Positions 1 through 64,000 of a stretch of DNA of 64,000 nucleotides are shown here, in pieces. The stretch lies in the NCBI GenBank assembly GCA_028865305.1, contig JAGWKM010000001.1, forward strand, positions 34,168-98,167, read 5' to 3'. The DNA is from Patescibacteria group bacterium. Its GTDB lineage: Bacteria; Patescibacteriota; Minisyncoccia; UBA6257; 2-01-FULL-56-20. A program made the position numbers and the translations under genes. The notes below the pieces were generated by a model that was not told where the DNA came from, did no database searches, and was given only the letters and a program-made list of their open reading frames with translations. The stretch's first letter is position 1; every line of letters starts with the position of its first letter.

Positions 1-2
1 GC

Positions 3-374
3 AATGTTTTGCGGGGCATGCATTTTCAATCGCCGCCGCATGAAACGGTGAAGTTGGTCAGATGTATTTCCGGCGAAATTTTCGACGTACTTGTGGATTT
101 GCGGCCTAATTCACCGACATTCAAGAAATGGGAAGGATTTGTGCTTTCTGGTGAAAATAAGAAAATGCTCTATGTGCCTGTTGGTTTCGCTCATGGTTTT
201 TACGTAACTGGCGAGGCGGCTGACGTAGTATATAAAGTCACCGATTATTATTACAAAGAATGCGATGCGGGATTTCGATGGAATGATCCCGAAATCGGAA
301 TCAGGTGGCCTGGTATGCAGCCAATCATTTCAGAGAAAGACAGCAACCTTCCTTTGTTTAAAGAAATTTTATAA
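3..374 (+). CDS. rfbC: dTDP-4-dehydrorhamnose 3,5-epimerase (5' truncated by window edge)
   Basis: LRGMHFQ, KLVRC..GEIFDV.VDLR, P.GFAHGF, YK.TDYY, WNDP.IGI.WP motifs. Confidence 0.95.
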   Translation, partial: NVLRGMHFQSPPHETVKLVRCISGEIFDVLVDLRPNSPTFKKWEGFVLSGENKKMLYVPVGFAHGFYVTGEAADVVYKVTDYYYKECDAGFRWNDPEIGIRWPGMQPIISEKDSNLPLFKEIL

Positions 375-971
375 TTCCTTTACGGCCAACAGTCGAAACG
401 CCGTGCGCGGCATAAGATATGACAGCGGATAAGACAATTTATAAAGCATTTGCCATATCTTGCCTTCCTTGTTCCGCCACCATTTGAACCCTTCGAGCCC
501 GCGCACTTGATAGCCCATTTTTTTTAAATCGGAAACAGTCCAACCAGATTTATGTATCTGCAGGTGATCGAGTTGCGGGTCGCTCCGGCGATGGCATTCA
601 AGCGTTGGTACAAATCCGTTCGGCGTCGCCACGATGATTTTTTTCTCCGCCCAACGCTCTAAATTATTCAAAAAACGCAGAGCATCCGGACGTTCAAGGT
701 GTTCTACAACGTCGAACGCTATCACGGCGTCGTACGATTTTTCTGGCAAGTCAGCCGTCAGGAGGTTGGCGCAGATATACTCGTCATGGATGCCCTTTTG
801 CCGACTCTCTTCAAGATAAGGCTCATACGCGTCGAGTCCCGTCGAATGGAAATCGCCCGGAATGCGCTCAATGATCGAGGAATTTCCACAACCCACATCA
901 AGGACTGTTTTGCAGCCCGCAAGTTCTCTGGCGAGTTTCTTGTAGTAGAGTTTTTTGAGAAAAGCGATCAT
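369..971 (-). CDS. class I SAM-dependent methyltransferase (glycan-cluster type)
   Basis: VLDVGCG motif I, DVVEHL, TPNG; start placed at ATGA overlap with upstream gene. Confidence 0.85.
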   Translation of the reverse strand: MIAFLKKLYYKKLARELAGCKTVLDVGCGNSSIIERIPGDFHSTGLDAYEPYLEESRQKGIHDEYICANLLTADLPEKSYDAVIAFDVVEHLERPDALRFLNNLERWAEKKIIVATPNGFVPTLECHRRSDPQLDHLQIHKSGWTVSDLKKMGYQVRGLEGFKWWRNKEGKIWQMLYKLSYPLSYLMPRTAFRLLAVKEL

Positions 972-1948
972 ATCCTCATCCATCCTTCCGGGATCATGTC
1001 CTGCGTTTCTATGGTTTTATCCTTGAACATTTCATCCGGCGCGATGACAATTTTTCCGAGCCCCTCGACCCCCCTCGACTCCGCTCGGGGCAAGTTGCTC
1101 GGGGCAAGCCATGCGGCCCACCAGGAGAAGGTGCTTTCAGGGATGATGAAATGCTTGCAAAGCGACATGAGCTGGAGATGGCCGCCGTCCTGGATGCCTT
1201 TGTGCTCGTCGCCGACGAAGGTGAGCGGCGCATCGAACTTCATGTTCGTCCGGCACCATTCGATATCGTCGGAAAAAACATAAATTCCGATGTCCTTGCC
1301 GGCCCTCTCTTTTATTATAGCCACCGCTTTTTCATAATAGCTCATTGGGATGACGAGATGCGTTTTTTGTGAGGCGGGATTCCAGACATTGTCGCCGCGG
1401 CGCACATGGAGGCAGACTGAATTTGATTCGGCGATTTCCTTTCCGAGCCGCGCCGAATCGTCTTCAAGCGGGTGGCGGAACGTGAAATCTTTACGGATGG
1501 TATCGGCGTAATCCTTGAAATATTTTTCTGACCGGAAATAGCCCTCAAGGTAGACGTTTCCTTTCAGGTTGAAATAAGCCGGATCAAAACGCATTCCCTT
1601 CTCTTTTATATATTTCCAAACGCCGAGCTTTCCGAATACGCGCGGATAATACTTATTGACAATAGTCGCAACATACGGAATTTTTACCACGCTTTCAATC
1701 CGCGCAACCCAATTAAACGCCGGATTGATTGCGAAAACATCAGCCAGGCCGTAGCTGCGGTACTTCACGTCTTTCCGCCAGGTCTTGTCGTATTTCTTGC
1801 GATAGCGGTCCGGTTCACGCGGCGTGATGTCGTAGAGCGAAGAAGGGTCGACCCGTAAAGAATCGTGGTTTTTAAGGGAAAGCGCCCGCGCAAAGGCGTA
1901 TTCGAACATTTGGTTGCCCAATCCGCCGTGGATTTTGACCGTGATCAT
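968..1948 (-). CDS. GT11 alpha-1,2-fucosyltransferase-family glycosyltransferase
   Basis: GGLGNQMF, HVRRGD, FSDDIEWC, STFSWWAAWL motifs. Confidence 0.92.
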   Translation of the reverse strand: MITVKIHGGLGNQMFEYAFARALSLKNHDSLRVDPSSLYDITPREPDRYRKKYDKTWRKDVKYRSYGLADVFAINPAFNWVARIESVVKIPYVATIVNKYYPRVFGKLGVWKYIKEKGMRFDPAYFNLKGNVYLEGYFRSEKYFKDYADTIRKDFTFRHPLEDDSARLGKEIAESNSVCLHVRRGDNVWNPASQKTHLVIPMSYYEKAVAIIKERAGKDIGIYVFSDDIEWCRTNMKFDAPLTFVGDEHKGIQDGGHLQLMSLCKHFIIPESTFSWWAAWLAPSNLPRAESRGVEGLGKIVIAPDEMFKDKTIETQDMIPEGWMRI

Positions 1949-1988
1949 AGCTATCAGGATACAAAAAAAGCTGCCTCTTGCGAAGCAG

Positions 1989-3386
1989 CTAGCTGTTTAA
2001 CTCGTCGAGCAGAGTGCCGCACCCGTCGCAGGCGGCAGTGTGTTCTTTGAGCCATACCGACTCTTGGTCGGCGATGCGTTTTCCGCGAATTCGCTCGTTG
2101 ATCAGATGGCGGGCGCGCAAGCACCGATTTTTTTTGACGATCCTCCAGCAGTCGATAATGGTTTTGCCGCCAAGCATCGCGGGATCAATGTTCGCAAGTT
2201 CCGGATATGGATTTGCTACCACGATCACGCTTGCCTTCTTCAGGCACTCCTCAAGGGAAGAAGCGAATGAAACGGCGCCGTCCAAAATCTTCTTTGCGGA
2301 TTTCTCCGCGAGCGGATCATAGGCGATGACGGGAATTCTGTTCGCCGCAAGCATTTGCGCCAGTCGCGTTCCCATGGCTTCTTCGACCACGTCGGTGTCC
2401 AACTTGTAGGCGAGGCCGATTACGCCGACTGAGTGGCTGCGCGTCGGCAAACACTCCTCAATCTCCCAGTAGAGATTTTGGATGAGCTGGGTGTTGGTGC
2501 GGTCGGTCGCTTGCGGAAGGAAGGTCTCCATATGCAGCCGTTCAGCAGCTCGCGCAAGCGCCCGGTTGTCCCTCGGAAAGCAAGGGCCGCCGTAGCTGCC
2601 GCCGGCCTTCAGGTATTTCGAGCCGACGCGCGAATCACTGCCGATGATCTTCGTGACATTATCGACGTTGATGCCGAGTTTGTCCGAAAGCATGCCGAGC
2701 ATGTTCGCGAACGAGATCTTCGTCGTAATGAACGTGTTCAGCGCGATTTTCGCGAGTTCCGCTTCGGCCAGGCCGACGCGATGGATGGCCGGTTTTTGGC
2801 CGACTACGGCGCGGTAGAACATTTCAAGGTCCTGCCCGCTCCGTTTGTCGCTTTCGCCGATCATGACGAGATCGGGATTCAGGAAATTGCGGATGACGCT
2901 GCCGAGCGCGATCAACGCCGGACTGTAACAGTATCCGAAATCGATGCCTGCCCGCTTGCCCGAAAATGCTTCGAGTATCGGGATGATTTCGTCCTCTGAT
3001 GATTCCGGCATTATGGTGCTCACGACGGCAACGATGTGAAATTCCTTCTTGGCCCTCAGTGCCATCCCGATCTTTTCGCAAGCATCCACGACGAACTTAT
3101 TGCTGAAGCTGCCGTCCGGATTGCTTGGGGTTGGTACGACTATGAAAGAGGCGTCGCTTTTCATGACGGCCTCTTCCCAATCGGACGTCGCCGAGATAAC
3201 CCAGTGGTATTGGTCGATATATTTTTGCAGGTCGGTTTCCTGAACCGGCGCCCTGCCTTCTTGGAGGGCTTTCACATATTCGGAATTAATGTCGAGGCCA
3301 ATGGTCGGAATGCCGTGCGAAGCAAAACTGGCAACGAGCGGCGATCCAAGTTTTCCAAGGCCTATAACCGAAGCGCGTTTGATCAT
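1989..3386 (-). CDS. UDP-glucose/GDP-mannose dehydrogenase family protein
   Basis: GLGKLG Rossmann, VPTP, AELAK, GGSYGGPCFPRD catalytic Cys, GLAYK. Confidence 0.93.
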   Translation of the reverse strand: MIKRASVIGLGKLGSPLVASFASHGIPTIGLDINSEYVKALQEGRAPVQETDLQKYIDQYHWVISATSDWEEAVMKSDASFIVVPTPSNPDGSFSNKFVVDACEKIGMALRAKKEFHIVAVVSTIMPESSEDEIIPILEAFSGKRAGIDFGYCYSPALIALGSVIRNFLNPDLVMIGESDKRSGQDLEMFYRAVVGQKPAIHRVGLAEAELAKIALNTFITTKISFANMLGMLSDKLGINVDNVTKIIGSDSRVGSKYLKAGGSYGGPCFPRDNRALARAAERLHMETFLPQATDRTNTQLIQNLYWEIEECLPTRSHSVGVIGLAYKLDTDVVEEAMGTRLAQMLAANRIPVIAYDPLAEKSAKKILDGAVSFASSLEECLKKASVIVVANPYPELANIDPAMLGGKTIIDCWRIVKKNRCLRARHLINERIRGKRIADQESVWLKEHTAACDGCGTLLDELNS

Positions 3387-3417
3387 CTTTTTCCTCCCAA
3401 AAAGAGCTAGGTTTTTC

Positions 3418-4407
3418 CTAGCCCGTTACTGCGGTCGTTGCGATCTGCTTCGTTATCCACTCGTAGGTGCGCGCCATGCCGTTGTAAAGGCTGGCTGACG
3501 GCGTCCAACCGAGTTTCTCCTTGATGAGTGCGTTGTGGGAATTTCTGCCGCGGACGCCGAGAGGTCCCGGAACGTGCCTGATCGAAAGTTTCTTACCGGC
3601 GATCTTCATGGCCATCCGCGCCAGTTGGTTGATGCTTACCATTTCCTCCGAGCCGATGTTCACCGGTCCGGAAAAATCGGACTGCATCAGTCGCCGAACA
3701 CCTTCAAGGCATTCATCGATGTAAAGAAACGAACGGGTCTGTTTTCCGTCGCCCCAAATCTCGATCGTTCCGTCGTCGACGGCTTCCGCAACCTTCCGGC
3801 AAATCGCCGCAGGCGCCTTTTCCCGTCCGCCGGTCCACGTACCTTCCGGTCCGAAAATGTTATGGAACCGCGCGATGTGGACTTTAATCCCGTAATTCCG
3901 GGCAAAAGAGAAATAGAGCCGTTCGCTGAACAGTTTCTCCCAGCCGTATTCGCTGTCGGGAGCCGCCGGATAGGCCAGATGTTCGGCCAGTCCAGGGTTT
4001 GCCGGATCTTGTTGAATGTGTTCTGGATAGACGCAGGCCGAGGAAGAGTAGAAAATCTTTTTCAGATTCCCGCTCTTTTGGCCGTAGTGGAGGATGTTCA
4101 GGTTGATCGTTGCCGAATTGTGCATGACTTCGGCATCGTGTTCGCCGGTGAAGATGTATCCCGCGCCGCCCATGTCGGCGGCGAGCTGATACGCCTCATC
4201 ATAGCTATCGGAAAAAAGGTCTGACACGATCAGTTGGTTGCGCAAATCCTCTTTCCAGAAATCATCTGCCGCGGTCGGAGCGAATTCGGGATATTTAAGG
4301 TCGATGCCCCGCACCCAATATCCCTCTTGCTTTAGGCGTTTTACGAGATGCGAGCCGATAAAACCACCGGCACCGCATACCAGTGCTTTTAATTTGTTAA
4401 GTCCCAT
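3418..4407 (-). CDS. GDP-mannose 3,5-epimerase-like NAD-dependent epimerase
   Basis: GAGGFIG, AADMGG, SSSACVYPE, YGWEK, GGREKAPAA.CRK, GVRGRNS motifs of the GME family. Confidence 0.88.
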   Translation of the reverse strand: MGLNKLKALVCGAGGFIGSHLVKRLKQEGYWVRGIDLKYPEFAPTAADDFWKEDLRNQLIVSDLFSDSYDEAYQLAADMGGAGYIFTGEHDAEVMHNSATINLNILHYGQKSGNLKKIFYSSSACVYPEHIQQDPANPGLAEHLAYPAAPDSEYGWEKLFSERLYFSFARNYGIKVHIARFHNIFGPEGTWTGGREKAPAAICRKVAEAVDDGTIEIWGDGKQTRSFLYIDECLEGVRRLMQSDFSGPVNIGSEEMVSINQLARMAMKIAGKKLSIRHVPGPLGVRGRNSHNALIKEKLGWTPSASLYNGMARTYEWITKQIATTAVTG

Positions 4408-4449
4408 GGCTGCCTACAGTTTTGGGCAGCAGGGCTGAAAAGTCAAGAT

Positions 4450-5439
4450 TCAGAACATCCGTTCTTGGATATTTTTCGGTTTTTCGGGATTTGATTTTTT
4501 CTTAGTCGCTCCAGTTCCATTCTCCATTCTCCCTTCTCTATTCTCCTCATTTTTCTCCATTCTCTTCAGCAGCGTCGCGAATCCTTTCTTCTGGAAATAA
4601 TCTATGGTTTCGAGGGGGATTGCTTCGGGGGTTGCGAGACCCTCGAGCGGGGGAATTTCGATGGGAACATGTTTTTCGAGGAGGACGAGTTCTTTTGAGA
4701 GCTCGGCTTCCTTTTTGAATGGCGCGAGGCGGGATTGGACGTTTGCGGGCTCGCCGGGGAGTTTGGCGTAAAGGTTTTCTATGGTGCCGAATTTTTCGAT
4801 GAGTTCGAGCGCGCGCTTGGGGCCGATGCCGGGGACGCCCTTGATATTGTCTGACGAGTCGCCGACAAGGGCTTTATAGTCGATCAACTGCTTTGGCTTC
4901 AGGGAATATTTTTCAAAAACGGCTGCTTCGTCGTAGGTCGTCGTGTCGCTGATGCCCTTGTTGAACGTGCGGACATAAATTTTTTCGTCTTCGACGAGCT
5001 GCAAGGTGTCGCGATCCCCGGTCAGAATAATTATTTTGAGTTCCTTTCCTTGTTCCTTGTTCCTTGTTCCTTGTTCCTTAAAACACTCCGCGAACGTCGC
5101 AATCAAATCATCCGCTTCGAAACCGGCCATTTCGAACGTTTTGACGCCGAATGTTTGGAAAAGATTTTTTGCTTCCTTCAGCTGTATGACCAATGCATCG
5201 GCGGTCGCGGGCCGCTGAGCTTTATATGCCGCGTATTTTTTGTCGCGGAAGGTGGGCTCGGGCCGGTCGAAAAGCGCGGCGGCGTAATCGGGCCGGTCTT
5301 CGCGCCAGAGTTTGAGAAGGATGCTCGCGAGGCCGTAGATCGCGCCCGTGGGTTCTCCGGCAGGATCGGTGAACGGCGGCAGGGCGTGGAACGAGCGGTG
5401 GATGATGGAATTGGCGTCGATGAGGAGCAGGGTTTTCAT
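4450..5439 (-). CDS. stand-alone 5'-3' exonuclease/flap endonuclease (PolA N-terminal domain only)
   Basis: LIDANS, YKAQR, EADD, TGDRD, GDSSDNIKGVPGIGPK; no polymerase domain follows. Confidence 0.92.
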   Translation of the reverse strand: MKTLLLIDANSIIHRSFHALPPFTDPAGEPTGAIYGLASILLKLWREDRPDYAAALFDRPEPTFRDKKYAAYKAQRPATADALVIQLKEAKNLFQTFGVKTFEMAGFEADDLIATFAECFKEQGTRNKEQGKELKIIILTGDRDTLQLVEDEKIYVRTFNKGISDTTTYDEAAVFEKYSLKPKQLIDYKALVGDSSDNIKGVPGIGPKRALELIEKFGTIENLYAKLPGEPANVQSRLAPFKKEAELSKELVLLEKHVPIEIPPLEGLATPEAIPLETIDYFQKKGFATLLKRMEKNEENREGRMENGTGATKKKSNPEKPKNIQERMF

Positions 5440-5523
5440 GGAATTTATCATACGTTTACTTGACTTATTTTTCAAAAAAATTACCATTTCCTTTGGCACA
5501 TTCAGCTTTTTCAGGAGGAAGCT

Positions 5524-5883
5524 TTGTCTTTGAGGGAACTGCCGTTGGTATTAATTGCAAGCCACCTTGAGCCTGCCTGGTCCGATAAAAGGGTGATCAT
5601 ATTGGCGCAGGTTTGGGACAAGGAACGGAGGGATTCGGTTCTCGTGCTCCGGGGTACGGTGCGCGGCGATTCGGATGACAATCTTTTGGCTTTGCAGAAC
5701 GAGGTGAAGCCGCACCGTTACCGGATTTTTTACCGGGGGCACGGTGAAATCAAAACTTTTGATGCCGAGGAGCGGCGGCTCGTAATACAAAGCCGGTATC
5801 CGGCCGTGAGGGAGCACGCCCTGCCTCTCTTAAGGCGGGCATATCCCCGGTTTGAGATCAGATTAATGCATGGCCATCCGTAA
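5524..5883 (+). CDS. hypothetical protein
   Basis: 119-aa ORF, AGGAGG upstream of TTG, followed by hairpin plus T-run. Confidence 0.6.
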   Translation: MSLRELPLVLIASHLEPAWSDKRVIILAQVWDKERRDSVLVLRGTVRGDSDDNLLALQNEVKPHRYRIFYRGHGEIKTFDAEERRLVIQSRYPAVREHALPLLRRAYPRFEIRLMHGHP

Positions 5884-5891
5884 GCCGGATT

Positions 5892-5918
5892 TGGCCGGTC
5901 GAAAGACCGGCTTTTTTA
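5892..5918 (+). terminator. intrinsic terminator
   Basis: GCCGGTC-GAAA-GACCGGC then TTTTTT. Confidence 0.7.
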
Positions 5919-5934
5919 TCACTTTCCAAACTTA

Positions 5935-6060
5935 AAACCGCACCCATAAGGGTGCGGATGAAGTTTTGTCCCACCGGCGCTTTGGCCGGTGGGACGCCGC
6001 CCCTCCGGGGCGGCGAAGAGGGAGAAGATACCCCGTCCGTGAGGGCGGGGTATCTTCATT
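5935..6060. repeat. cluster of four GC-rich hairpins, last one resembling IS200/IS605-type end
   Basis: CCGCACCC/GGGTGCGG, GTCCCACCGG/CCGGTGGGAC, CGCCGCCCC/GGGGCGGCG, GAAGATACCCCG..CGGGGTATCTTC. Confidence 0.6.
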
Positions 6061-6547
6061 TCATCGCTATCCTGCGTTCGTTCTCTTTTTTGCCGTGCGT
6101 GAATTTCAGCCAAATGGTTCCTTTCGGCAAAATTTTCCTGATCCGCTCCGGCCATTCGATGAGAATAAGATTTTCCGGGTTGGAGAGAATAAGTTTGAAT
6201 TCCAGTGCTTCCAGGTTTTCGGCTTTTTTCAACCGGTAAGCGTCAAAGTGGTAAAGGTTTTTAAAGTGCGGCCCCGTTCTCCGTTCTCCATTCTCCATTC
6301 TCCGTCTTCGGCTGATTTCATATCTTCGCATGATAATGAAGGTCGGGCTTACGGCGCGGCGCTTGATGCCAAAGCCGCGGAGGAACCCCTGGGTAAAGGT
6401 GGTTTTCCCGGCGCCGAGGTCGCCCTGGAGCGCGATGACAGTGGCGCCCGAAATTGCCAATGGCCGATTGCGAATGGCTAATTCGCGCGCCAGTTCCTCG
6501 CCTAATTTCTGCGTTTCTTCGGCGGAACGGGTTTTGTTGGTTTTCAT
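6056..6547 (-). CDS. tsaE: tRNA threonylcarbamoyladenosine biosynthesis ATPase TsaE
   Basis: GDLGAGKTT, SPTF, HFDAYRL, IEWPE; contains two heptamer-derived insertions. Confidence 0.95.
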   Translation of the reverse strand: MKTNKTRSAEETQKLGEELARELAIRNRPLAISGATVIALQGDLGAGKTTFTQGFLRGFGIKRRAVSPTFIIMRRYEISRRRRMENGERRTGPHFKNLYHFDAYRLKKAENLEALEFKLILSNPENLILIEWPERIRKILPKGTIWLKFTHGKKENERRIAMK

Positions 6548-6554
6548 AATAATT

Positions 6555-6838
6555 GTCATTCCGGCCACCGAGCCTGCCTGCCGGCAGGCAGACCGGAATT
6601 CAGTTTTAGAATATCTAATGTCTAATTAATAATTAATAACGAATGTCCAATATTAAATTTCCAACGGACATCCGGACATTATCCATTCGTTATTAATTAG
6701 ATATTATTAATTAGACATTGTCCCAATAATGCATTCGTTATTAATTAGTCATTATTAATTAGAAATTTCTCAAACTCTGGATCTCGGGTCTTGCTGTCGT
6801 CGAGCTATAATTGGGCGCAGCAATCCTGGGGCGGCAGA
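6555..6838. repeat. nested repeat complex: GTCATTCCGG REP-like palindrome, CCTGCCTGCCGGCAGGCAG palindrome, inverted AT-rich heptamer arrays
   Basis: direct inspection; TCTAATTAATAA..AACGAATG versus two copies of CATTCGTTATTAATTAG. Confidence 0.75.
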
Positions 6839-6841
6839 AAA

Positions 6842-7840
6842 TTACAACAGCTCTTCTTTTCCTTTTATCTTCAAATGCCGGTACGCCGCGGGCAAAACGA
6901 TGCGGCCGGCGGATGAGCGCTGGAGGAAGCCGAGCGTCATTAAATATGGCTCATAAATATCTTCGATGACGCCGCGATCTTCGGAAAGCGCTGCGGCGAG
7001 GGTATTCACGCCGACGGGGCCGCCGTTGAATTTTTCAATTATGGTCATCAAAAGCCGCCGATCCTGCGGTTCGAGGCCGGCCTCATCCATATCGAGCATT
7101 TCCAAGGTTTTCCGCGCCGCTTCGGCGTCGACGGTTTCCGCGCCATGGACTTCGGCGAAATCGCGCGCGCGTTTCAGCAAGCGGTTCGCGATGCGCGGCG
7201 TGCCGCGGGAAGCGCGGGCGAGGATCGCGATGGCTTCGGGTGCGACCGTGACGCCAAGGATCCGCGCCGATCGGTCGATGATTTTCTTGATGTCTTCCGC
7301 ATCGTAATATCCCAACCGCAGTGTGGCGCCGAACCGGGAGCGCAGCGGATTTGAAAGCAGGTTCTCGCGCGTAGTGGCGGCGACGAGCGTAAAGGGCGGC
7401 AGGTCCAGGCTGAGCGTTCGGGCGCTTGGTCCCTTGCCGACCACCAAGTGCAGTTTTCGCGATTCCATTGCCGGGTAGAGCACTTCTTCAATCATCGGAT
7501 TGATGCGGTGCGCCTCGTCGATGAACAGGATTTCGCCGGGATTCAGGTTGGTCAAGACCGCCGCGAGGTCGCCGGCCTTTTCGAGTGCCGGGCCGGAAGT
7601 CGTTTTTACCATGCCGCCAAGTTCGCGGGCGACCAAATAGGCGAGCGTTGTCTTGCCGAGCCCCGCCGGGCCGGAAAACAGAAGGTGGTCGGCGCTTTCG
7701 CCGCGCTTTTTCGCCGCTTCAAGAATAATCTTCAAATTTCCCTTTATTTTTTCCTGGCCGACGTATTCGTCCCAGGTCGTGGGGCGGAGCGTGAGGTCGA
7801 TAGCGCGGTCGTCTTTGGATTGGTTTGATGGTTTGTTCAT
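6842..7840 (-). CDS. ruvB: Holliday junction branch migration helicase RuvB
   Basis: LRP, GPAGLGKTTLA, FIDEAHR, RGTPRIANRLL, YEPYL. Confidence 0.98.
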   Translation of the reverse strand: MNKPSNQSKDDRAIDLTLRPTTWDEYVGQEKIKGNLKIILEAAKKRGESADHLLFSGPAGLGKTTLAYLVARELGGMVKTTSGPALEKAGDLAAVLTNLNPGEILFIDEAHRINPMIEEVLYPAMESRKLHLVVGKGPSARTLSLDLPPFTLVAATTRENLLSNPLRSRFGATLRLGYYDAEDIKKIIDRSARILGVTVAPEAIAILARASRGTPRIANRLLKRARDFAEVHGAETVDAEAARKTLEMLDMDEAGLEPQDRRLLMTIIEKFNGGPVGVNTLAAALSEDRGVIEDIYEPYLMTLGFLQRSSAGRIVLPAAYRHLKIKGKEELL

Positions 7841-7857
7841 GGATTTCCCGGGAATAT

Positions 7858-7971
7858 AACCTACTTATTTACGAAATGTACGAAATTACGAATATACCAA
7901 TAGAATTCCTTAACCGCTCAAGGGAGATTAGTGCATTCGTAATTTCGTATTATTCGTAAATTGGCAGGTTT
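7858..7971. repeat. inverted 8-9-nt tandem arrays (ACGAAAT / ATTTCGT)
   Basis: ACGAAATGT ACGAAATT ACGAATAT ... ATTCGT AATTTCGT ATTATTCGT. Confidence 0.7.
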
Positions 7972-7990
7972 TGGGGCCTGCGACCGCCAC

Positions 7991-8019
7991 TTGACAAACA
8001 GAAATTGCCATGCTAGAAT
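7991..8019 (+). promoter_or_regulatory. near-consensus sigma70 promoter
   Basis: TTGACA-17 nt-TAGAAT with extended -10 TG. Confidence 0.8.
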
Positions 8020-8025
8020 GCACCT

Positions 8026-8208
8026 TGGAATGCTTGGATATCGAGAAAGCTCGTTCAAATCTGGGGGCGGGAATATTTTCTAATATTTTCAGGACGGCTT
8101 GGTTCCGGCTGGGCCTATCCTTTGAAATATTCTAACCTCTTTCAATTTTATTGAAAGAGCCGCAATCCTCTCCCGAGGAATTGCCCCCAGGTTTGAGCGA
8201 GTTTTTTA
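8026..8208 (+). ncRNA. candidate structured non-coding RNA, family unknown
   Basis: promoter upstream, ~22-bp closing stem 8046-8068/8183-8205, three internal hairpins, terminal T-run, no substantial ORF. Confidence 0.55.
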
Positions 8209-8317
8209 TTTGAACCCGTTCTTGGGTTAATAGGTTATTTATGGTTATCGATAGGCTTTCTTTCTTAATAACAGATTACTTCATAACTATCAATAACCAA
8301 TAACTATTGATAACGGT

Positions 8318-8853
8318 TTATTTATCCATCCGGAATCCGATCGGATTCTTTTTCTCTTCCGGTTCCAGCGGCGGTTCAAAGAGTTCTTTCAGGATCGTCG
8401 AAATTTTCTTTATACTGATCCGATGCGAGACGGTTTGTTTTTCGAGGTTTCGAACTTTTTTCGCCAGTTCTTGATGAGTTACAAGAACCTGCCGGAGCCG
8501 GACAAAAGTTCGCATGATAGCGATATTCACGGTAATAGCACGCTTGCTATTTAAGACAGTTGAAAGCATTGCGACACCCTGTTCCGTAAAAACATAGGGA
8601 AGGGTGCGTCTGCCGCCACGACCAGTCGGTTTTGACATTCCAATTTGGAATGTCAAAGATTCAACTTCTTCGTCGGTAAGTTGGAACATAAAATCGACGG
8701 GAAACCGTTCGCTATTGCGTTTGCCTGCTTTATTGAGGTAAAAGTTTCAACTTGATACAACTCCGCCAAATGGCTGTCGAGCATGATTTTCTGTCCACGG
8801 ATTATAAAAATGCGCCTCTCAATCGTTTCGATGGGAATGAGAGATATTTTCAT
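8318..8853 (-). pseudogene. ORF6N domain DNA-binding protein, frameshifted
   Basis: IERRIFIIRGQKIMLD.HLAELYQVET continues as YLNKAGKRNSERFPVDFMFQLT in the other frame; one T missing in the run at ~8740-8743. Confidence 0.85.
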
Positions 8854-8962
8854 GGTCTTTACTTTAGAAGTTCAGTTTTATGATACAAGTTTTATTTAAT
8901 GATTTTTTAATAAGAAACCGGAGCTCTGCGAGCTCCGGCTATTTTTTCCGCACGGCGGCGGG

Positions 8963-9241
8963 TTAAATAATTTTTTTTCGGACGGCGGTCCGGATCCCCC
9001 GGCTCACGACGGCAACAAGATGCCGTTCGCGCCGGATCTCTTTCAGGCCCGCGACGCCGATCGAGGCGAGGCAAAGTCCCCACCCGAAGCGGACGCTTAC
9101 GTCCAGGGCATATGCCTGGATATTCGGCGCCGCCGAACCGTCTGCGATCCTCGCGAGTCCGCTTACAAGGAGAGCCGTCCCGACCAGGGCGAGCCCTCCG
9201 CAAACGACCGATCCGATGCTTCTCATGAATTCATCTTTCAT
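8963..9241 (-). CDS. hypothetical membrane protein
   Basis: two hydrophobic segments, purine-rich SD (AAGGAAGG). Confidence 0.55.
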   Translation of the reverse strand: MKDEFMRSIGSVVCGGLALVGTALLVSGLARIADGSAAPNIQAYALDVSVRFGWGLCLASIGVAGLKEIRRERHLVAVVSRGIRTAVRKKII

Positions 9242-9295
9242 ACTTTCTTCCTTCCTTTCGACGCGCCAAATGTTCTGTTTAATAGCATAGCATAT

Positions 9296-10831
9296 CTATA
9301 TTAATCCGTCAAGTAAGCTGCGGCCGGTCATTTCCGGCGGTTTTTGAAGGCCCATTAATTCAAGCAGGGTCGGGGCGATGTCGGCGAGCGAGCCAAGCGT
9401 TTCCTCGCCGAGGCGTTCTTGATTGATGAACCTGCGGTCTTTACATTGCGGAGCCATGATATAGAGCGGCACGGGGCTCGGGTCGTGCTGGCTTTCCGGC
9501 TGGCCGGACGGGCTTATCATTTCCTCCGCGTTGCCGTGATCGGCGGTGACCATGAGGATGACATTCGGATCGTCTTTTACGACTTCGAGGACTCGCTGCA
9601 GTTCGGTATCGATGACCCGCACGGCCTCGAGGCCGGCGTCGTAATTTGCCGTGTGGGCAATGGTATCCGGATTCGCGTAATTGACGAGAATAAAATCGAA
9701 CGCGCGGCTGCGGAGCGCTTCGACGAGGCGGTCGGTGACTTCCTTTGCCATCATCTCGGGATGTTCGTCCGGATGGATCCCTTCACGCGACGGAACGAGG
9801 GTGCGGTATTCATTGGGATAGGGTTCTTCGCGGAGGCCGTTGAAAAAATAGGTGACATGCGCGTATTTATAGGTTTCCGCCAGGCGCAATTGCGAAAGCC
9901 CGCGGTCGCTCAGGATTTTGCCGAGCGGATTTTCCACGGTGTCGGCAGCAAAGGCGACCGGCACGTCGAAAGCGTCATCGTAATGCGTCATTGTCACGAC
10001 ATGCAGGTTTTGAAATGAGGAAACCGGGAACTCATTGAAATTTTCCAGGATGAATGCCGAGGCAAGCTGCCGGATACTGTCTTCGCGGTAATTGAAAAAA
10101 ATGAGCGAATCCCCGTCCTGCACTTTTTTATCAGCCGAGAAGCGCATGGGCGGGAGGAATTCTTCCGTGGGGCTTTCTTTATAAGTCCGTTCGATGATCG
10201 CCGCGGGATCCGTTACGAGCGGACCCGATAAGCCGAGCATGGTGCGGTATGCGGTTTCGGTGAGCCGCCAGTTGCCGGTGCGGTCCATGGCGTAATAGCG
10301 GCCCATCAGGGTGGCGATTTTTTCTTTCGGCACTTCAGCGAGGAATGATTCAAGCGAGTGCGGCGGGCTGTCCTTGCCGTCTGAAAAAAGATGGAGGTTG
10401 ATTTTGGCGCATCCTTCCTGCGCTGCCATTTTAAGGAGCGCCTGGAGATGTTCCAGTGATGCGTGGACGTTTGCCTTGGTAAGAAGGCCGGCGAAATTTA
10501 CGGCGCCGCCGGTTTCTCGCGCGTGGGCAAAGGCGTCTTTGAGGGCTTTGTTTTCAAAAAAACTGCCGTCATGGATGGCCATGATTATTTTGGGGTAATA
10601 CTGGTAAAGCACTTCGCCGGCGCCGATAGTGAGGTGGCCGACTTCGCTGTTGCCGACTTCGCCCCAAGGGAGGCCGACCGAGATGCCGGAGGCCTGCAAG
10701 CTGGTGACGGGATAGTGGGCGGTGAGTTGGCCGGCGAACTTCGGTTTTACGACGTAAATCGGGTTGGAGTCGTCATTTTTACCGATGCCCCAGCCGTCGA
10801 GGATTATCATGAGTGCTATTTTTTTGGCCAT
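9296..10831 (-). CDS. gpmI: 2,3-bisphosphoglycerate-independent phosphoglycerate mutase
   Basis: ILDGWG, GNSEVGH, GRYYAMDR, AET.KYAHVTYFFNG, TADHGNAE. Confidence 0.97.
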   Translation of the reverse strand: MAKKIALMIILDGWGIGKNDDSNPIYVVKPKFAGQLTAHYPVTSLQASGISVGLPWGEVGNSEVGHLTIGAGEVLYQYYPKIIMAIHDGSFFENKALKDAFAHARETGGAVNFAGLLTKANVHASLEHLQALLKMAAQEGCAKINLHLFSDGKDSPPHSLESFLAEVPKEKIATLMGRYYAMDRTGNWRLTETAYRTMLGLSGPLVTDPAAIIERTYKESPTEEFLPPMRFSADKKVQDGDSLIFFNYREDSIRQLASAFILENFNEFPVSSFQNLHVVTMTHYDDAFDVPVAFAADTVENPLGKILSDRGLSQLRLAETYKYAHVTYFFNGLREEPYPNEYRTLVPSREGIHPDEHPEMMAKEVTDRLVEALRSRAFDFILVNYANPDTIAHTANYDAGLEAVRVIDTELQRVLEVVKDDPNVILMVTADHGNAEEMISPSGQPESQHDPSPVPLYIMAPQCKDRRFINQERLGEETLGSLADIAPTLLELMGLQKPPEMTGRSLLDGLI

Positions 10832-11028
10832 GGGATTATTTTAAGCCATTTAAACCGAAACTTGAACCGACATCCGATGCCGGCGAAATCAAGTGTCGGC
10901 TTGCTTCAGATTCCTTTTCGTGGTATCTTAGGAACATTATAAAAGAGTCCATTTTAACTAACCCATGTCCCTTCCTATTCATATTTTCTTTCCCATAACC
11001 ATGAACAGTGCGGGGATTTTCGATTATC

Positions 11029-12546
11029 ATGACTATCGTTTTAGCGGTGGTTTTTCTGGCCATCGGCGCGGCGGCGGGCTACTTTGCCCGGCGGTACTCG
11101 GCGGCTAAAAAATTCGGCGAAGTCGAGGAGCGGATCAAGAAGCAGCTTTCAGACGCGGAAACGAAAGCGAAGGAAATCGTTGTCGAGGCGAAGGAGAAGT
11201 CCGCCTCGATTTTGGTCGATCTGAAGAACGAGGAAAAAGAACGGCGCAAGGAAATCGACGCCCACGAACAGCGGTTATTGAACAAAGAGGAGCAGCTCGA
11301 TAAACGGTCGGAGACGTTGTCAGTAGAGGAGGCCAAGATACGGTCACGGGAAGACCAATTGAGGAACAAGGAACAGGAAACAAGGAACAGGGAAGAGGAA
11401 ATCCAGAGCAAATTGGAAAAGATCGCTCAGCTTTCCGTGAAGGATGCGCGCGAAGAGATTGTCCGGCAGGCGAAGGAGGATCGGGCGCAGGATTTGGCCG
11501 CTTTGGTCCAAAAGATCGACCGCGAGAACCACGAAGAAGTGGAGAAGCGGGCTTCGGAAATCATCACGACGGCGCTCCAGCGTTACGCGCGGTCGCATGT
11601 CTCGGAAATCACGACGACCGTTTTTCCGCTGGGTGACGAGGAGTTGAAGGGAAAAATCATCGGCCGCGAGGGGCGGAATATCCGTGCGCTCGAACGCGCG
11701 ACCGGCGTCGAGTTCCTCATTGATGAGGTGCCGGAGGGCATCATTATTTCCTCGTGGGATCCGTTCCGGCGCGAAGTGGCTCGGGTTGCGCTTGAAAAAT
11801 TGCTGAAGGACGGCCGTATGCAGCCGGCGAAAATCGAGGAGAAGGTTGAGGAGGCGAAAGCGGAGCTCACGAAGCGGATGCAGCAGATCGGCGAAGCGAC
11901 GGCGCAGGACCTTGGGATTTTCGACCTGCCGAAAGAATTATTGCAGCTTATCGGGCGGCTTCATTTCCGTACGAGTTTCGGCCAGAACGTGCTGATACAT
12001 TCGACCGAGATGGCTTATCTTGCCGAGATGATGGCACGGGAGCTTGGCTTGAACGCCGACGTGGCGAAGCGGGGAGCGTTATTGCACGACATCGGCAAAG
12101 CGATCGACCAGGAAGTGGAGGGAACGCACGTGGAGCTTGGCATCAAGCTGCTCCAGAAATTCGGCGTGAATGAGGCGGTCGTGAATGCGATGCGGTCGCA
12201 CCATGAGGATTATCCGTACGCGAGTCCGGAAGCATACGTGGTAACGGCGGCGGATGTTTTGTCCGCGGCGCGGCCGGGAGCGCGGCGCGGGACGCTCGAG
12301 AATTACATCAAGCGGCTTGGAGATTTGGAAAAGATAGCAATGGATTTTCCCGGAGTGAAGCAGGCATATGCGATTTCGGCGGGCCGCGAGTTGCGCGTGT
12401 TCGTGGTTCCGGAGAAAGTTGATGATTTCAGGGCACTCGAATTGGCGCGGGAAATCGCGAACAAGATCCAGTCGGAGTTGAAGTATCCGGGCGAGATCAA
12501 AGTAAATGTGATCCGCGAAATCAGGGCGGTAGAATATGCGAGATAG
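11029..12546 (+). CDS. rny: ribonuclease Y
   Basis: N-terminal TM helix, coiled coil, KH (KGKIIGREGRNIR), HD (LLHDIGK), SAARPGAR. Confidence 0.98.
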   Translation: MTIVLAVVFLAIGAAAGYFARRYSAAKKFGEVEERIKKQLSDAETKAKEIVVEAKEKSASILVDLKNEEKERRKEIDAHEQRLLNKEEQLDKRSETLSVEEAKIRSREDQLRNKEQETRNREEEIQSKLEKIAQLSVKDAREEIVRQAKEDRAQDLAALVQKIDRENHEEVEKRASEIITTALQRYARSHVSEITTTVFPLGDEELKGKIIGREGRNIRALERATGVEFLIDEVPEGIIISSWDPFRREVARVALEKLLKDGRMQPAKIEEKVEEAKAELTKRMQQIGEATAQDLGIFDLPKELLQLIGRLHFRTSFGQNVLIHSTEMAYLAEMMARELGLNADVAKRGALLHDIGKAIDQEVEGTHVELGIKLLQKFGVNEAVVNAMRSHHEDYPYASPEAYVVTAADVLSAARPGARRGTLENYIKRLGDLEKIAMDFPGVKQAYAISAGRELRVFVVPEKVDDFRALELAREIANKIQSELKYPGEIKVNVIREIRAVEYAR

Positions 12547-12549
12547 GGA

Positions 12550-12655
12550 AAATGACGCAACGACTATTGACGCAACGAATGATTGAATGACCAATGAACG
12601 GCCGACTCATTCCCTCATTTCACCATTGGTTCATCAGTCATTTTCATTCAGGCGA
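12550..12655. repeat. inverted degenerate arrays (AATGAC / GTCATT)
   Basis: AATGACGC..AATGATTGAATGACCAATGAAC versus CATTGGTTCATCAGTCATTTTCATTC. Confidence 0.6.
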
Positions 12656-12771
12656 TTTATCTTTTGCCGCCGGCCGTGAATCTGTCTGTTAGAGGTAAAA
12701 TGAGGATCGGTTATCCGCGACCAAAAACTGCGCTTGCGCGCAGTTTTTGGTCTGATGCCAACGGCATCGTC

Positions 12772-13265
12772 GGGTAGCCACCTTGATATCCATAATACCC
12801 GGGTTTTTATGGATGTCAAACAATTCAGGAGCCAGCAACAATCACGCGGACCGCTGGGGAGTCGAACCCCAAACTGTCAGGTGGCTACCCAACCGTGATA
12901 CCGTTTCACCAGCGGCCCGTGAGCCCCCATCTCCAAAATCCTCCAGCCCGCGTTGCGCGAGAATTTGCGCAGCCGCTAGGCGGGGCAAGGAGACAATAGT
13001 TCCACCATGGCTCCGCAGCCCCAACAACGCGGCTGCGCAAATTATCCGCAACCCAAGGGCTTCGGCCAAATGCCGCAAGGGCTGTGTTCCAGGGAATCCG
13101 CGGTGCGTCCAGCACGGCGGATTCCCTGCGCCTTGCCCTTGCGGCATCTGGCCGAAGCGCGGGCGGAGGATTTTGGAGATGGGGGCTCGCCACTGGCATC
13201 GGGATCGTATCATAATCGAGTTAAATTTTTCCTAAACTAAAAATGAACATTTTTTAATGAAATTC
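12772..13265. repeat. large structured element, copy 1
   Basis: colinear with the reverse complement of 21845-22282; nested stems. Confidence 0.85.
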
Positions 13266-13357
13266 CGTATTTTTACAGCAAAATTGGCACTTTTTTGATT
13301 TTCCCGCCTCGATTAAATAAAAAAGTAAACGATTTCTCGTTTACTTTTTTAAAGTAT

Positions 13358-13720
13358 TCATTTCGATGTTGTCGATGAGGATACCGAAGGGTTTTGCCAA
13401 ATGTAGAAATACCAATAGATTGGCATTGCGATAATACTCCCAAAGAATAGGATGACTGCCCAAAGAGTTCTTTTATCTTGCGGAACATCCTTATTTTTGA
13501 ATACGTTGCGTATATAAATTACGAGCAGTACGATAATTTCCAGCATGGTAACAATATGGAACGTGAAAAGTACGGCAAAGGAACCGAAAATTGGGAATGA
13601 TGGAGGGTTTGTGGCCGTTGTGTTATGCCAAGCAAAAAGAAAACTGATGAAGAAAAGTATCGTATAAACAATGGGCCAGATGCTTGCAATAAACAATACA
13701 ATTTTGCCTGCTTTTCCCAT
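13358..13720 (-). CDS. membrane protein with PLDc_N-like C-terminus
   Basis: three hydrophobic segments; KRTLWAVILFFGSIIAMPIYWYF; AT-rich. Confidence 0.7.
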   Translation of the reverse strand: MGKAGKIVLFIASIWPIVYTILFFISFLFAWHNTTATNPPSFPIFGSFAVLFTFHIVTMLEIIVLLVIYIRNVFKNKDVPQDKRTLWAVILFFGSIIAMPIYWYFYIWQNPSVSSSTTSK

Positions 13721-13814
13721 ATAGTAAGAATACTAAATTCGAATGCACTTGTTTAGCTGTTGTGTTTGTGCACGCTGGCGTTCTATTTCGGATGGTGTAT
13801 AATTGAATTCACAT

Positions 13815-15476
13815 ATGGATACCATATTTTTGCATCCTGCGGCACTCTTCGTTGTCGTCGTTCTGCCCCTTTTCGGCATTGCCGCTAAAGTTTTCGGCGC
13901 CTCCTTCCAGAAAATCACCAAATGGTACCTTTATATCGCTGTTTTTTGCGTCATTGTCGTTATGGACTCTATTTTCTTTCCCTTTATCGGCGGGAAGGAT
14001 TGGTTTTTCCGGTTGGCGGTCGAACTTTCATTGATCTCAGCGCTCTTGTGGTGGGCGTTTGAGGCGCGGCAGGGCGAGTTCGAAGAACGGATCAGGGCAT
14101 TTTTTAAGAAACCGTTGGTCTTAGCCGTGAGCGCATTTGCTTTAATGGTGCTTTTGGCATCGCTTTTTGCATTTGACGCGCATGCGGGCTTTTGGTCAAA
14201 CTTCGAGCGCGGCGAGGGCGGTTTCCAAATGATCCATTATTGGCTGTTCTTCGTTTTGCTCGGGTTATTCCTTCGCGAAGAAAAAGAATGGAGGAGATTG
14301 CTCGGTTCTTCTTTGGTTGCGGCGGTTTTGATGATATTTTATGGTTTGCTTTCGATATCGGGGGCGCCTGGTTTTATTAGTCCCTACGCCGGAGGCGGAG
14401 CACCGAGCGGTTGGTTTGCCCAGCTTATCCAGGGCCGCTTCGAAGGATCGCTTGGCAATCCGGCTTACGTAGCGCCATATTTAATGTTTGCGATGTTTTT
14501 CGCTGCCTATTTATGGATTACGGGAGGAAGAAAGGAGGAGGACGGAAGACGGAGGACGCTTCGGAATTGGGGATATGGGATCCTTATCGTGGCGTTCCTG
14601 CTCTTTTTCGCATTATCCCAGACCCGCGGCGCTTTTGTCGGTTTAGTGGCTGGTATTTATGCTTTGCTGGTTTATTTTGGATATCAACAGCCGCGTTATC
14701 GGAAACTGATCCTTGGTATTCTGGCCGTCCTATTCCTGGTTGGCGGAATTATCGTCCATTATGTCCATCAGGAATTTTTGGTTAACCCGCAGAGCCTTTT
14801 GAGCGCAATCCCCGGCATCCGGCTTTTTGATTTGCCATTGAATAACAGCGTTCTTGCAATTGGGTGGATCGGCGCCATGCTGTTCGCGGCCATTGTTATG
14901 TTTGCCCGGGAAAGGAAATGGCTGTGGTGGGCACTCGCCGCGCTGATCGTGGTTGCGGCCATTGGCAGCTTGTATGTAATATCCATCGGCCGTTTTCCTT
15001 CCTTTAAAGATCCGACAACTGTCACGCGATTCTGGGTCTGGGGCGAGGCCTGGCAGGCATTTTTGGCACGGCCGGTTCTTGGCTGGGGTCCCGAAAATTT
15101 CACGGCGCCTTTCGACAAATATTTCAATCCGAATTTTTACGTCCCCGGCCAGAATACTGAAACCTGGTTCGACCGTGCCCACAGCGTATTCTTCGATTAT
15201 CTTGCCGAAACCGGGATTCTTGGCCTCCTCGCTTATATCAGCATGTTTGTCCTGTTTTACATTGAATTTTTCAAACGGCGGGGACGAAGGACGGAGGGCG
15301 GAGAGCCGAGGGCGGACCATACGCTTGCCCAGACGCTCGTGAATGGCATTTTCTTTACCATGCCGATCGCATATCTCGTTCAGGGCGTTGCCATTTTCGA
15401 TGTGCTGCCGATGTACATTCCGTTATTCATGTTCTTGGCGTTCAGCAATTTCTATTTCAGGGAACATAAAGCATAA
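13815..15476 (+). CDS. O-antigen ligase/oligosaccharyltransferase (Wzy_C) family protein
   Basis: multi-TM, SLGNP, SQTRGA, R..VW, GWGPENF, DRAHS....LAETGILG. Confidence 0.9.
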   Translation: MDTIFLHPAALFVVVVLPLFGIAAKVFGASFQKITKWYLYIAVFCVIVVMDSIFFPFIGGKDWFFRLAVELSLISALLWWAFEARQGEFEERIRAFFKKPLVLAVSAFALMVLLASLFAFDAHAGFWSNFERGEGGFQMIHYWLFFVLLGLFLREEKEWRRLLGSSLVAAVLMIFYGLLSISGAPGFISPYAGGGAPSGWFAQLIQGRFEGSLGNPAYVAPYLMFAMFFAAYLWITGGRKEEDGRRRTLRNWGYGILIVAFLLFFALSQTRGAFVGLVAGIYALLVYFGYQQPRYRKLILGILAVLFLVGGIIVHYVHQEFLVNPQSLLSAIPGIRLFDLPLNNSVLAIGWIGAMLFAAIVMFARERKWLWWALAALIVVAAIGSLYVISIGRFPSFKDPTTVTRFWVWGEAWQAFLARPVLGWGPENFTAPFDKYFNPNFYVPGQNTETWFDRAHSVFFDYLAETGILGLLAYISMFVLFYIEFFKRRGRRTEGGEPRADHTLAQTLVNGIFFTMPIAYLVQGVAIFDVLPMYIPLFMFLAFSNFYFREHKA

Positions 15477-15479
15477 CCC

Positions 15480-16124
15480 ATGAACCGCACCGCAAAACAA
15501 GTCATTGCCGTCATAGCTTCACTTTTTCTCGCCTTTTTGGCGGTTTACGGTTCCTATCTTCCGATGCGGAAGGCGGAGATCTTTATCGGCACTTTGCAGA
15601 GTTTCCAGACGCAGCCGGTAAGCTCCCTGCAGGAACTTGAAACCCGCCTTGAAGTGCCGCTCAACTATCCTTCGCCAATCGGCCAGGAAGAATTGGTGCG
15701 GAATACGGCGAACAGCGTCTTGAGTTTCATCCAACAGGGTACGGATGCGACGACAACAGCCCAGCTGATTTCGTTCCTGAACCAGTATTACGATCCGATT
15801 ATCGTGCGGGGGAAGGGCATGAGTTTCGAGCAGGATCTTTACCTTCTTGGCGCAATCAATGAAATTGCCTTCACGCGGACCGGAAATCCGATTTACCTGC
15901 AATCGTCCCTGCGGTACTATGGCGAGGGCGTGCAGCTTGGGCCGAATCGGCCGCAACCGCTCTACGGGCTCTATGATGTTTACCGGTTTGCGGGCGATGC
16001 TACGGATACGATTGCGGTTGCCGAGCGGATCCTGCAGCTTTGGCCGAATGACCCGAATATAAAGAACGGTTTGGCGCAATTCCTCCAATCAGTGGAGAAA
16101 CCGACGACATCCGGTAAAAAATAG
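15480..16124 (+). CDS. TPR-like protein, resembles C-terminal domain of CPR O-antigen ligases
   Basis: N-terminal TM, helical repeats (LGPNRPQ, LWPNDP), 3 nt after the ligase. Confidence 0.6.
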   Translation: MNRTAKQVIAVIASLFLAFLAVYGSYLPMRKAEIFIGTLQSFQTQPVSSLQELETRLEVPLNYPSPIGQEELVRNTANSVLSFIQQGTDATTTAQLISFLNQYYDPIIVRGKGMSFEQDLYLLGAINEIAFTRTGNPIYLQSSLRYYGEGVQLGPNRPQPLYGLYDVYRFAGDATDTIAVAERILQLWPNDPNIKNGLAQFLQSVEKPTTSGKK

Positions 16125-16165
16125 GGTAATGGAAAGGCCGTCGTATTCGTGATAACCTTCTTCGT

Positions 16166-17254
16166 ATGAAGAAGGTTTTTGTTTCCGGGACGTATGATAT
16201 CCTGCATGCCGGCCACGTTCAATTTTTCGAGGATGCGAAACGGCTCGGCGGCCATCTTACCGTTTGTTTCGCGAGCGATGAGGTCCTTAAAATGTATAAA
16301 GGAAGGGAACCTTCACTGCCGGCGGACAATAAAAAGGTCCTGATCGGTTCGTTGTCATGCGTCGATAAGGTGGTATCAAGTTCCGACCTCCATCCGATTT
16401 TTGATTTCATAACCCACCTTAAAAACGAGAAACCGGATATTCTTGCGGTCACCGAAGACGATAAGTTTAAGGACAAAAAAAAGGACCTTTGCGCGCAATT
16501 GGGGATTGAATTTGCGGTCTTGCCCAAACGGAACCTGGCGACTCCCGTTTCGACTACCAGGATATTGCAGCATCTGGCCGGAAAGGAAAGAGTTCCTCTG
16601 CGGGTTGACTTTGCCGGAGGATGGCTGGATGTTCCGCGGTTTGCAAGGCCGGGCTCCTTTATCGTAAACTGCGCTATTTCGCCATTGGTTTCAAGCGATT
16701 CCTGGCCGTATGAATTAAGCGGCGGATTGGGGGGGTCGGCGGCCCATGCGTTGCTTGCCATTAAGAATGGCGTATCTTCCGAACTCAATTTGGGCGTTGG
16801 CTGGCAGGATCCTGCCGTCATTGAGGAGACGGGCCTTTGCGTGTGGCGTTCCGGGAAAAAACCCGTGCTTGATTTCAAAATGAACCCGGATATTTTGCTT
16901 GGCGGCAGGATGTTGATTTTTTATACCGGCAAAGGGCATTATACGCCGGATCTTGCCAAGCTGAAGCGTGACTTCGACCTTATTTGCCGGGCGGGGAAAA
17001 CGGCGCGGGACGCAGTTATCAAATCAGACCTTTCTCTTTTAGCGCGCGCGATTTCCATGAGCTATCGTGCGCAGCTTGGTGAAGGCATGGAAAAACTTCC
17101 TGATTTCGAACATTGTTTGGCGAAGAAATATTTGGGCGGCGGCCATGGCGGATACGCGTTGTATCTTTTTGCCGATAAGGCGCACCGTGACCGTGCCTCA
17201 AAACGGAAAGGGACGAAGAAAATCGAGCCGTATTTGAAGGGCGAAACCATATGA
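16166..17254 (+). CDS. cytidylyltransferase-like domain fused to GHMP-family sugar kinase
   Basis: GTYDILHAGH...STTRI; then PLRVDFAGGWLD, GGLGGSAA, GWQD, GGGHGG. Confidence 0.85.
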   Translation: MKKVFVSGTYDILHAGHVQFFEDAKRLGGHLTVCFASDEVLKMYKGREPSLPADNKKVLIGSLSCVDKVVSSSDLHPIFDFITHLKNEKPDILAVTEDDKFKDKKKDLCAQLGIEFAVLPKRNLATPVSTTRILQHLAGKERVPLRVDFAGGWLDVPRFARPGSFIVNCAISPLVSSDSWPYELSGGLGGSAAHALLAIKNGVSSELNLGVGWQDPAVIEETGLCVWRSGKKPVLDFKMNPDILLGGRMLIFYTGKGHYTPDLAKLKRDFDLICRAGKTARDAVIKSDLSLLARAISMSYRAQLGEGMEKLPDFEHCLAKKYLGGGHGGYALYLFADKAHRDRASKRKGTKKIEPYLKGETI

Positions 17255-18141
17255 TTACGGTTTTTTTGCGGGGCGGATTGGGCAACCAAATGTTCCAGTA
17301 CGCGCTCGGCTTGCATTTGGCAAAACGCAACCGAACGGAGCTTCGCCTTGATGCTTCTTTCCTGAACGACCGTTTTCCGCGGCGGCAGTTTACCTATCGC
17401 GCGTACGATTTGGATGTTTTTGATATCAACCCGGCGTTTACCCGGTTGTCGAAAATCTCAGGCAGGATTCCGGTTCCCGGCTTGTGGCTCGGCGCGGATC
17501 TCGCGCTCGCCCGTATTGAAAATGCCTTGGGCGTCCGGAAAATCATCAAAGAAAAAAAGGATGGCGCTTTTGATCCCTCCGTTTTCCTCACTCCGCCCTC
17601 CGCTTTCCTTTATGGCTTTTGGCAAAGCGAGAAATATTTTATCGATATTGCCGAAGACGTCCGCAGGGCGTTCCGGTTCCGTTATTCGATCGAAGGGGAG
17701 GCGGTCCGCATTGCCGAACAGATTGCTGCAACCGATTCGGTTTCCGTGAATGTCCGCCGCGGCGATTATCTTTTATCGGCGAACCTCAAGCGGCTTGGTG
17801 AAACCACGCTTTCCTATTACGGGCGTGCGGCGGCGCACATAGCTGATCGCGTCCGCAGCCCTCATTTTTTCGTCATTTCGGACGATATTGCCTGGTGCCG
17901 CGAGCATCTTCGGCTTGGATTTCCGACGACCTACGTGAGCGCTACGTCCGGCGGATATAAGCAAAATTTTCATTTGCAGCTTATAGCGCAATGCAAACAT
18001 AACATTATCGCGAATAGCACCTTTGGCTGGTGGGGCGCCTGGCTGAACCAAAATCCCGGCAAGATCGTGGTTGCGCCGAAAATTTGGCATCCGGGGTTGG
18101 AGCGGGATGATATCGTGCCGGAGAGGTGGATTAGATTATAG
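17251..18141 (+). CDS. GT11 alpha-1,2-fucosyltransferase-family glycosyltransferase (second paralog)
   Basis: GGLGNQMFQY, VRRGDY, SDDI.WC, NSTFGWWGAWL; ATGA overlap. Confidence 0.92.
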   Translation: MITVFLRGGLGNQMFQYALGLHLAKRNRTELRLDASFLNDRFPRRQFTYRAYDLDVFDINPAFTRLSKISGRIPVPGLWLGADLALARIENALGVRKIIKEKKDGAFDPSVFLTPPSAFLYGFWQSEKYFIDIAEDVRRAFRFRYSIEGEAVRIAEQIAATDSVSVNVRRGDYLLSANLKRLGETTLSYYGRAAAHIADRVRSPHFFVISDDIAWCREHLRLGFPTTYVSATSGGYKQNFHLQLIAQCKHNIIANSTFGWWGAWLNQNPGKIVVAPKIWHPGLERDDIVPERWIRL

Positions 18142-18196
18142 CTGACAACTAATAACTGCCAACTGACAACTGCCGACTGGCAACGGATAACGGATA
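18141..18196. repeat. heptamer array (CTGACAA family)
   Basis: CTGACAA CTAATAA CTGCCAA CTGACAA CTGCCGA CTGGCAA CGGATAA. Confidence 0.85.
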
Positions 18197-18218
18197 TCAT
18201 CAGTGTTATAATCAAATT

Positions 18219-19547
18219 ATGAGCGAACGGCTGAGGAATGTTTTCCAGTGGCCTGAGTTTCGGCCGGCGTGGTACCTTTTGGTTGCCGCGATTGCGGTGT
18301 TTTTGGTGGGCGTTTTTGAGTTGCCGGCGCTTTGGGTTTTAACTCAGACCATTTTGCTCGCTCTCATTGTCGCCTTCACCTTTTTGGGGATTTATAAGGG
18401 CGCCACGGCGGAGCGGGCTGCCGCAGTGGAGCACGGCGAATTGGAAGGGATATTGGCGAGTACGGTTGACGCTTTGGTTTTATATGACAGCCGTTTCCGG
18501 ATCGTTTTTTGGAATCCCGCCGCCGAACGGCTTTTTAAAATTTCCGCGAGGGATGCCCTCGGGCACGTGATTTCGCCGCAGGATATGCAGCGGCCGGCGT
18601 GGTGCGCATTGGCTCAAGTCGTTTTTCCCACTCTCGCGCCGCGCATTGTTTTCCAGTCGAAAGAAGGTGAATTTCCGCAGACCATCGACCTTTCTCTTGC
18701 CGATCCTCCGTTGGAGCTTCGCGTCATTACGGCTCCGGTGCAGGACGCGCAGGGGCGCGCAGCGGTGTTCATTAAAGTAGTCCACGATCGTACGCCGCAA
18801 ATCGCCGCGCTCCGTTCGAATATAGAATTCATCACTGTTGCGTCCCACCAGCTCCGTGGGCCGATCACCGATATTTCTTGGGCCCTCCAAGTGGCGAGCG
18901 AAGACCGGCAGCTGGACGATTCGATCAGGCCCGTCATTGATAATGCCTACGCGGCAAGTAAAAATCTCATCAAGCGGATTGAGGATCTTTTGGATGTTGC
19001 CCGCATAGAAGAGGGCAAGGTCGGGTATATTTTCAACGAATCCGATATCGCCGATTTCGTCGGCGGCGTGCTGGCGGGCGTGCTTCCGCAGGCGCGGAAG
19101 ACCGGCATTAAATTATATTTTGACAGGCCATCGGAACCGTTGCCGCATGTTTTCATTGATGAAAAGCGTCTTTCGGCTGCAGTGACCAATCTGCTTGAAA
19201 ATGCCATCCGCTATAACGTTGAGAACGGCGAGGTTGTGGTGCGAGTGGATCAAGTGCCGGGGCAGCCATTTGTGGAGGTGAGCATTAAGGACACCGGCAT
19301 CGGGATTCCTCCCGGAGCTATTCCAAACCTGTTTGTAAAATTCTATCGGGCGGAAAATGCGGTACAGGCGCAGACAGAGGGGACGGGCATCGGTTTGTTT
19401 ATTGCGAAAAATGTTATTGCGGCGCATGGTGGCGAGATTAAAGTTGTATCGGAGCTGAACCGCGGGACGACGATGACGTTTACGCTGCCGACGGATCGCG
19501 CGCTTGTGCCGCAAGGGGAGATAGGGCCGGAAGGATTCCTCCTGTAG
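18219..19547 (+). CDS. PAS-domain sensor histidine kinase
   Basis: 2 TM, PAS (WNPAAE), SHQLRGP H-box, NLLENAIRY, DTGIGI, GTGIGL. Confidence 0.95.
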   Translation: MSERLRNVFQWPEFRPAWYLLVAAIAVFLVGVFELPALWVLTQTILLALIVAFTFLGIYKGATAERAAAVEHGELEGILASTVDALVLYDSRFRIVFWNPAAERLFKISARDALGHVISPQDMQRPAWCALAQVVFPTLAPRIVFQSKEGEFPQTIDLSLADPPLELRVITAPVQDAQGRAAVFIKVVHDRTPQIAALRSNIEFITVASHQLRGPITDISWALQVASEDRQLDDSIRPVIDNAYAASKNLIKRIEDLLDVARIEEGKVGYIFNESDIADFVGGVLAGVLPQARKTGIKLYFDRPSEPLPHVFIDEKRLSAAVTNLLENAIRYNVENGEVVVRVDQVPGQPFVEVSIKDTGIGIPPGAIPNLFVKFYRAENAVQAQTEGTGIGLFIAKNVIAAHGGEIKVVSELNRGTTMTFTLPTDRALVPQGEIGPEGFLL

Positions 19548-19805
19548 GCATTCCGCAAATCGATATAAGGTTGCGGCTGAAAGCTGGCGCGGCATTTTGA
19601 AACTGCTGTCATCCGCGCGCAAACCATGGTCCGCAGCCGTCCAATTCGGCTGCAAAAATTCGGGTCCCCCGCGGCAAGCACGACCCCAAATTTTTGCTAG
19701 CCGAATTGTTCCGGTTGCGTCCTTGGTTTGCAGCGCGTCCGCCAGAAGGTTTCAAAACGCCGCGCCAGCTTTCAGCCGTCACGTATCGGATTTACGGATG
19801 CCTGC
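19544..19805. repeat. ~260-bp imperfect palindrome (REPIN-like)
   Basis: GGCTGAAAGCTGGCGCGGC/GCCGCGCCAGCTTTCAGCC and inner matched arms; ends GTAGGCAT..ATGCCTGC. Confidence 0.85.
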
Positions 19806-19856
19806 GCTCGTCATTTTCAAGGAAAGGTAGCGGCCGGAACGATTTTCCGGCCGTCC
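19800..19856. repeat. direct repeat A (GTAG-palindrome unit)
   Basis: CTCGTCATTTTCA..AAAGGTAGCGGCCGGA..TCCGGCCGTC, recurs at 21181-21238. Confidence 0.85.
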
Positions 19857-19897
19857 ATAATTGAACTGCTATTTTCTGCATTTCGCGAAGACGGAGA

Positions 19898-21124
19898 TTA
19901 AAGCGGCGAAGAAGAAGCCGCTGTTTGAATGTCTTGGATAATCTGATTCGGATCGGTATTGAGCGCATAGCTAGCCCAAGCTCGGACCAGCGGGCTTTCG
20001 CTGTGCTGGTATCGCTGTAAAATTTGCATCGCTATCGAATGTTCGGGCTCTGGGCCGTTGATCCTCAAAAGCATCAGTCCACCATGCAGCGCGTCGCTTT
20101 GGAGTATTGGCTCATCGGTATTGATAGCATTGAGCATAAAGTTATAATCATCTGTCGTCATGAACGATTCTATTGTCGTTTTTACAAAGGCCGAATCATT
20201 TAACTGAGGGTTTTTCAAGGACGCTAGTGCTGCGTTCGCGCTCGTAAACGCAATATCTAGGCTGCTAAACTTATTCGCATTTTGTTTTATTGCGGTTATT
20301 TCTTGTTGATATTTCAAAAAAACATCTTTTTGGCTGATATTACCATGACCATCGTAAAATGAAATCAGGGCTGGAACAGCCGACTCTTCCACTTTTTCAC
20401 CGATGAGCCATTGAATCATCGTAGCATCTTTTGCTTCTTCCATTTTCCTTCCCCAAACGATCAAGGCTTGTAACAAAAGTTCTGCTCTTCTGGGATTGCT
20501 CGAGCTACTATAAGTGTTGGCAAGAATAATCATTCGTCTGGTAAATCGCAGGGTGTTCGCCGGACTGAATGGTGATGGTACATCTGAAATTGGTGTCTTC
20601 GGAATAGGAAAATGTTCAGGGGAAAAAGAGAAATTCTGTTTAGCAGCCATTGTCATCAAAAATTGCTCATCTTGCGTTCCAAGATTAATCTTATTTTCAT
20701 CAGACCCGCCATAAACGTTATCCCATGTGCCGCTCACGTGATGAAAAATTGGGGTGGGCGTATCGTAGCCGAAATACATTATATAGTCGTCAGCTCCATT
20801 TCCGGGTTGGTTTGGAATTTTAATTCCGAGATCAGCAAGAGAAGTTTGGTGTTGTAAACCGAAACTCGGAGTTGTTGTCGCACTAAAATTAGCAAGGTTA
20901 ACTGCCGAAGTCGCATTCCTTTCCTGAACATATGTGTACATAAATTCTCCTAAAAAGCGAACTTCTCCGCCAGTTATGATGTCCGTTATTGCCAGGAGGG
21001 CAATTATTAAAATAATTGGCAGAATAAGGAAATTAAAAAGTCGCCGCTTAAAAAAGCTCGGCTTGTTTGCCGGACTGGGAGGGGCGGGAACAATCGCTGG
21101 CGGATCTTGCGGAGGCAAATCCAT
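19898..21124 (-). CDS. hypothetical membrane-anchored protein
   Basis: 408-aa AT-rich ORF, Pro-rich start then TM helix. Confidence 0.75.
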   Translation of the reverse strand: MDLPPQDPPAIVPAPPSPANKPSFFKRRLFNFLILPIILIIALLAITDIITGGEVRFLGEFMYTYVQERNATSAVNLANFSATTTPSFGLQHQTSLADLGIKIPNQPGNGADDYIMYFGYDTPTPIFHHVSGTWDNVYGGSDENKINLGTQDEQFLMTMAAKQNFSFSPEHFPIPKTPISDVPSPFSPANTLRFTRRMIILANTYSSSSNPRRAELLLQALIVWGRKMEEAKDATMIQWLIGEKVEESAVPALISFYDGHGNISQKDVFLKYQQEITAIKQNANKFSSLDIAFTSANAALASLKNPQLNDSAFVKTTIESFMTTDDYNFMLNAINTDEPILQSDALHGGLMLLRINGPEPEHSIAMQILQRYQHSESPLVRAWASYALNTDPNQIIQDIQTAASSSPL

Positions 21125-21180
21125 AAAGGTATTTTAACACTTTCTGCTTTTTGATTTCTTGGTAGTGCCGGAGTGCACGC

Positions 21181-21238
21181 GCCTACACTCGTCATTTTCA
21201 GTTGAAAAGGTAGCGGCCGGAGCAATGCTCCGGCCGTC
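21181..21238. repeat. direct repeat B (GTAG-palindrome unit)
   Basis: matches 19800-19856. Confidence 0.85.
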
Positions 21239-21795
21239 TATTTATCATCTCGGCCTTTGAGCCGGGATCCTTGCTTCCCAAATTTTATCGTCATCCCGAG
21301 GCATTCGTCACCATGTTCGCTCACTTGATAGGCAATGTTAATTATTTTTCCCTTTCGGGCTATTCCTTTTAATAGTAATTGGTAATCGATTTTATCCCTA
21401 AAAAGAAGATTAATAATAACCAAGTATTTGGTTTTTATGGAAAAAAGTGAAGCCAATATGTCCGCGAATTTGTTTTTCCCGAATTTTTCGGCTTCGCCGA
21501 GGAAAAGATGTGCGAGGACAAGATCAACTTTCCGGTTCCTGAAGTTTTTGATGTCGCTTTCGATGATTTTGTAGTTCTTTTCCGGCACGCACTCCAAAAT
21601 CGGCTGGATTTTCCGCTCGTCGCCGGGGTAGACGACGGCCTGAACTATATTTTTGGGAAATCGATGCGCTAAATAATGGATGCTTGTCCGTCCGGCACCC
21701 ATATCAATAACCTTCTTTATTTCAGGATTCCTGATGTCCGCGAAGAGGGTATCCAGGAGTTTTTTCTGTGATTTGCTGATTTTCCATGCCGACAT
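21238..21795 (-). CDS. putative SAM-dependent methyltransferase
   Basis: VIDMGAGRTS motif I, DLVLAH. Confidence 0.6.
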   Translation of the reverse strand: MSAWKISKSQKKLLDTLFADIRNPEIKKVIDMGAGRTSIHYLAHRFPKNIVQAVVYPGDERKIQPILECVPEKNYKIIESDIKNFRNRKVDLVLAHLFLGEAEKFGKNKFADILASLFSIKTKYLVIINLLFRDKIDYQLLLKGIARKGKIINIAYQVSEHGDECLGMTIKFGKQGSRLKGRDDK

Positions 21796-21844
21796 GGCCT
21801 CATAATAGCACTGTTTTCGGTTTAATTTTGTAATTCTGTCGCAA

Positions 21845-22282
21845 AAGGAATTATTAAATAATCTTTATTTTTTCTTTAGAAAAAATTAGCCCCCATCCCG
21901 AAACTACGCCGCCCGCGCTCCTGGCCAAATGCCGCAAGGGCTAGGCGCAAGAAAATGTCGTACTCTCCGTACGGCATTTTTGCGGCAACAACGGCCTTGC
22001 GGCATTTGGCCGGAGCCCTCCGGGTCGCGGCTGATGTGCGTGAGGGCGTCGTTATTCCTCGGAGCCAGGGCCCGCTCTTGTCTCCGAGGAAAGCCTAGCC
22101 CTCGCGTACATCAGCCCGCAACGCGGGCTGGATTATTTTGGAGATGGGGGCTGATATCACAGCCAGCCTACCACCTGGCAATTCGGAGTCCGAATCTCCG
22201 CCGCTCCACAATTGGTGGATGCCGGATGGCCTGACATCCATAGCACGGCGCATACTATGGATATCAAGATAGTAGGCTGGTG
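21845..22282. repeat. large structured element, copy 2 (inverted relative to copy 1)
   Basis: shares AGCCCCCATCTCCAAAAT, GGCCAAATGCCGCAAGG, TGACATCCATA..TATGGATATCAAG with 12772-13265. Confidence 0.85.
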
Positions 22283-22372
22283 TGGCGCCTTAACGCACCA
22301 CTTTCAAGAGCCGGGTTTCCGCCCGGTTTTTGAGTTGCATCCCAAACCGCTTAGAGTATAATTGAGAACGAA

Positions 22373-24109
22373 ATGGCACGCCGACCGAAGAAAACCGCAC
22401 AGGGCCGGAGGACGAAATATATTTTCATCTCCGGAGGTGTGATGTCGTCGGTTGGGAAAGGCATTGCGGCGGCCTCTATCGGTAAAATTCTCCAGGCACG
22501 CGGCTTTGAGGTCACCGCCATCAAAATCGATCCCTATGTGAATGTCGACGCGGGCACCATGAACCCCACCGAACACGGTGAGGTTTTTGTTTTGGACGAC
22601 GGCATGGAATGCGATCAGGATATGGGCAATTACGAGCGGTTTCTCGACCGGGATTTGAGCCGGGCGAATTATATGACGACCGGCAGCGTTTATTTGGACC
22701 TTATCACGCGCGAACGGAATCTTGAGTTCCGCGGCCGCTGCGTGAATGTGGTGCCCGATGTGCCGCTTGAGGTTATCCGCAAAATTGAGCTTGCCGCAAA
22801 GAAAACGAAGGCGGATATCGTGCTCGTCGAGATCGGCGGCACGGTCGGCGATTATCAGAACCTACTCTTCCTCGAAGCGGTCCGATTGCTGAAATTCAAG
22901 CAGCCGCACGACGTGCTCTTGGCGCTCGTGAGCTACATCCCGTCGCTTTCCGGCGGCGGCAACGAATTAAAGACGAAACCGACGCAGCATGCGGTGCGCA
23001 ACCTGAATTCCGCCGGTTTGCTGCCGGACCTCGTCATAGCCCGCGCCGCGGTTGCCCTCGACAAGAAGCGCAAGGAAAAACTGGAATTCATGTGCGGCCT
23101 CGAAAAGGGGTCGGTGATTTCCGCGCCGGATGTTTCAAGCGTTTACGACGTGCCGCTCAATTTTGAAAAAGATAAGATCAGCGACCAGATTTTGGAAAAA
23201 CTGGATTTGATTTCCCGGAAGCGCGACCTGAAGGAATGGCGGCGGCTGTCGTCCGTGGTGCACAACGCGAAGCAAACGGTGCGCATCGGCATTGTCGGAA
23301 AATATTTCGGCACCGGCAGGTTTATTCTGACGGATTCGTACATTTCCGTGATCGAGGCGGTGAAGCACGCGGCCTATGCTGTGAAGCGCAAACCGATATT
23401 GGAATGGGTTGATGCGGAGGAATTCGAAAAACGTCCGCAGAAGGTACAGGAGCTTTCGAAGTATGGTGGTATTATTGTGCCGGGCGGATTCGGATCGCGC
23501 GGCGTGGAGGGAATCATCAATGCCATCCGCTATTGCCGCGAGAAAAAGATCCCATATTTCGGTTTGTGCTACGGCATGCAGCTCGCGGTCGTCGAATTCG
23601 CGCGGCACGTGGCCGGTCTGAAGCGGGCGCATACGACGGAGATCGACAAAAAGACGCCGGAGCCGGTGATTGACATCATGGCGGACCAGAAGGAAAAGCT
23701 CGCGGTCAAAAATTATGGCGGTACCATGCGCCTTGGCGCCTATCCGGCCATTCTGAAGAAGGGCAGTATTGCTTTCAGAGCGTATGGCGGCAAGCGGCAG
23801 ATTTCGGAGCGGCATCGGCACCGGTACGAGGTCAATCCGCAGTATATTGACCGGATAGAAAAGAAGGGCTTGGTTTTTTCCGGCACATCGCCCGACCGCC
23901 GCCTGATGGAAATCGCCGAATTGCCGGCCGATAAGCATCCATTCTTCTTGGGCACCCAGTTCCATCCTGAATTGAAAACCCGCCCCATCGGCGGCCATCC
24001 CTTATTCAAAGAATTCATGAAAGCGGCGGCGAAGCGGAGCGCATTGATCGTGCCGGCATCATTTTCAAGACTTCCCTTGCGGGCGCGGGTTCTGGCGAAA
24101 AAGAAATAA
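22373..24109 (+). CDS. pyrG: CTP synthase
   Basis: GGVMSSVGKG, KIDPYVNVDAGTMNP.EHGE, KTKPTQH, GLCYGMQ, QFHPE. Confidence 0.98.
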   Translation: MARRPKKTAQGRRTKYIFISGGVMSSVGKGIAAASIGKILQARGFEVTAIKIDPYVNVDAGTMNPTEHGEVFVLDDGMECDQDMGNYERFLDRDLSRANYMTTGSVYLDLITRERNLEFRGRCVNVVPDVPLEVIRKIELAAKKTKADIVLVEIGGTVGDYQNLLFLEAVRLLKFKQPHDVLLALVSYIPSLSGGGNELKTKPTQHAVRNLNSAGLLPDLVIARAAVALDKKRKEKLEFMCGLEKGSVISAPDVSSVYDVPLNFEKDKISDQILEKLDLISRKRDLKEWRRLSSVVHNAKQTVRIGIVGKYFGTGRFILTDSYISVIEAVKHAAYAVKRKPILEWVDAEEFEKRPQKVQELSKYGGIIVPGGFGSRGVEGIINAIRYCREKKIPYFGLCYGMQLAVVEFARHVAGLKRAHTTEIDKKTPEPVIDIMADQKEKLAVKNYGGTMRLGAYPAILKKGSIAFRAYGGKRQISERHRHRYEVNPQYIDRIEKKGLVFSGTSPDRRLMEIAELPADKHPFFLGTQFHPELKTRPIGGHPLFKEFMKAAAKRSALIVPASFSRLPLRARVLAKKK

Positions 24110-24189
24110 CGGAGAATGGAGTACGGAGTATGGAGAATGAATGTCCCATTCTCCATTCTCCATTCTCCATTCTCCATTCTCCATTCTCC
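24110..24189. repeat. inverted heptamer pair (GGAGAAT)n / (CCATTCT)n
   Basis: fills the pyrG-holA spacer; six CCATTCT units end two bases before the holA ATG. Confidence 0.95.
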
Positions 24190-24972
24190 ATGATCATCTT
24201 CCTCTATGGTTCCGACGACTATCGCCGGATCCAAAAGAAACGCGAATTGATTGCCGAGTTCGAGAAGAAGCATTCCGGTTTGGGTATCGGCAATTTTGAT
24301 TTTGCGGCCAAGGAGGGGATTGATGCCTTCGAGGGGTTCATGCGCAACCAGTCCATTTTTGAAACCGCGAAGCTTGCAGCCATAGACAATGCTTTTGAAG
24401 CCGATGCGAAACAGCTTGCAAAATTGCTTCAGCCGTTTCTGAACGATAAAGCGGCCAGCATTTTACTCGCGGAGCGGGAAAAACCGGTGAAGGCGCTCGG
24501 ATTCCTCATCGAGAAGCCGGCATTTTTCCAAAAATTTGAGAATTTGGAAGGCGCCGCGTGGGAACAGTTCATCAATGCGGAAGCAAAAGATTCGGGCTTG
24601 CATCTCGCTTCCGATGCCGTCCGTTTTCTCGCTGCCGTTTACCAAGGCAATTCCTGGGCGCTTGCGACTGAACTCCGAAAATTGAGCGCGTGGGGCATGG
24701 GGCGGCCTATCAGTAAAAAGGATTTGGACATGCTGGATCTCGAAGCGGCGCCAAACTATTGGATGCTGTTGAATGGCATGAAAGCGCCCGATGTCCGGAC
24801 GCGTTTGTACGCATTTGAAAAATTGATGGCGTTGAACGATCCGCCGGCGAAATTATTCAACATTCTGGCTTCGCAATGGAATGCAAAACTTGCGCAGTTC
24901 GCCGAGTATGATTTTGCGGTTAAATCCGGGAAACTGGAATACGACGATGCATTGCTGGATGCCATTTTGTAA
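24190..24972 (+). CDS. holA: DNA polymerase III subunit delta
   Basis: MIIFLYGSDDYR, ELRKL, VKSG; lies next to rpsT as in many bacteria. Confidence 0.85.
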   Translation: MIIFLYGSDDYRRIQKKRELIAEFEKKHSGLGIGNFDFAAKEGIDAFEGFMRNQSIFETAKLAAIDNAFEADAKQLAKLLQPFLNDKAASILLAEREKPVKALGFLIEKPAFFQKFENLEGAAWEQFINAEAKDSGLHLASDAVRFLAAVYQGNSWALATELRKLSAWGMGRPISKKDLDMLDLEAAPNYWMLLNGMKAPDVRTRLYAFEKLMALNDPPAKLFNILASQWNAKLAQFAEYDFAVKSGKLEYDDALLDAIL

Positions 24973-25097
24973 ATGTTAAAATCTGGTTAAAATTTTCGAG
25001 GCGCATAACTTGCGGCCGTGAATGGGTTGCGCGCGCGGATCAAAAAGAACAAAACCGGCTGTAAGCCGGTCTTTTCCTCTTTTCCTGTTTTTTTATT

Positions 25098-25355
25098 TTA
25101 TCTTGCCAGTTTTAACGCGAGGCGGGATTTGAGGCGGGCGGCTTTATTTTTGGCGATGACATTCGTTTTTGCCGCTTTGTCGAGCGCCTTAAAGATCGCC
25201 GGAAGTTTGGCCTTGGCATCGTCTGTCTTTTTCCCCGCGATCATTTTGCGGTACGAAACGATGAGCTTCTTATAAGCTTCTTTTTTCAGGATATTGCGCG
25301 ACCGGCGGGTGCGGTTTTGTCGGAGCGCTTTTTTAGCGGAAGAAGTGATAGGCAT
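25098..25355 (-). CDS. rpsT: 30S ribosomal protein S20
   Basis: MPITSSAKKALRQN, LDKAAK...KNKAARLKSRL. Confidence 0.97.
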   Translation of the reverse strand: MPITSSAKKALRQNRTRRSRNILKKEAYKKLIVSYRKMIAGKKTDDAKAKLPAIFKALDKAAKTNVIAKNKAARLKSRLALKLAR

Positions 25356-25496
25356 GGAATGAAACAAGGAGTAAGGAACCAAGAACAAGGAACCTGCTCC
25401 GAATACGAAGTAAGAATACAGGAAAGCTGGAAGAATGGCAAGTGAGTTGACGGAAGACTGGTAATTATGTAATTTTTTCGGCAGGAGTTTGACCTT

Positions 25497-25874
25497 ATGC
25501 ATATTCAGTTTCGGGTGGACAAATCTTTCTTTTTTATTTCACCCCGAATCCCCAAAGCCGATATTTTGGCTTTTGTGAACAGTCTGTTAGGTTCACTGCG
25601 GCATAGGTTAGCTGAAGGATTCGATGTTGGGTACGACGTTAATTTTGGCGGTGTCGATAATTTCGGCGTTGATATATTGCTTTCCGTTGACGACAACCAG
25701 AATTTGTCCAACGAGGAAGTCGCCGCAATAATCACCGGATTCGAGAGAAACATTTCGCCACGTTTGGAAGTTGGTAAGCGATACCGTATCAAAATCCAGC
25801 GCGAGGGGAAGGTTTTTACCGGTATGGCGGGTACTCAAATCGGTCTGCCGGCCGGTCTCCGGCGCGATGCCTGA
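25497..25874 (+). CDS. hypothetical protein
   Basis: 125-aa ORF in otherwise empty region. Confidence 0.5.
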   Translation: MHIQFRVDKSFFFISPRIPKADILAFVNSLLGSLRHRLAEGFDVGYDVNFGGVDNFGVDILLSVDDNQNLSNEEVAAIITGFERNISPRLEVGKRYRIKIQREGKVFTGMAGTQIGLPAGLRRDA

Positions 25875-25919
25875 TTTCTTTGTATTCATTTTTAAGTTGC
25901 CGAAAGGCGGCTCTTTTTT

Positions 25920-26138
25920 GTCCGCGCTCAAATCGGGCGATGGCGCAACGGCGGGATGCGCCTTTCGAGACAACCTCGGAGGCAGGTTGGCTTGGTCCGC
26001 GCGTTATCCGCGCGAAGCGCGACGCGCGGCAACCTGCCGAGAGCTTACGCGCGGCACCGCTGGAGTGCCGCGACGCCGTGTCTTGAAAGGCGCATCCCGC
26101 CGTTGCGCCATTCATTTATGTATGATTTGAGCGCGGAG
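25920..26138. repeat. long branched hairpin element
   Basis: ATGGCGCAACGGCGGGATGCGCCTTTC / GAAAGGCGCATCCCGCCGTTGCGCCAT arms; core related to 34795-34945. Confidence 0.85.
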
Positions 26139-26197
26139 CGTGGGGAGCGTGGTTCCCGGCCTTCGCTGAGATGACAGAACGGGCGTATAATACAGGT

Positions 26198-26776
26198 ATG
26201 CTCTACGGCGTTTTCGGGAAAATAGCTCTGAAATCCGACAAATTTGCCGTCATCGAAACCGGCGGGCTGGGCCTTAAGCTTTTTATGGCCGCGCGGACGA
26301 TTGCCGCGCTTCCGCGCGAAGGAAGCGACGTGAGGGTATTTTCCTATTTGCATATGCGTGAAGACGGTCTGGAACTTTATGGTTTTGGTTCCGAAAAAGA
26401 GCTGACGTATTTTGAAATGCTTATTTCCGTCTCCGGCGTCGGGCCGAAATCCGCGCTTGCCATTCTGGATATCGCAAACCTCGACGAGCTTGCAGCAGCC
26501 ATCAAAGAAGGCCGGCCGGACCTTTTGACGCGCGCCTCGGGCATCGGCCGCAAAACGGCGGAGCGCATCATTTTGGAACTGAAGTCGAAAGTGCAGTCGG
26601 CAAAATCCGGTTTGGTCGTCGAAAAAATGGAAGGAGACGCGGATTTGATAGAGGCGCTTTCGAATCTGGGCTATCGGCGCGAGGAAGCGCGGGCGGCACT
26701 CGGGAAGGTGGATGTGAAAGTTGCCGGAATTGAGGAGCGGCTGAAAGAAGCCTTGAAAATCTTAGGAAGGAAATAG
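26198..26776 (+). CDS. ruvA: Holliday junction DNA-binding protein RuvA
   Basis: REDGLELYGF, VSGVGPKSA, GIGRKTAERIILELK, ALSNLGY. Confidence 0.97.
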   Translation: MLYGVFGKIALKSDKFAVIETGGLGLKLFMAARTIAALPREGSDVRVFSYLHMREDGLELYGFGSEKELTYFEMLISVSGVGPKSALAILDIANLDELAAAIKEGRPDLLTRASGIGRKTAERIILELKSKVQSAKSGLVVEKMEGDADLIEALSNLGYRREEARAALGKVDVKVAGIEERLKEALKILGRK

Positions 26777-26962
26777 TTTTCAATTTGCAATTTTCAGTTT
26801 TTTTTTCAATCAATAAACCTCCAATATTAAATTTTTATTAAATAAATAGGATTAGATTCGACGATCGTCGAATCTAATCCTGTGCCAAAAGAATCAATGT
26901 TTCCATTGAAAAATGAACCCTCGAAAATTTATTGAAAACTGAAAATTATAAATTAAAAACTA
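26777..26962. repeat. composite element: TTTTCAA array, 34-bp perfect palindrome (26848-26881), TTGAAAA array
   Basis: AGGATTAGATTCGACGATCGTCGAATCTAATCCT. Confidence 0.9.
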
Positions 26963-27008
26963 ATCAACCCCTGATTCCGGCTCGGAGGCCGGGATGACAA
27001 AAAAACCG

Positions 27009-28286
27009 ATGTCCAGACTAAAAAAAATTTTCTACAACTTTCCCGGTCTCTTTTCGACTTACCATTTCCTCTGGGCGTGGGCGGGCGCAAGGTTGCACGG
27101 TCATCCAAGCGGGAAAATTTTTGTCATCGGTGTTACCGGTACGAAGGGCAAGACGACGACCTTGGAGCTCGTGAATGCGGTACTTGAAGCCGCTGGCAAA
27201 AAGACCGCGCTCCTTTCCTCGCTCCGCGAAAAGATCGGTGATGAAAGCCGCAAAAACACGGCAGGCAATTCCATGCCCGGCCGCGGTTATATCCAAAAGT
27301 TTTTGGATCGCGCCGTCCGGGCCGGCTGCAGCTACGCGCTCGTTGAAGTTACCTCGCAAGGCGTCGTTGCTCATCGGCATCGCTTCGTCGATTGGAATAT
27401 GGGAGTTTTCACGAACATCCATCCCGAGCACATTGAATCGCATGGCTCGTTCGAGAATTACCGCAAGGCGAAATTGGATTTTTTAAAATACGTCCTCAAA
27501 AAAGGCGGTATGGTTTTCATCAACCGCGACGATCCGTCTTATGCCTTCATGAAACTGGCGCTCGAAGGCAGGGCGATGGAATTCACAAAAGAAGACGATT
27601 GGCTCAAAAATTATTTGCCAAAACTGCAAACGCCGGTCCGGTCGGCGGCGGGATCCGCGCGGAAATTCTGGCTGAGCGGTTTCAACGAAGAAAACATTGC
27701 CGTTGCGGCTGCGATCGCGCACGAATTGGGCATCAATGACCGCATTGTCGAACAGGGGATTATGGGCTTCCAGGGCGTGCCGGGCCGGATGGAATTCGTA
27801 TCGGCGGGCGGTTATACGGCAATCGTCGATTATGCCCACACGCCGGAGTCGCTCGAGGCGGCGTATGGTGCGGCGCGGAGCGTTATGGAAGACAGGGGGC
27901 AGGGCGCATCCTCTAAGCTTATCTGCGTTCTCGGTGCGGCGGGCGGCGGGCGCGACAAATGGAAGCGGCCCGAATTCGGTAAAATCGCGGCGCATTATTG
28001 CGACCGGATCATTTTGACGGACGAAGATCCGTACGATGAGGATCCGGAAAAGATTTTAGATGAAGTGGAGGAAGGCATCAAATCGGTGCCTTACCCGCGC
28101 CCCGAGGTGCTGCGGATCCTGGACCGCCGGAAAGCGATCGAGCGAGCGGTGTGGTTTATGAATGAAGGCGATCTCGTGATCGGCACGGGCAAAGGCAGTG
28201 AAGATTGGATTCATGTGGCGAAAGGGAGGAAAATCCCGTGGAGCGAGCGGCGCGCGTTCGAAGACGCGCTCTTGGGTAAAAAATGA
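27009..28286 (+). CDS. murE: UDP-N-acetylmuramoyl-tripeptide synthetase (MurE-like)
   Basis: GVTGTKGKTTT, EVTSQG, DYAHTP, GGGRDKWKRP, DEDP, GKGSE. Confidence 0.9.
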   Translation: MSRLKKIFYNFPGLFSTYHFLWAWAGARLHGHPSGKIFVIGVTGTKGKTTTLELVNAVLEAAGKKTALLSSLREKIGDESRKNTAGNSMPGRGYIQKFLDRAVRAGCSYALVEVTSQGVVAHRHRFVDWNMGVFTNIHPEHIESHGSFENYRKAKLDFLKYVLKKGGMVFINRDDPSYAFMKLALEGRAMEFTKEDDWLKNYLPKLQTPVRSAAGSARKFWLSGFNEENIAVAAAIAHELGINDRIVEQGIMGFQGVPGRMEFVSAGGYTAIVDYAHTPESLEAAYGAARSVMEDRGQGASSKLICVLGAAGGGRDKWKRPEFGKIAAHYCDRIILTDEDPYDEDPEKILDEVEEGIKSVPYPRPEVLRILDRRKAIERAVWFMNEGDLVIGTGKGSEDWIHVAKGRKIPWSERRAFEDALLGKK

Positions 28287-28447
28287 AGATACTTTTTTCG
28301 CCGCTCCGCGGAGCGGCGTCCCATTGGCACGGGCGTCGATGGGATTAAGCTCCATTCTCTTCCTCGTGGAGTGGAGTTTTAGTCCGGAGAGAGATAAAAA
28401 AAGCGCACCCGGAGGCGCGCGCGAAACGTTTTTTGAAAAATGGTTGT

Positions 28448-28654
28448 TCAATTCACCCTCCTTTGCGGAGGCGTGAATCCCGGCGGGCAGAGCGGTTCCC
28501 GCCGCGGGTAATTGGGGCACCGCAGGATTGCCTGGGGATTTTTAGCTGCCGTTTGTTTGGGTGAGGCGGATGGGGAGGGGGGCGTGGTCGGGTTCGGTTT
28601 TTTGATCCCCCATTCGCGAGCGAGTCGGGCTACTTCTTGGTTCATATCGCTCAT
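28448..28654 (-). CDS. small hypothetical protein
   Basis: GAGGTG SD before ATG; Pro-rich. Confidence 0.35.
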   Translation of the reverse strand: MSDMNQEVARLAREWGIKKPNPTTPPSPSASPKQTAAKNPQAILRCPNYPRREPLCPPGFTPPQRRVN

Positions 28655-28666
28655 TCACCACCTCGG

Positions 28667-28864
28667 TCATCGTCCGAAGGCGAACCGGTAATTCACATAC
28701 TGGCCGCGGTGATTCCCGCGCCGCGGGCAGAGCCGCCGCGCGAGAAAAGCCATCATCGGCCGGATCCTTCTCGGCGTTGCCACCTCCCTGAATTGACAGC
28801 GGAGGAATCTCCGCATGGCGTTTATTCGCACCCTCAGATACCTCGCGTTTCGAGGTGCTGCCAT
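28667..28864 (-). CDS. small basic hypothetical protein
   Basis: AAGGAG SD upstream; Arg-rich; competes with ORF 28542-28895. Confidence 0.3.
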   Translation of the reverse strand: MAAPRNARYLRVRINAMRRFLRCQFREVATPRRIRPMMAFLARRLCPRRGNHRGQYVNYRFAFGR

Positions 28865-28990
28865 TTTCTCTTTCTCCTTGGTTTTTCTCCACCAAAGTTG
28901 GGGCTTTGATTATCCTATAGTGATCCCAACTTCATGTCAAATTCATTCAATTCTTAGGCCGATCCCTAAAATCCATGTTAAAATACATTC

Positions 28991-30358
28991 ATGGAACTTA
29001 CTTTTTACGGCGGCGTCGGGGAGGCGACCGGGGCGAATTATCTTTTGGAACAAGGGACAAGGGACAAGGAGCAGGGAAACTCCCGAATCATGATCGATTG
29101 CGGATTGCACCAGGGCAGCCACTATGCCGAAAAGGAAAATTTCGAACCGTTCCCGTACGATCCCAAAACCGTCGCCGCGGTTTTCATCACGCACGCGCAC
29201 TTGGACCATATCGGCCGTTTGCCGAGCTTAGTGAAGGCGGGATTCACGGGCAAGATTTATTCAACGTCCGCAACGAAGGATTTTGCGGAGCTTATGCTCC
29301 TGGATTCCGAGCACATCCTGGCAAAGGAGGCCGAGCGCGAACATAAGGCGCCGCTCTATACGACTGAAGATGTCCATCGGGTTATGGCTTTATGGCACCG
29401 GTTGGGCTATCACCAGGCGGTTTCCATCGGCGAATTTTCCGTTGAGGCGTTCGACGCGGGCCATATTCTCGGGTCTGCGAGCTACCGGGTCAAGGCCGGC
29501 GGGAAATCGGTCGTCTTTTCCGGCGACCTCGGCAATTTTCCGGCGCTCATCATCAGACCCACGGAGCCGGTCGATGCCGCTGACTATTGCGTAGTCGAAT
29601 CCACCTACGGCGATCGGATGCACGAATTCGTTGACCGGCGCCGCGAAATGCTGGAGCGCGCCGTTGAGGACACGGTGAAATCCGGCGGGACCTTGATGAT
29701 TCCCACGTTCGCGCTCGAGCGTACGCAGGAAATGCTTTACCATTTGCACCAGCTGTTTGAAGAAGGCCGCATTCCGCGCGTGCCGGTGTTCATCGATAGC
29801 CCTTTGGCGATCAAATTGACTTCGATTTACAAAAAATACGAAGGATCGTTCAATGCCGAAACGCGGGCAGTCGCGGAATCCGGCGACGATATCCTGAATT
29901 TTCCCGGATTGCGGTTGACGCTCACAACCGAACAATCCAAGGAGATCAACGGCGCACCTTCGCCGAAAATCATCATTGCGGGCTCCGGCATGTCGAACGG
30001 CGGCCGGATTTTACACCATGAAATGCGGTATCTCTCGGATCCAAAGAGCGCGATTATCTTTGTCGGCTATCAGGCGCAGGGCTCGCTCGGCCGGCTGATT
30101 CTTGATGGCGCGAAAGAGGTGCGGATCTTGGGAGAGGCGGTGCCGGTGCGGTGCAAAGTGGTCAATATCCCCGGATATTCCGCGCATGCGGACCAGTCGC
30201 GCTTAATGGATTGGGTCGGGCGCATGAAGGGGTCGCTTAAAAAAGCGTTCGTAGTCCAGGGCGAAGAGCAGTCGAGCTCCGTTTTGGCGGCAAAGATCCG
30301 GGATGAACTCGCAATCGATGCGGAAATGCCGAAGGCGGGAGAAAGCGTGGAGTTGTAG
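28991..30358 (+). CDS. beta-CASP metallo-beta-lactamase ribonuclease
   Basis: THAHLDHIG, AGHILGS, ESTYG, SGMSNGGRILHH, YSAHAD. Confidence 0.95.
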   Translation: MELTFYGGVGEATGANYLLEQGTRDKEQGNSRIMIDCGLHQGSHYAEKENFEPFPYDPKTVAAVFITHAHLDHIGRLPSLVKAGFTGKIYSTSATKDFAELMLLDSEHILAKEAEREHKAPLYTTEDVHRVMALWHRLGYHQAVSIGEFSVEAFDAGHILGSASYRVKAGGKSVVFSGDLGNFPALIIRPTEPVDAADYCVVESTYGDRMHEFVDRRREMLERAVEDTVKSGGTLMIPTFALERTQEMLYHLHQLFEEGRIPRVPVFIDSPLAIKLTSIYKKYEGSFNAETRAVAESGDDILNFPGLRLTLTTEQSKEINGAPSPKIIIAGSGMSNGGRILHHEMRYLSDPKSAIIFVGYQAQGSLGRLILDGAKEVRILGEAVPVRCKVVNIPGYSAHADQSRLMDWVGRMKGSLKKAFVVQGEEQSSSVLAAKIRDELAIDAEMPKAGESVEL

Positions 30359-30513
30359 GATGAGGTGCGACCTGCTGATTTACGCATGGTACGGATTTAC
30401 TAATTACCAATCTCGCCAATGCCGGCTTCCTGCAATTCGTACAGTTCGTATAGTAGCAGGTTATTCCCTGGATTTGTTGATGACAGAAAGAATTACTTCA
30501 ATATAATTACAAT

Positions 30514-31092
30514 ATGGATAACAAATCGCAAACCCTGAAATACAAAATCGCCGTTTCCGGCGCCGCTGAAACTGAATTCATGCCACCGGATGCCTTGCCA
30601 CGGGCCGAAATGATCGGCCGGGCTATCGCAAGACACGGATTGGTCACGGTGACGGGAGCGACGACCGGCGCTCCTTACTGGGCCGCCAAGGGCGCCAAGG
30701 CGGAAGGGGGACTCGTCATCGGCATTTCGCCGGCCTCCACCAAGCGCGAGCATGAGAAGACCTATGGTTTGCCGACGGAATATCACGACCTCATCATCTA
30801 CACCGGCTTCGGCTATTCCGGCCGGAACCTGCTCTTTACGCGCGCGGCGGACGCCGTCATCACGGTTGCCGGGCGCATCGGCACCCTGAACGAGTTCACG
30901 GATGCTTTCGAAGATAAGAAGCCGCAGGGCGTTTTATTGCATGCCGGCGGCACGACCAATTTGGCGGAGGAAATTTTGAAGGAGGCGCATCGCGGGATGG
31001 GAAAGGTCGTTTTCGATTCCGATCCGGAATCGCTTGTTAAGAAGGTCCTTGCAATGATAGAAAAAGAGGAGCAGGAAAGGGAAATCGAATGA
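30514..31092 (+). CDS. LOG family nucleotide-binding protein
   Basis: TGATTG, GISP, GRN, GRIGTLNEF. Confidence 0.85.
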   Translation: MDNKSQTLKYKIAVSGAAETEFMPPDALPRAEMIGRAIARHGLVTVTGATTGAPYWAAKGAKAEGGLVIGISPASTKREHEKTYGLPTEYHDLIIYTGFGYSGRNLLFTRAADAVITVAGRIGTLNEFTDAFEDKKPQGVLLHAGGTTNLAEEILKEAHRGMGKVVFDSDPESLVKKVLAMIEKEEQEREIE

Positions 31093-31120
31093 CCAACGGC
31101 AAATGAACGGGGCAAATAAC

Positions 31121-31456
31121 ATGAAAAAGAAAACCAAAAAAACAAAAAAGGCTGCGAAGCCAAAAAAGAAAGCAGTGAAGGCGAAAAAAAAGACGGTGAG
31201 GAAAGTTCCAAAAGTCCCGAAGCCGATCGGAACGGTCACTCATTTTTATAACGAGATCAGCGTGGCAATCGTGAAGTTCAAGGAACCGGTTCTGCTTGGT
31301 GCCAACCTTCATTTCAAAGGCGCCACGACCGATTTCGAGCATTCGGTCAAATCGATGCAGTTGGACCACAAACCCATCTTAAAAGCTCCGAAAGGGAAGC
31401 TCGTCGGCATCAAAGTGAAAAAGCGCGTGAGGGAAGGAGACCTCGTTTTGAAATGA
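31121..31456 (+). CDS. Lys-rich protein with translation-factor-like beta-barrel
   Basis: IGTVTHFYNEISVAIV...SMQLDH...GIKV...VREGD. Confidence 0.7.
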   Translation: MKKKTKKTKKAAKPKKKAVKAKKKTVRKVPKVPKPIGTVTHFYNEISVAIVKFKEPVLLGANLHFKGATTDFEHSVKSMQLDHKPILKAPKGKLVGIKVKKRVREGDLVLK

Positions 31457-31466
31457 CGGATGCCAA

Positions 31467-32564
31467 ATGGCTAATGTAAAAACAGTATTGATTATTGCGG
31501 CGGCGACTATCGGGAGCGGGGTTTTTGCTTTGCCTTATCTTTTTGAGACCGCCGGCTGGGCACTCTGTTTGCTCTATTATTTAATCTGGGCCGCCGTCGT
31601 CATCGGCGCGCAGGCGGTATATTTGAAAACGCTGGAAGCCGTCGATGAGCGCGAGCGGCTCTTGGGGCTTGCCCGGAAATATTTCGGGCGCTTCGGTTTT
31701 TGGGTCGGCTTTTTTGCCATCGTGGTCGGGCTGCTTTTGAGCTTCGTCATTTTCCTTCTTCTCGGTTCGCAGTTCGTCCATCTTTTGCTTCCTCAAGTTG
31801 TTGGTTATTGGCCGCTGGCCATTTTCTGGTTCCTCATTTCCGTTCCCGTCCTCCTCCGCGACCGGCGCGCTACGAATTTTGAAATGGTTGGCGTAGTTTG
31901 CGTGGCGGCGCTTATCCTGTTTATTTTTATCGCTTCGCGCTGGTCAGTCGCGCTGCGCCCTGCGCCGCCGCTTATTACGGCAAATTATTTCCTCCCGCTT
32001 GGTATAATCCTCTTCACGCTTGCCGGTTGGACAGGGGTGGAGCCGGTGTTTGAAACAAGGAGCAGGGGACAGGGAACAAGGAATAAGGAAATTGCATCGC
32101 TCGCTATTGGAACGATTCTTGCGGTCATGCTCTATATTCTGTTTACGGTCGGCATACTGAACTCCGCGCCGCAGGTTGTTCCGGATACCATTTCGGGACT
32201 CGTGAGCTGGCCGGTTTGGAAAAAGGATCTTGTTGCGCTGGTCGGCCTGGTTGCCCTCTGGACGGTTTCCATGCCGATTGCGCACGAAATCCGTAACGCG
32301 CTCGAGAAGGATTTGAAGTGGAACCCGGTTTCATCAAAGCTCGTCATCATCGGCTTGCCGCTTGCCGTCGTTCTTTCCGGGCTTAATAATTTTTTAACCG
32401 TGCTTGGATTTGCTGGCGGCGTTTTTATCAGTATTCAGTATCTGCTGATAGTCGCCGTCGGACGCAAGACGCTCCGGCTTTCGCAAGCGCAAAAGGCGCT
32501 GCTTGACGTCGCAGCTCTTGTCTTCCTGGTTGCCGCGGTTTATTCTGTGTATGCGTTTATCTGA
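31467..32564 (+). CDS. aromatic amino acid permease family transporter
   Basis: TIGSGVFALPY, ~11 hydrophobic segments. Confidence 0.85.
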   Translation: MANVKTVLIIAAATIGSGVFALPYLFETAGWALCLLYYLIWAAVVIGAQAVYLKTLEAVDERERLLGLARKYFGRFGFWVGFFAIVVGLLLSFVIFLLLGSQFVHLLLPQVVGYWPLAIFWFLISVPVLLRDRRATNFEMVGVVCVAALILFIFIASRWSVALRPAPPLITANYFLPLGIILFTLAGWTGVEPVFETRSRGQGTRNKEIASLAIGTILAVMLYILFTVGILNSAPQVVPDTISGLVSWPVWKKDLVALVGLVALWTVSMPIAHEIRNALEKDLKWNPVSSKLVIIGLPLAVVLSGLNNFLTVLGFAGGVFISIQYLLIVAVGRKTLRLSQAQKALLDVAALVFLVAAVYSVYAFI

Positions 32565-32650
32565 GAAAAAGCAGGCGGCAAGGGACAGGCAATAAGAATG
32601 ATTTATTTTTCCACTTTTTTCTTATTGCTTATTTCTTGCTTCCTTAAAAA

Positions 32651-32722
32651 GCTCTCGTCGTTCAATGGATAGGATGCCTCCCTCCGAAGGAGGCGATGCA
32701 AGTTCGATTCTTGCCGAGAGCA
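32651..32722 (+). tRNA. tRNA-Arg(CCG)
   Basis: GCTCTCG/CGAGAGC acceptor, CCTCC-CT CCG AA-GGAGG, GTTCGATTC; CCA not encoded. Confidence 0.95.
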
Positions 32723-32789
32723 CAGCGTTTTGGAATTCATCTTAAAATATCCCATCCCGAAGCCCGGGCGGGAGATTTTCAGATGGGTT

Positions 32790-33158
32790 TTAAGCTTCCC
32801 CGAACAGGTGGTAGTGGTAGACCACGATGAGATAGATCGCGGCGAGGATGAAAAATCCGGCCAGGCCTGCGCCAATGGCGAGTTTTGAGCCGATCCGCGG
32901 CGCAAGATAAGCGACCAGCAACATGTAAGGAACCCAAGAAATAATGGTGCCGATGAGTACGAACCATGCATGCTGGCCGACTGCTTTGCCACCCCTCGAT
33001 TCACCGATGAAAATATACGCCACGAGCGTGAAGACCGGCATAAGCGTGGCGAAGCCCGAAAGAAGCCGCGAACCGTTTTCTTCGAGCGCGACGATGAGTG
33101 CCGTGAAAATACCGCCCGTCAGGAAATACACAAAGTAATTTTTCAGCTGGGGCCACAT
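32790..33158 (-). CDS. small 4-TM membrane protein (DUF3147/GlpM-like)
   Basis: YFLTGG, GFATLMPVFT; four hydrophobic segments. Confidence 0.7.
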   Translation of the reverse strand: MWPQLKNYFVYFLTGGIFTALIVALEENGSRLLSGFATLMPVFTLVAYIFIGESRGGKAVGQHAWFVLIGTIISWVPYMLLVAYLAPRIGSKLAIGAGLAGFFILAAIYLIVVYHYHLFGEA

Positions 33159-33194
33159 TACCTTCATTATATCGCACAAGGTGTGTTATCATAA

Positions 33195-33677
33195 ATGCTC
33201 ATGGATACCCTTATTGTTTTTGCGGCATCTTATCTTTATATTTTCGTTCTGCTTATCGCGGCCATTTTCTTTTTGACCAGGCCGAAGCAGACCATGAAAA
33301 GCATGGCAATTTGCGGCATCGTTGTCGCTCCGCTTGCATACCTTATCTCAAGGATTTCGTCGCATTTTTATTACGATCCCCGACCTTTCGTCGTTGGTCA
33401 TTTTGCCCCATTGATTGCACACGCTGCGGATAATGGCTTTCCATCGGATCACGTGTTGCTTACCGGCGCCGTTGCGATGATCGTTTGGTTCTATAACAAA
33501 AAATTAAGCGCTGTCCTTTGGGCTCTGGCGTTCCTCATCGGATGGGCCCGGGTTTCCGCAGGAATCCACCATTCGACGGATATTATCGGCAGCATCGTCA
33601 TAGTTCTTGTTTCTGGCATAATCTATTATTTCGCTGCCCGTCTGATAAAGGGCGTTCCCGGCAAAAGTTTTCAATAA
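33195..33677 (+). CDS. PAP2 family phosphatase (BcrC-like)
   Basis: PRPF, FPSDH, ARV.AGIH..TD. Confidence 0.9.
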   Translation: MLMDTLIVFAASYLYIFVLLIAAIFFLTRPKQTMKSMAICGIVVAPLAYLISRISSHFYYDPRPFVVGHFAPLIAHAADNGFPSDHVLLTGAVAMIVWFYNKKLSAVLWALAFLIGWARVSAGIHHSTDIIGSIVIVLVSGIIYYFAARLIKGVPGKSFQ

Positions 33678-34098
33678 AAAACCGGGCGCTGGCGCCCGAT
33701 TGGATAAACTCCGGAAGACCGGACCTTTTCGGAATCCGTGGGACGGATTTCATCATCCGGCGCGTCCAGGAGAGCACAATCTTCTGTCGGAACATCTCAA
33801 GGCGAGGTGTTTCCTGTGCCACGGCGATGATGTGGTTGATCGCCTCACTCCGCGCTTTCAGGAACTCCATCCATCGGATTTCCACAATGCTTTCGTATCC
33901 CGGGTTTGGCTGGGCGCGTTTCCAAATATGAAACCTTTCGCGCGCCGTTTCTGCCTTTTCTTCCGCCTCGACCATCTTTTGCCGGAGGGATTCCGGCAGC
34001 GCATCAACATCACCGGGCCGGGTGAGCAGCCGGGGTGTCGGTGCCGTTTGGGCAACAGCCCAAACTGAACCCAAAGCCAGAATCAAAATGAGCTTCAT
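33598..34098 (-). CDS. hypothetical secreted protein
   Basis: AGGAGGAGG SD, signal-peptide-like N-terminus. Confidence 0.5.
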   Translation of the reverse strand: MKLILILALGSVWAVAQTAPTPRLLTRPGDVDALPESLRQKMVEAEEKAETARERFHIWKRAQPNPGYESIVEIRWMEFLKARSEAINHIIAVAQETPRLEMFRQKIVLSWTRRMMKSVPRIPKRSGLPEFIQSGASARFFIENFCRERPLSDGQRNNRLCQKQEL

Positions 34099-34138
34099 GA
34101 AACCTCCTCCTACCCAGAATATAAGCTATAATGGCGTT

Positions 34139-34768
34139 ATGGACAAGGAGGCGGTACTCGCGGAGCTGGAGGCGGAAATGGCCCGTGCGGCTCTGCCTTT
34201 GCGCGAATCAAACTTGGTCTTCGGCGAAGGGGACATTGATTGCAAGGTGATGTTCATCGGTGAAGCGCCGGGAGAAACGGAGGACCGGTTGAAGCGGCCG
34301 TTCGTCGGGCGCGGCGGCCAGCTGCTCGATAGGATGATTGAGGGCATCGGTTGGAAGCGCGAAGATGTTTATATCACGAATATCGTGAAGCGCCGGCCGC
34401 CGCAGAATCGCGACCCTTTGCCGGAAGAAATTGAGGCTTACCGGCCGTATCTCACGCGCCAGATCGGGATTATCGATCCGCAGGTCATTGTCACACTCGG
34501 CCGTTTCTCGATGAATTATTTTTTGCCTGAAGCGAAAATTTCGCGCGACCGGGGGCGCACGTTCAATATCGATGGAAGGATAATTTATCCCGTTTTCCAT
34601 CCCGCGGCCGCGCTCCGCTCGCCCGACATGATGAAAGGTCTGCAGGAAGATTTTCAAAAGCTGCCAAGCGTGGTGAATGGCGAACTCGTAACAAGCATCG
34701 TCTTGCCCGACGCGCGGGCAGGAGAAAAACCGAAGCCGAAAAAAACGCAGCAAGGAAGTTTGTTTTAA
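34139..34768 (+). CDS. uracil-DNA glycosylase family 4
   Basis: GEAPG..ED...PFVG, RPPQNRDP, HPAA. Confidence 0.93.
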   Translation: MDKEAVLAELEAEMARAALPLRESNLVFGEGDIDCKVMFIGEAPGETEDRLKRPFVGRGGQLLDRMIEGIGWKREDVYITNIVKRRPPQNRDPLPEEIEAYRPYLTRQIGIIDPQVIVTLGRFSMNYFLPEAKISRDRGRTFNIDGRIIYPVFHPAAALRSPDMMKGLQEDFQKLPSVVNGELVTSIVLPDARAGEKPKPKKTQQGSLF

Positions 34769-34794
34769 ACGCCCGACGGCATCTTATCTTTGGA

Positions 34795-34945
34795 ACCCCG
34801 TCGTCCGCGCGAAAATCATGGTTGCTGCGCGAAGCGCGACGGCCGGCAAACGGTTGAGGGACCAGGCGCGCGCTGCCGCAGGAGCAGCGCGACGCCGTGT
34901 CTTGCGAGGGCATCGGCTATTTTCCGCCTGCTACATTCCGCGGAG
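34795..34945. repeat. decayed relative of the 25920-26138 element
   Basis: shared GCGCGAAGCGCGACG and CGCGACGCCGTGTCTTG. Confidence 0.7.
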
Positions 34946-34968
34946 GATTTCTTTGTTATACTGAACCT

Positions 34969-35310
34969 ATGAGCTTTTCCCTCGTCTACCTCTTCCAGCG
35001 CTTTTTCTTCCGCATCTACGATTTCTTTCATCACTGGTATGTCGACGGCTCCCGCGCTTTCGGCCGGGTTTTTATCCGCACGCTTGAGGAAACCGATAAG
35101 GTATTGGCCATCAAAATCACGCTCCGCTATTTTTTCCAGCCGCTCTATGGCGACTATACCGCCATGGGCCGCATCCTTGGCGTGATCTTTCGGACTGGCA
35201 GGATTTTGGTCGGCGCTGCGGTATATACGTTTTTAATCATATTGTTTGCGGCGGCCTTTGCGGTTTGGATTGCGGCGCCGGCGGCAATTTTAATGTTGGC
35301 TTTAAAATAA
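34969..35310 (+). CDS. membrane protein upstream of Clp ATPase
   Basis: HHWY, FFQPLYGD, C-terminal hydrophobic segment. Confidence 0.75.
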   Translation: MSFSLVYLFQRFFFRIYDFFHHWYVDGSRAFGRVFIRTLEETDKVLAIKITLRYFFQPLYGDYTAMGRILGVIFRTGRILVGAAVYTFLIILFAAAFAVWIAAPAAILMLALK

Positions 35311-35398
35311 TGCGAACTATGCGAATGGATATTATCGCGATTCGGATTGGCTGGCATTCGCCGCATGCGCGCATCCCTTCGCTCTATCTGCATCATAT

Positions 35399-37930
35399 AT
35401 GATGAACGGCATTACCTTTAACGATCCAAGATTGAAGATGACCATCGGTGGCCGGTTTTTGGTCCGCGTCGTGAGCTACGTCGCTTACCTGTTCCTGTTT
35501 GCGGCAACTTTTACCCTGCTCATCTCGACCTCCGCGCGTCTGCAATTTTTAGGCTTATTTTTCCTGCTCGTAATCATTGACCTTGCGGTGCATCGGAGAG
35601 AGGGGGATGTTCCCATTGCGGAATTGCCGATAGCGAACGGCAAATTGCCGGCGATGCCGGTCAATGCCGCAAAGGCGATGCTGCCGACGTCATTTTCCAT
35701 TATTGAACGCGCTTTCGATCGGGCTCTCATGGCGCATCATGATTTTTATCCGGAGGTCGCGGGCCGTTTGGCTGACTTGCCGGAAATCGGAGAAGGTCTG
35801 CGGCGCCTGGATGCGGATCCGAAAGAATTCAGGGAGAAAGCGGAGGAAATGATGGAAGAGGGCGGAAAGCTTCCGGCATCCGATGTCCATCGGTCGCCGG
35901 ATGCCGTGCGCCGCCAAGCCGAAGCGATTGCGATTGCCGCTTTTGAGGTTGCCGTCCAAGGAGGCCATAATTTCGTGAAGCCGAGCGATCTGTTTTCGGC
36001 GCTGCTCCAGGTTCGCGATGAAACTATCGATCGCCTTTTCAATTTTTTTAATATCGAACAGGGCGATTTGGAGCGTGCTTTGATTTTGAGCTCCGCGGCG
36101 GCGCGCGCCCGCAAGCGTCTGCCGGATGCGCTTGGCGGTTTCCGTTTTGAAACGCATCGTACCGTCCGGCACCGGATCATGAACCGCGCCTGGACCTCGC
36201 GGCCGACGCCCGTGCTCGACCGCTATGGCGATGATTTGACCGATCTTGCGCGCGGCGCGGAAATCGGTTTTTTGATCGGCCACGAACAGGAATATGAAAA
36301 GTTGGTTGAAACCCTGGGCCGGCCGGTGAATCCGAACGCGCTCCTCGTCGGCGAACCGGGCATCGGCAAGGAGACGCTGGTGCAGCACTTGGCGGCGCAG
36401 CTCACCAAGGACCGGGTGCCGCGCGCGCTCTTCGATAAACGGTTGGTTTCGCTTCGGCTGCAGGATCTCGTGGCCGGCGCAACGCCCGACGAATTGCATT
36501 TGCGCCTGAAGCGGATCGTGGACGAGATCCGGATGGCGGGCAATGTCATCATTTATATTCCCGACATCCATAACCTGGTTCGGACCTCCGGCACGGCGTT
36601 CATGTCGGCAGCGGATGCTTTGATGCCGGTCATCATGGATAATGTTTTTCCGATTGTCGGCACGACCTATCCGCGGGAATTCAAGCAGCTCATGGAACCG
36701 CGGAGCGATTTTCTGGGCGCTTTTGAAGTCATTCCGGTGGACGAGGTAAGCCCGGCGGATGCGGAAAAAATCCTTGCTTATGGCAGTTTGCTTTTGGAGC
36801 ATGAGTCGCGCATCGTCGTGAGCTTCGGCGCCATCAAGCGCGCCGTGGTTTTAGCCAAAAAATATTTCCATGACCGGTTTTTGCCTTCGAGCGCGGAGGA
36901 ATTATTGAAAGCGGCTCTGATTTCCGCGGAGCAGCGTGGTGAAAAAACGCTCGGGCCGGATCGCGTGACGGCCGTGGCGGAGGCGAAAACGCATATTCCG
37001 CTGCACGAGGCGGCCGGAGCTGAGGCGGAGCGGTTGCTCCACATGGAAGACGTAATCCACGAACGGTTAATCGGCCAGGACGAGGCGGTGCGGGCGGTTT
37101 CGCAGGCGCTCCGCGAATACCGGAGCGGGTTGGCGCGCGCCGGCGGACCGATCGCGAGTTTTCTCTTTGTCGGCCCGACCGGCGTCGGGAAAACTGAGCT
37201 TGCAAAAACCCTGGCAAAGATCCAGTTTGGTTCAGAAAAGATGATGGTCCGGTTCGACATGACGGAATATCAGGACAAGCAAAGCTTCTTCCGGTTCATT
37301 GGTTCTCCCGACGGCCAGACGGACGGCGCGCTCACCGAGGCCGTTCGCGCGAAACCGTACAGCTTGATCCTGCTCGATGAATTTGAAAAAGCGCATCCGG
37401 ATATTTTGAACCTGTTCCTCCAGGTTTTCGACGACGGCCGGTTAACGGACAACCTCAGCCGGACCGTGGATTTTACGAACACCATCATCATTGCCACTTC
37501 GAACGCCCATTCGGACATCATCAATGAAGCGCTCGGGAAAGGCGAGACCATGGAGCAGATCGGGGAATACCTTAAGGCGCGGCTTACGGACGTCTTCAAG
37601 CCGGAATTGCTGAACCGGTTTTCGAAGATCATCGTGTTCCGGAATCTGAAACCGGACGAGCTTGGGAAGATCGTTGTTTTGAATTTGGACGAATTGGCGG
37701 AAACCGTGAAGGGGCAGGGAATTTATTTGGAATATGATCCGGCGGCCGTGCAGCTTCTCGCGAAACTCGGCTATGACCCGGCGTTCGGCGCGCGGCCGCT
37801 GCGAAGGGTCATTGAAGAGAAAATCCGCGCGCCTTTGGCAGAAGCAATTTTGGCAAGGAAAGTGGAGAAGGGGAGGAAGCTGAAATTGGTCGTTCGGGAA
37901 CCTGACGATTTCGATTTCGTATCAGCTTGA
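35399..37930 (+). CDS. membrane-anchored ClpA/B/C-family AAA+ ATPase
   Basis: 2 TM; GEPGIGK; GPTGVGKTE, LLDEFEKAH, DDGRLTD, FGARPLRR. Confidence 0.93.
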   Translation: MMNGITFNDPRLKMTIGGRFLVRVVSYVAYLFLFAATFTLLISTSARLQFLGLFFLLVIIDLAVHRREGDVPIAELPIANGKLPAMPVNAAKAMLPTSFSIIERAFDRALMAHHDFYPEVAGRLADLPEIGEGLRRLDADPKEFREKAEEMMEEGGKLPASDVHRSPDAVRRQAEAIAIAAFEVAVQGGHNFVKPSDLFSALLQVRDETIDRLFNFFNIEQGDLERALILSSAAARARKRLPDALGGFRFETHRTVRHRIMNRAWTSRPTPVLDRYGDDLTDLARGAEIGFLIGHEQEYEKLVETLGRPVNPNALLVGEPGIGKETLVQHLAAQLTKDRVPRALFDKRLVSLRLQDLVAGATPDELHLRLKRIVDEIRMAGNVIIYIPDIHNLVRTSGTAFMSAADALMPVIMDNVFPIVGTTYPREFKQLMEPRSDFLGAFEVIPVDEVSPADAEKILAYGSLLLEHESRIVVSFGAIKRAVVLAKKYFHDRFLPSSAEELLKAALISAEQRGEKTLGPDRVTAVAEAKTHIPLHEAAGAEAERLLHMEDVIHERLIGQDEAVRAVSQALREYRSGLARAGGPIASFLFVGPTGVGKTELAKTLAKIQFGSEKMMVRFDMTEYQDKQSFFRFIGSPDGQTDGALTEAVRAKPYSLILLDEFEKAHPDILNLFLQVFDDGRLTDNLSRTVDFTNTIIIATSNAHSDIINEALGKGETMEQIGEYLKARLTDVFKPELLNRFSKIIVFRNLKPDELGKIVVLNLDELAETVKGQGIYLEYDPAAVQLLAKLGYDPAFGARPLRRVIEEKIRAPLAEAILARKVEKGRKLKLVVREPDDFDFVSA

Positions 37931-38093
37931 TAGAGCGCTTTGCAATGGCCTGATTTCACGGACAAAAATTTGGCTGCTTTTTTGTTGATTTCCCCAATCC
38001 GGCAAAATCTCACGATCGAGAGATTTTATCGTTAAACCCGGCTGGAATCCGGTCCGGAGGCCGGGGTGGCGGGAAAACTGCTATACTTAAATT

Positions 38094-38747
38094 GTGAAAA
38101 TTAAGATTAACATCGACATCAAAGTCGGGCGGATCGTGAAATATTTCGTGCTTTCCGACCTGTTTTTACTGGCTGGCTGGGGCTTCATTGATCCCATTTT
38201 TTCGGTTTTCATCGTGGAAAAAGTGGTCGGGGCGACGCTTGCGACCGTGGGTATGGTTGCGGGGATTTATTGGATCCTGAAATCGATCCTCCAGATTCCA
38301 ATCGCAAATGCGCTTGACCAACGATCGGGAGAAAAGGACGATTTCATCGCGCTTATTGCCGGGTTGGTCCTCGCCGGCATTTCCGCGATTGCGTTTGCCT
38401 GGGTGAGGCAGGTTTGGCAGCTTTATTTTGTCCAAGCGGTCCATGCCATCGGATTCGCGCTTTATGTCCCTTCGTGGTCGGCGATTTTTTCACGGCATCT
38501 CGACAAAGATCGCGTGTCATTCGATTGGTCGCTCGATAGTACAGTTTCCGGGTTTTCCGCCGGCTTCATGGGGTTGCTCGGCGGCATCGCGGCGGCCGTG
38601 CTTGGATTCCCGGCGGTATTCATTATGGCGGGAATGTTGTCTCTCGCGGCCGCGGTGATCATTATGGCAGTGCCGGACGTGGCGTTGCCGAAGCCGGTCG
38701 CGAGGACTGTTGAGGAGGAAAAGACGCCGGCGAATCTTGGAGTATAG
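38094..38747 (+). CDS. half-size MFS transporter-like protein
   Basis: six hydrophobic segments, MFS motif-A-like ANALDQRSGEK. Confidence 0.75.
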   Translation: MKIKINIDIKVGRIVKYFVLSDLFLLAGWGFIDPIFSVFIVEKVVGATLATVGMVAGIYWILKSILQIPIANALDQRSGEKDDFIALIAGLVLAGISAIAFAWVRQVWQLYFVQAVHAIGFALYVPSWSAIFSRHLDKDRVSFDWSLDSTVSGFSAGFMGLLGGIAAAVLGFPAVFIMAGMLSLAAAVIIMAVPDVALPKPVARTVEEEKTPANLGV

Positions 38748-38756
38748 CGCAGCTGC

Positions 38757-38898
38757 ATTAAATTTTTATTAAATCAACGAGATTAGATTCGACGATCGTC
38801 GGATCTAATCCTGCATCAATGAACCGATAATTTGATTTAAAAAAAATTTCTTGAAAACTGATCGAAAATTGCAAATTGAAAAAACTGAAGCCTGAAAA
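38757..38898. repeat. composite palindrome element (GATTAGATTCGACGATCGTCGGATCTAATC) plus TTGAAAA array
   Basis: palindrome 38781-38810 and ATTAAATTTTTATTAAAT flank match 26826-26881. Confidence 0.88.
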
Positions 38899-38899
38899 T

Positions 38900-40666
38900 A
38901 TGCAAACCATTTCGAACCAACAAATTGCAGAAATGCTCCGCGAGATCGGAGAATACCTTGCCATGCAAAACATTCCCTTCAAGCCGCGCGCTTTCGAGAA
39001 GGCGGCTTTGACCATTGAAGGGTTGGAGGAGGAGGTCTCGGAAATTTATAAAAAGGGCGGCGGCGGGAAGGACGGGCTGAAGGCGCTGAAAGAAATTCCC
39101 GGCGTTGGCGCTTCCATCGCCGCTTCTATCGAGGAAGCTATCAACACCGGCAAGATGAAGGATTTGGAGCGGCTGCGCAAAAGTACGCCAGTCCGGCTCG
39201 ATGAGCTTTCGCGTATCGAAGGGCTGGGGCCGAAGTCGGTGCAGAAGTTATACAAGGCATTGAGTATTAGGAATTTGAAGGATCTGGAGAAAGCGGCGAG
39301 GGCGGGAAAAATCGCGGCGCTTCCCGGTTTCGGCAAAAAGACCGAAGAAAACATCTTGAAGAGTATCGGCTTCGCGGCGACGAGCGGCCAGCGGTTTTTC
39401 ATCGGGCACATCATGCCGCAGATCCGCCGGATCGAGGAGCGATTGAGATTATTGCCGGAATCAAAAATGGTCACGATTGCCGGTTCAGCGCGGCGTTGGA
39501 AGGAAACGGTCGGCGATGCGGATATCCTGGTGGTTTCCCAAAAACCGGCGCCGATCATGCGGCAATTCGTCAGCATGCCGGAAGTGGTCCGGGTTATCGC
39601 GCATGGCGATACGAAATCTTCCGTCAAGGTGCGCGGCGGATTGAATGTTGACCTGCGCGTGGTTCCGGAGGAATCTTACGGCGCGGCCTTGGCTTATTTC
39701 ACCGGTTCAAAAGATCATAATGTGGCGATGCGGCAAACCGCGATCAAACGGGGATGGAAACTGAACGAATACGGATTATTCAAAGCGACGAGCGAAAAGG
39801 GGAGGGCGATCGGCAAAGAGAAGATGATCGCCGGGCGAACCGAGGCGGAATTGTACGAGACGTTCGGTATGGATTACATCGAGCCGGAACTGCGCGAGAA
39901 TACGGGCGAACTGGAAGCGGCGCGCAGGCATGCCCTGCCGAAACTCGTCGGTTATGGCGATTTGCAGGGCGATTTGCAGGTGCAGACCGATTGGACCGAC
40001 GGTTCCGATTCCATCGAGAGCATGGCGAGGGTGGCCATGGCGCGCGGACTGAAATATATCGCGATCACCGATCATACGAAGCGGCTTGCGATGGCGAATG
40101 GTTTGGATGAGAAGCGGATCCTGAAACAGATGGCCGAGATCGATAAGCTCAATAAAAAATTCGCCGGCAAGATAAAAATCCTGAAAGGGAGCGAGTGCGA
40201 TATTTTAAAGGACGGCACGCTCGACCTGCCGGATTCCGTTCTGTCAAAACTTGACGTCGTTGGCGCGTCGGTGCATTCGTTTTTCAACCTGCCGCGGACG
40301 GAACAGACCAAGCGGATTGCGCGCGCGATGGAAAACCCGAACGTGGATATTCTTTTCCATCCGACGGGGCGCATCGTGAATAAGCGGGCGCCGTACGATG
40401 TTGATGTTGAGGAATTGATTAGGGCAGCGAAACGGACCGGCACCATTATGGAAATCGATGCCCTTGAGCGATTGGATTTGAAGGATGAATATATCCGCAA
40501 ATGCGTCGAAGCCGGCGTGCGGATGTCCATCGATTCCGACGCGCATTCGCCGAGCCATTACAGTTCGATTGAATATGGCATAGCGCAAGCGAGAAGAGGA
40601 TGGGCGGAGAAAAAAGATATCATCAATTCCTGGCCGGTAGAGAAAATGCTGAAGAGTTTGAAATAA
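38900..40666 (+). CDS. polX: DNA polymerase X with PHP domain
   Basis: AGSARR..ETVGDAD, VDLR, YFTGSK.HN, TDH, DSDAH. Confidence 0.95.
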   Translation: MQTISNQQIAEMLREIGEYLAMQNIPFKPRAFEKAALTIEGLEEEVSEIYKKGGGGKDGLKALKEIPGVGASIAASIEEAINTGKMKDLERLRKSTPVRLDELSRIEGLGPKSVQKLYKALSIRNLKDLEKAARAGKIAALPGFGKKTEENILKSIGFAATSGQRFFIGHIMPQIRRIEERLRLLPESKMVTIAGSARRWKETVGDADILVVSQKPAPIMRQFVSMPEVVRVIAHGDTKSSVKVRGGLNVDLRVVPEESYGAALAYFTGSKDHNVAMRQTAIKRGWKLNEYGLFKATSEKGRAIGKEKMIAGRTEAELYETFGMDYIEPELRENTGELEAARRHALPKLVGYGDLQGDLQVQTDWTDGSDSIESMARVAMARGLKYIAITDHTKRLAMANGLDEKRILKQMAEIDKLNKKFAGKIKILKGSECDILKDGTLDLPDSVLSKLDVVGASVHSFFNLPRTEQTKRIARAMENPNVDILFHPTGRIVNKRAPYDVDVEELIRAAKRTGTIMEIDALERLDLKDEYIRKCVEAGVRMSIDSDAHSPSHYSSIEYGIAQARRGWAEKKDIINSWPVEKMLKSLK

Positions 40667-40898
40667 ATTTTTGTTATCCTGGGCACTGGCCCGGAGCCGC
40701 GCTTGGAAGATTTAATCAAATTTTAATAATTTGAAAATTGCGCCCCCGTTTAAATTGTATCGCATAAGAGTTAAATTTTTTATAAATAATTTCTAAACAA
40801 AAGTTCATTAAATTATGTTAAACGCTCGGTTTCTGATTGGCAGTGTTCCGGTTTTAAAACGCCGGCTTATTTCAACTGCTACATGATATAATTTTCTT

Positions 40899-41267
40899 AT
40901 GCACTGGATTTTAAAAGCTCTTTTGACCGTCCTTGGCAATGCTTTTGCGCTCTGGCTCGCCAATCTTTTCATTCCGGGCTTCGTGGTGCAGGCGACTGTA
41001 CTGCAGCTTTTGCTGGTTGCCCTTGTTCTCGCGCTTTTGAACTGGGTTTTGAAACCGATTTTGACGCTTCTCTTCGGGCCGCTTATCATCTTGACGCTCG
41101 GCATCGGCGTCCTCATCGTGAATGCGGTTATTTTGCTTTTGCTGCCGTGGTTGACGAATCACATTGACTTTTTGAGGGAAAGCGTTAATATTCAGAACAT
41201 TCCGGCACTGATATTAGCTACGGTGCTGGTCAGCATCGTAAATCTGATGGTGCATGTGATCGAGTGA
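40899..41267 (+). CDS. 4-TM phage-holin-family (YvlD-like) membrane protein
   Basis: LLNWVLKPIL...PLIILTLG. Confidence 0.85.
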   Translation: MHWILKALLTVLGNAFALWLANLFIPGFVVQATVLQLLLVALVLALLNWVLKPILTLLFGPLIILTLGIGVLIVNAVILLLLPWLTNHIDFLRESVNIQNIPALILATVLVSIVNLMVHVIE

Positions 41268-41346
41268 TGGAATTCGGGGGGTGGTGGAAGCTGAAAAATC
41301 CATTCCATTCTCCATTCTCCAGTTTCCAGCTTCCTTTATTACAACA

Positions 41347-41556
41347 ATGGCCATAATCCAAATTATCCTTGCGGTTATCATCGTCGCGCTCATCCTGCTC
41401 CAGGAGCGTTCTTCCGGCATGTCCGGGCTTTTCGGCGGTTCGGGCGAGGGTTTTTACCAGGCGCGGCGCGGGATGGAAAAAATCATCTTTTATGCGACGA
41501 TCGGGTTGTCGGTTTTGTTCGTGGTGCTCGCGGTGTGGCAGCTTGTGGCACATTAG
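41347..41556 (+). CDS. secG: preprotein translocase subunit SecG
   Basis: LILLQERSSGMSGLFGG...RRGMEK. Confidence 0.92.
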   Translation: MAIIQIILAVIIVALILLQERSSGMSGLFGGSGEGFYQARRGMEKIIFYATIGLSVLFVVLAVWQLVAH

Positions 41557-41667
41557 GAATTTTCAATTTCGATTTCCGATCTCCGGAACCATTTCCAATA
41601 TTTCGTCTTCGCCGTTCGCAATGGCTTGAAAATGATGATTGAAAATCGGAATTGAAAACTGCTCCCC

Positions 41668-43329
41668 ATGTCCTTTCTCAAAAAAATTTATCTTGCCTTC
41701 ACGAAACCGGAGCGTACCTCTTTCCTGGTTTCTTCCGCGATTGCGCTCGCCAGTTTAATTGTCCTTGCGAGCATTTTTTTTATCCAGACAACCAAAGCGG
41801 TGCCTGCGGCCGGCGGCGAGTTCACGGAGGGCGCGCTCGGACAGCCTGAACAGGTAAATCCGGTGACGGCAACGGCCCGAGTGGATTTAGATTTGGTGAA
41901 ACTGATCTACAGCAATGTTTATGACATTGCGGACAGCATTGATGCGACGTCGAGCGGCAGAATTTGGACGGTGCGGCTCAAGGAAAATCTCCATTGGCAG
42001 GATGGGCAGAAGCTGACGAGCGATGACGTCATTTTTACGGTGCAGTCGATCCAGAACCCCGATGCCCGTTCGCCGCAGCTTGCCGATTGGCAGGGTGTGG
42101 CCGTGAGCCGCGTGAGCGAGCTTGAAGTGCAATTCACGCTGCCCGGGCCGTATGCATTTTTCGGCGATAACCTGAAAAATCTGTATATCTTGCCGAAGCA
42201 CCTGTTTGCCGACGCCGCACCCGGCAACTGGCGGCTTTCGGAATACGACCTGAAGCCGGTCGGCAGCGGCCCCTACCAATTTGTTTCTTATGACCGTACG
42301 TCGGATGGATTTATTTCGGGTTACCACTTGGCGGCGTGGGGCGGATCGTTCGCCGTGCAGCCATTGATCCAGAATTTCGATTTTTCGTTTTTCCGCAACG
42401 AGAACGATTTGGCGCAAGGCTTCAATGCCGGGCAGATTGACGGATTCGCGCCGCAAATGCCCGGCGACCTCGCCGCCATTACCCGGCCGTATAATTTGTT
42501 TTCCTGGCGTACGCCGGGGTATTATGCCGTTTTTTGGAACCAAGGCAATAATGCCGCATTGCAGGACCCGAGCGTGCGGGAAGCGCTTGCGATGGCTGTG
42601 GACCGGGACGCGTTGATCAGCCAGCTCGGTGCGGGAAACAGGCAGGGGACATGGTATGTGCCTGATGACGGCCCGATTCCGCCCGGCGCGGCATTTTATT
42701 CCGCTCCCCAAATTTCATCTTCCGGCATCGACCTTGCTTCATCGACGCTCGATTCGGCTGGATGGAAAATGGGATCCGACGGCATCCGTGCGAAAACAAT
42801 CCGGAAAACGAGCGTTCCTTTGTCCATCACTTTAGTAGTGCCCCAGATCGATTTCCTGGTCCGGACGGCAAACTATTTGCAAACGGTTTGGCGACAGCTT
42901 GGGGTTCAGGTGACCATAACGCCGGATTCTCCCGATTCGATTGATGCTGATTATATCGAAAATCGGAGCTATCAGGCGCTCCTTTTCGGGAATATCCTGG
43001 GGCCGAGCTCTGACCTTTACGCATTTTGGGATTCTTCGCAGCGGTTTTCGCCGGGACTGAACCTTGCGGTCTACGGCAACCCGAAAGCGGATGCCCTCAT
43101 TGAATCCGCGCGGCAGACGCTCAATAATGCTTCGCAGACGCAGGAATTGGCGGCGGCCGAACAGGCCATCATAAATGACGCGCCGGCCCTCTTCCTTTTT
43201 TCGCCGAACGACCTTTATGCGGTAAACAAAACCATTCAGGGTATCGCGCCGGCCATCCTTTCCGATCCGTCAGACCGGTTCCGCGAAGTGCCAAGTTGGT
43301 ATTTGGAGACGGCGAGAGTGTTGAAATGA
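41668..43329 (+). CDS. ABC peptide/nickel substrate-binding protein (family 5)
   Basis: WQDGQKLTSDDVIFT, PVGSGPY, VREAL..AVDR. Confidence 0.92.
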   Translation: MSFLKKIYLAFTKPERTSFLVSSAIALASLIVLASIFFIQTTKAVPAAGGEFTEGALGQPEQVNPVTATARVDLDLVKLIYSNVYDIADSIDATSSGRIWTVRLKENLHWQDGQKLTSDDVIFTVQSIQNPDARSPQLADWQGVAVSRVSELEVQFTLPGPYAFFGDNLKNLYILPKHLFADAAPGNWRLSEYDLKPVGSGPYQFVSYDRTSDGFISGYHLAAWGGSFAVQPLIQNFDFSFFRNENDLAQGFNAGQIDGFAPQMPGDLAAITRPYNLFSWRTPGYYAVFWNQGNNAALQDPSVREALAMAVDRDALISQLGAGNRQGTWYVPDDGPIPPGAAFYSAPQISSSGIDLASSTLDSAGWKMGSDGIRAKTIRKTSVPLSITLVVPQIDFLVRTANYLQTVWRQLGVQVTITPDSPDSIDADYIENRSYQALLFGNILGPSSDLYAFWDSSQRFSPGLNLAVYGNPKADALIESARQTLNNASQTQELAAAEQAIINDAPALFLFSPNDLYAVNKTIQGIAPAILSDPSDRFREVPSWYLETARVLK

Positions 43330-43375
43330 CTTCACGGGAATACTATTCGATTTAAGCACGGACAAAAAAGCCGCT

Positions 43376-43744
43376 TCAAGGATGAAGTGGCTGACGGCCA
43401 TCATGGAAGTACTTATACAGGAACCATAGGCAATACCAAGGACTCGAGGCAACGAACCAAGAGCCTACTGCAATAAACATGCCGGGACATATGGGAACGA
43501 AAAGAATTATATTCAAATAGATTAGATACCAAAGCCAGTCAAGCGAAGGCACGTGTATGGCGAGTGGTATCATGATCAGTCCGATCAACCCGAAATAGGT
43601 CCAAACTCCTTCTCTGCCACGACTTCCCTCTTCGCCTTCGTGGCCGAAAACAAAACGGTGAAGAGGGCGGTGAATGAAAAGATAAACAAAGAGCGAAAAT
43701 CCCCCATACCACATAATCATCACGGCCACGCTTTTAGTTTGCAT
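43376..43744 (-). CDS. hypothetical membrane protein
   Basis: hydrophobic, aromatic-rich ORF. Confidence 0.55.
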   Translation of the reverse strand: MQTKSVAVMIMWYGGFSLFVYLFIHRPLHRFVFGHEGEEGSRGREGVWTYFGLIGLIMIPLAIHVPSLDWLWYLIYLNIILFVPICPGMFIAVGSWFVASSPWYCLWFLYKYFHDGRQPLHP

Positions 43745-43877
43745 GCGGCACCTCTGATCAGATATTAGATCTTCTACCGGGTAGCCGTCAACAGGATTTG
43801 ACTTTATTGCTCAATCCATGCTATGCTGTAATTTCTTTGAATATTGATTGATTTCGAATTAAAAAAGTTCCATATGC

Positions 43878-43961
43878 GCCGAGGTGGCGGAATTGGCAGA
43901 CGCACTGGCTTCAGGTGCCAGCGATCGCAAGATCATAAGGGTTCAAATCCCTTCCTCGGCA
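43878..43961 (+). tRNA. tRNA-Leu(CAG)
   Basis: GCCGAGG/CCTCGGC, CTGGC-TT CAG GT-GCCAG, long variable arm, GTTCAAATC; promoter TTGACT..TATGCT upstream. Confidence 0.96.
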
Positions 43962-43982
43962 CTAAAATAAAATAAAAAATGA

Positions 43983-44108
43983 GCCGAGGAAGGGGTTCGA
44001 AGCGCGGAGGGGGCCGGGGAACCGCGGACGGTTCCCTGCCTGCCGGCAGGCAGGTTTCCAAAAAATTTCGTAAAACGAAATTTTGTTCAAATCCTTTCCT
44101 CGGCACTC
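43983..44108. repeat. tRNA-linked element with inverted and direct copies of the tRNA-Leu 3' end
   Basis: GCCGAGGAAGGGGTTCGAA ... GTTCAAATCCTTTCCTCGGCACT. Confidence 0.88.
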
Positions 44109-44130
44109 ATTAAATAAAAATTAAATAATT

Positions 44131-46056
44131 ATGATTAAAAAATCAGAATCGAAAGAGCTGATGGAAAATTCAGCGCATGGCCTGCACAGCTTCAGCGGAA
44201 CAGGCAAAACTACCGCTCCTTCCCGGCCGCGGATACAACCGCCGGCCATTCGGCCGCGCCCCGCGCGCCCCGCGGTTTCTCCGATAAAAACCGGCGGCCG
44301 CCGGCCGGCGCGATCGACGGCTCCCCGCTCGCCGCGGACGGCATCCTTGCCCCGCTTGGTCCGCGAAATGCATCCGGCCCAGGGGAGCGGCGCCGAGTCG
44401 CTTCGTTTCGTACCGCTCGGCGGATTGGAGGAGGTCGGCCGGAACTGCATGTTTCTTGAATACAAAAATGAGATTGTCCTCATCGACGTCGGTTTGCAGT
44501 TTCCTGAAGATGAAACGCCGGGCATTGATTACATCATCCCGAACGTCCAATATCTCGAAAAGAAAAAAGAACATATCGTCGGCATCGTTTTGACGCACGG
44601 CCACTATGACCACATTGGCGCCTTGCCGCACCTGCTCGACAAGCTCGGCAATCCGCCGATCTACACGACTTCGATCACGAAGGCCATCATTGAAAAACGG
44701 CAGGAGGACTTCCCGAATTCGCCGAAAATGAAAGTGCAGGTCGTGAAAAACGGCGACGAACTCAAGCTGTCGAATTATTTCGACGCGGTTTTCTTCGGGG
44801 TGCCGCATACCATTCCGGAGACGACCGGTGTTCTCATGAAAACACCGATCGGCAACGTGGTGCACTTCGCCGATTTCCGCATCGATTACAACGACGAAGG
44901 CGAGCCGCAGGGGCTCGAGGAATTTGAACGCATCGGCCGCATGGGCGTGCACAGTTTCATGATTGATAGCACGAATGCCGAGAAGCCGGGGCACTCGCTC
45001 TCGGAAAAAACCGTCGAAAAGAATCTGGAGGAGATTTTCAAAAAAGCGGAAGGCCGCATCATCGTGGCGACGTTCGCTTCGCTTCTCACCCGCATCGCGG
45101 AGATCATCAAAATTTGCGAGCGCATCGGGCGGAAAGTCGCGCTTTCCGGCTATTCGATGAAAACGAATATCCAAATCGCGCAGTCGCTCGGATTCGTTAA
45201 GGCCAAAGAAGGCACGATTATCCCGATCGAGGAAGCCGGCAAGATCCGTGACGAAAAACTGCTGATTCTTTCGACGGGAGCGCAGGGAGAGTCGAATGCG
45301 AGCTTGATGAAAATCATCACGGGCGAGCACCGGCATTTGAAGGTGAAGCCCGGCGACACGTTCGTACTTTCATCTTCAGTCATTCCGGGGAACGAAAAGA
45401 GCGTGCAGACGGTGAAAGACAATCTTGCGCGGCAGGGGGCCATCGTCTACCATTCTTCGTTCGTCGACATCCACTCATCCGGCCACGCGCCGAAGGAGGA
45501 CCTGAAGCTTGTGATGAAGCTCATCAACCCGAAGTTTTTGGTGCCGGTGCATGGCTATTATTTCATGCGCGCGGCGAACGGCTTGTCGGCACGGGAAATC
45601 GGCATTCCGAAAGAGAACATCATTTTGATGGATAACGGCGAGGTGGCGGAGCTTACGAAAGATTCGTTCAGGGTGACGGGCGAGACGGTGCCGGCGTTTT
45701 ACGTGATGGTCGACGGGCTCGGCGTCGGCGACGTTGAGGAGGTAGTGCTCCGCGACCGCCGGACGCTCGCGCAGGAGGGAATGATTGTGATTATTCTGAC
45801 GATTGACCGGAATAAGGGCGGGAAGCTGCTCAAAAATCCGGACATCATTTCGCGCGGATTCATTTACCTGAAAGAGAACCAGCAGATCATTGATGAGATG
45901 CGGAAGCGGCTGCGCGGCCTGACGGAGCGGCTGCCGAACTACCGCGAGATCGAGCCGGATTACCTGAAGACGCTGATTCGCGACCAGGTTGGGCAGTTCC
46001 TGTACAATAAGACGCGCCGCCGGCCGATGATTTTGCCGGTGATCATCGAGATATAG
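44131..46056 (+). CDS. rnj: ribonuclease J
   Basis: PLGGLEEVGRN, THGHYDHIG, TGAQGE, HSSGH, PVHG; start uncertain. Confidence 0.96.
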   Translation: MIKKSESKELMENSAHGLHSFSGTGKTTAPSRPRIQPPAIRPRPARPAVSPIKTGGRRPARSTAPRSPRTASLPRLVREMHPAQGSGAESLRFVPLGGLEEVGRNCMFLEYKNEIVLIDVGLQFPEDETPGIDYIIPNVQYLEKKKEHIVGIVLTHGHYDHIGALPHLLDKLGNPPIYTTSITKAIIEKRQEDFPNSPKMKVQVVKNGDELKLSNYFDAVFFGVPHTIPETTGVLMKTPIGNVVHFADFRIDYNDEGEPQGLEEFERIGRMGVHSFMIDSTNAEKPGHSLSEKTVEKNLEEIFKKAEGRIIVATFASLLTRIAEIIKICERIGRKVALSGYSMKTNIQIAQSLGFVKAKEGTIIPIEEAGKIRDEKLLILSTGAQGESNASLMKIITGEHRHLKVKPGDTFVLSSSVIPGNEKSVQTVKDNLARQGAIVYHSSFVDIHSSGHAPKEDLKLVMKLINPKFLVPVHGYYFMRAANGLSAREIGIPKENIILMDNGEVAELTKDSFRVTGETVPAFYVMVDGLGVGDVEEVVLRDRRTLAQEGMIVIILTIDRNKGGKLLKNPDIISRGFIYLKENQQIIDEMRKRLRGLTERLPNYREIEPDYLKTLIRDQVGQFLYNKTRRRPMILPVIIEI

Positions 46057-46073
46057 AAAGAAGGATGCAAAAT

Positions 46074-46451
46074 TTAAGGATTTCCGAGCCGACGGACTTC
46101 TTCTTGTTTCTCGTTCAACAGCTTTTCCAGTTTTTCCGATAGTTGGTTCAGGGGCGTTGAACCGTCGAAGCCGGAAGTTAACAGGTATTCAATGCCGCTT
46201 TGCAGGTGTTCGAGCGTTTCGATTTCCATGTTGAGCAATTCGCGTTTTGGATCGGCCTCTTCAACGGCTTCTTCATGTTTCTCTAATTTGGGTATGTAGG
46301 GTGCATTATAAACTCCGCGTCCCGCGCCTCGCGTGGCTGGTTTTTGAGAATTAGCCCCCAATTCCTGGATTTCTTTGCGGAGCCGTTCTTTTTCCTCTTC
46401 GGAAAGCTCGGCCTCCGGGGATTTATCGAAATCGCCTTCTTTTTCCGCCAT
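46074..46451 (-). CDS. hypothetical acidic protein
   Basis: TATAAT 6 nt before ATG at 46451; Glu-rich helical. Confidence 0.6.
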   Translation of the reverse strand: MAEKEGDFDKSPEAELSEEEKERLRKEIQELGANSQKPATRGAGRGVYNAPYIPKLEKHEEAVEEADPKRELLNMEIETLEHLQSGIEYLLTSGFDGSTPLNQLSEKLEKLLNEKQEEVRRLGNP

Positions 46452-46514
46452 ACCCGCATTATAGGACTTCGCCCGCGGATGGCAAATGGGGCATGGCCGT
46501 GATATCATTTCGAT

Positions 46515-47600
46515 ATGAAACCCGTCCTTGTCTCCGGCATCCAGCCCTCCGGCCGGCTGCACATCGGGAATTATCTGGGCGCGCTGAAAAACTTCGTTGA
46601 TCTGCAAAATTCCGGGAAATACGAGTGTCATTTTTTTATCGCTGACCTGCATTCGCTCACGGAGTCCTTCGAACCGGAAGAAAAGCGCGGGCAGATTCTG
46701 AATCTCGCGGCGGATTTTTTGGCGGCCGGGATCGATCCGGAAAAATCGGTCATCTTTCAGCAATCCCGGATTCCGGCGCACAGCGAGCTCGCTTGGATTC
46801 TGAATACGATAACGCCGATGGGGGAGCTGGCGCGTATGACTCAATTTAAAGAAAAATCAGAAAAATTTAACGAAAAATATATAGAAGATTTAAATTTACG
46901 TATTAAATCTGGGCAACCTCTTTCAACAGAAGAAGCTTTGAATAGTGTTTTTGTGAGATTGTCCGTCGCGAATGTCGGTCTGTTTGACTATCCAGTCCTG
47001 ATGGCTGCGGATATTTTACTTTATGATGCGGCGGTTGTGCCGGTGGGAGATGATCAACTTCAGCATCTTGAGCTCACGCGCACGCTCGCGCGGAAATTCA
47101 ATAAGAAATTCGGCAAAACGTTCATCGAGCCGAAGGATTTGCTTACGAAAACGCCGCGCGTGATGTCGCTCAAAGATCCGGCAAAGAAAATGTCCAAATC
47201 CCAGCCGGAGAGCTGCCTTTTCATCGATGATTCGCCGGAAGAAATCAGGCAGAAAATAGCCCGTGCGACCACCGATTCCGGTTCGGGAGTAAAATATGAT
47301 CCGGAAGAAAAACCCGGGCTTTCGAATTTGCTGGAAATTTATGCGGCATTGGGCGGCAAAGAACCGAAGGCGGTTGCGAAAGAATTCGCCGGCAAAAATT
47401 ATTCCGCATTCAAGGCTGCACTTTCGGAACTCGTCGCGGATTATTTCGCCGATTTCCGGAAAAAGAAAAAAGAACTGCTGGCCTCCGGTTCGGAATTGGC
47501 CACGGTTCTGAAAGCCGGTTCCGAACGTGCTAATATGGCAGCCGAGAAAAAAATCGCGGAAATACGGATGAAAATCGGAATTTCATTAAATAATCATTAA
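46515..47600 (+). CDS. trpS: tryptophan--tRNA ligase
   Basis: SGIQPSG.LHIGNY, YPVLMAADIL, VPVGDDQ, KMSKS. Confidence 0.98.
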   Translation: MKPVLVSGIQPSGRLHIGNYLGALKNFVDLQNSGKYECHFFIADLHSLTESFEPEEKRGQILNLAADFLAAGIDPEKSVIFQQSRIPAHSELAWILNTITPMGELARMTQFKEKSEKFNEKYIEDLNLRIKSGQPLSTEEALNSVFVRLSVANVGLFDYPVLMAADILLYDAAVVPVGDDQLQHLELTRTLARKFNKKFGKTFIEPKDLLTKTPRVMSLKDPAKKMSKSQPESCLFIDDSPEEIRQKIARATTDSGSGVKYDPEEKPGLSNLLEIYAALGGKEPKAVAKEFAGKNYSAFKAALSELVADYFADFRKKKKELLASGSELATVLKAGSERANMAAEKKIAEIRMKIGISLNNH

Positions 47601-47661
47601 AAAACTTTTGACAATTGATTTTGCGTCTTTATTCTGAAAATAAAGGCCGCGAAACCAATTT

Positions 47662-47850
47662 ATGATTAGTATGACACTTGATAAGCTTGCGAGATTGATG
47701 TCAGATGGTTTTGACGAAATGAAAAGAAGATTTGATCGGCTCGAGATGAGAGTATGCCGGATTGATAACGAGCTTGAGAATTATCGTTTGGAATTGAGGG
47801 ATCACGAAAACCGGATCCAGGGCTTGGAAAGAAAAACGGGGATCGCCTGA
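47662..47850 (+). CDS. small coiled-coil protein
   Basis: heptad pattern; TTGACA promoter-like site upstream. Confidence 0.6.
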   Translation: MISMTLDKLARLMSDGFDEMKRRFDRLEMRVCRIDNELENYRLELRDHENRIQGLERKTGIA

Positions 47851-47851
47851 A

Positions 47852-48571
47852 ATGAAGCAGCAGACAGAATTGCTTGAGCGGTATAATGACAAGCTTGCGG
47901 AGGTTTACGACGAAGCTTCCCAAAAGCCGGAGTTCGACTGGCGGTCGGCGCGGGAGGTAAGTTCGTTTGTTTTGCCGTACGCGAAGCCTCGTGGCAAGGT
48001 TTTAGATGTCGGCGTGGGTACCGGACAATCATCAGAAGCACTTTACCGGGCGGGGTGTAAGATCACCGGCGTAGACATTTCGCAGAAGATGCTTGATGCT
48101 GCTCGGAAAAAATTTTCTGATTGGGATTTGCGCAAAGCCGACATTGAAAAAGACGTCTTGAAATTTAAAAAAGCATCATTCGATATCATTGTCGCGTCAG
48201 GCATTTTCGAATTTCTGGATGATTTGGAAGGCGTTTTGAAAAAATTGGCAGAACTTCTTGCGCCATCGGGCGTGATTTGTTTCACATTCGAAGAATACTT
48301 GCCGGAGCACGAACTTCAGCAGTTCAAAGTGGCAGAACTGGGCAGGGGGATAGCAGATCCCGTTCCCGAACAGATTTCTTTCCGGGTGTACCGGCGCACC
48401 CTCGGGGAAATTGGGTTAGTTCTTAAAAAAATTGGAATGGATATCTCAGGACAAAAACAGTTCGTTTCATATTTCAAGACCAACCGAAAGATTCCAATAA
48501 TATATCGAGTAATCTTAGCTCGAATGGGAAGGGAACGAAGGATTTCTACTCTACGAAGAAATCCAATCTAG
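47852..48571 (+). CDS. class I SAM-dependent methyltransferase
   Basis: VLDVGVGTG, GVDIS..ML, FDII, LAPSG. Confidence 0.9.
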   Translation: MKQQTELLERYNDKLAEVYDEASQKPEFDWRSAREVSSFVLPYAKPRGKVLDVGVGTGQSSEALYRAGCKITGVDISQKMLDAARKKFSDWDLRKADIEKDVLKFKKASFDIIVASGIFEFLDDLEGVLKKLAELLAPSGVICFTFEEYLPEHELQQFKVAELGRGIADPVPEQISFRVYRRTLGEIGLVLKKIGMDISGQKQFVSYFKTNRKIPIIYRVILARMGRERRISTLRRNPI

Positions 48572-48693
48572 CCTCATCGTCGCAAATTTCAAGTTTGTGA
48601 ATTGAGAAAATTTTCCCAGTCCATTGTCCGCCGCCAGCGAAAAGCATGCGGCGGTTTTTTTATTTCCCAATCTTATCGCTCCTGCGGACGCCT

Positions 48694-51600
48694 CTAAATT
48701 TTCCTTATCCCAACCCAAACAGGATCGTTTTCCAGCTTTGTTTCCTCCTCGGCGTCGAATTTTTCGGTACGCTTGTATTCAACGAGTCCTGCGCCGACAT
48801 CGGATTTCAACGGCAGTTCGTTCTTTTGGACGGTAGCGCGGATCCCGGCTGGCAATTCGAGATAGAGCGCGATTTTGTCTTTCGGCTCGAGGCCGGCTTT
48901 CTGGCGCAACTCTTGGACCATGCGCGCGAGTTCGCGGAGCAATCCTTCTTCATGCAGCTCCGGTGTGATGGTTATATTCAACTTCGAATCGACTTCCAAA
49001 GTTTTATCAAAAGAAACTTTTTTGACATTGATCTCATCGCGGAGGATCACAAGAAATTCTTCCTTGCCTTCCAGCTCCATATTTTTCACCGTGAACTCCG
49101 AAAGCGGTTGGCGGACCTTAATTTTTGCATCTGCACGCGCCGCCAATCCCAATGCCGCCAGATCTCGCGCTGTTTGCATGTTTTCAAGAATTTCATTCCA
49201 TGCTCCATGCTCCATGCTCCATTCTCCATTCGCAGGCCATTCCTCCAAATGCACCGATTCCTTTGGCCCGCCGAGCGCCGCGTACAATCCTTCTGCAAAA
49301 AACGGCGTGAACGGCGCAAGGAGTTTGGTCAATGAAAGCAAAACAAAATGGAGCGTCGCTGAAGCGTTTTCGTAATCCGTTCTCCGTTCTCCGTTCTCCA
49401 TTCTCCATTCTTTTCCCTGCAGCCGTTTCCGCGAACGGCGGATGTACCAGCGGGATAAATCATCGACGAACGAATCGATTTCGATTGCCGCTTCGCGGAT
49501 TTCATAGCGGTCCAATTTTTCGGTCATTGAAGCGGTCAATTCAGCCAATCGCGCGGCGATCCATCGGTCGAGGATATTACGAGAGGAGGATGGATCGTGG
49601 AGGATGGAGGATGGGGCCGCGTAGGTTTTCCAAAAGACGAATGAATTGTAGATGATCAAATGCGTCCGCCGGAGCGCCTTCGCCACTTCCTGCTCGTCGA
49701 AATTTTTCGGTTCGCCGAACGGCGTGCCGGTGTAGAAATACCAGCGCACCGCGTCGGCGCCGAATTTGTCGATGACCGAAAACGGTTCGACGATATTGCC
49801 CTTCGATTTCGACATCTTCTGGCCGAACTTATCATTGATCAGGCCGAACGTGATGACGTTCTTATAGGGCGCTTCAAAACCGAGCGCGGTTGCGATGGCA
49901 AGCAGGGTGTAAAACCAGCCGCGGGTCTGGTCCATTCCTTCGGCGATGTAGTCGGCGGGGTAAGCGTGCGGCGGTTTTGTTCCATCCCATTCTCTATTCT
50001 CCATTCTCCGTTCTCCGCTTCCTCCAAACGGCCAGTGCACTTCCGCAAACGGCATGGCGCCCGAATCATACCAGACATCCGCCACTTCTTTTACGCGCCC
50101 CATCCGGTTTCCGCATCGCGGGCACGGAAGCGCGATTTCGTCCGCATAAGGCCGGTGCAGGTCCGCCGCTCCGGTTTCGTTCCGTGGGATGATTTTGAGC
50201 GGCAGTTCCCTGATTTCGGCAAAGCCGATGAATTCGCCCGGTTTCGCCCGTTTTTCATCGATGGCCCGTTTTTCACTCCATCCTTCGGCGACCTGGAAGA
50301 ACATCCAGATCGGATACTCGTGCGAAACGATCAGAATATTCTTGCCTTCATATTTCGATTCGCAATCCCGGAGGAATTCCCAAATCCGCGACCTGAGGTC
50401 GCGCACCGACTCGCCGCCCTCGGGCCGCTTTTCAAACCGCGATTCGTAGGTCGGATAAAATTCGGCATATTTCTTGTCGGGCAGGCCGGTGAGCGTCGGG
50501 CCGAGATGGATTTCTTCGATGCGTTTGTCGAATGATACTTCCGGCTTGCCGAGCACGGCGTAGTCGATGGTCTCGGTTTCCTTGGTGCGCGTGACGTCGG
50601 AGGAAATGATGATGTCGATTTTCTCCCCCTTTTTATCGAGTTGGCGCTTGAATTGGGTAATTGATTTCAAAACTTCTTCCTGGCCGCGCGGCGTGAGATG
50701 CAGGTATTTCCGCTGGCCGGAGTCGATGACGTTGAAGATGTTGCTTTCCGCTTCGCCGTGGCGCATGACCCAATAATGGTTTTTGGGCCCGCCGGCGAGT
50801 TCGTTCAATTCGTCCATGCTGCCGACGATCTCATGCCGGCCGCATTTGCCGCACTCCCAGATCGGCAGCGGCGCGCCCCAATACCGTTCGCGCGACAGGT
50901 TCCAGTCCTTCACTTCGCGCAGCCATTCGCCGAAGCGGCCTTCTTTCACGTGCTGCGGCATCCAGTTGATCGTTTCATTGCGTTTCAATAATTCGTTCCG
51001 CAGCCTGCTCATCGCGATGAACCAGGATGTGCGGGCATAATAAAGGATGGGCGTGCCGCAGCGCCAGCAATACGGATATTCGTGCGCGTATGGTTCGATG
51101 CGGAGCAGGGCGCCGCGTTGCTTCAGGTGTTCGAAAATGCGTTCTTCGGTTTCTTTCGATTTTGCGTATTCGCCGGCGAGCGCCGGAACGTCTTTCGTGA
51201 ACTTTCCTTCCTCATCCACGGTGTGGTGCTGCGGCAGGCCGATTTCCTGCCCGAGCCGGTAATCGTCTTCGCCGTACATCACGGCGGTGTGCACGACGCC
51301 GGTGCCGTCGGTCGTCGTTACGAAATCCGCCGGATAGATTTTGTAAGAAACCGGCGATTTCAATTTTTCTACATCGAAGAGCGGTTCGTATTCGAGGCCG
51401 ACCAAATCCGCGCCGGCGAGCTCGTGTGATTTTCCCGCGTTTTCCAGTCCGATGTCTTTCAATCGGCCTGCGGCAGCGATCACATATTCGCCATCTTTTT
51501 CTATGGCGCGATATTTGACATTCGGGCCGACTGCGAGCGCCACATTGCCGGGTAAAGTCCATGGGGTCGTGGTCCAAGAAAGAATGTAGATGTGATCTTC

Positions 51601-52305
51601 GGGTTTGATGAGCTGCGGGCCGATTTTTTGCCCCGGTTTCAATTTGAACTTCAGATAAACCGACTGGTCGGTCGCTTCCTTGTATCCTTGCGCCAGTTCA
51701 TGCGACGAGAGCGCGGTGCCGCAGCGCGTACACCAAGGGACTACCTTGTGCCCCTTATAAAGGAGGCCGTTCTTGTGGATTTGCGCCAGGGTAAACCAAA
51801 CCGTTTCGACGTATTCCGGCGAGTAGGTGATGTACGCGTTTTTGAGATCGAGCCAGTAGCCGATCCGTTCCGTGAGCCGCTCCCATTCGTCTTTATGGAT
51901 CCAAACCTGCTCCTGTGCGGCCTTGTTGAATTTCTCGACGCCGAAGGCTTCGATTTCTTTTTTCGTTTTGAACCCGAGCGCTTTTTCGGCTGCCATTTCG
52001 ACCGGCAGCCCGTGCGTGTCCCAGCCGGCGCGCCGCGGCACGTAATAGCCGCGCATGGTCTTGTAGCGCAGCATGACGTCCTTTACGACGCGCGCGAGCA
52101 CGTGGTGGATACCCGGCTTCCCGTTCGCGTACGGCGGCCCTTCGTAGAAAACGAATTCTTTTTTGTCCGCTTTTCGGTCTTCGTCTTCCCGTAAAGATTT
52201 CTCGAAAATTTTATTTGATCCCCAAAACGCCAGGACTTCTTCTTCAAGCTTCGGCAGGTTGAATTCACCTTTCAGAAAATCCGGTTTTTCGGATGATTTT
52301 GGCAT
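48694..52305 (-). CDS. ileS: isoleucine--tRNA ligase type 2 with inserted histidine-phosphatase domain
   Basis: EGPPYANG.PGIHH, GWDTHGLP, WTTTPWTLP, DWNLSRERYWG, DQTRGWF, KMSKS. Confidence 0.97.
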   Translation of the reverse strand: MPKSSEKPDFLKGEFNLPKLEEEVLAFWGSNKIFEKSLREDEDRKADKKEFVFYEGPPYANGKPGIHHVLARVVKDVMLRYKTMRGYYVPRRAGWDTHGLPVEMAAEKALGFKTKKEIEAFGVEKFNKAAQEQVWIHKDEWERLTERIGYWLDLKNAYITYSPEYVETVWFTLAQIHKNGLLYKGHKVVPWCTRCGTALSSHELAQGYKEATDQSVYLKFKLKPGQKIGPQLIKPEDHIYILSWTTTPWTLPGNVALAVGPNVKYRAIEKDGEYVIAAAGRLKDIGLENAGKSHELAGADLVGLEYEPLFDVEKLKSPVSYKIYPADFVTTTDGTGVVHTAVMYGEDDYRLGQEIGLPQHHTVDEEGKFTKDVPALAGEYAKSKETEERIFEHLKQRGALLRIEPYAHEYPYCWRCGTPILYYARTSWFIAMSRLRNELLKRNETINWMPQHVKEGRFGEWLREVKDWNLSRERYWGAPLPIWECGKCGRHEIVGSMDELNELAGGPKNHYWVMRHGEAESNIFNVIDSGQRKYLHLTPRGQEEVLKSITQFKRQLDKKGEKIDIIISSDVTRTKETETIDYAVLGKPEVSFDKRIEEIHLGPTLTGLPDKKYAEFYPTYESRFEKRPEGGESVRDLRSRIWEFLRDCESKYEGKNILIVSHEYPIWMFFQVAEGWSEKRAIDEKRAKPGEFIGFAEIRELPLKIIPRNETGAADLHRPYADEIALPCPRCGNRMGRVKEVADVWYDSGAMPFAEVHWPFGGSGERRMENREWDGTKPPHAYPADYIAEGMDQTRGWFYTLLAIATALGFEAPYKNVITFGLINDKFGQKMSKSKGNIVEPFSVIDKFGADAVRWYFYTGTPFGEPKNFDEQEVAKALRRTHLIIYNSFVFWKTYAAPSSILHDPSSSRNILDRWIAARLAELTASMTEKLDRYEIREAAIEIDSFVDDLSRWYIRRSRKRLQGKEWRMENGERRTDYENASATLHFVLLSLTKLLAPFTPFFAEGLYAALGGPKESVHLEEWPANGEWSMEHGAWNEILENMQTARDLAALGLAARADAKIKVRQPLSEFTVKNMELEGKEEFLVILRDEINVKKVSFDKTLEVDSKLNITITPELHEEGLLRELARMVQELRQKAGLEPKDKIALYLELPAGIRATVQKNELPLKSDVGAGLVEYKRTEKFDAEEETKLENDPVWVGIRKI

Positions 52306-52445
52306 TTTGTTTACCTTTGCAAACCTTTATTCCCAAACTCTTGAGAACATTGGAATAGCAACTTTAGTCCGCTTAATTCATTCAAAATACCAGATATTCC
52401 CATAATTTTCCAATAAAAAAGCGGGGCCGAAGCTCCGCGCATTTT

Positions 52446-52631
52446 TTATTTTGTCCTTCGGGAAAGGAGGAGATTGAGGTCGTCCTCGCGGACGCGGCAT
52501 TCGATGCCTTTAAAAACCGGCCTTAACGAACCCCTGCCCATCAACCGCCGGACGGATTCTTTGCTGTCGTTCAGGGCTTCCGCTGCCTGAGCGATGGTCA
52601 GGGAGGGGATATCCGATTTCTTTTCTACCAT
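52446..52631 (-). CDS. small excisionase-like HTH protein
   Basis: LTIAQAAEAL..S..SVRRL...GSL....RV...DL. Confidence 0.7.
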   Translation of the reverse strand: MVEKKSDIPSLTIAQAAEALNDSKESVRRLMGRGSLRPVFKGIECRVREDDLNLLLSRRTK

Positions 52632-52664
52632 ATGTACCCCGCTTATTAAAAGGTAGCAAACCAA

Positions 52665-54464
52665 TCAGATCTTTTCCAGCGTTTTGATGCCGAGGAGGTG
52701 CAGGCCGGTTCGGATGGTTTGGGCAGCGGTTTCGGCAAGCTGGAGCCGCGCTGTCCTCCGTTCTCCATTCTCATCTTTTAAGATTGGCGTTGTTTCGTAG
52801 AATTTGTTTGCAATCGAAGCAAGTTTATGGAGGTAGGTCGCCAATGTGCTTGGCGTGAAATTGACGCCGGCGCGCTGGACAATATCCGGAAATTCCAAAA
52901 TTTTCCGCATGAGCGAAAGCTCAAGCTGAGAAGTGAGAAATGAGAAGTGAGAAGTGGGAGATTTCCCATTTCCCACCTCCCATTTCCCACCTCCCATTTC
53001 CCACTTTCGCAAAATACTGCGCAATCTTGCGAAAGCGTACTGCAGATACGGGCCGGAATCGCCTTCGAATGAAAGTGATTTTTCGAAATCAAAGACGATG
53101 TCTTGGCCGGGATTTTGCCGCAGGATGGAATATTTGATGGCACCGATCGCGATGGCCTCGGTTGCCGCCGCGCGCTCTGCCGCATCCAGTTCGCTTCGTT
53201 CGCTTACGAACGCCTGCAATTTTTCTTTTGCCTGTCCGATGAGCGCTTCCGCCGCGATTATGTTTCCTTTGCGCGAAGACATTTTGCCGGATTCGAACCG
53301 CAGCATACCGTGGCCGATGTGCTTGGTCTTGCCGGCGGCTTCGGGCATCAGGAGATCCATCGCCTTCAAAAGCACGCGGAAATAGTCGTTCTGTTCGTTG
53401 CCGGTGATCACGATCGACTGGTCGAAATGGAAATCCTGATATTTTCGGGCAGTGAGGCCGAGCTCTTTCGCCTCATAGGTCGGCACGCCTTTCGAGTTTA
53501 CGAATACGCGCGTGTGCAGGCCGTGCGCTTCACCCTTGAAGACGACCGCCCCGTCGCTTTTTTCAAGGATGTTTTCCTTCAGTCCCTTTTCGACCGCTTT
53601 TAGCCCTTCTTCCGCCACCTCGCTTTCCCAATAGTTCCGGACGAATTTCGTATCGAGCCGCGCAAAAATTTCCTGGAAATGCCTGATGCTGATTTCGCGG
53701 CCCCAGGCATAGAGTTCATTGACTGCCGGGTCGGATTTTTCAAAAACCGTTTTGTTCAGCCCGTCGATTTCCTTTTTTGCTGATTCGTCTTCTTCATATT
53801 TCGTTGAGCCGAAAACGTAAGCATCCGCCCAAAATGCCAATTGCGTCTTAGCATCGGATGTCCGGAGGGCATCTGCCGTCAAGCCCTCCTGCCGCATTCG
53901 TTCGCGCACGCCGAAGATCGCTTTTGCCACATGCAGGCCGACATCGCCGCCGTAGGAAAGCCGCTTTACGTCCGCGCCCTGGGCCTCGATGAGCCGTGCG
54001 ATTGATTCGCCGATGGCGTTCGACATCAGATGCCCGATGTGGAACAGCTTGAACGGGTTCGGGTCGGTGAATTCGATGATGACTTTTGAGTCGGAGAATG
54101 GAGAATGGAGATTGGAGAATGAAATTGATTCGGCCATCGGCCATCGGCCATCGGCCATTTTCCAAAATTCCTCGGAAATGGTTTCCTTTCCCAGCCAAAA
54201 GTTAATGAACCCCGGACCGACTGCTTCCACTTTTTCAAAAAATCCAACGGGTGCCGCCTTGGCGATTTCTTCCGCCAGTTTTTTAGCGCGTTCAATTGTT
54301 TTTTCATTCCATTCTCCATTCTCCATTCTCCATTCTCCTTCTTTCATCCGCATCGCCACATTTGTCGAATAGTGCCCAAAAGTGCTTTCTTCGGGAACAA
54401 AAAGCTCGATGGCGGCATCTGCGCCCAAAACCTTTTTTATGATTTCCAGTATTTTTTCTTTCAT
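52665..54464 (-). CDS. argS: arginine--tRNA ligase
   Basis: FGHYSTNVAM, GPGFINF, PNPFK.FHIGH, KMSSRKG, GDSGPYLQY. Confidence 0.97.
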   Translation of the reverse strand: MKEKILEIIKKVLGADAAIELFVPEESTFGHYSTNVAMRMKEGEWRMENGEWNEKTIERAKKLAEEIAKAAPVGFFEKVEAVGPGFINFWLGKETISEEFWKMADGRWPMAESISFSNLHSPFSDSKVIIEFTDPNPFKLFHIGHLMSNAIGESIARLIEAQGADVKRLSYGGDVGLHVAKAIFGVRERMRQEGLTADALRTSDAKTQLAFWADAYVFGSTKYEEDESAKKEIDGLNKTVFEKSDPAVNELYAWGREISIRHFQEIFARLDTKFVRNYWESEVAEEGLKAVEKGLKENILEKSDGAVVFKGEAHGLHTRVFVNSKGVPTYEAKELGLTARKYQDFHFDQSIVITGNEQNDYFRVLLKAMDLLMPEAAGKTKHIGHGMLRFESGKMSSRKGNIIAAEALIGQAKEKLQAFVSERSELDAAERAAATEAIAIGAIKYSILRQNPGQDIVFDFEKSLSFEGDSGPYLQYAFARLRSILRKWEMGGGKWEVGNGKSPTSHFSFLTSQLELSLMRKILEFPDIVQRAGVNFTPSTLATYLHKLASIANKFYETTPILKDENGERRTARLQLAETAAQTIRTGLHLLGIKTLEKI

Positions 54465-54745
54465 TTTGACAAGTCCAGCAGTTCGGACTAACTTTATAAC
54501 AGGTGCGATTGAGGCATGCTGCTGGCTGATAATCCGCCGGATGATTCGAAGGCGCTCGCACAATCCTCAGGGCCTAACTTGCCCCGTCGCACCGTTCCTG
54601 CTCTTTATATATATATCGTATTTTTCTTCATTCTTGAAGCCCCCGCCCAAAAAGCGGGGCATTTTTGTAACCTTTTTGCTTGACACCCGTTAACTTTAAT
54701 GTTAACATTTCAAAGCATTTTAAAAACTGAAGAAGGGAAGCGGTT

Positions 54746-56542
54746 ATGGAAACGAAGAAGTTTACCCGGAAGGCTTGGGAGATATTCTCTCCTTTTAAAA
54801 AGGATATGGCTGCGGTTTTCGCATTCCTTATCCTCCAGCAAGGGTTGGCATTGGTCTCGCCCTATATTCAAGGGAAGGTAATTGATTGCGTTTTTTCGCA
54901 CAGACCGATCCAGCAGACGCTCCGGTTTGCATGGATTGCGCTTTTCCTGTATCTGGCGCAAACCGCCGTGAACCGGTTGCGCGATCTTTTTGAAATCCAA
55001 CATTTGGATTTCAAGCTGGGGCGCCGTAGCGCGCATGTCGCCATGAAGAAAGTGTTGAGCTTTTCCATAAGCCAACACACAAATCAGCATTCCGGCATTA
55101 AGGAGGCGATTATGAACCGTGGCGAGCAATCATTGTCGTCCCTGGTTTACTCTTTCCTGTACGATCTCGCGCCGCTCGTGATTGAGGTTATCATTATGGT
55201 CACGGCGCTCCTTTGGCTCAGCGCGTTGCTTGGTTTTATCGTGTCCTTGGGCATCTCCATTTTTTGCTTCGGGACATTTCGTCTCAATACCAGGTTTAGG
55301 CCTCAACTGAAAACGCTCGAGGATATGCAGACCGAGTCGAGCCGTGTCCAGCGGGAAGTCATCAATAACGCGACGCTCGTCATATCAAACGCCCAGGAGC
55401 ATCGGGCAGCACAGGAATGCGACGAGTCGATCGGCAAGAACTCTTCCTTTGCGGAAAAACTCTGGACTGCGATGATGCATATTGCCTTCGGCAATGATAT
55501 CCTGCTCGGACTGACCCGTGCAGCAGTCATGTTTGCCGGAATCATCTGCGTCTACGCCAAATGGTACACTCCCGGTTCACTCATTATTTTTTGGTCTTGG
55601 TCGGGCAACGCACTCGGAAGGGTTGCGAATGTTAGGCCAATCCACCGGAGGATGATGGGTCTTTTTGCTTCGGTGCGGAAATATTTCGATATGCTTGACG
55701 TGGAACCGGATGTGAAAACCGTCCAGAATCCCGTCAGGCCGGAACGGTTTTTGGGAGAAATTGAATTCCGGAATGTGGTACTGAAGTATCGCACCCGGTC
55801 TTACTTTAAGGGCGGCGAGATTGTTGAATCTTCGCACGCTTCGGTTCGGCCGGCGCTTGCGGGGATCAGTTTTACGGTCAGGGCAGGAGAAACGGTTGCC
55901 ATCGTCGGAGAATCCGGCGCGGGCAAATCAACGCTGGTGCATGCTCTGCTTCGGGGGCAGGACCTGGATGAAGGCCAGATCCTGATCGACGGTCATGATC
56001 TTCGCCTCCTAGATCTTAAACAATTCCGCGAATCGGTCGGATTGGTGGAGCAGCACGTTCCGCTATTTGACCATACGCTCCGTTACAACATCACGTATGG
56101 CCTGAATGGACATGCTGTTGACTTCACGGATGAACAGCTTGCTGCAGTTTCCGAAGCGGCATGCCTGAATCGATTTTTCCACAAATTGGAAAAGGGATTC
56201 GATACCGTTATCGGCGAGCGCGGCGTAAAATTGTCCGGCGGTGAGCGCCAACGGGTCGGAATAGCGCGCGCGTTGGCGAAAGAGCCGGCAATCCTGGTCT
56301 TTGATGAAGCAACTAGCAATCTCGATGCAAAAAATGAGGCTTTGATCAGGGAATCCTTCCGGCGGGCATCGCAAGGCAGGACAACGCTTATTATCGCCCA
56401 TCGCCTCAGCACCATCCAACAGGCAAACCGTATCATTGTCCTCGACGAGGGGAAAGTTGTCGGCCAAGGATCGCATCAGGATCTTATTTCTAACTGCGCA
56501 CCCTACCGGGAGCTTCTCCAATACCAAGTTTCATCGTTTTAA
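54746..56542 (+). CDS. ABC exporter, fused permease/ATPase
   Basis: TMD then GESGAGKST, LSGGERQR, FDEATS, AHRLST. Confidence 0.95.
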   Translation: METKKFTRKAWEIFSPFKKDMAAVFAFLILQQGLALVSPYIQGKVIDCVFSHRPIQQTLRFAWIALFLYLAQTAVNRLRDLFEIQHLDFKLGRRSAHVAMKKVLSFSISQHTNQHSGIKEAIMNRGEQSLSSLVYSFLYDLAPLVIEVIIMVTALLWLSALLGFIVSLGISIFCFGTFRLNTRFRPQLKTLEDMQTESSRVQREVINNATLVISNAQEHRAAQECDESIGKNSSFAEKLWTAMMHIAFGNDILLGLTRAAVMFAGIICVYAKWYTPGSLIIFWSWSGNALGRVANVRPIHRRMMGLFASVRKYFDMLDVEPDVKTVQNPVRPERFLGEIEFRNVVLKYRTRSYFKGGEIVESSHASVRPALAGISFTVRAGETVAIVGESGAGKSTLVHALLRGQDLDEGQILIDGHDLRLLDLKQFRESVGLVEQHVPLFDHTLRYNITYGLNGHAVDFTDEQLAAVSEAACLNRFFHKLEKGFDTVIGERGVKLSGGERQRVGIARALAKEPAILVFDEATSNLDAKNEALIRESFRRASQGRTTLIIAHRLSTIQQANRIIVLDEGKVVGQGSHQDLISNCAPYRELLQYQVSSF

Positions 56543-56633
56543 AGTTTGACGACTGGCGGGACTCTTCGGAGCCCCGCTTTTTATTTGACATTCCTGGGTT
56601 CGGGGCGGAAGATGGAATCAGGACTTTGGATAT

Positions 56634-57014
56634 ATGACTGCGGAAAATAGGGTTGTGGCGCTTCTTGTCTGCATCCTGAGCTGTCTTCCGGAAAGGATGA
56701 AAGACCAGATTACGGTTTATGTCGATTATCGGCAGCTTGATCGCGCGCTTCACCGGATGATCATGGCGGATATCTTTCCAGATTGGTTTTCGCGCGGGTT
56801 TTCTTACGATTCGCTGCACTGTTTTTTGGGAGGTCTTCGGGATGCGCTTTCGCTTGCGGTTTCGAGTGATTTCATCCAATACGATGGGACGTATTTTGAC
56901 TATCATATTATGGTGGATGCCCGGGTCCGCAGGTTCCTTCTGAGGCGGATTTCCGTTTCGGAAGAAAGCGTTATGCAGTGGGCGGATGATTTGGGGAATC
57001 GCTTGCGCTTGTGA
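56634..57014 (+). CDS. hypothetical protein
   Basis: 126-aa ORF between two terminator-like hairpins. Confidence 0.55.
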   Translation: MTAENRVVALLVCILSCLPERMKDQITVYVDYRQLDRALHRMIMADIFPDWFSRGFSYDSLHCFLGGLRDALSLAVSSDFIQYDGTYFDYHIMVDARVRRFLLRRISVSEESVMQWADDLGNRLRL

Positions 57015-57108
57015 GAGCGGAATATGGGCGCCGCATGTCTTTGATATGCGGTTTTTTTAATCCACAGATTATTTGACTTCAAAAAAAAGCATTTGCTAAA
57101 ATGATGGC

Positions 57109-57918
57109 ATGGAACATAAACACAGCGAGGAGCAGGCGGTTGGACAGGAGGAAGTAGTGGTCGTGAGCCAATCGGGCGGCACGAGGTCGGATCGGTTCCT
57201 GCCGATCAGCATCTTGGTCGCGGCAATCGTGATCGGGGGTTCGATCCTATTTTCCTCTTTGTATAAAGGCGGCGCGGCTGGCGGGCAAGCAGCGGGCGCC
57301 GGCGCGGCGGCGCAGGGCCAGCAAGGGGCCGCGGGGCAGCCGGCGGTGAATGCGGCGGCGGTCATGCAGCTTGGGCCGCGTGACGCTATCCTCGGCAATC
57401 CGAACGCGAAAGTGACGCTCGTTGAATACGGCGATTACCAGTGCCCGTTCTGCGGCATCGAATTCTTCGCGAAAACCGAACCGCAGATCATCCAGAATTA
57501 CGTGAACACGGGCAAGGTGCGCTATGTATTCCGCGATTTTGCCTTCCTCGGGGCCGAATCGACGGCGGCGGCGAACGCTGCGCAGTGCGCGGAAGACCAG
57601 AACAAGCTCTGGCCGTACCATGACGCGCTCTATACCGCGAAGGTTGCGAATGATAAGAATGGCGGCGGTGAAAACGACGGTTTTTTCTCGACGGCGGAAC
57701 TTTTGAAGGTTGGGCAGCAATTAGGGCTTGATATGTCTAAATTTACGCCCTGCGTCCAGAATCAAAGCGATTTGAATATCGTGAACCAGGAGAAATCGGC
57801 GGCTACTGCGGCAGGCATCAATTCAACGCCGACTTTCTTCGTCAATGGAACACAGATTTTGGGAGCGCAGCCTTATTCGCAATTCCAGAGCGTTATTGAT
57901 GCGGCGTTGAAAGCGTAA
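57109..57918 (+). CDS. DsbA/BdbD family thiol-disulfide oxidoreductase
   Basis: TM anchor, EYGDYQCPFC, STPTFFVNG, GAQPY. Confidence 0.93.
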   Translation: MEHKHSEEQAVGQEEVVVVSQSGGTRSDRFLPISILVAAIVIGGSILFSSLYKGGAAGGQAAGAGAAAQGQQGAAGQPAVNAAAVMQLGPRDAILGNPNAKVTLVEYGDYQCPFCGIEFFAKTEPQIIQNYVNTGKVRYVFRDFAFLGAESTAAANAAQCAEDQNKLWPYHDALYTAKVANDKNGGGENDGFFSTAELLKVGQQLGLDMSKFTPCVQNQSDLNIVNQEKSAATAAGINSTPTFFVNGTQILGAQPYSQFQSVIDAALKA

Positions 57919-57923
57919 AAATA

Positions 57924-57991
57924 GTAGAATGTAGAAAGTAGAACGTAGAAAGGGATTACCCATTCTACATTCTACATTTTGCATTCTACAT
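57924..57991. repeat. inverted heptamer pair (GTAGAAN)n / (CATTCTA)n
   Basis: GTAGAAT GTAGAAA GTAGAAC GTAGAAA ... CATTCTA CATTCTA CATTTTG CATTCTA. Confidence 0.92.
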
Positions 57992-57995
57992 CAGC

Positions 57996-58163
57996 ATGAA
58001 ACCCTGGCTCTCCATCGCGCTTGGTGCTTGGCTCATCATTTCTCCATGGGTTTTCGGCTATGCTGATTTTACGTTTGCAAAGTGGAGCAATGTGATTGTT
58101 GGGTTGGTCTTGGTTATTGCGAACGCTTGGAGAGTTTCGGAACCGGAGGCGAAAGGTCGTTAA
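57996..58163 (+). CDS. SPW repeat membrane protein (55 aa, below ORF-track cutoff)
   Basis: MKPWLSIALGAWLIISPWVFGY...WSNVIVG. Confidence 0.85.
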   Translation: MKPWLSIALGAWLIISPWVFGYADFTFAKWSNVIVGLVLVIANAWRVSEPEAKGR

Positions 58164-58170
58164 ATAGAGA

Positions 58171-58324
58171 AGTTTTCAGTTTTCAGTTTTCAGTCAATGA
58201 TCCTTCCATATTAAATTTTCATTAAGTAAAAAAGATTATATTCGACGATCGTCGGATATAATCCGCGTCAGTCAAATAGTGTCTCAATTAAAAACTGTAA
58301 ATTGAAAATTGAAACTTAAAAACT
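58171..58324. repeat. composite element: TTTTCAG array, palindrome (58234-58263), TTGAAAA array
   Basis: GATTATATTCGACGATCGTCGGATATAATC. Confidence 0.9.
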
Positions 58325-58330
58325 ATTCCC

Positions 58331-58564
58331 ATGGTAAAAATTTATACAACTCCTACTTGCGTATTCTGTCGGATGGCGAAGGAATACTTCAACAAAAATG
58401 GCGTGCAGTATGAGGAGGCCAATGTATTGACCGACCTCGCGGCGCGCAAGGAGATGTTCGATAAATCGCATCAGATGGGCGTGCCGGTGATTGACGTGAA
58501 CGGCAAAATCATCGTCGGTTTCGACCAGGATACGGTTGATGGAGCGCTTAATTTGAAGAAATAA
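58331..58564 (+). CDS. NrdH-like glutaredoxin
   Basis: YTTPTCVFC, QMGVPVI, VGFD. Confidence 0.93.
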   Translation: MVKIYTTPTCVFCRMAKEYFNKNGVQYEEANVLTDLAARKEMFDKSHQMGVPVIDVNGKIIVGFDQDTVDGALNLKK

Positions 58565-58746
58565 ACCAAAAACGGGCTTTTAAAAACGGTTAGTTGTATT
58601 GGCCGTTTTCAAAAGCCCGTTTTTGGTTTATTTCTATCATCCTCGCACTGTGGCCGCCATAGATCAGCAACGGCAGGAAGGCCGGCATGCATACTTTCAA
58701 ACAAAAAGCCATTCCGAAGAATGGCGGTAAGAATCAGGAAGCGGCG

Positions 58747-59172
58747 TTAATGGTTGAAATTTCGAATTTCTTCTTCGGTCATGCCGAGGTGCAGCCCTAT
58801 GCCGGCGAGAACTTCCTTGATTTCGTTGATGCTTTTTCTCCCCAAAACTCTCGGTTTCATGAGATCTGCTTCAGTTTTCCGTACTAGTTCGCCGATTAAA
58901 GTCACGCCAGCATTTTTTATCGCGTTGTAAGATGGGCAACTCAGTTCAAGCATGTCCGTTGACTGGCCGAACATTGGATGCTGTTGGGATTTGAGCGGTA
59001 GATCAGATTTCAACTCCAATTTTTGGAGCGTCTCATTGATGGAATGAATCGCTATGACGTACCGGCTGAGTTCGGCAATTTTGATTTGGAGCAGTTTATT
59101 TTCTTTGACCAGATTCTCGTGCTCTTCGATGAATTTTTTGAATCCCTCCAGTGTTGGTTCGGGAATACTCAT
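58747..59172 (-). CDS. protein with RNA polymerase alpha C-terminal-domain-like module
   Basis: LELS..SYN.IKNAG...IGELV.KTEADL.K...LGRKSINEIKEVL...GL.LGM. Confidence 0.8.
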   Translation of the reverse strand: MSIPEPTLEGFKKFIEEHENLVKENKLLQIKIAELSRYVIAIHSINETLQKLELKSDLPLKSQQHPMFGQSTDMLELSCPSYNAIKNAGVTLIGELVRKTEADLMKPRVLGRKSINEIKEVLAGIGLHLGMTEEEIRNFNH

Positions 59173-59304
59173 GATTCAATTCTCCTTCGTGAACTGCCGA
59201 TAAATTAACACAATTAGAGAATTCTTGCAATATCGACGATGAGCATGTCGGTTGATATTATTAGATTATTAAATTAATTTGTGCGTGCAGGAATTTATAA
59301 ACTT

Positions 59305-60234
59305 ATGTATGACTTAATCATTATCGGCGGTGGGCCGGGCGGTGTGGCTGCTGGGATATATGCCGCGCGGAAGAAAATGAAAACGTTGCTCATCACCGAC
59401 ACCTTCGGCGGACAGTCGGTGGTTTCAGCCGACGTGCAGAATTGGATTGGCACGAAGTCGATCTCTGGTTTCGATCTGGCAAAATCGTTAGAGGAGCACC
59501 TGCGCGCCCAACAGGGAATTGAAATCGATGAAAACGATTTGGTAACCGAAATCCAAAAAAAGATTATATCCGACGATCGTCAAATACCATCCTTTTTGAT
59601 AAAAACAAAAAAAGGAAAGGAGTTCGAGACAAAGCATGTCCTGCTTGCCTCCGGCAGCCGGCACAAAAAACTTGACGTGCCCGGTGAAAAAGAACTGGAC
59701 GGCAAGGGCGTGGTTTATTGCTCCATTTGCGATGCGCCGCTTTTTGAAGGGAAGACCGTGGCGGTTGTCGGCGGCGGGAACTCGGCGCTCGAAGCCGTTT
59801 TGGATGCGATTCCTTATGCTTCAAAAATTTATGTGTTGGTCCGTTCGGCGCTGAAGGGCGATCCGGTGACGCAGGACAAGGTGAAGGCGCATCCGAACGT
59901 GGAAATAATCCTGGGAGCGACGCCCGAAGAAATCATCGGGAAAGATACGGTTACTGGGATCCGTTATCTTGCGAACGGCGAGTCGAAAACATTGAATGTG
60001 GATGGCGTATTCGTGGAGATCGGCCAGGCGCCGAATTCGGATTTTGTGAAAGATTTGGTCAAACTGGATGATTACGGCCACGTTGCGGTCGACCATAAAA
60101 CCCAGCAAACTTCCTGTCCGGGCATTTGGGCGGCCGGCGACATAACCGACCAGCCGTATCGGCAGAACAATATTTCGGTGGGCGATGCCGTGAAGGCAAC
60201 GCTCAATATTTACGATCGGGTGAAGATGCAATAA
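59305..60234 (+). CDS. trxB: thioredoxin reductase
   Basis: GGGPGG, CSICD, GGGNSA, WAAGD. Confidence 0.92.
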   Translation: MYDLIIIGGGPGGVAAGIYAARKKMKTLLITDTFGGQSVVSADVQNWIGTKSISGFDLAKSLEEHLRAQQGIEIDENDLVTEIQKKIISDDRQIPSFLIKTKKGKEFETKHVLLASGSRHKKLDVPGEKELDGKGVVYCSICDAPLFEGKTVAVVGGGNSALEAVLDAIPYASKIYVLVRSALKGDPVTQDKVKAHPNVEIILGATPEEIIGKDTVTGIRYLANGESKTLNVDGVFVEIGQAPNSDFVKDLVKLDDYGHVAVDHKTQQTSCPGIWAAGDITDQPYRQNNISVGDAVKATLNIYDRVKMQ

Positions 60235-60267
60235 AAAGAGCGCGGCATTGAAGCGGCGCCCATGGTA

Positions 60268-60891
60268 TCACAAAGAGCTTGAAGGAGCGGTTAATCCCGG
60301 ATATCCATGGTCCAACTCGTATTGGAGGTTTTGGATAACCTCGAGAATTATTTTGCGTGTTTCGAGCGGGATTGGCGTCTTCTGATTTTGGAGTATCCGT
60401 TCCAGCCGTCGCAGGATGATCCCTTTTCCACCGGGAGATATCACTGCCCCGTCGATGATTTTAAGGTAAGCTTGGATTTGGCCTCCCAGGTAAACGAACT
60501 TATGCCGGCACTTTGGTTCAAACTTCTCCATGGTCGACTCCAGCAGCCGCATGGTCAATTCCAAAGGCAGCTTCTTATCGCCATTAACCATTGGGTGATC
60601 TAATTCGGCGCGGAGGTTCTGGGCAACATTTTGGATGGTCTCTGCAACTTGGTACGGCAAATTATCCGATCTCGCCTCAAGGATTTCGAGCTTTTTGAGC
60701 GCAAGCTGCTTGTGTGCGGGAGCGGCAATCGATTCCCCGATGATGCGCAAGTAACCGTGCATGGCTCCGGTCAGGTAGGGGAGCTTGTTTCCGATCGCCA
60801 GTTTGCGGTCTTCGGCTGCGAGCTCCAGCAATTGCAGCGCTAGCTCCACCGGCATCTTTTTTTTAAATTGGTTCACCGTGAGTCCCTCCAC
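60268..60891 (-). CDS. hypothetical protein with tandem duplicated helical domain
   Basis: KKMPVEL...YL.G....YLRII...QNL..ELDH repeated twice. Confidence 0.7.
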   Translation of the reverse strand: MEGLTVNQFKKKMPVELALQLLELAAEDRKLAIGNKLPYLTGAMHGYLRIIGESIAAPAHKQLALKKLEILEARSDNLPYQVAETIQNVAQNLRAELDHPMVNGDKKLPLELTMRLLESTMEKFEPKCRHKFVYLGGQIQAYLKIIDGAVISPGGKGIILRRLERILQNQKTPIPLETRKIILEVIQNLQYELDHGYPGLTAPSSSL

Positions 60892-60961
60892 GGGATAATT
60901 TAAATTGTTTTTGAATGACTGTCAATATTGACGCACGGGGATTCATGAATAAAATGGTGAA

Positions 60962-60988
60962 TTGGCACTCAAAGGTCGGAAGTGCTAA
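60962..60988 (+). promoter_or_regulatory. CIRCE (HrcA operator) downstream of sigma70 promoter
   Basis: TTGGCACTC-N9-AAGTGCTAA; TTGACG..TAAAAT at 60928-60955. Confidence 0.9.
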
Positions 60989-61071
60989 TAACGGTGACAT
61001 GGCTCATGCGACATGGATAAAGGGTTACCCCTGTCCCATTGGCCATGAGACCTGCCACAAAAAAAATAAAT

Positions 61072-61362
61072 ATGAACTTAAAACCAATATCAAACCATTT
61101 GATCCTCCAGCCGCTTGAGGAAGAGAAGACGACGAAGAGCGGCATCGTGCTGCCGGAGACGGCGGAGAAAGAAAAGCCCATCAAGGGCAAGGTGCTTGCG
61201 GTTGGGCCGGGAAAAACCATGGAGAACGGTTTGGTGAAACCCATGTCGGTCAAGGTCGGCGACATGGTCCTTTTTAAGAAATACGGGCCGGACGAGATCG
61301 AAATCGAAGGAGAGAAATATCTCGTCGGCGATGAGGAGGATATTTTGGCGGTAATTGAATAA
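61072..61362 (+). CDS. groS: co-chaperonin GroES
   Basis: TKSGIVLP.TAEKEKP, AVGPG, VKVGD. Confidence 0.97.
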   Translation: MNLKPISNHLILQPLEEEKTTKSGIVLPETAEKEKPIKGKVLAVGPGKTMENGLVKPMSVKVGDMVLFKKYGPDEIEIEGEKYLVGDEEDILAVIE

Positions 61363-61376
61363 TAAGAAGAATGTAG

Positions 61377-63101
<1,725 letters not shown>

Positions 63102-63351
63102 ATAAAGAGGAAAACGGGACCGGTGCGCGCTTTTGAAAACAGGAAGATTTGAGTTGGCTGTTTTTAAAAGCGCGCGGCGGTCCCGTTTTCGTTTCTATTA
63201 TTTGCGCGAGGTTGCATGCATTTTCGATGTGCGACCACTAATTCACGGCCGTGAATTACGGGACTTTCGTATAAAAAAGGGGCGGCGGGCATTGTTCTTT
63301 CTGTCATCGCCGAAAGCAGGAATCCAGATTTGATTATGTTATAATGAAAAT

Positions 63352-63744
63352 ATGATAAATTTTCTCCGCGGAGAAACATCGAGAAGCACAGGATTGTTTA
63401 TCCTCCGATTTGCGTTTGGCTACCAATTTTTGTCGTACGTTTATGCGCTTATTATGAATATTCCATTAAACGAAGGATTTATGACGACTTATTTCGCCAT
63501 TGGCTTGGCACTGTTTTCCATTGTTGGCATTCTCATGTTATTGGGATTGGGAACGCGTATTATTGCTTTGATTTCATTCCTATATTTTCAGGCATTCCAG
63601 TTTTTTGGATACGGAGTGACGATTTGGAGTTTTCCACTGACGTTGCTTTTCCTTATCCCCGTTTTCCTCGGTTCAGGGAAATATTCCTTGGATTATTTGA
63701 TAGTTCGCAAAAGGCAGGCAAAGATACCGGCGGCGGCAATTTGA
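63352..63744 (+). CDS. DoxX-like membrane protein
   Basis: LRF..G, LLGLGTRI.A, GSGKYSLD. Confidence 0.8.
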   Translation: MINFLRGETSRSTGLFILRFAFGYQFLSYVYALIMNIPLNEGFMTTYFAIGLALFSIVGILMLLGLGTRIIALISFLYFQAFQFFGYGVTIWSFPLTLLFLIPVFLGSGKYSLDYLIVRKRQAKIPAAAI

Positions 63745-63837
63745 AAATTTGAAAAAATTGTTTGATTTTCATTTGCGCGAAGCTATATGCATTTGGATAC
63801 GCAAAACGCCGTTTGGAATGCGGCGTTTTGCTGCCCG

Positions 63838-63912
63838 TGGATCCGGCGGGAGTTGCACCCGCTTTCTCTGTTTACCAAAGACAGGATCTTACTCCGTATA
63901 AACGACGGACCC
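63838..63912 (-). tRNA. atypical tRNA (central triplet TGG, Ala-like acceptor stem)
   Basis: GGGTCCG/CGGATCC-A acceptor, GCGGG-TGCAACT-CCCGC T-arm, CTGT-CTTTGGTAA-ACAG anticodon arm. Confidence 0.7.
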
Positions 63913-64000
63913 GAATACCACGAACGAGGTCATTTTAAGGTTTCGAATATGAACAAAAAATAACAAATTTCTGAACAAAATTTAATGAAATTTGAAAAAA

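Follow-up and report, generated by a model that had tools for sequence, protein, structure and literature searches.

The window analysed here, a stretch of 64,000 nt, belongs to the genome G000, a metagenome bin of 388 contigs with 8% contamination from a small-genome bacterium of the CPR/Parcubacteria type. Pfam matches agreed with the gene names of the first-pass annotation, namely a 5'-3' exonuclease, TsaE, RNase Y, a Wzy_C O-antigen ligase, a Mur ligase, a beta-CASP RNase, a permease, a Clp-type ATPase, IleRS and ArgRS. Nine genes, those for IleRS, ArgRS, TsaE and RNase Y among them, contain at least 17 in-frame tandem arrays of 7-nt units between them, and further repeats occupy intergenic DNA.

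4516-4546, minus strand: TGGAGAA-family array of 4.4 copies (83%), stand-alone 5'-3' exonuclease (4450-5499), in its hypervariable C-terminal tail
5046-5079, minus strand: perfect CAAGGAA array of 4.9 copies, 5'-3' exonuclease
6274-6305, minus strand: CGGAGAA/TGGAGAA-type array of 4.6 copies, TsaE (6056-6568)
6453-6486, minus strand: candidate decayed array, TsaE; period-7 self-match 16/27
6600-6770, no strand: dispersed palindromic element, a copy bearing an additional right arm; TRF reads the arms as TTATTAA-type period-7 arrays
11362-11394, plus strand: CAAGGAA-family array of 4.7 copies (80%), N-terminal region of RNase Y
14533-14558, plus strand: degenerate purine-rich array of 3.9 copies, Wzy_C protein (13803-15476); +5 and +8 aa relative to two orthologs
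15277-15316, plus strand: degenerate array of 5.9 copies (73%), Wzy_C protein; +4 aa relative to one ortholog
24109-24191, no strand: inverted pair of TGGAGAA-family arrays of 3.9 and 6.6 copies; hairpin of -42 kcal/mol
29050-29069, plus strand: CAAGGGA array, beta-CASP RNase (28991-30358)
32054-32090, plus strand: CAAGGAA-family array of 5.3 copies (76%), permease (31467-32564)
35615-35652 and 35870-35912, plus strand: marginal period-7 signals, Clp; self-match 13/31 and 20/36
49197-49229, minus strand: TGGAGCA array of 4.7 copies (96%), variable-length linker of IleRS (48694-52305)
49376-49411, minus strand: CGGAGAA array of 5.1 copies (96%), IleRS residues 965-977
49585-49614, minus strand: antisense TGGAGAA-family array of 4.3 copies (73%), hypervariable linker of IleRS; net -17 to +3 aa
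49987-50016, minus strand: TGGAGAA array of 4.3 copies (86%), variable linker of IleRS; net -12 to +12 aa
52927-53008, minus strand: two adjoining arrays of 4.3 and 6.7 copies (starts 52927 and 52961), ArgRS linker, residues ~519-546
54093-54158, minus strand: two adjoining arrays (starts 54093 and 54130), ArgRS residues ~136-157
54308-54342, minus strand: TGGAGAA array of 5.1 copies (96%), N-terminal domain of ArgRS
57923-57991, no strand: inverted pair of arrays of 4.3 and 4.4 copies; hairpin of -36 kcal/mol

Excess of period-7 repeats

TRF returned 79 rows for the window, 37 of them of period 7 (18 at a score of at least 40), compared with one row of period 6 and seven of period 8. Exact period-7 runs with at least 11 matched positions numbered 13, against 0.0 in 20 dinucleotide shuffles; no such run occurred in the window at periods 6, 8-13 or 15, and period 14, a multiple of 7, gave a single one. 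Genome-wide, 470 rows had period 7 and periods 6 and 8 gave 84 and 138, or 201, 8 and 16 respectively at a score of at least 40. The arrays are therefore real and their excess is specific to period 7, as the first-pass annotation had claimed, with periods 6 and 8 not equally enriched.

Head-to-tail 7-nt units in three or more copies, over-represented relative to unit lengths 5, 6, 8 and 9 and to shuffles, mark these arrays as heptanucleotide SSRs. Among long SSRs, heptanucleotides are the commonest in many prokaryotes (Mrazek, Guo and Shah 2007, via PMC4692102 and PMC4679880), and this excess has already been published together with the suggestion that contact of ~7 nt with the polymerase favours slippage. 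The passages on heptanucleotide repeats in these two sources do not name Patescibacteria or CPR. Here as there, 7-nt units exceed neighbouring lengths and have a scattered phylogenetic distribution, but 25-40% of the G000 heptamer arrays are intragenic, many of them in essential genes, and their density reaches ~4 per 10 kb. Prokaryotic SSRs inside coding regions mostly have units divisible by three (PMC4692102, PMC4679880). The G000 arrays are an unusually dense, coding-biased case of a repeat class known from other bacteria.

An assembly or sequencing artefact might be suspected in so fragmented and contaminated a metagenome bin, but it is scarcely credible. In essential genes every array keeps the reading frame, heptamer arrays also turn up in independently assembled relatives, and contig ends are not enriched for arrays (15 vs. 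11.7 expected). Moreover, the co-binned phages, which encode their own family-A polymerase, come from the same assembly and their contigs are free of arrays (0 on the 39-kb contig C7, where ~16 were expected).

Arrays inside protein-coding genes

Genome-wide, 187/458 arrays fall inside genes by gene calls, and 111/452 have coding sequence on both flanks in one continuous frame, according to a flank test calibrated at 82% sensitivity and a 0.6% chance pass per flank. As originally pointed out, a 7-nt array encodes one cyclic heptapeptide in all three frames. Alignment to orthologs showed the array peptides to be lineage-specific, without counterpart in the orthologs, and the proposed placement in loops was borne out by alignments, solved homologs and a predicted fold, which put the arrays in loops or in variable to hypervariable linkers.

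The exonuclease array at 5046-5079 makes the G000 protein 8 aa longer than 11 of 13 orthologs, and 5 and 7 aa longer than the remaining two; it corresponds to a 9-residue gap relative to the solved Pol I structure 6vde, in the stretch joining a helix to the LTGDRD strand, and the DNA of the nearest ortholog is already unit-like at this site. TsaE exceeds all 16 orthologs at 6274-6305 (+3 to +12 aa, with +12 against 8 of the 16), the insert matching a 15-residue gap relative to 1htw. In both cases the insert falls in a gap that separates conserved blocks of the solved homolog. In IleRS, the array at 49376-49411 adds 7 aa relative to 6/16 orthologs and 15 aa or more relative to 7/16, and that at 49197-49229 gives a net change of -4 to +5 aa against 15 orthologs.

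The N-terminal ArgRS array (54308-54342) is an 8-residue insertion missing from 18/19 orthologs. At residues ~136-157, antisense TGGAGAA (4.1 copies) and perfect private TGGCCGA (4.1 copies) together add 8 aa relative to most of 19 orthologs, and the relative G001 has its own array at the site. The linker at residues ~519-546, which precedes the anticodon-binding domain, carries period-7 arrays in 5/20 genomes, those of G001, G002, G011 and G018 being built from other units. In the beta-CASP RNase, G000 is 7 aa longer than 4/6 orthologs, and in a relative of the same genus the site holds a 12-nt proto-repeat, a 1.7-copy seed relative to which G000 is longer by exactly 21 nt. The array forms a beta-hairpin turn in the predicted fold (pLDDT 61 vs. 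84 and 79), a plain exposed turn as modelled, and the same loop carries period-7 arrays of unrelated units in 2/67 genomes.

The first-pass annotation had described the arrays as insertions. This is true of the lengthened loops, but several arrays bring no net length change, as in RNase Y (0 relative to 2/2 orthologs) and the permease (-1 to +2 aa relative to four), which indicates that arrays overwrite variable loops and do not merely insert into them. Net changes relative to orthologs often depart from multiples of 7 aa (+8, +12, 0). Among the examples originally listed, 17 arrays are solid, while TsaE 6453-6486, murE ~27890 and both Clp sites are weak or degenerate, with no period-7 array called there by TRF. 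At murE the period-7 self-match is 36/84 outside a GC-rich run of 2.4 copies (27936-27952), which is the closest row of period 7; for Clp, TRF listed a row of period 10 (35646-35669).

Inside genes, array length is quantised at ~4.4 copies. Fifty of 66 deep intragenic arrays measure 28-35 nt and 2/66 at least 42 nt, compared with 22/57 and 15/57 of strictly intergenic, non-element arrays (odds ratio 5.0, p = 4.5e-5), whose length distribution is broad and without module size. A sharp length quantum is expected from frame selection on 7-nt steps, and its presence within genes and absence outside them upholds the earlier proposal of a frame filter. Perfect repeats make up 23/68 strong intragenic arrays, suggesting that the array-forming process is recent. 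One and the same unit occurs within genes in both orientations (28 sense and 21 antisense by an ORF criterion), and 92/130 coding arrays have extreme purine skew, vs. 15-16% predicted from stop avoidance.

Intergenic hairpins and private unit families

The heptamer rows are not one class, since some are arms of a palindromic element and others are intercistronic hairpins. The inverted pair at 24109-24191 fills the spacer from a stop codon (24107-24109) to the probable start codon (ATG, 24192) of the gene that follows, and the pair at 57923-57991 lies in the gap from a stop codon at 57916-57918 to the ATG (57996) of a small ORF; G000 contains at least 15 such pairs. The element at 6600-6770 resembles MITE or REP-type elements in having many near-identical inverted-arm copies in intergenic DNA. 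It is private to G000, where 133 arm cores (151 when up to 2 mismatches are allowed) and 61 arm pairs with an inner distance of 37-39 nt were found. Its arms account for a quarter of genome-wide period-7 rows, and 0/80 TTATTAA-family arrays lie inside called genes.

A hairpin in a stop-to-start spacer could affect mRNA stability or translation, and the element is rare in convergent spacers (2/73 vs. about 15%). Together with the Shine-Dalgarno-like GGAG within the units and a purine skew above the stop-avoidance null, this raises the question of whether the arrays are kept for a function, as heptapeptides or as an RNA or DNA motif acting in proteins or translation. For the intragenic arrays this is very improbable: opposite orientations yield unrelated peptides, the sites are hypervariable in every lineage, relatives' units at the same loops are unrelated, the closest relatives have no arrays there, and the predicted structure is an unremarkable surface turn.

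Two unit families private to G000 comprise 34 and 13 of the 68 strong intragenic arrays, and 12/17 solid intragenic arrays in the window lie within one mismatch of TGGAGAA or CAAGGAA, so that the description of many different units was overstated. Genome-wide, TGGAGAA forms 53 arrays and CAAGGAA 17, and G000 has 171 canonical units. The companion idea, that period and not sequence is fixed, applies between genomes, where relatives across the phylum show their own units at similar copy number and with patchy load, implying that the period is common and the sequence is not; it does not describe G000 itself, with 47/68 arrays in two families. Of the distinct units, 11/28 are within one mismatch of a master, vs. 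4-14% expected, and three-copy TGGAGAA occurs 79 times in G000 but once, in a single genome, among 400 others of the phylum. TGGAGAA arrays are ~40 times commoner per singleton site than those of an ordinary heptamer (53 arrays on ~120-180 singleton sites per rotation, against ~3 on ~355 for TGGCCGA), and TGGAGAA singleton sites are not enriched. Neither this contrast nor the concentration in two families is explained by slippage from random local seeds.

The dominant arrays could instead constitute a genome-private dispersed family, with units imported by microhomology-primed ectopic template switching or gene conversion, or a non-autonomous mobile element. The unit statistics above, the occurrence in both orientations within genes and the many perfect arrays in a common 30-31-nt form all fit, and the palindromic element and inverted array pairs indicate that repeat dispersal does happen here. 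Nevertheless, we hold this origin to be unlikely, given that array junctions inspected by eye showed neither conserved ends nor target-site duplications, arrays of the same size are also built from private and minor units, intergenic lengths are broad and not modular, and unit-like DNA was already present in the nearest ortholog of the exonuclease and in the sister genome at the beta-CASP site, from which G000 differs by exactly +21 nt.

Comparison with known repeats and origin of the arrays

STRRs are described as intergenic, whereas 111/452 to 187/458 of the G000 arrays are intragenic. The STRR1-3 units have 0 exact three-copy occurrences in G000 and 0, 2 and 0 TRF arrays, and the G000 repeats are thus not STRRs by unit sequence or by location. 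They share with STRRs the use of few genome-specific heptamers, each in many dispersed tandem arrays, as in heterocystous cyanobacteria such as Calothrix PCC7601 (PMC4692102). The Xanthomonas GGGAATC and Nostoc GGGGA(T/C)T heptamers, which vary in length between close species, resemble those of G000 in being lineage-private, in lying on both strands without replication-strand bias and in forming occasional stem-loop-capable inverted pairs; however, they are G-quadruplex-forming and mostly intergenic near ORF ends, while the G000 units have no G-runs and are largely intragenic (PMC4692102). Marine Beggiatoaceae and some cyanobacteria carry direct repeats of TAACTGA, which parallels TGGAGAA in that one heptamer expands and its single-mismatch relatives rarely do, at similar singleton frequencies (PMC4679880). 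Unlike the G000 arrays, these repeats contain stops in forward orientation and lie mainly just upstream of start codons, and no TAACTGA arrays occur in G000.

Borg tandem repeats are also genome-specific, recent and perfect, add low-complexity peptides without breaking the frame, and have partial repeats at their flanks, with slippage discussed as a possible origin (PMC9879509). Their intragenic units are all divisible by three, whereas the G000 unit is 7 nt, three units restore the frame and only copy number maintains it, which sets these arrays apart from amino-acid repeats of the Borg type. Phase-variable contingency loci likewise have non-triplet repeats in or beside genes, where one unit could shift the frame, but they lie in surface and host-interaction genes or the promoters of these, and switch them on and off by frameshift. 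The G000 arrays lie mid-ORF in housekeeping genes (aminoacyl-tRNA synthetases, TsaE, RNase Y and nucleases), in which loss of the frame would be lethal, and a contingency-locus reading was set aside.

The G000 arrays are missing from its closest relatives; a metagenome scan for near-identical contigs found none (best 74-79% aa identity), and a search of the bin for variant contigs with arrays was also negative. MutS was not found in 30/30 relatives and RecJ reached cut-off in 1/30. MutS absence is common to low-load relatives too and cannot explain the patchiness, and no replication or repair gene family tracked heptamer load in 21 sampled genomes. Strict period, units that differ between lineages and a patchy, accessory-gene-like load could nonetheless suggest a dedicated enzyme writing fixed-period arrays, for example a template-repeating RT, or a nuclease with 7-nt staggered cuts and fill-in. 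RT genes occur in 8/9 high-load vs. 6/12 other genomes, and one lies on the window's contig. However, this trend is weak among genomes that are kin, and G028 combines high load with no RT match; the RTs fall under every curated cut-off, are group-II/DGR-like (127-138 bits vs. 300) and adjoin nothing repeat-related. A single template cannot yield 171 canonical units, and heptamer excess in many unrelated bacteria (PMC4692102, PMC4679880) favours a property of core replication, leaving a dedicated enzyme quite improbable. The first-pass annotation had seen no responsible enzyme in the window, and the comparison of gene families with load and of RT neighbourhoods likewise found none; nothing calls for the dedicated writing mechanism it postulated, as the 1.7-copy seed and the gain of exactly 21 nt bear the mark of slippage in place.

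We lean towards the reading that the arrays are heptanucleotide long SSRs, STRR-like, made in place by slippage in a 7-nt register and sorted by selection. It builds on the observed period specificity, lineage-specific loop location, intragenic length quantum and one +21-nt seed-to-array transition. In a lineage without detected MutS-type mismatch repair, and with RecJ undetected in most members, out-of-register DNA synthesis with an intrinsic 7-nt register, presumably set by a polymerase, would build arrays of any copy number chromosome-wide, and strand switching during synthesis would yield inverted pairs. Within genes, an array would persist only if it is free of stops, restores the frame, typically through three extra units (21 nt, 7 aa), and sits in a surface loop that tolerates it or in a hypervariable linker, so that loops of core proteins would be lengthened or rewritten. 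Intergenic arrays can become longer, and some pair into hairpins or are part of the dispersed palindromic element. The preference for two units may stem from a sequence-dependent step, such as a stall where a motif is bound or modified, or the copying of one array from another. Counted against the slippage model were the two orientations in genes, the purine skew, the length changes other than multiples of 7 aa and the lack of a load-tracking gene.

It is conceivable, if doubtful, that in some CPR lineages a sequence-directed amplifying step acts over slippage, with one or two private master heptamers expanded or copied in either orientation, also in essential genes. Were this the case, the absence of arrays from phages with a family-A polymerase of their own would suggest that the 7-nt register is set by the replisome of the host, or by a host factor that binds the master motif, and the question "why seven?" would become approachable by experiment. 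Turnover of heptamers would also be the chief process by which core proteins of these reduced genomes have their surface loops rewritten.

Period-7 arrays and the composition of the bin

Tandem Repeats Finder (TRF) returned 79 rows for the 64-kb window, of which 37 had period 7, one period 6 and seven period 8. Runs of at least 11 consecutive self-matches at period 7 numbered 13, versus 0.0 in 20 dinucleotide-preserving shuffles, while the same test found no exact runs at periods 6, 8–13 or 15 and a single one at period 14, a multiple of 7. The window belongs to a genome bin (G000) of 1.99 Mb in 388 contigs, where TRF gave 470 rows at period 7, 84 at period 6 and 138 at period 8. Restriction to a score of at least 40 (strong arrays) left 201 rows versus 8 and 16; the multiples 14 and 21 formed the next peaks. 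The first-pass annotation had proposed that the period is specific to seven, the alternative being equal enrichment of periods 5, 6 and 8. That alternative fails because the period-7 counts in the bin are far above those for periods 6 and 8, and the heptamer-array finding is genuine. Across the bin, arrays were not enriched at contig ends and no variant duplicate contigs bearing arrays were found. A metagenome scan with the exonuclease gene product retrieved no near-identical strains, the best match having 74–79% amino acid identity. At contig level the stretch was found in 11 run rows from three studies (mine drainage, soil), from which no habitat reading is drawn.

Arrays occur on 69 of the 388 contigs (1.11 Mb). 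A further 33 contigs of at least 5 kb (336 kb) are array-free against an expectation of approximately 4 arrays per 10 kb; the 39-kb contig C7, for example, has none. Of 249 long ORFs on the array-free contigs, only 8 match a homolog on the array-bearing contigs, while 40 have paralogs of 54–94% identity among themselves. On the contigs inspected, portal proteins of different types were present on C7, C238 and C249, a terminase also on C7, and family-A polymerases on C347 and C15, the last of which lies outside the 33 and has two arrays. The bin's phage contigs carry about six paralogous family-A polymerase genes of ∼700 amino acids, many of them 54–94% identical to each other. These contigs have no or almost no heptamer arrays and explain a large part of the difference in size between the bin (1.99 Mb) and its relatives (0.5–1.3 Mb). 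Based on the split in ORF homology and the portal, terminase and polymerase genes on array-poor contigs, the bin consists of a cellular genome, ∼1.1 Mb in size, together with phage contigs, and the arrays lie in the cellular part. This confinement argues against an assembly artefact as the source of the arrays.

The commonest "unit" in the bin, the TTATTAA type (80 rows, none inside called genes), represents the arms of a ∼110-nt, near-perfect palindrome. With at most two mismatches allowed, 151 arm cores were counted on 23 contigs of G000, with 61 arm pairs at an inner distance of 37–39 nt; the consensus is phased in 7-nt words and folds at −50 kcal/mol. For 109 of the bin's 467 period-7 rows, a core is at most 70 nt away. 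The element is private to G000 (133 cores, whereas each of 30 relatives has 0–1), is underrepresented in convergent spacers and has no credible match in Rfam (best E-value 0.3); it is possibly a MITE/REP-like element or a regulatory palindrome. Separately, the bin has at least 15 inverted pairs, in which the reverse complement of an array lies at most 30 nt after it; their folding energies range from −5 to −67 kcal/mol, and 12 of the 15 reach −26 or beyond. The copies in the window are as follows:

6600–6770: palindromic element copy; at least 61 others are spread over 23 contigs of G000
24109–24191: inverted pair exactly filling a stop-to-ATG spacer between co-directional genes
57923–57991: inverted pair, likewise exactly filling such a spacer

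A small hydrophobic, Trp-rich ORF of ∼56 amino acids (57996–58166) begins directly after an inverted heptamer hairpin, and a perfect AGTTTTC × 3.4 array (58171–58194) starts five bases past its stop codon.

Arrays inside genes

Pfam agreed with the gene names that had been assigned from sequence alone. The accompanying claim of in-frame arrays in core genes held for 17 solid arrays in nine genes, eight of which are named below. Four of the original examples were at best decayed: at TsaE 6453–6486, murE ∼27890 and both Clp sites, the period-7 self-match was 42–59% and TRF called no period-7 array.

Solid in-frame arrays in named genes of the window
Exonuclease: 2
TsaE: 1
RNase Y: 1
Wzy_C ligase: 2
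Beta-CASP RNase: 1
Permease: 1
IleRS: 4
ArgRS: 5

Across the bin, a calibrated test, in which the spanning frame had to outscore the other five on each 150-nt flank (sensitivity 0.82; a flank passes by chance with probability 0.006), placed 111 of 452 arrays within genes, or 68 of 197 at a TRF score of at least 40. Simple gene calls placed 187 of 458 there, giving a share of roughly one quarter to two-fifths. Two earlier measures were superseded. Counting every array covered by an ORF of at least 150 amino acids (250 arrays) was an overcount, since stop-free arrays themselves lengthen ORFs, and was replaced by the calibrated test and gene calls; an early codon-score threshold (35 arrays) was over-strict and gave way to the same two measures.

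Intragenic arrays are narrowly sized. Among the 66 strong arrays deep within genes, 50 are 28–35 nt long (∼4.4 copies) and two reach at least 42 nt, compared with 22 and 15, respectively, of 57 strong, strictly intergenic arrays (odds ratio for the 28–35-nt length 5.0, p = 4.5e-5). This comparison leaves out the palindromic element, a confounder of coding versus non-coding lengths. The pattern is what addition of 7-nt units, followed by selection for a restored frame and modest size, would leave behind: one proto-unit, a few bases of microhomology and three added units would give ∼31 nt.

The encoded peptides had been proposed to be lineage-specific and to sit in loops, and comparison with orthologs bore this out for several genes. 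Among 19 relatives, the 8-residue insertion at the first ArgRS site is missing in 18; the second site holds two arrays that together add 8 amino acids, and the third is the linker preceding the anticodon-binding domain. The CAAGGAA array of the exonuclease makes the G000 protein 8 residues longer than 11 of 13 orthologs and forms a 9-residue gap against a solved Pol I structure (6vde). TsaE is longer in G000 than in all 16 orthologs, by 12 residues against eight of them, with the insert corresponding to a 15-residue gap against 1htw. Gains of 7 residues were seen for the beta-CASP array (against 4 of 6 orthologs) and the IleRS array at residues 965–977 (6 of 16). In an AlphaFold2 model of the beta-CASP protein (32 aligned sequences; pLDDT 82, pTM 0.83), the array residues are predicted to occupy the turn between strands 16–21 and 31–37, with a block pLDDT of 61 next to blocks of 84 and 79.

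Other arrays bring no consistent gain in length. The net change is zero for RNase Y against both orthologs, −1 to +2 residues for the permease and −17 to +12 for three array-bearing IleRS linkers. Because these RNase Y, permease and IleRS segments differ in length in every lineage, arrays overwrite variable loops and do not merely lengthen them.

G000 ArgRS (52665–54563) shares 47–50% identity with proteins from four other genera or families (G011, G009, G006, G028) and only 41% with that of same-genus G001, which has the type found in most relatives; this could reflect gene replacement, or a taxonomic placement skewed by the mixed bin. The 5′-3′ exonuclease (4450–5499) is a stand-alone 5′-nuclease gene in G000 and its closest relatives and is fused to a Pol I polymerase in the more distant relatives L061 and L062. 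IleRS residues 512–680 (50266–50772, minus strand) form a His_Phos_1 domain inserted mid-synthetase (Pfam E = 2e-22), and single tblastn alignments spanning residues ∼3–1203 in relatives suggest that members throughout the order share this insertion.

Unit preference and patchy distribution

The original proposal that the period is fixed while the unit varies was borne out in part. There are 171 canonical units in the bin, and other units in relatives, but two families dominate the strong intragenic arrays. Of 28 distinct units, 11 lie within one mismatch of one of these two masters, against an expectation of 4–14%.

Unit families of the strong intragenic arrays (n = 68)
At most one mismatch from TGGAGAA: 34
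At most one mismatch from CAAGGAA: 13
Other shared units: 15
Private units: 6

Three exact tandem copies of TGGAGAA were counted 79 times in G000, against a single occurrence among 400 other genomes of the phylum. Since singleton TGGAGAA sites are present at expected frequency (observed/expected 0.8–1.2), array formation per site is ∼40 times that of an ordinary heptamer such as TGGCCGA. Within genes, TGGAGAA arrays lie in both orientations.

One strand is usually purine-rich, as first noted: 92 of 130 ORF-spanned arrays (71%) have at most one or at least six purines per unit, with no such skew in non-coding arrays (6 of 44). Stop-codon avoidance was rejected as the cause, the null giving 15–16% extreme units versus the 71% observed. 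The two dominant families account for most of the skew, and hydrophilic loops, with their purine-rich codons, possibly contribute as well.

Relatives (0.5–1.3 Mb; labelled Paceibacterota, Parcubacteria or Minisyncoccia) differ widely in load. From 18–66 kb sampled per genome, strong period-7 arrays number 2.6 per 10 kb in G002, 1.5 in same-genus G001, 1.2 in G018, 1.1 in G028 and 0 in seven genomes, with ∼1.8 on the array-bearing contigs of G000. Units differ in each genome, and copy number is again ∼4.3–5. The closest exonuclease relatives (61–67% amino acid identity; 71 kb, six contigs) have only five period-7 rows, which marks the load of G000 as recent. Forty further genomes of the class or phylum (736 kb) yielded 116 period-7 rows versus 34 at period 6 and 53 at period 8, again patchily, with five genomes having 4–7 strong arrays in 20 kb.

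Permissive loops are struck repeatedly. The ArgRS linker has period-7 arrays in 5 of 20 genomes, with five different units, and the beta-CASP hairpin turn in G000 and one of 66 other species. Other species have unrelated insertions in the beta-CASP loop (∼29045–29080): among the orthologs, L177 has a Gly/Ala-rich stretch of +9 residues, L178 has +2 residues and L183 has a heptamer array built from GAGTCAA. This turn is a hot spot for indels in general.

Origin and significance of the arrays

The clearest indications of growth in place come from two sites. In the closest beta-CASP ortholog (83% identical, from a genome judged to be of the same genus), the array site is a 12-nt proto-repeat of 1.7 copies at ancestral loop length; in G000 its sequence runs on for exactly 21 bases more (+7 amino acids). 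At the exonuclease site, the DNA of the nearest ortholog is likewise similar to the unit. We therefore lean towards the view that the arrays arose by slippage and strand switching, which would act in place with a 7-nt register, with selection then acting on the arrays so formed. The main rival, a private repeat family copied between sites, seems unlikely next to such seed sites; chief among the observations that simple slippage does not explain is the unit preference.

A dedicated array-writing enzyme is a minor alternative. None of six families (Pol I, MutS, DinB, RT, RecJ, DnaQ-type) separates high- from low-load genomes, as grouped from the 18–66 kb samples: the Pol I polymerase domain was present in 2 of 9 high- versus 3 of 10 low-load genomes, DinB in 4 of 9 versus 4 of 10 and RT in 8 of 9 versus 6 of 12, while RecJ and DnaQ-type RNase_T were mostly not found. 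The bin's RTs are unclassifiable, group-II/DGR-like, and have no visible link to the arrays. One of its five RT matches, of 353 amino acids, lies beyond the window on the same contig (C379, 121628–122689) and scores too low for any curated family (closest to the group II intron type, with 127 bits against a cut-off of 300); RT genes are frequent in the family (13 of 18 members). Among 30 relatives, MutS was found in none (G000 itself has a single match, on an array-free contig of 1.8 kb), RecJ passed its cut-off in one and the DnaQ-type exonuclease domain was present in seven; the Pol I polymerase domain was strong in 13 and not found in 17. Such absences may prolong the life of slipped intermediates, and are common to low-load genomes too.

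PMC4692102 and PMC4679880 credit Mrazek et al. (2007) with two points: heptanucleotide repeats are in excess among prokaryotes, and slippage may reflect the ∼7 nt in contact with the polymerase. The two citing papers describe lineage-private, mostly intergenic heptamers in Xanthomonas, Nostoc, Beggiatoaceae and Calothrix (STRR); the units of these lineages form no arrays in G000, where none of the three STRR units occurs as three exact copies and one of them is carried by two TRF arrays. As PMC4679880 describes it, TAACTGA in Beggiatoaceae presents the same unit-preference paradox as TGGAGAA here. Borg tandem repeats likewise add disordered peptides, but their units, as described, are always divisible by three (PMC9879509). 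Full-text literature searches turned up no account of heptamer arrays for CPR genomes, and tables of repeats per genome in the cited papers may affect how unusual the density in G000 looks. The G000 arrays are a dense, coding-biased, lineage-patchy form of a known repeat class and no new kind of system.

Essential coding sequence is normally purged of non-triplet repeats, since a single slipped unit ruins the gene. Here, a bacterium with a ∼1.1-Mb genome tolerates more than 100 of them in frame, and related lineages have independently done so with other units, sometimes in the same protein loops. The result is a natural experiment on the remodelling of protein loops by mutational bias and weak selection in genomes that are reduced and probably symbiotic, and comparison of closely related high-load and zero-load genomes could trace the prokaryotic 7-nt slippage preference to a feature of the replisome or of repair. 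It is also a warning for annotation and alignment, as lineage-specific inserts in CPR proteins may be repeat-derived.
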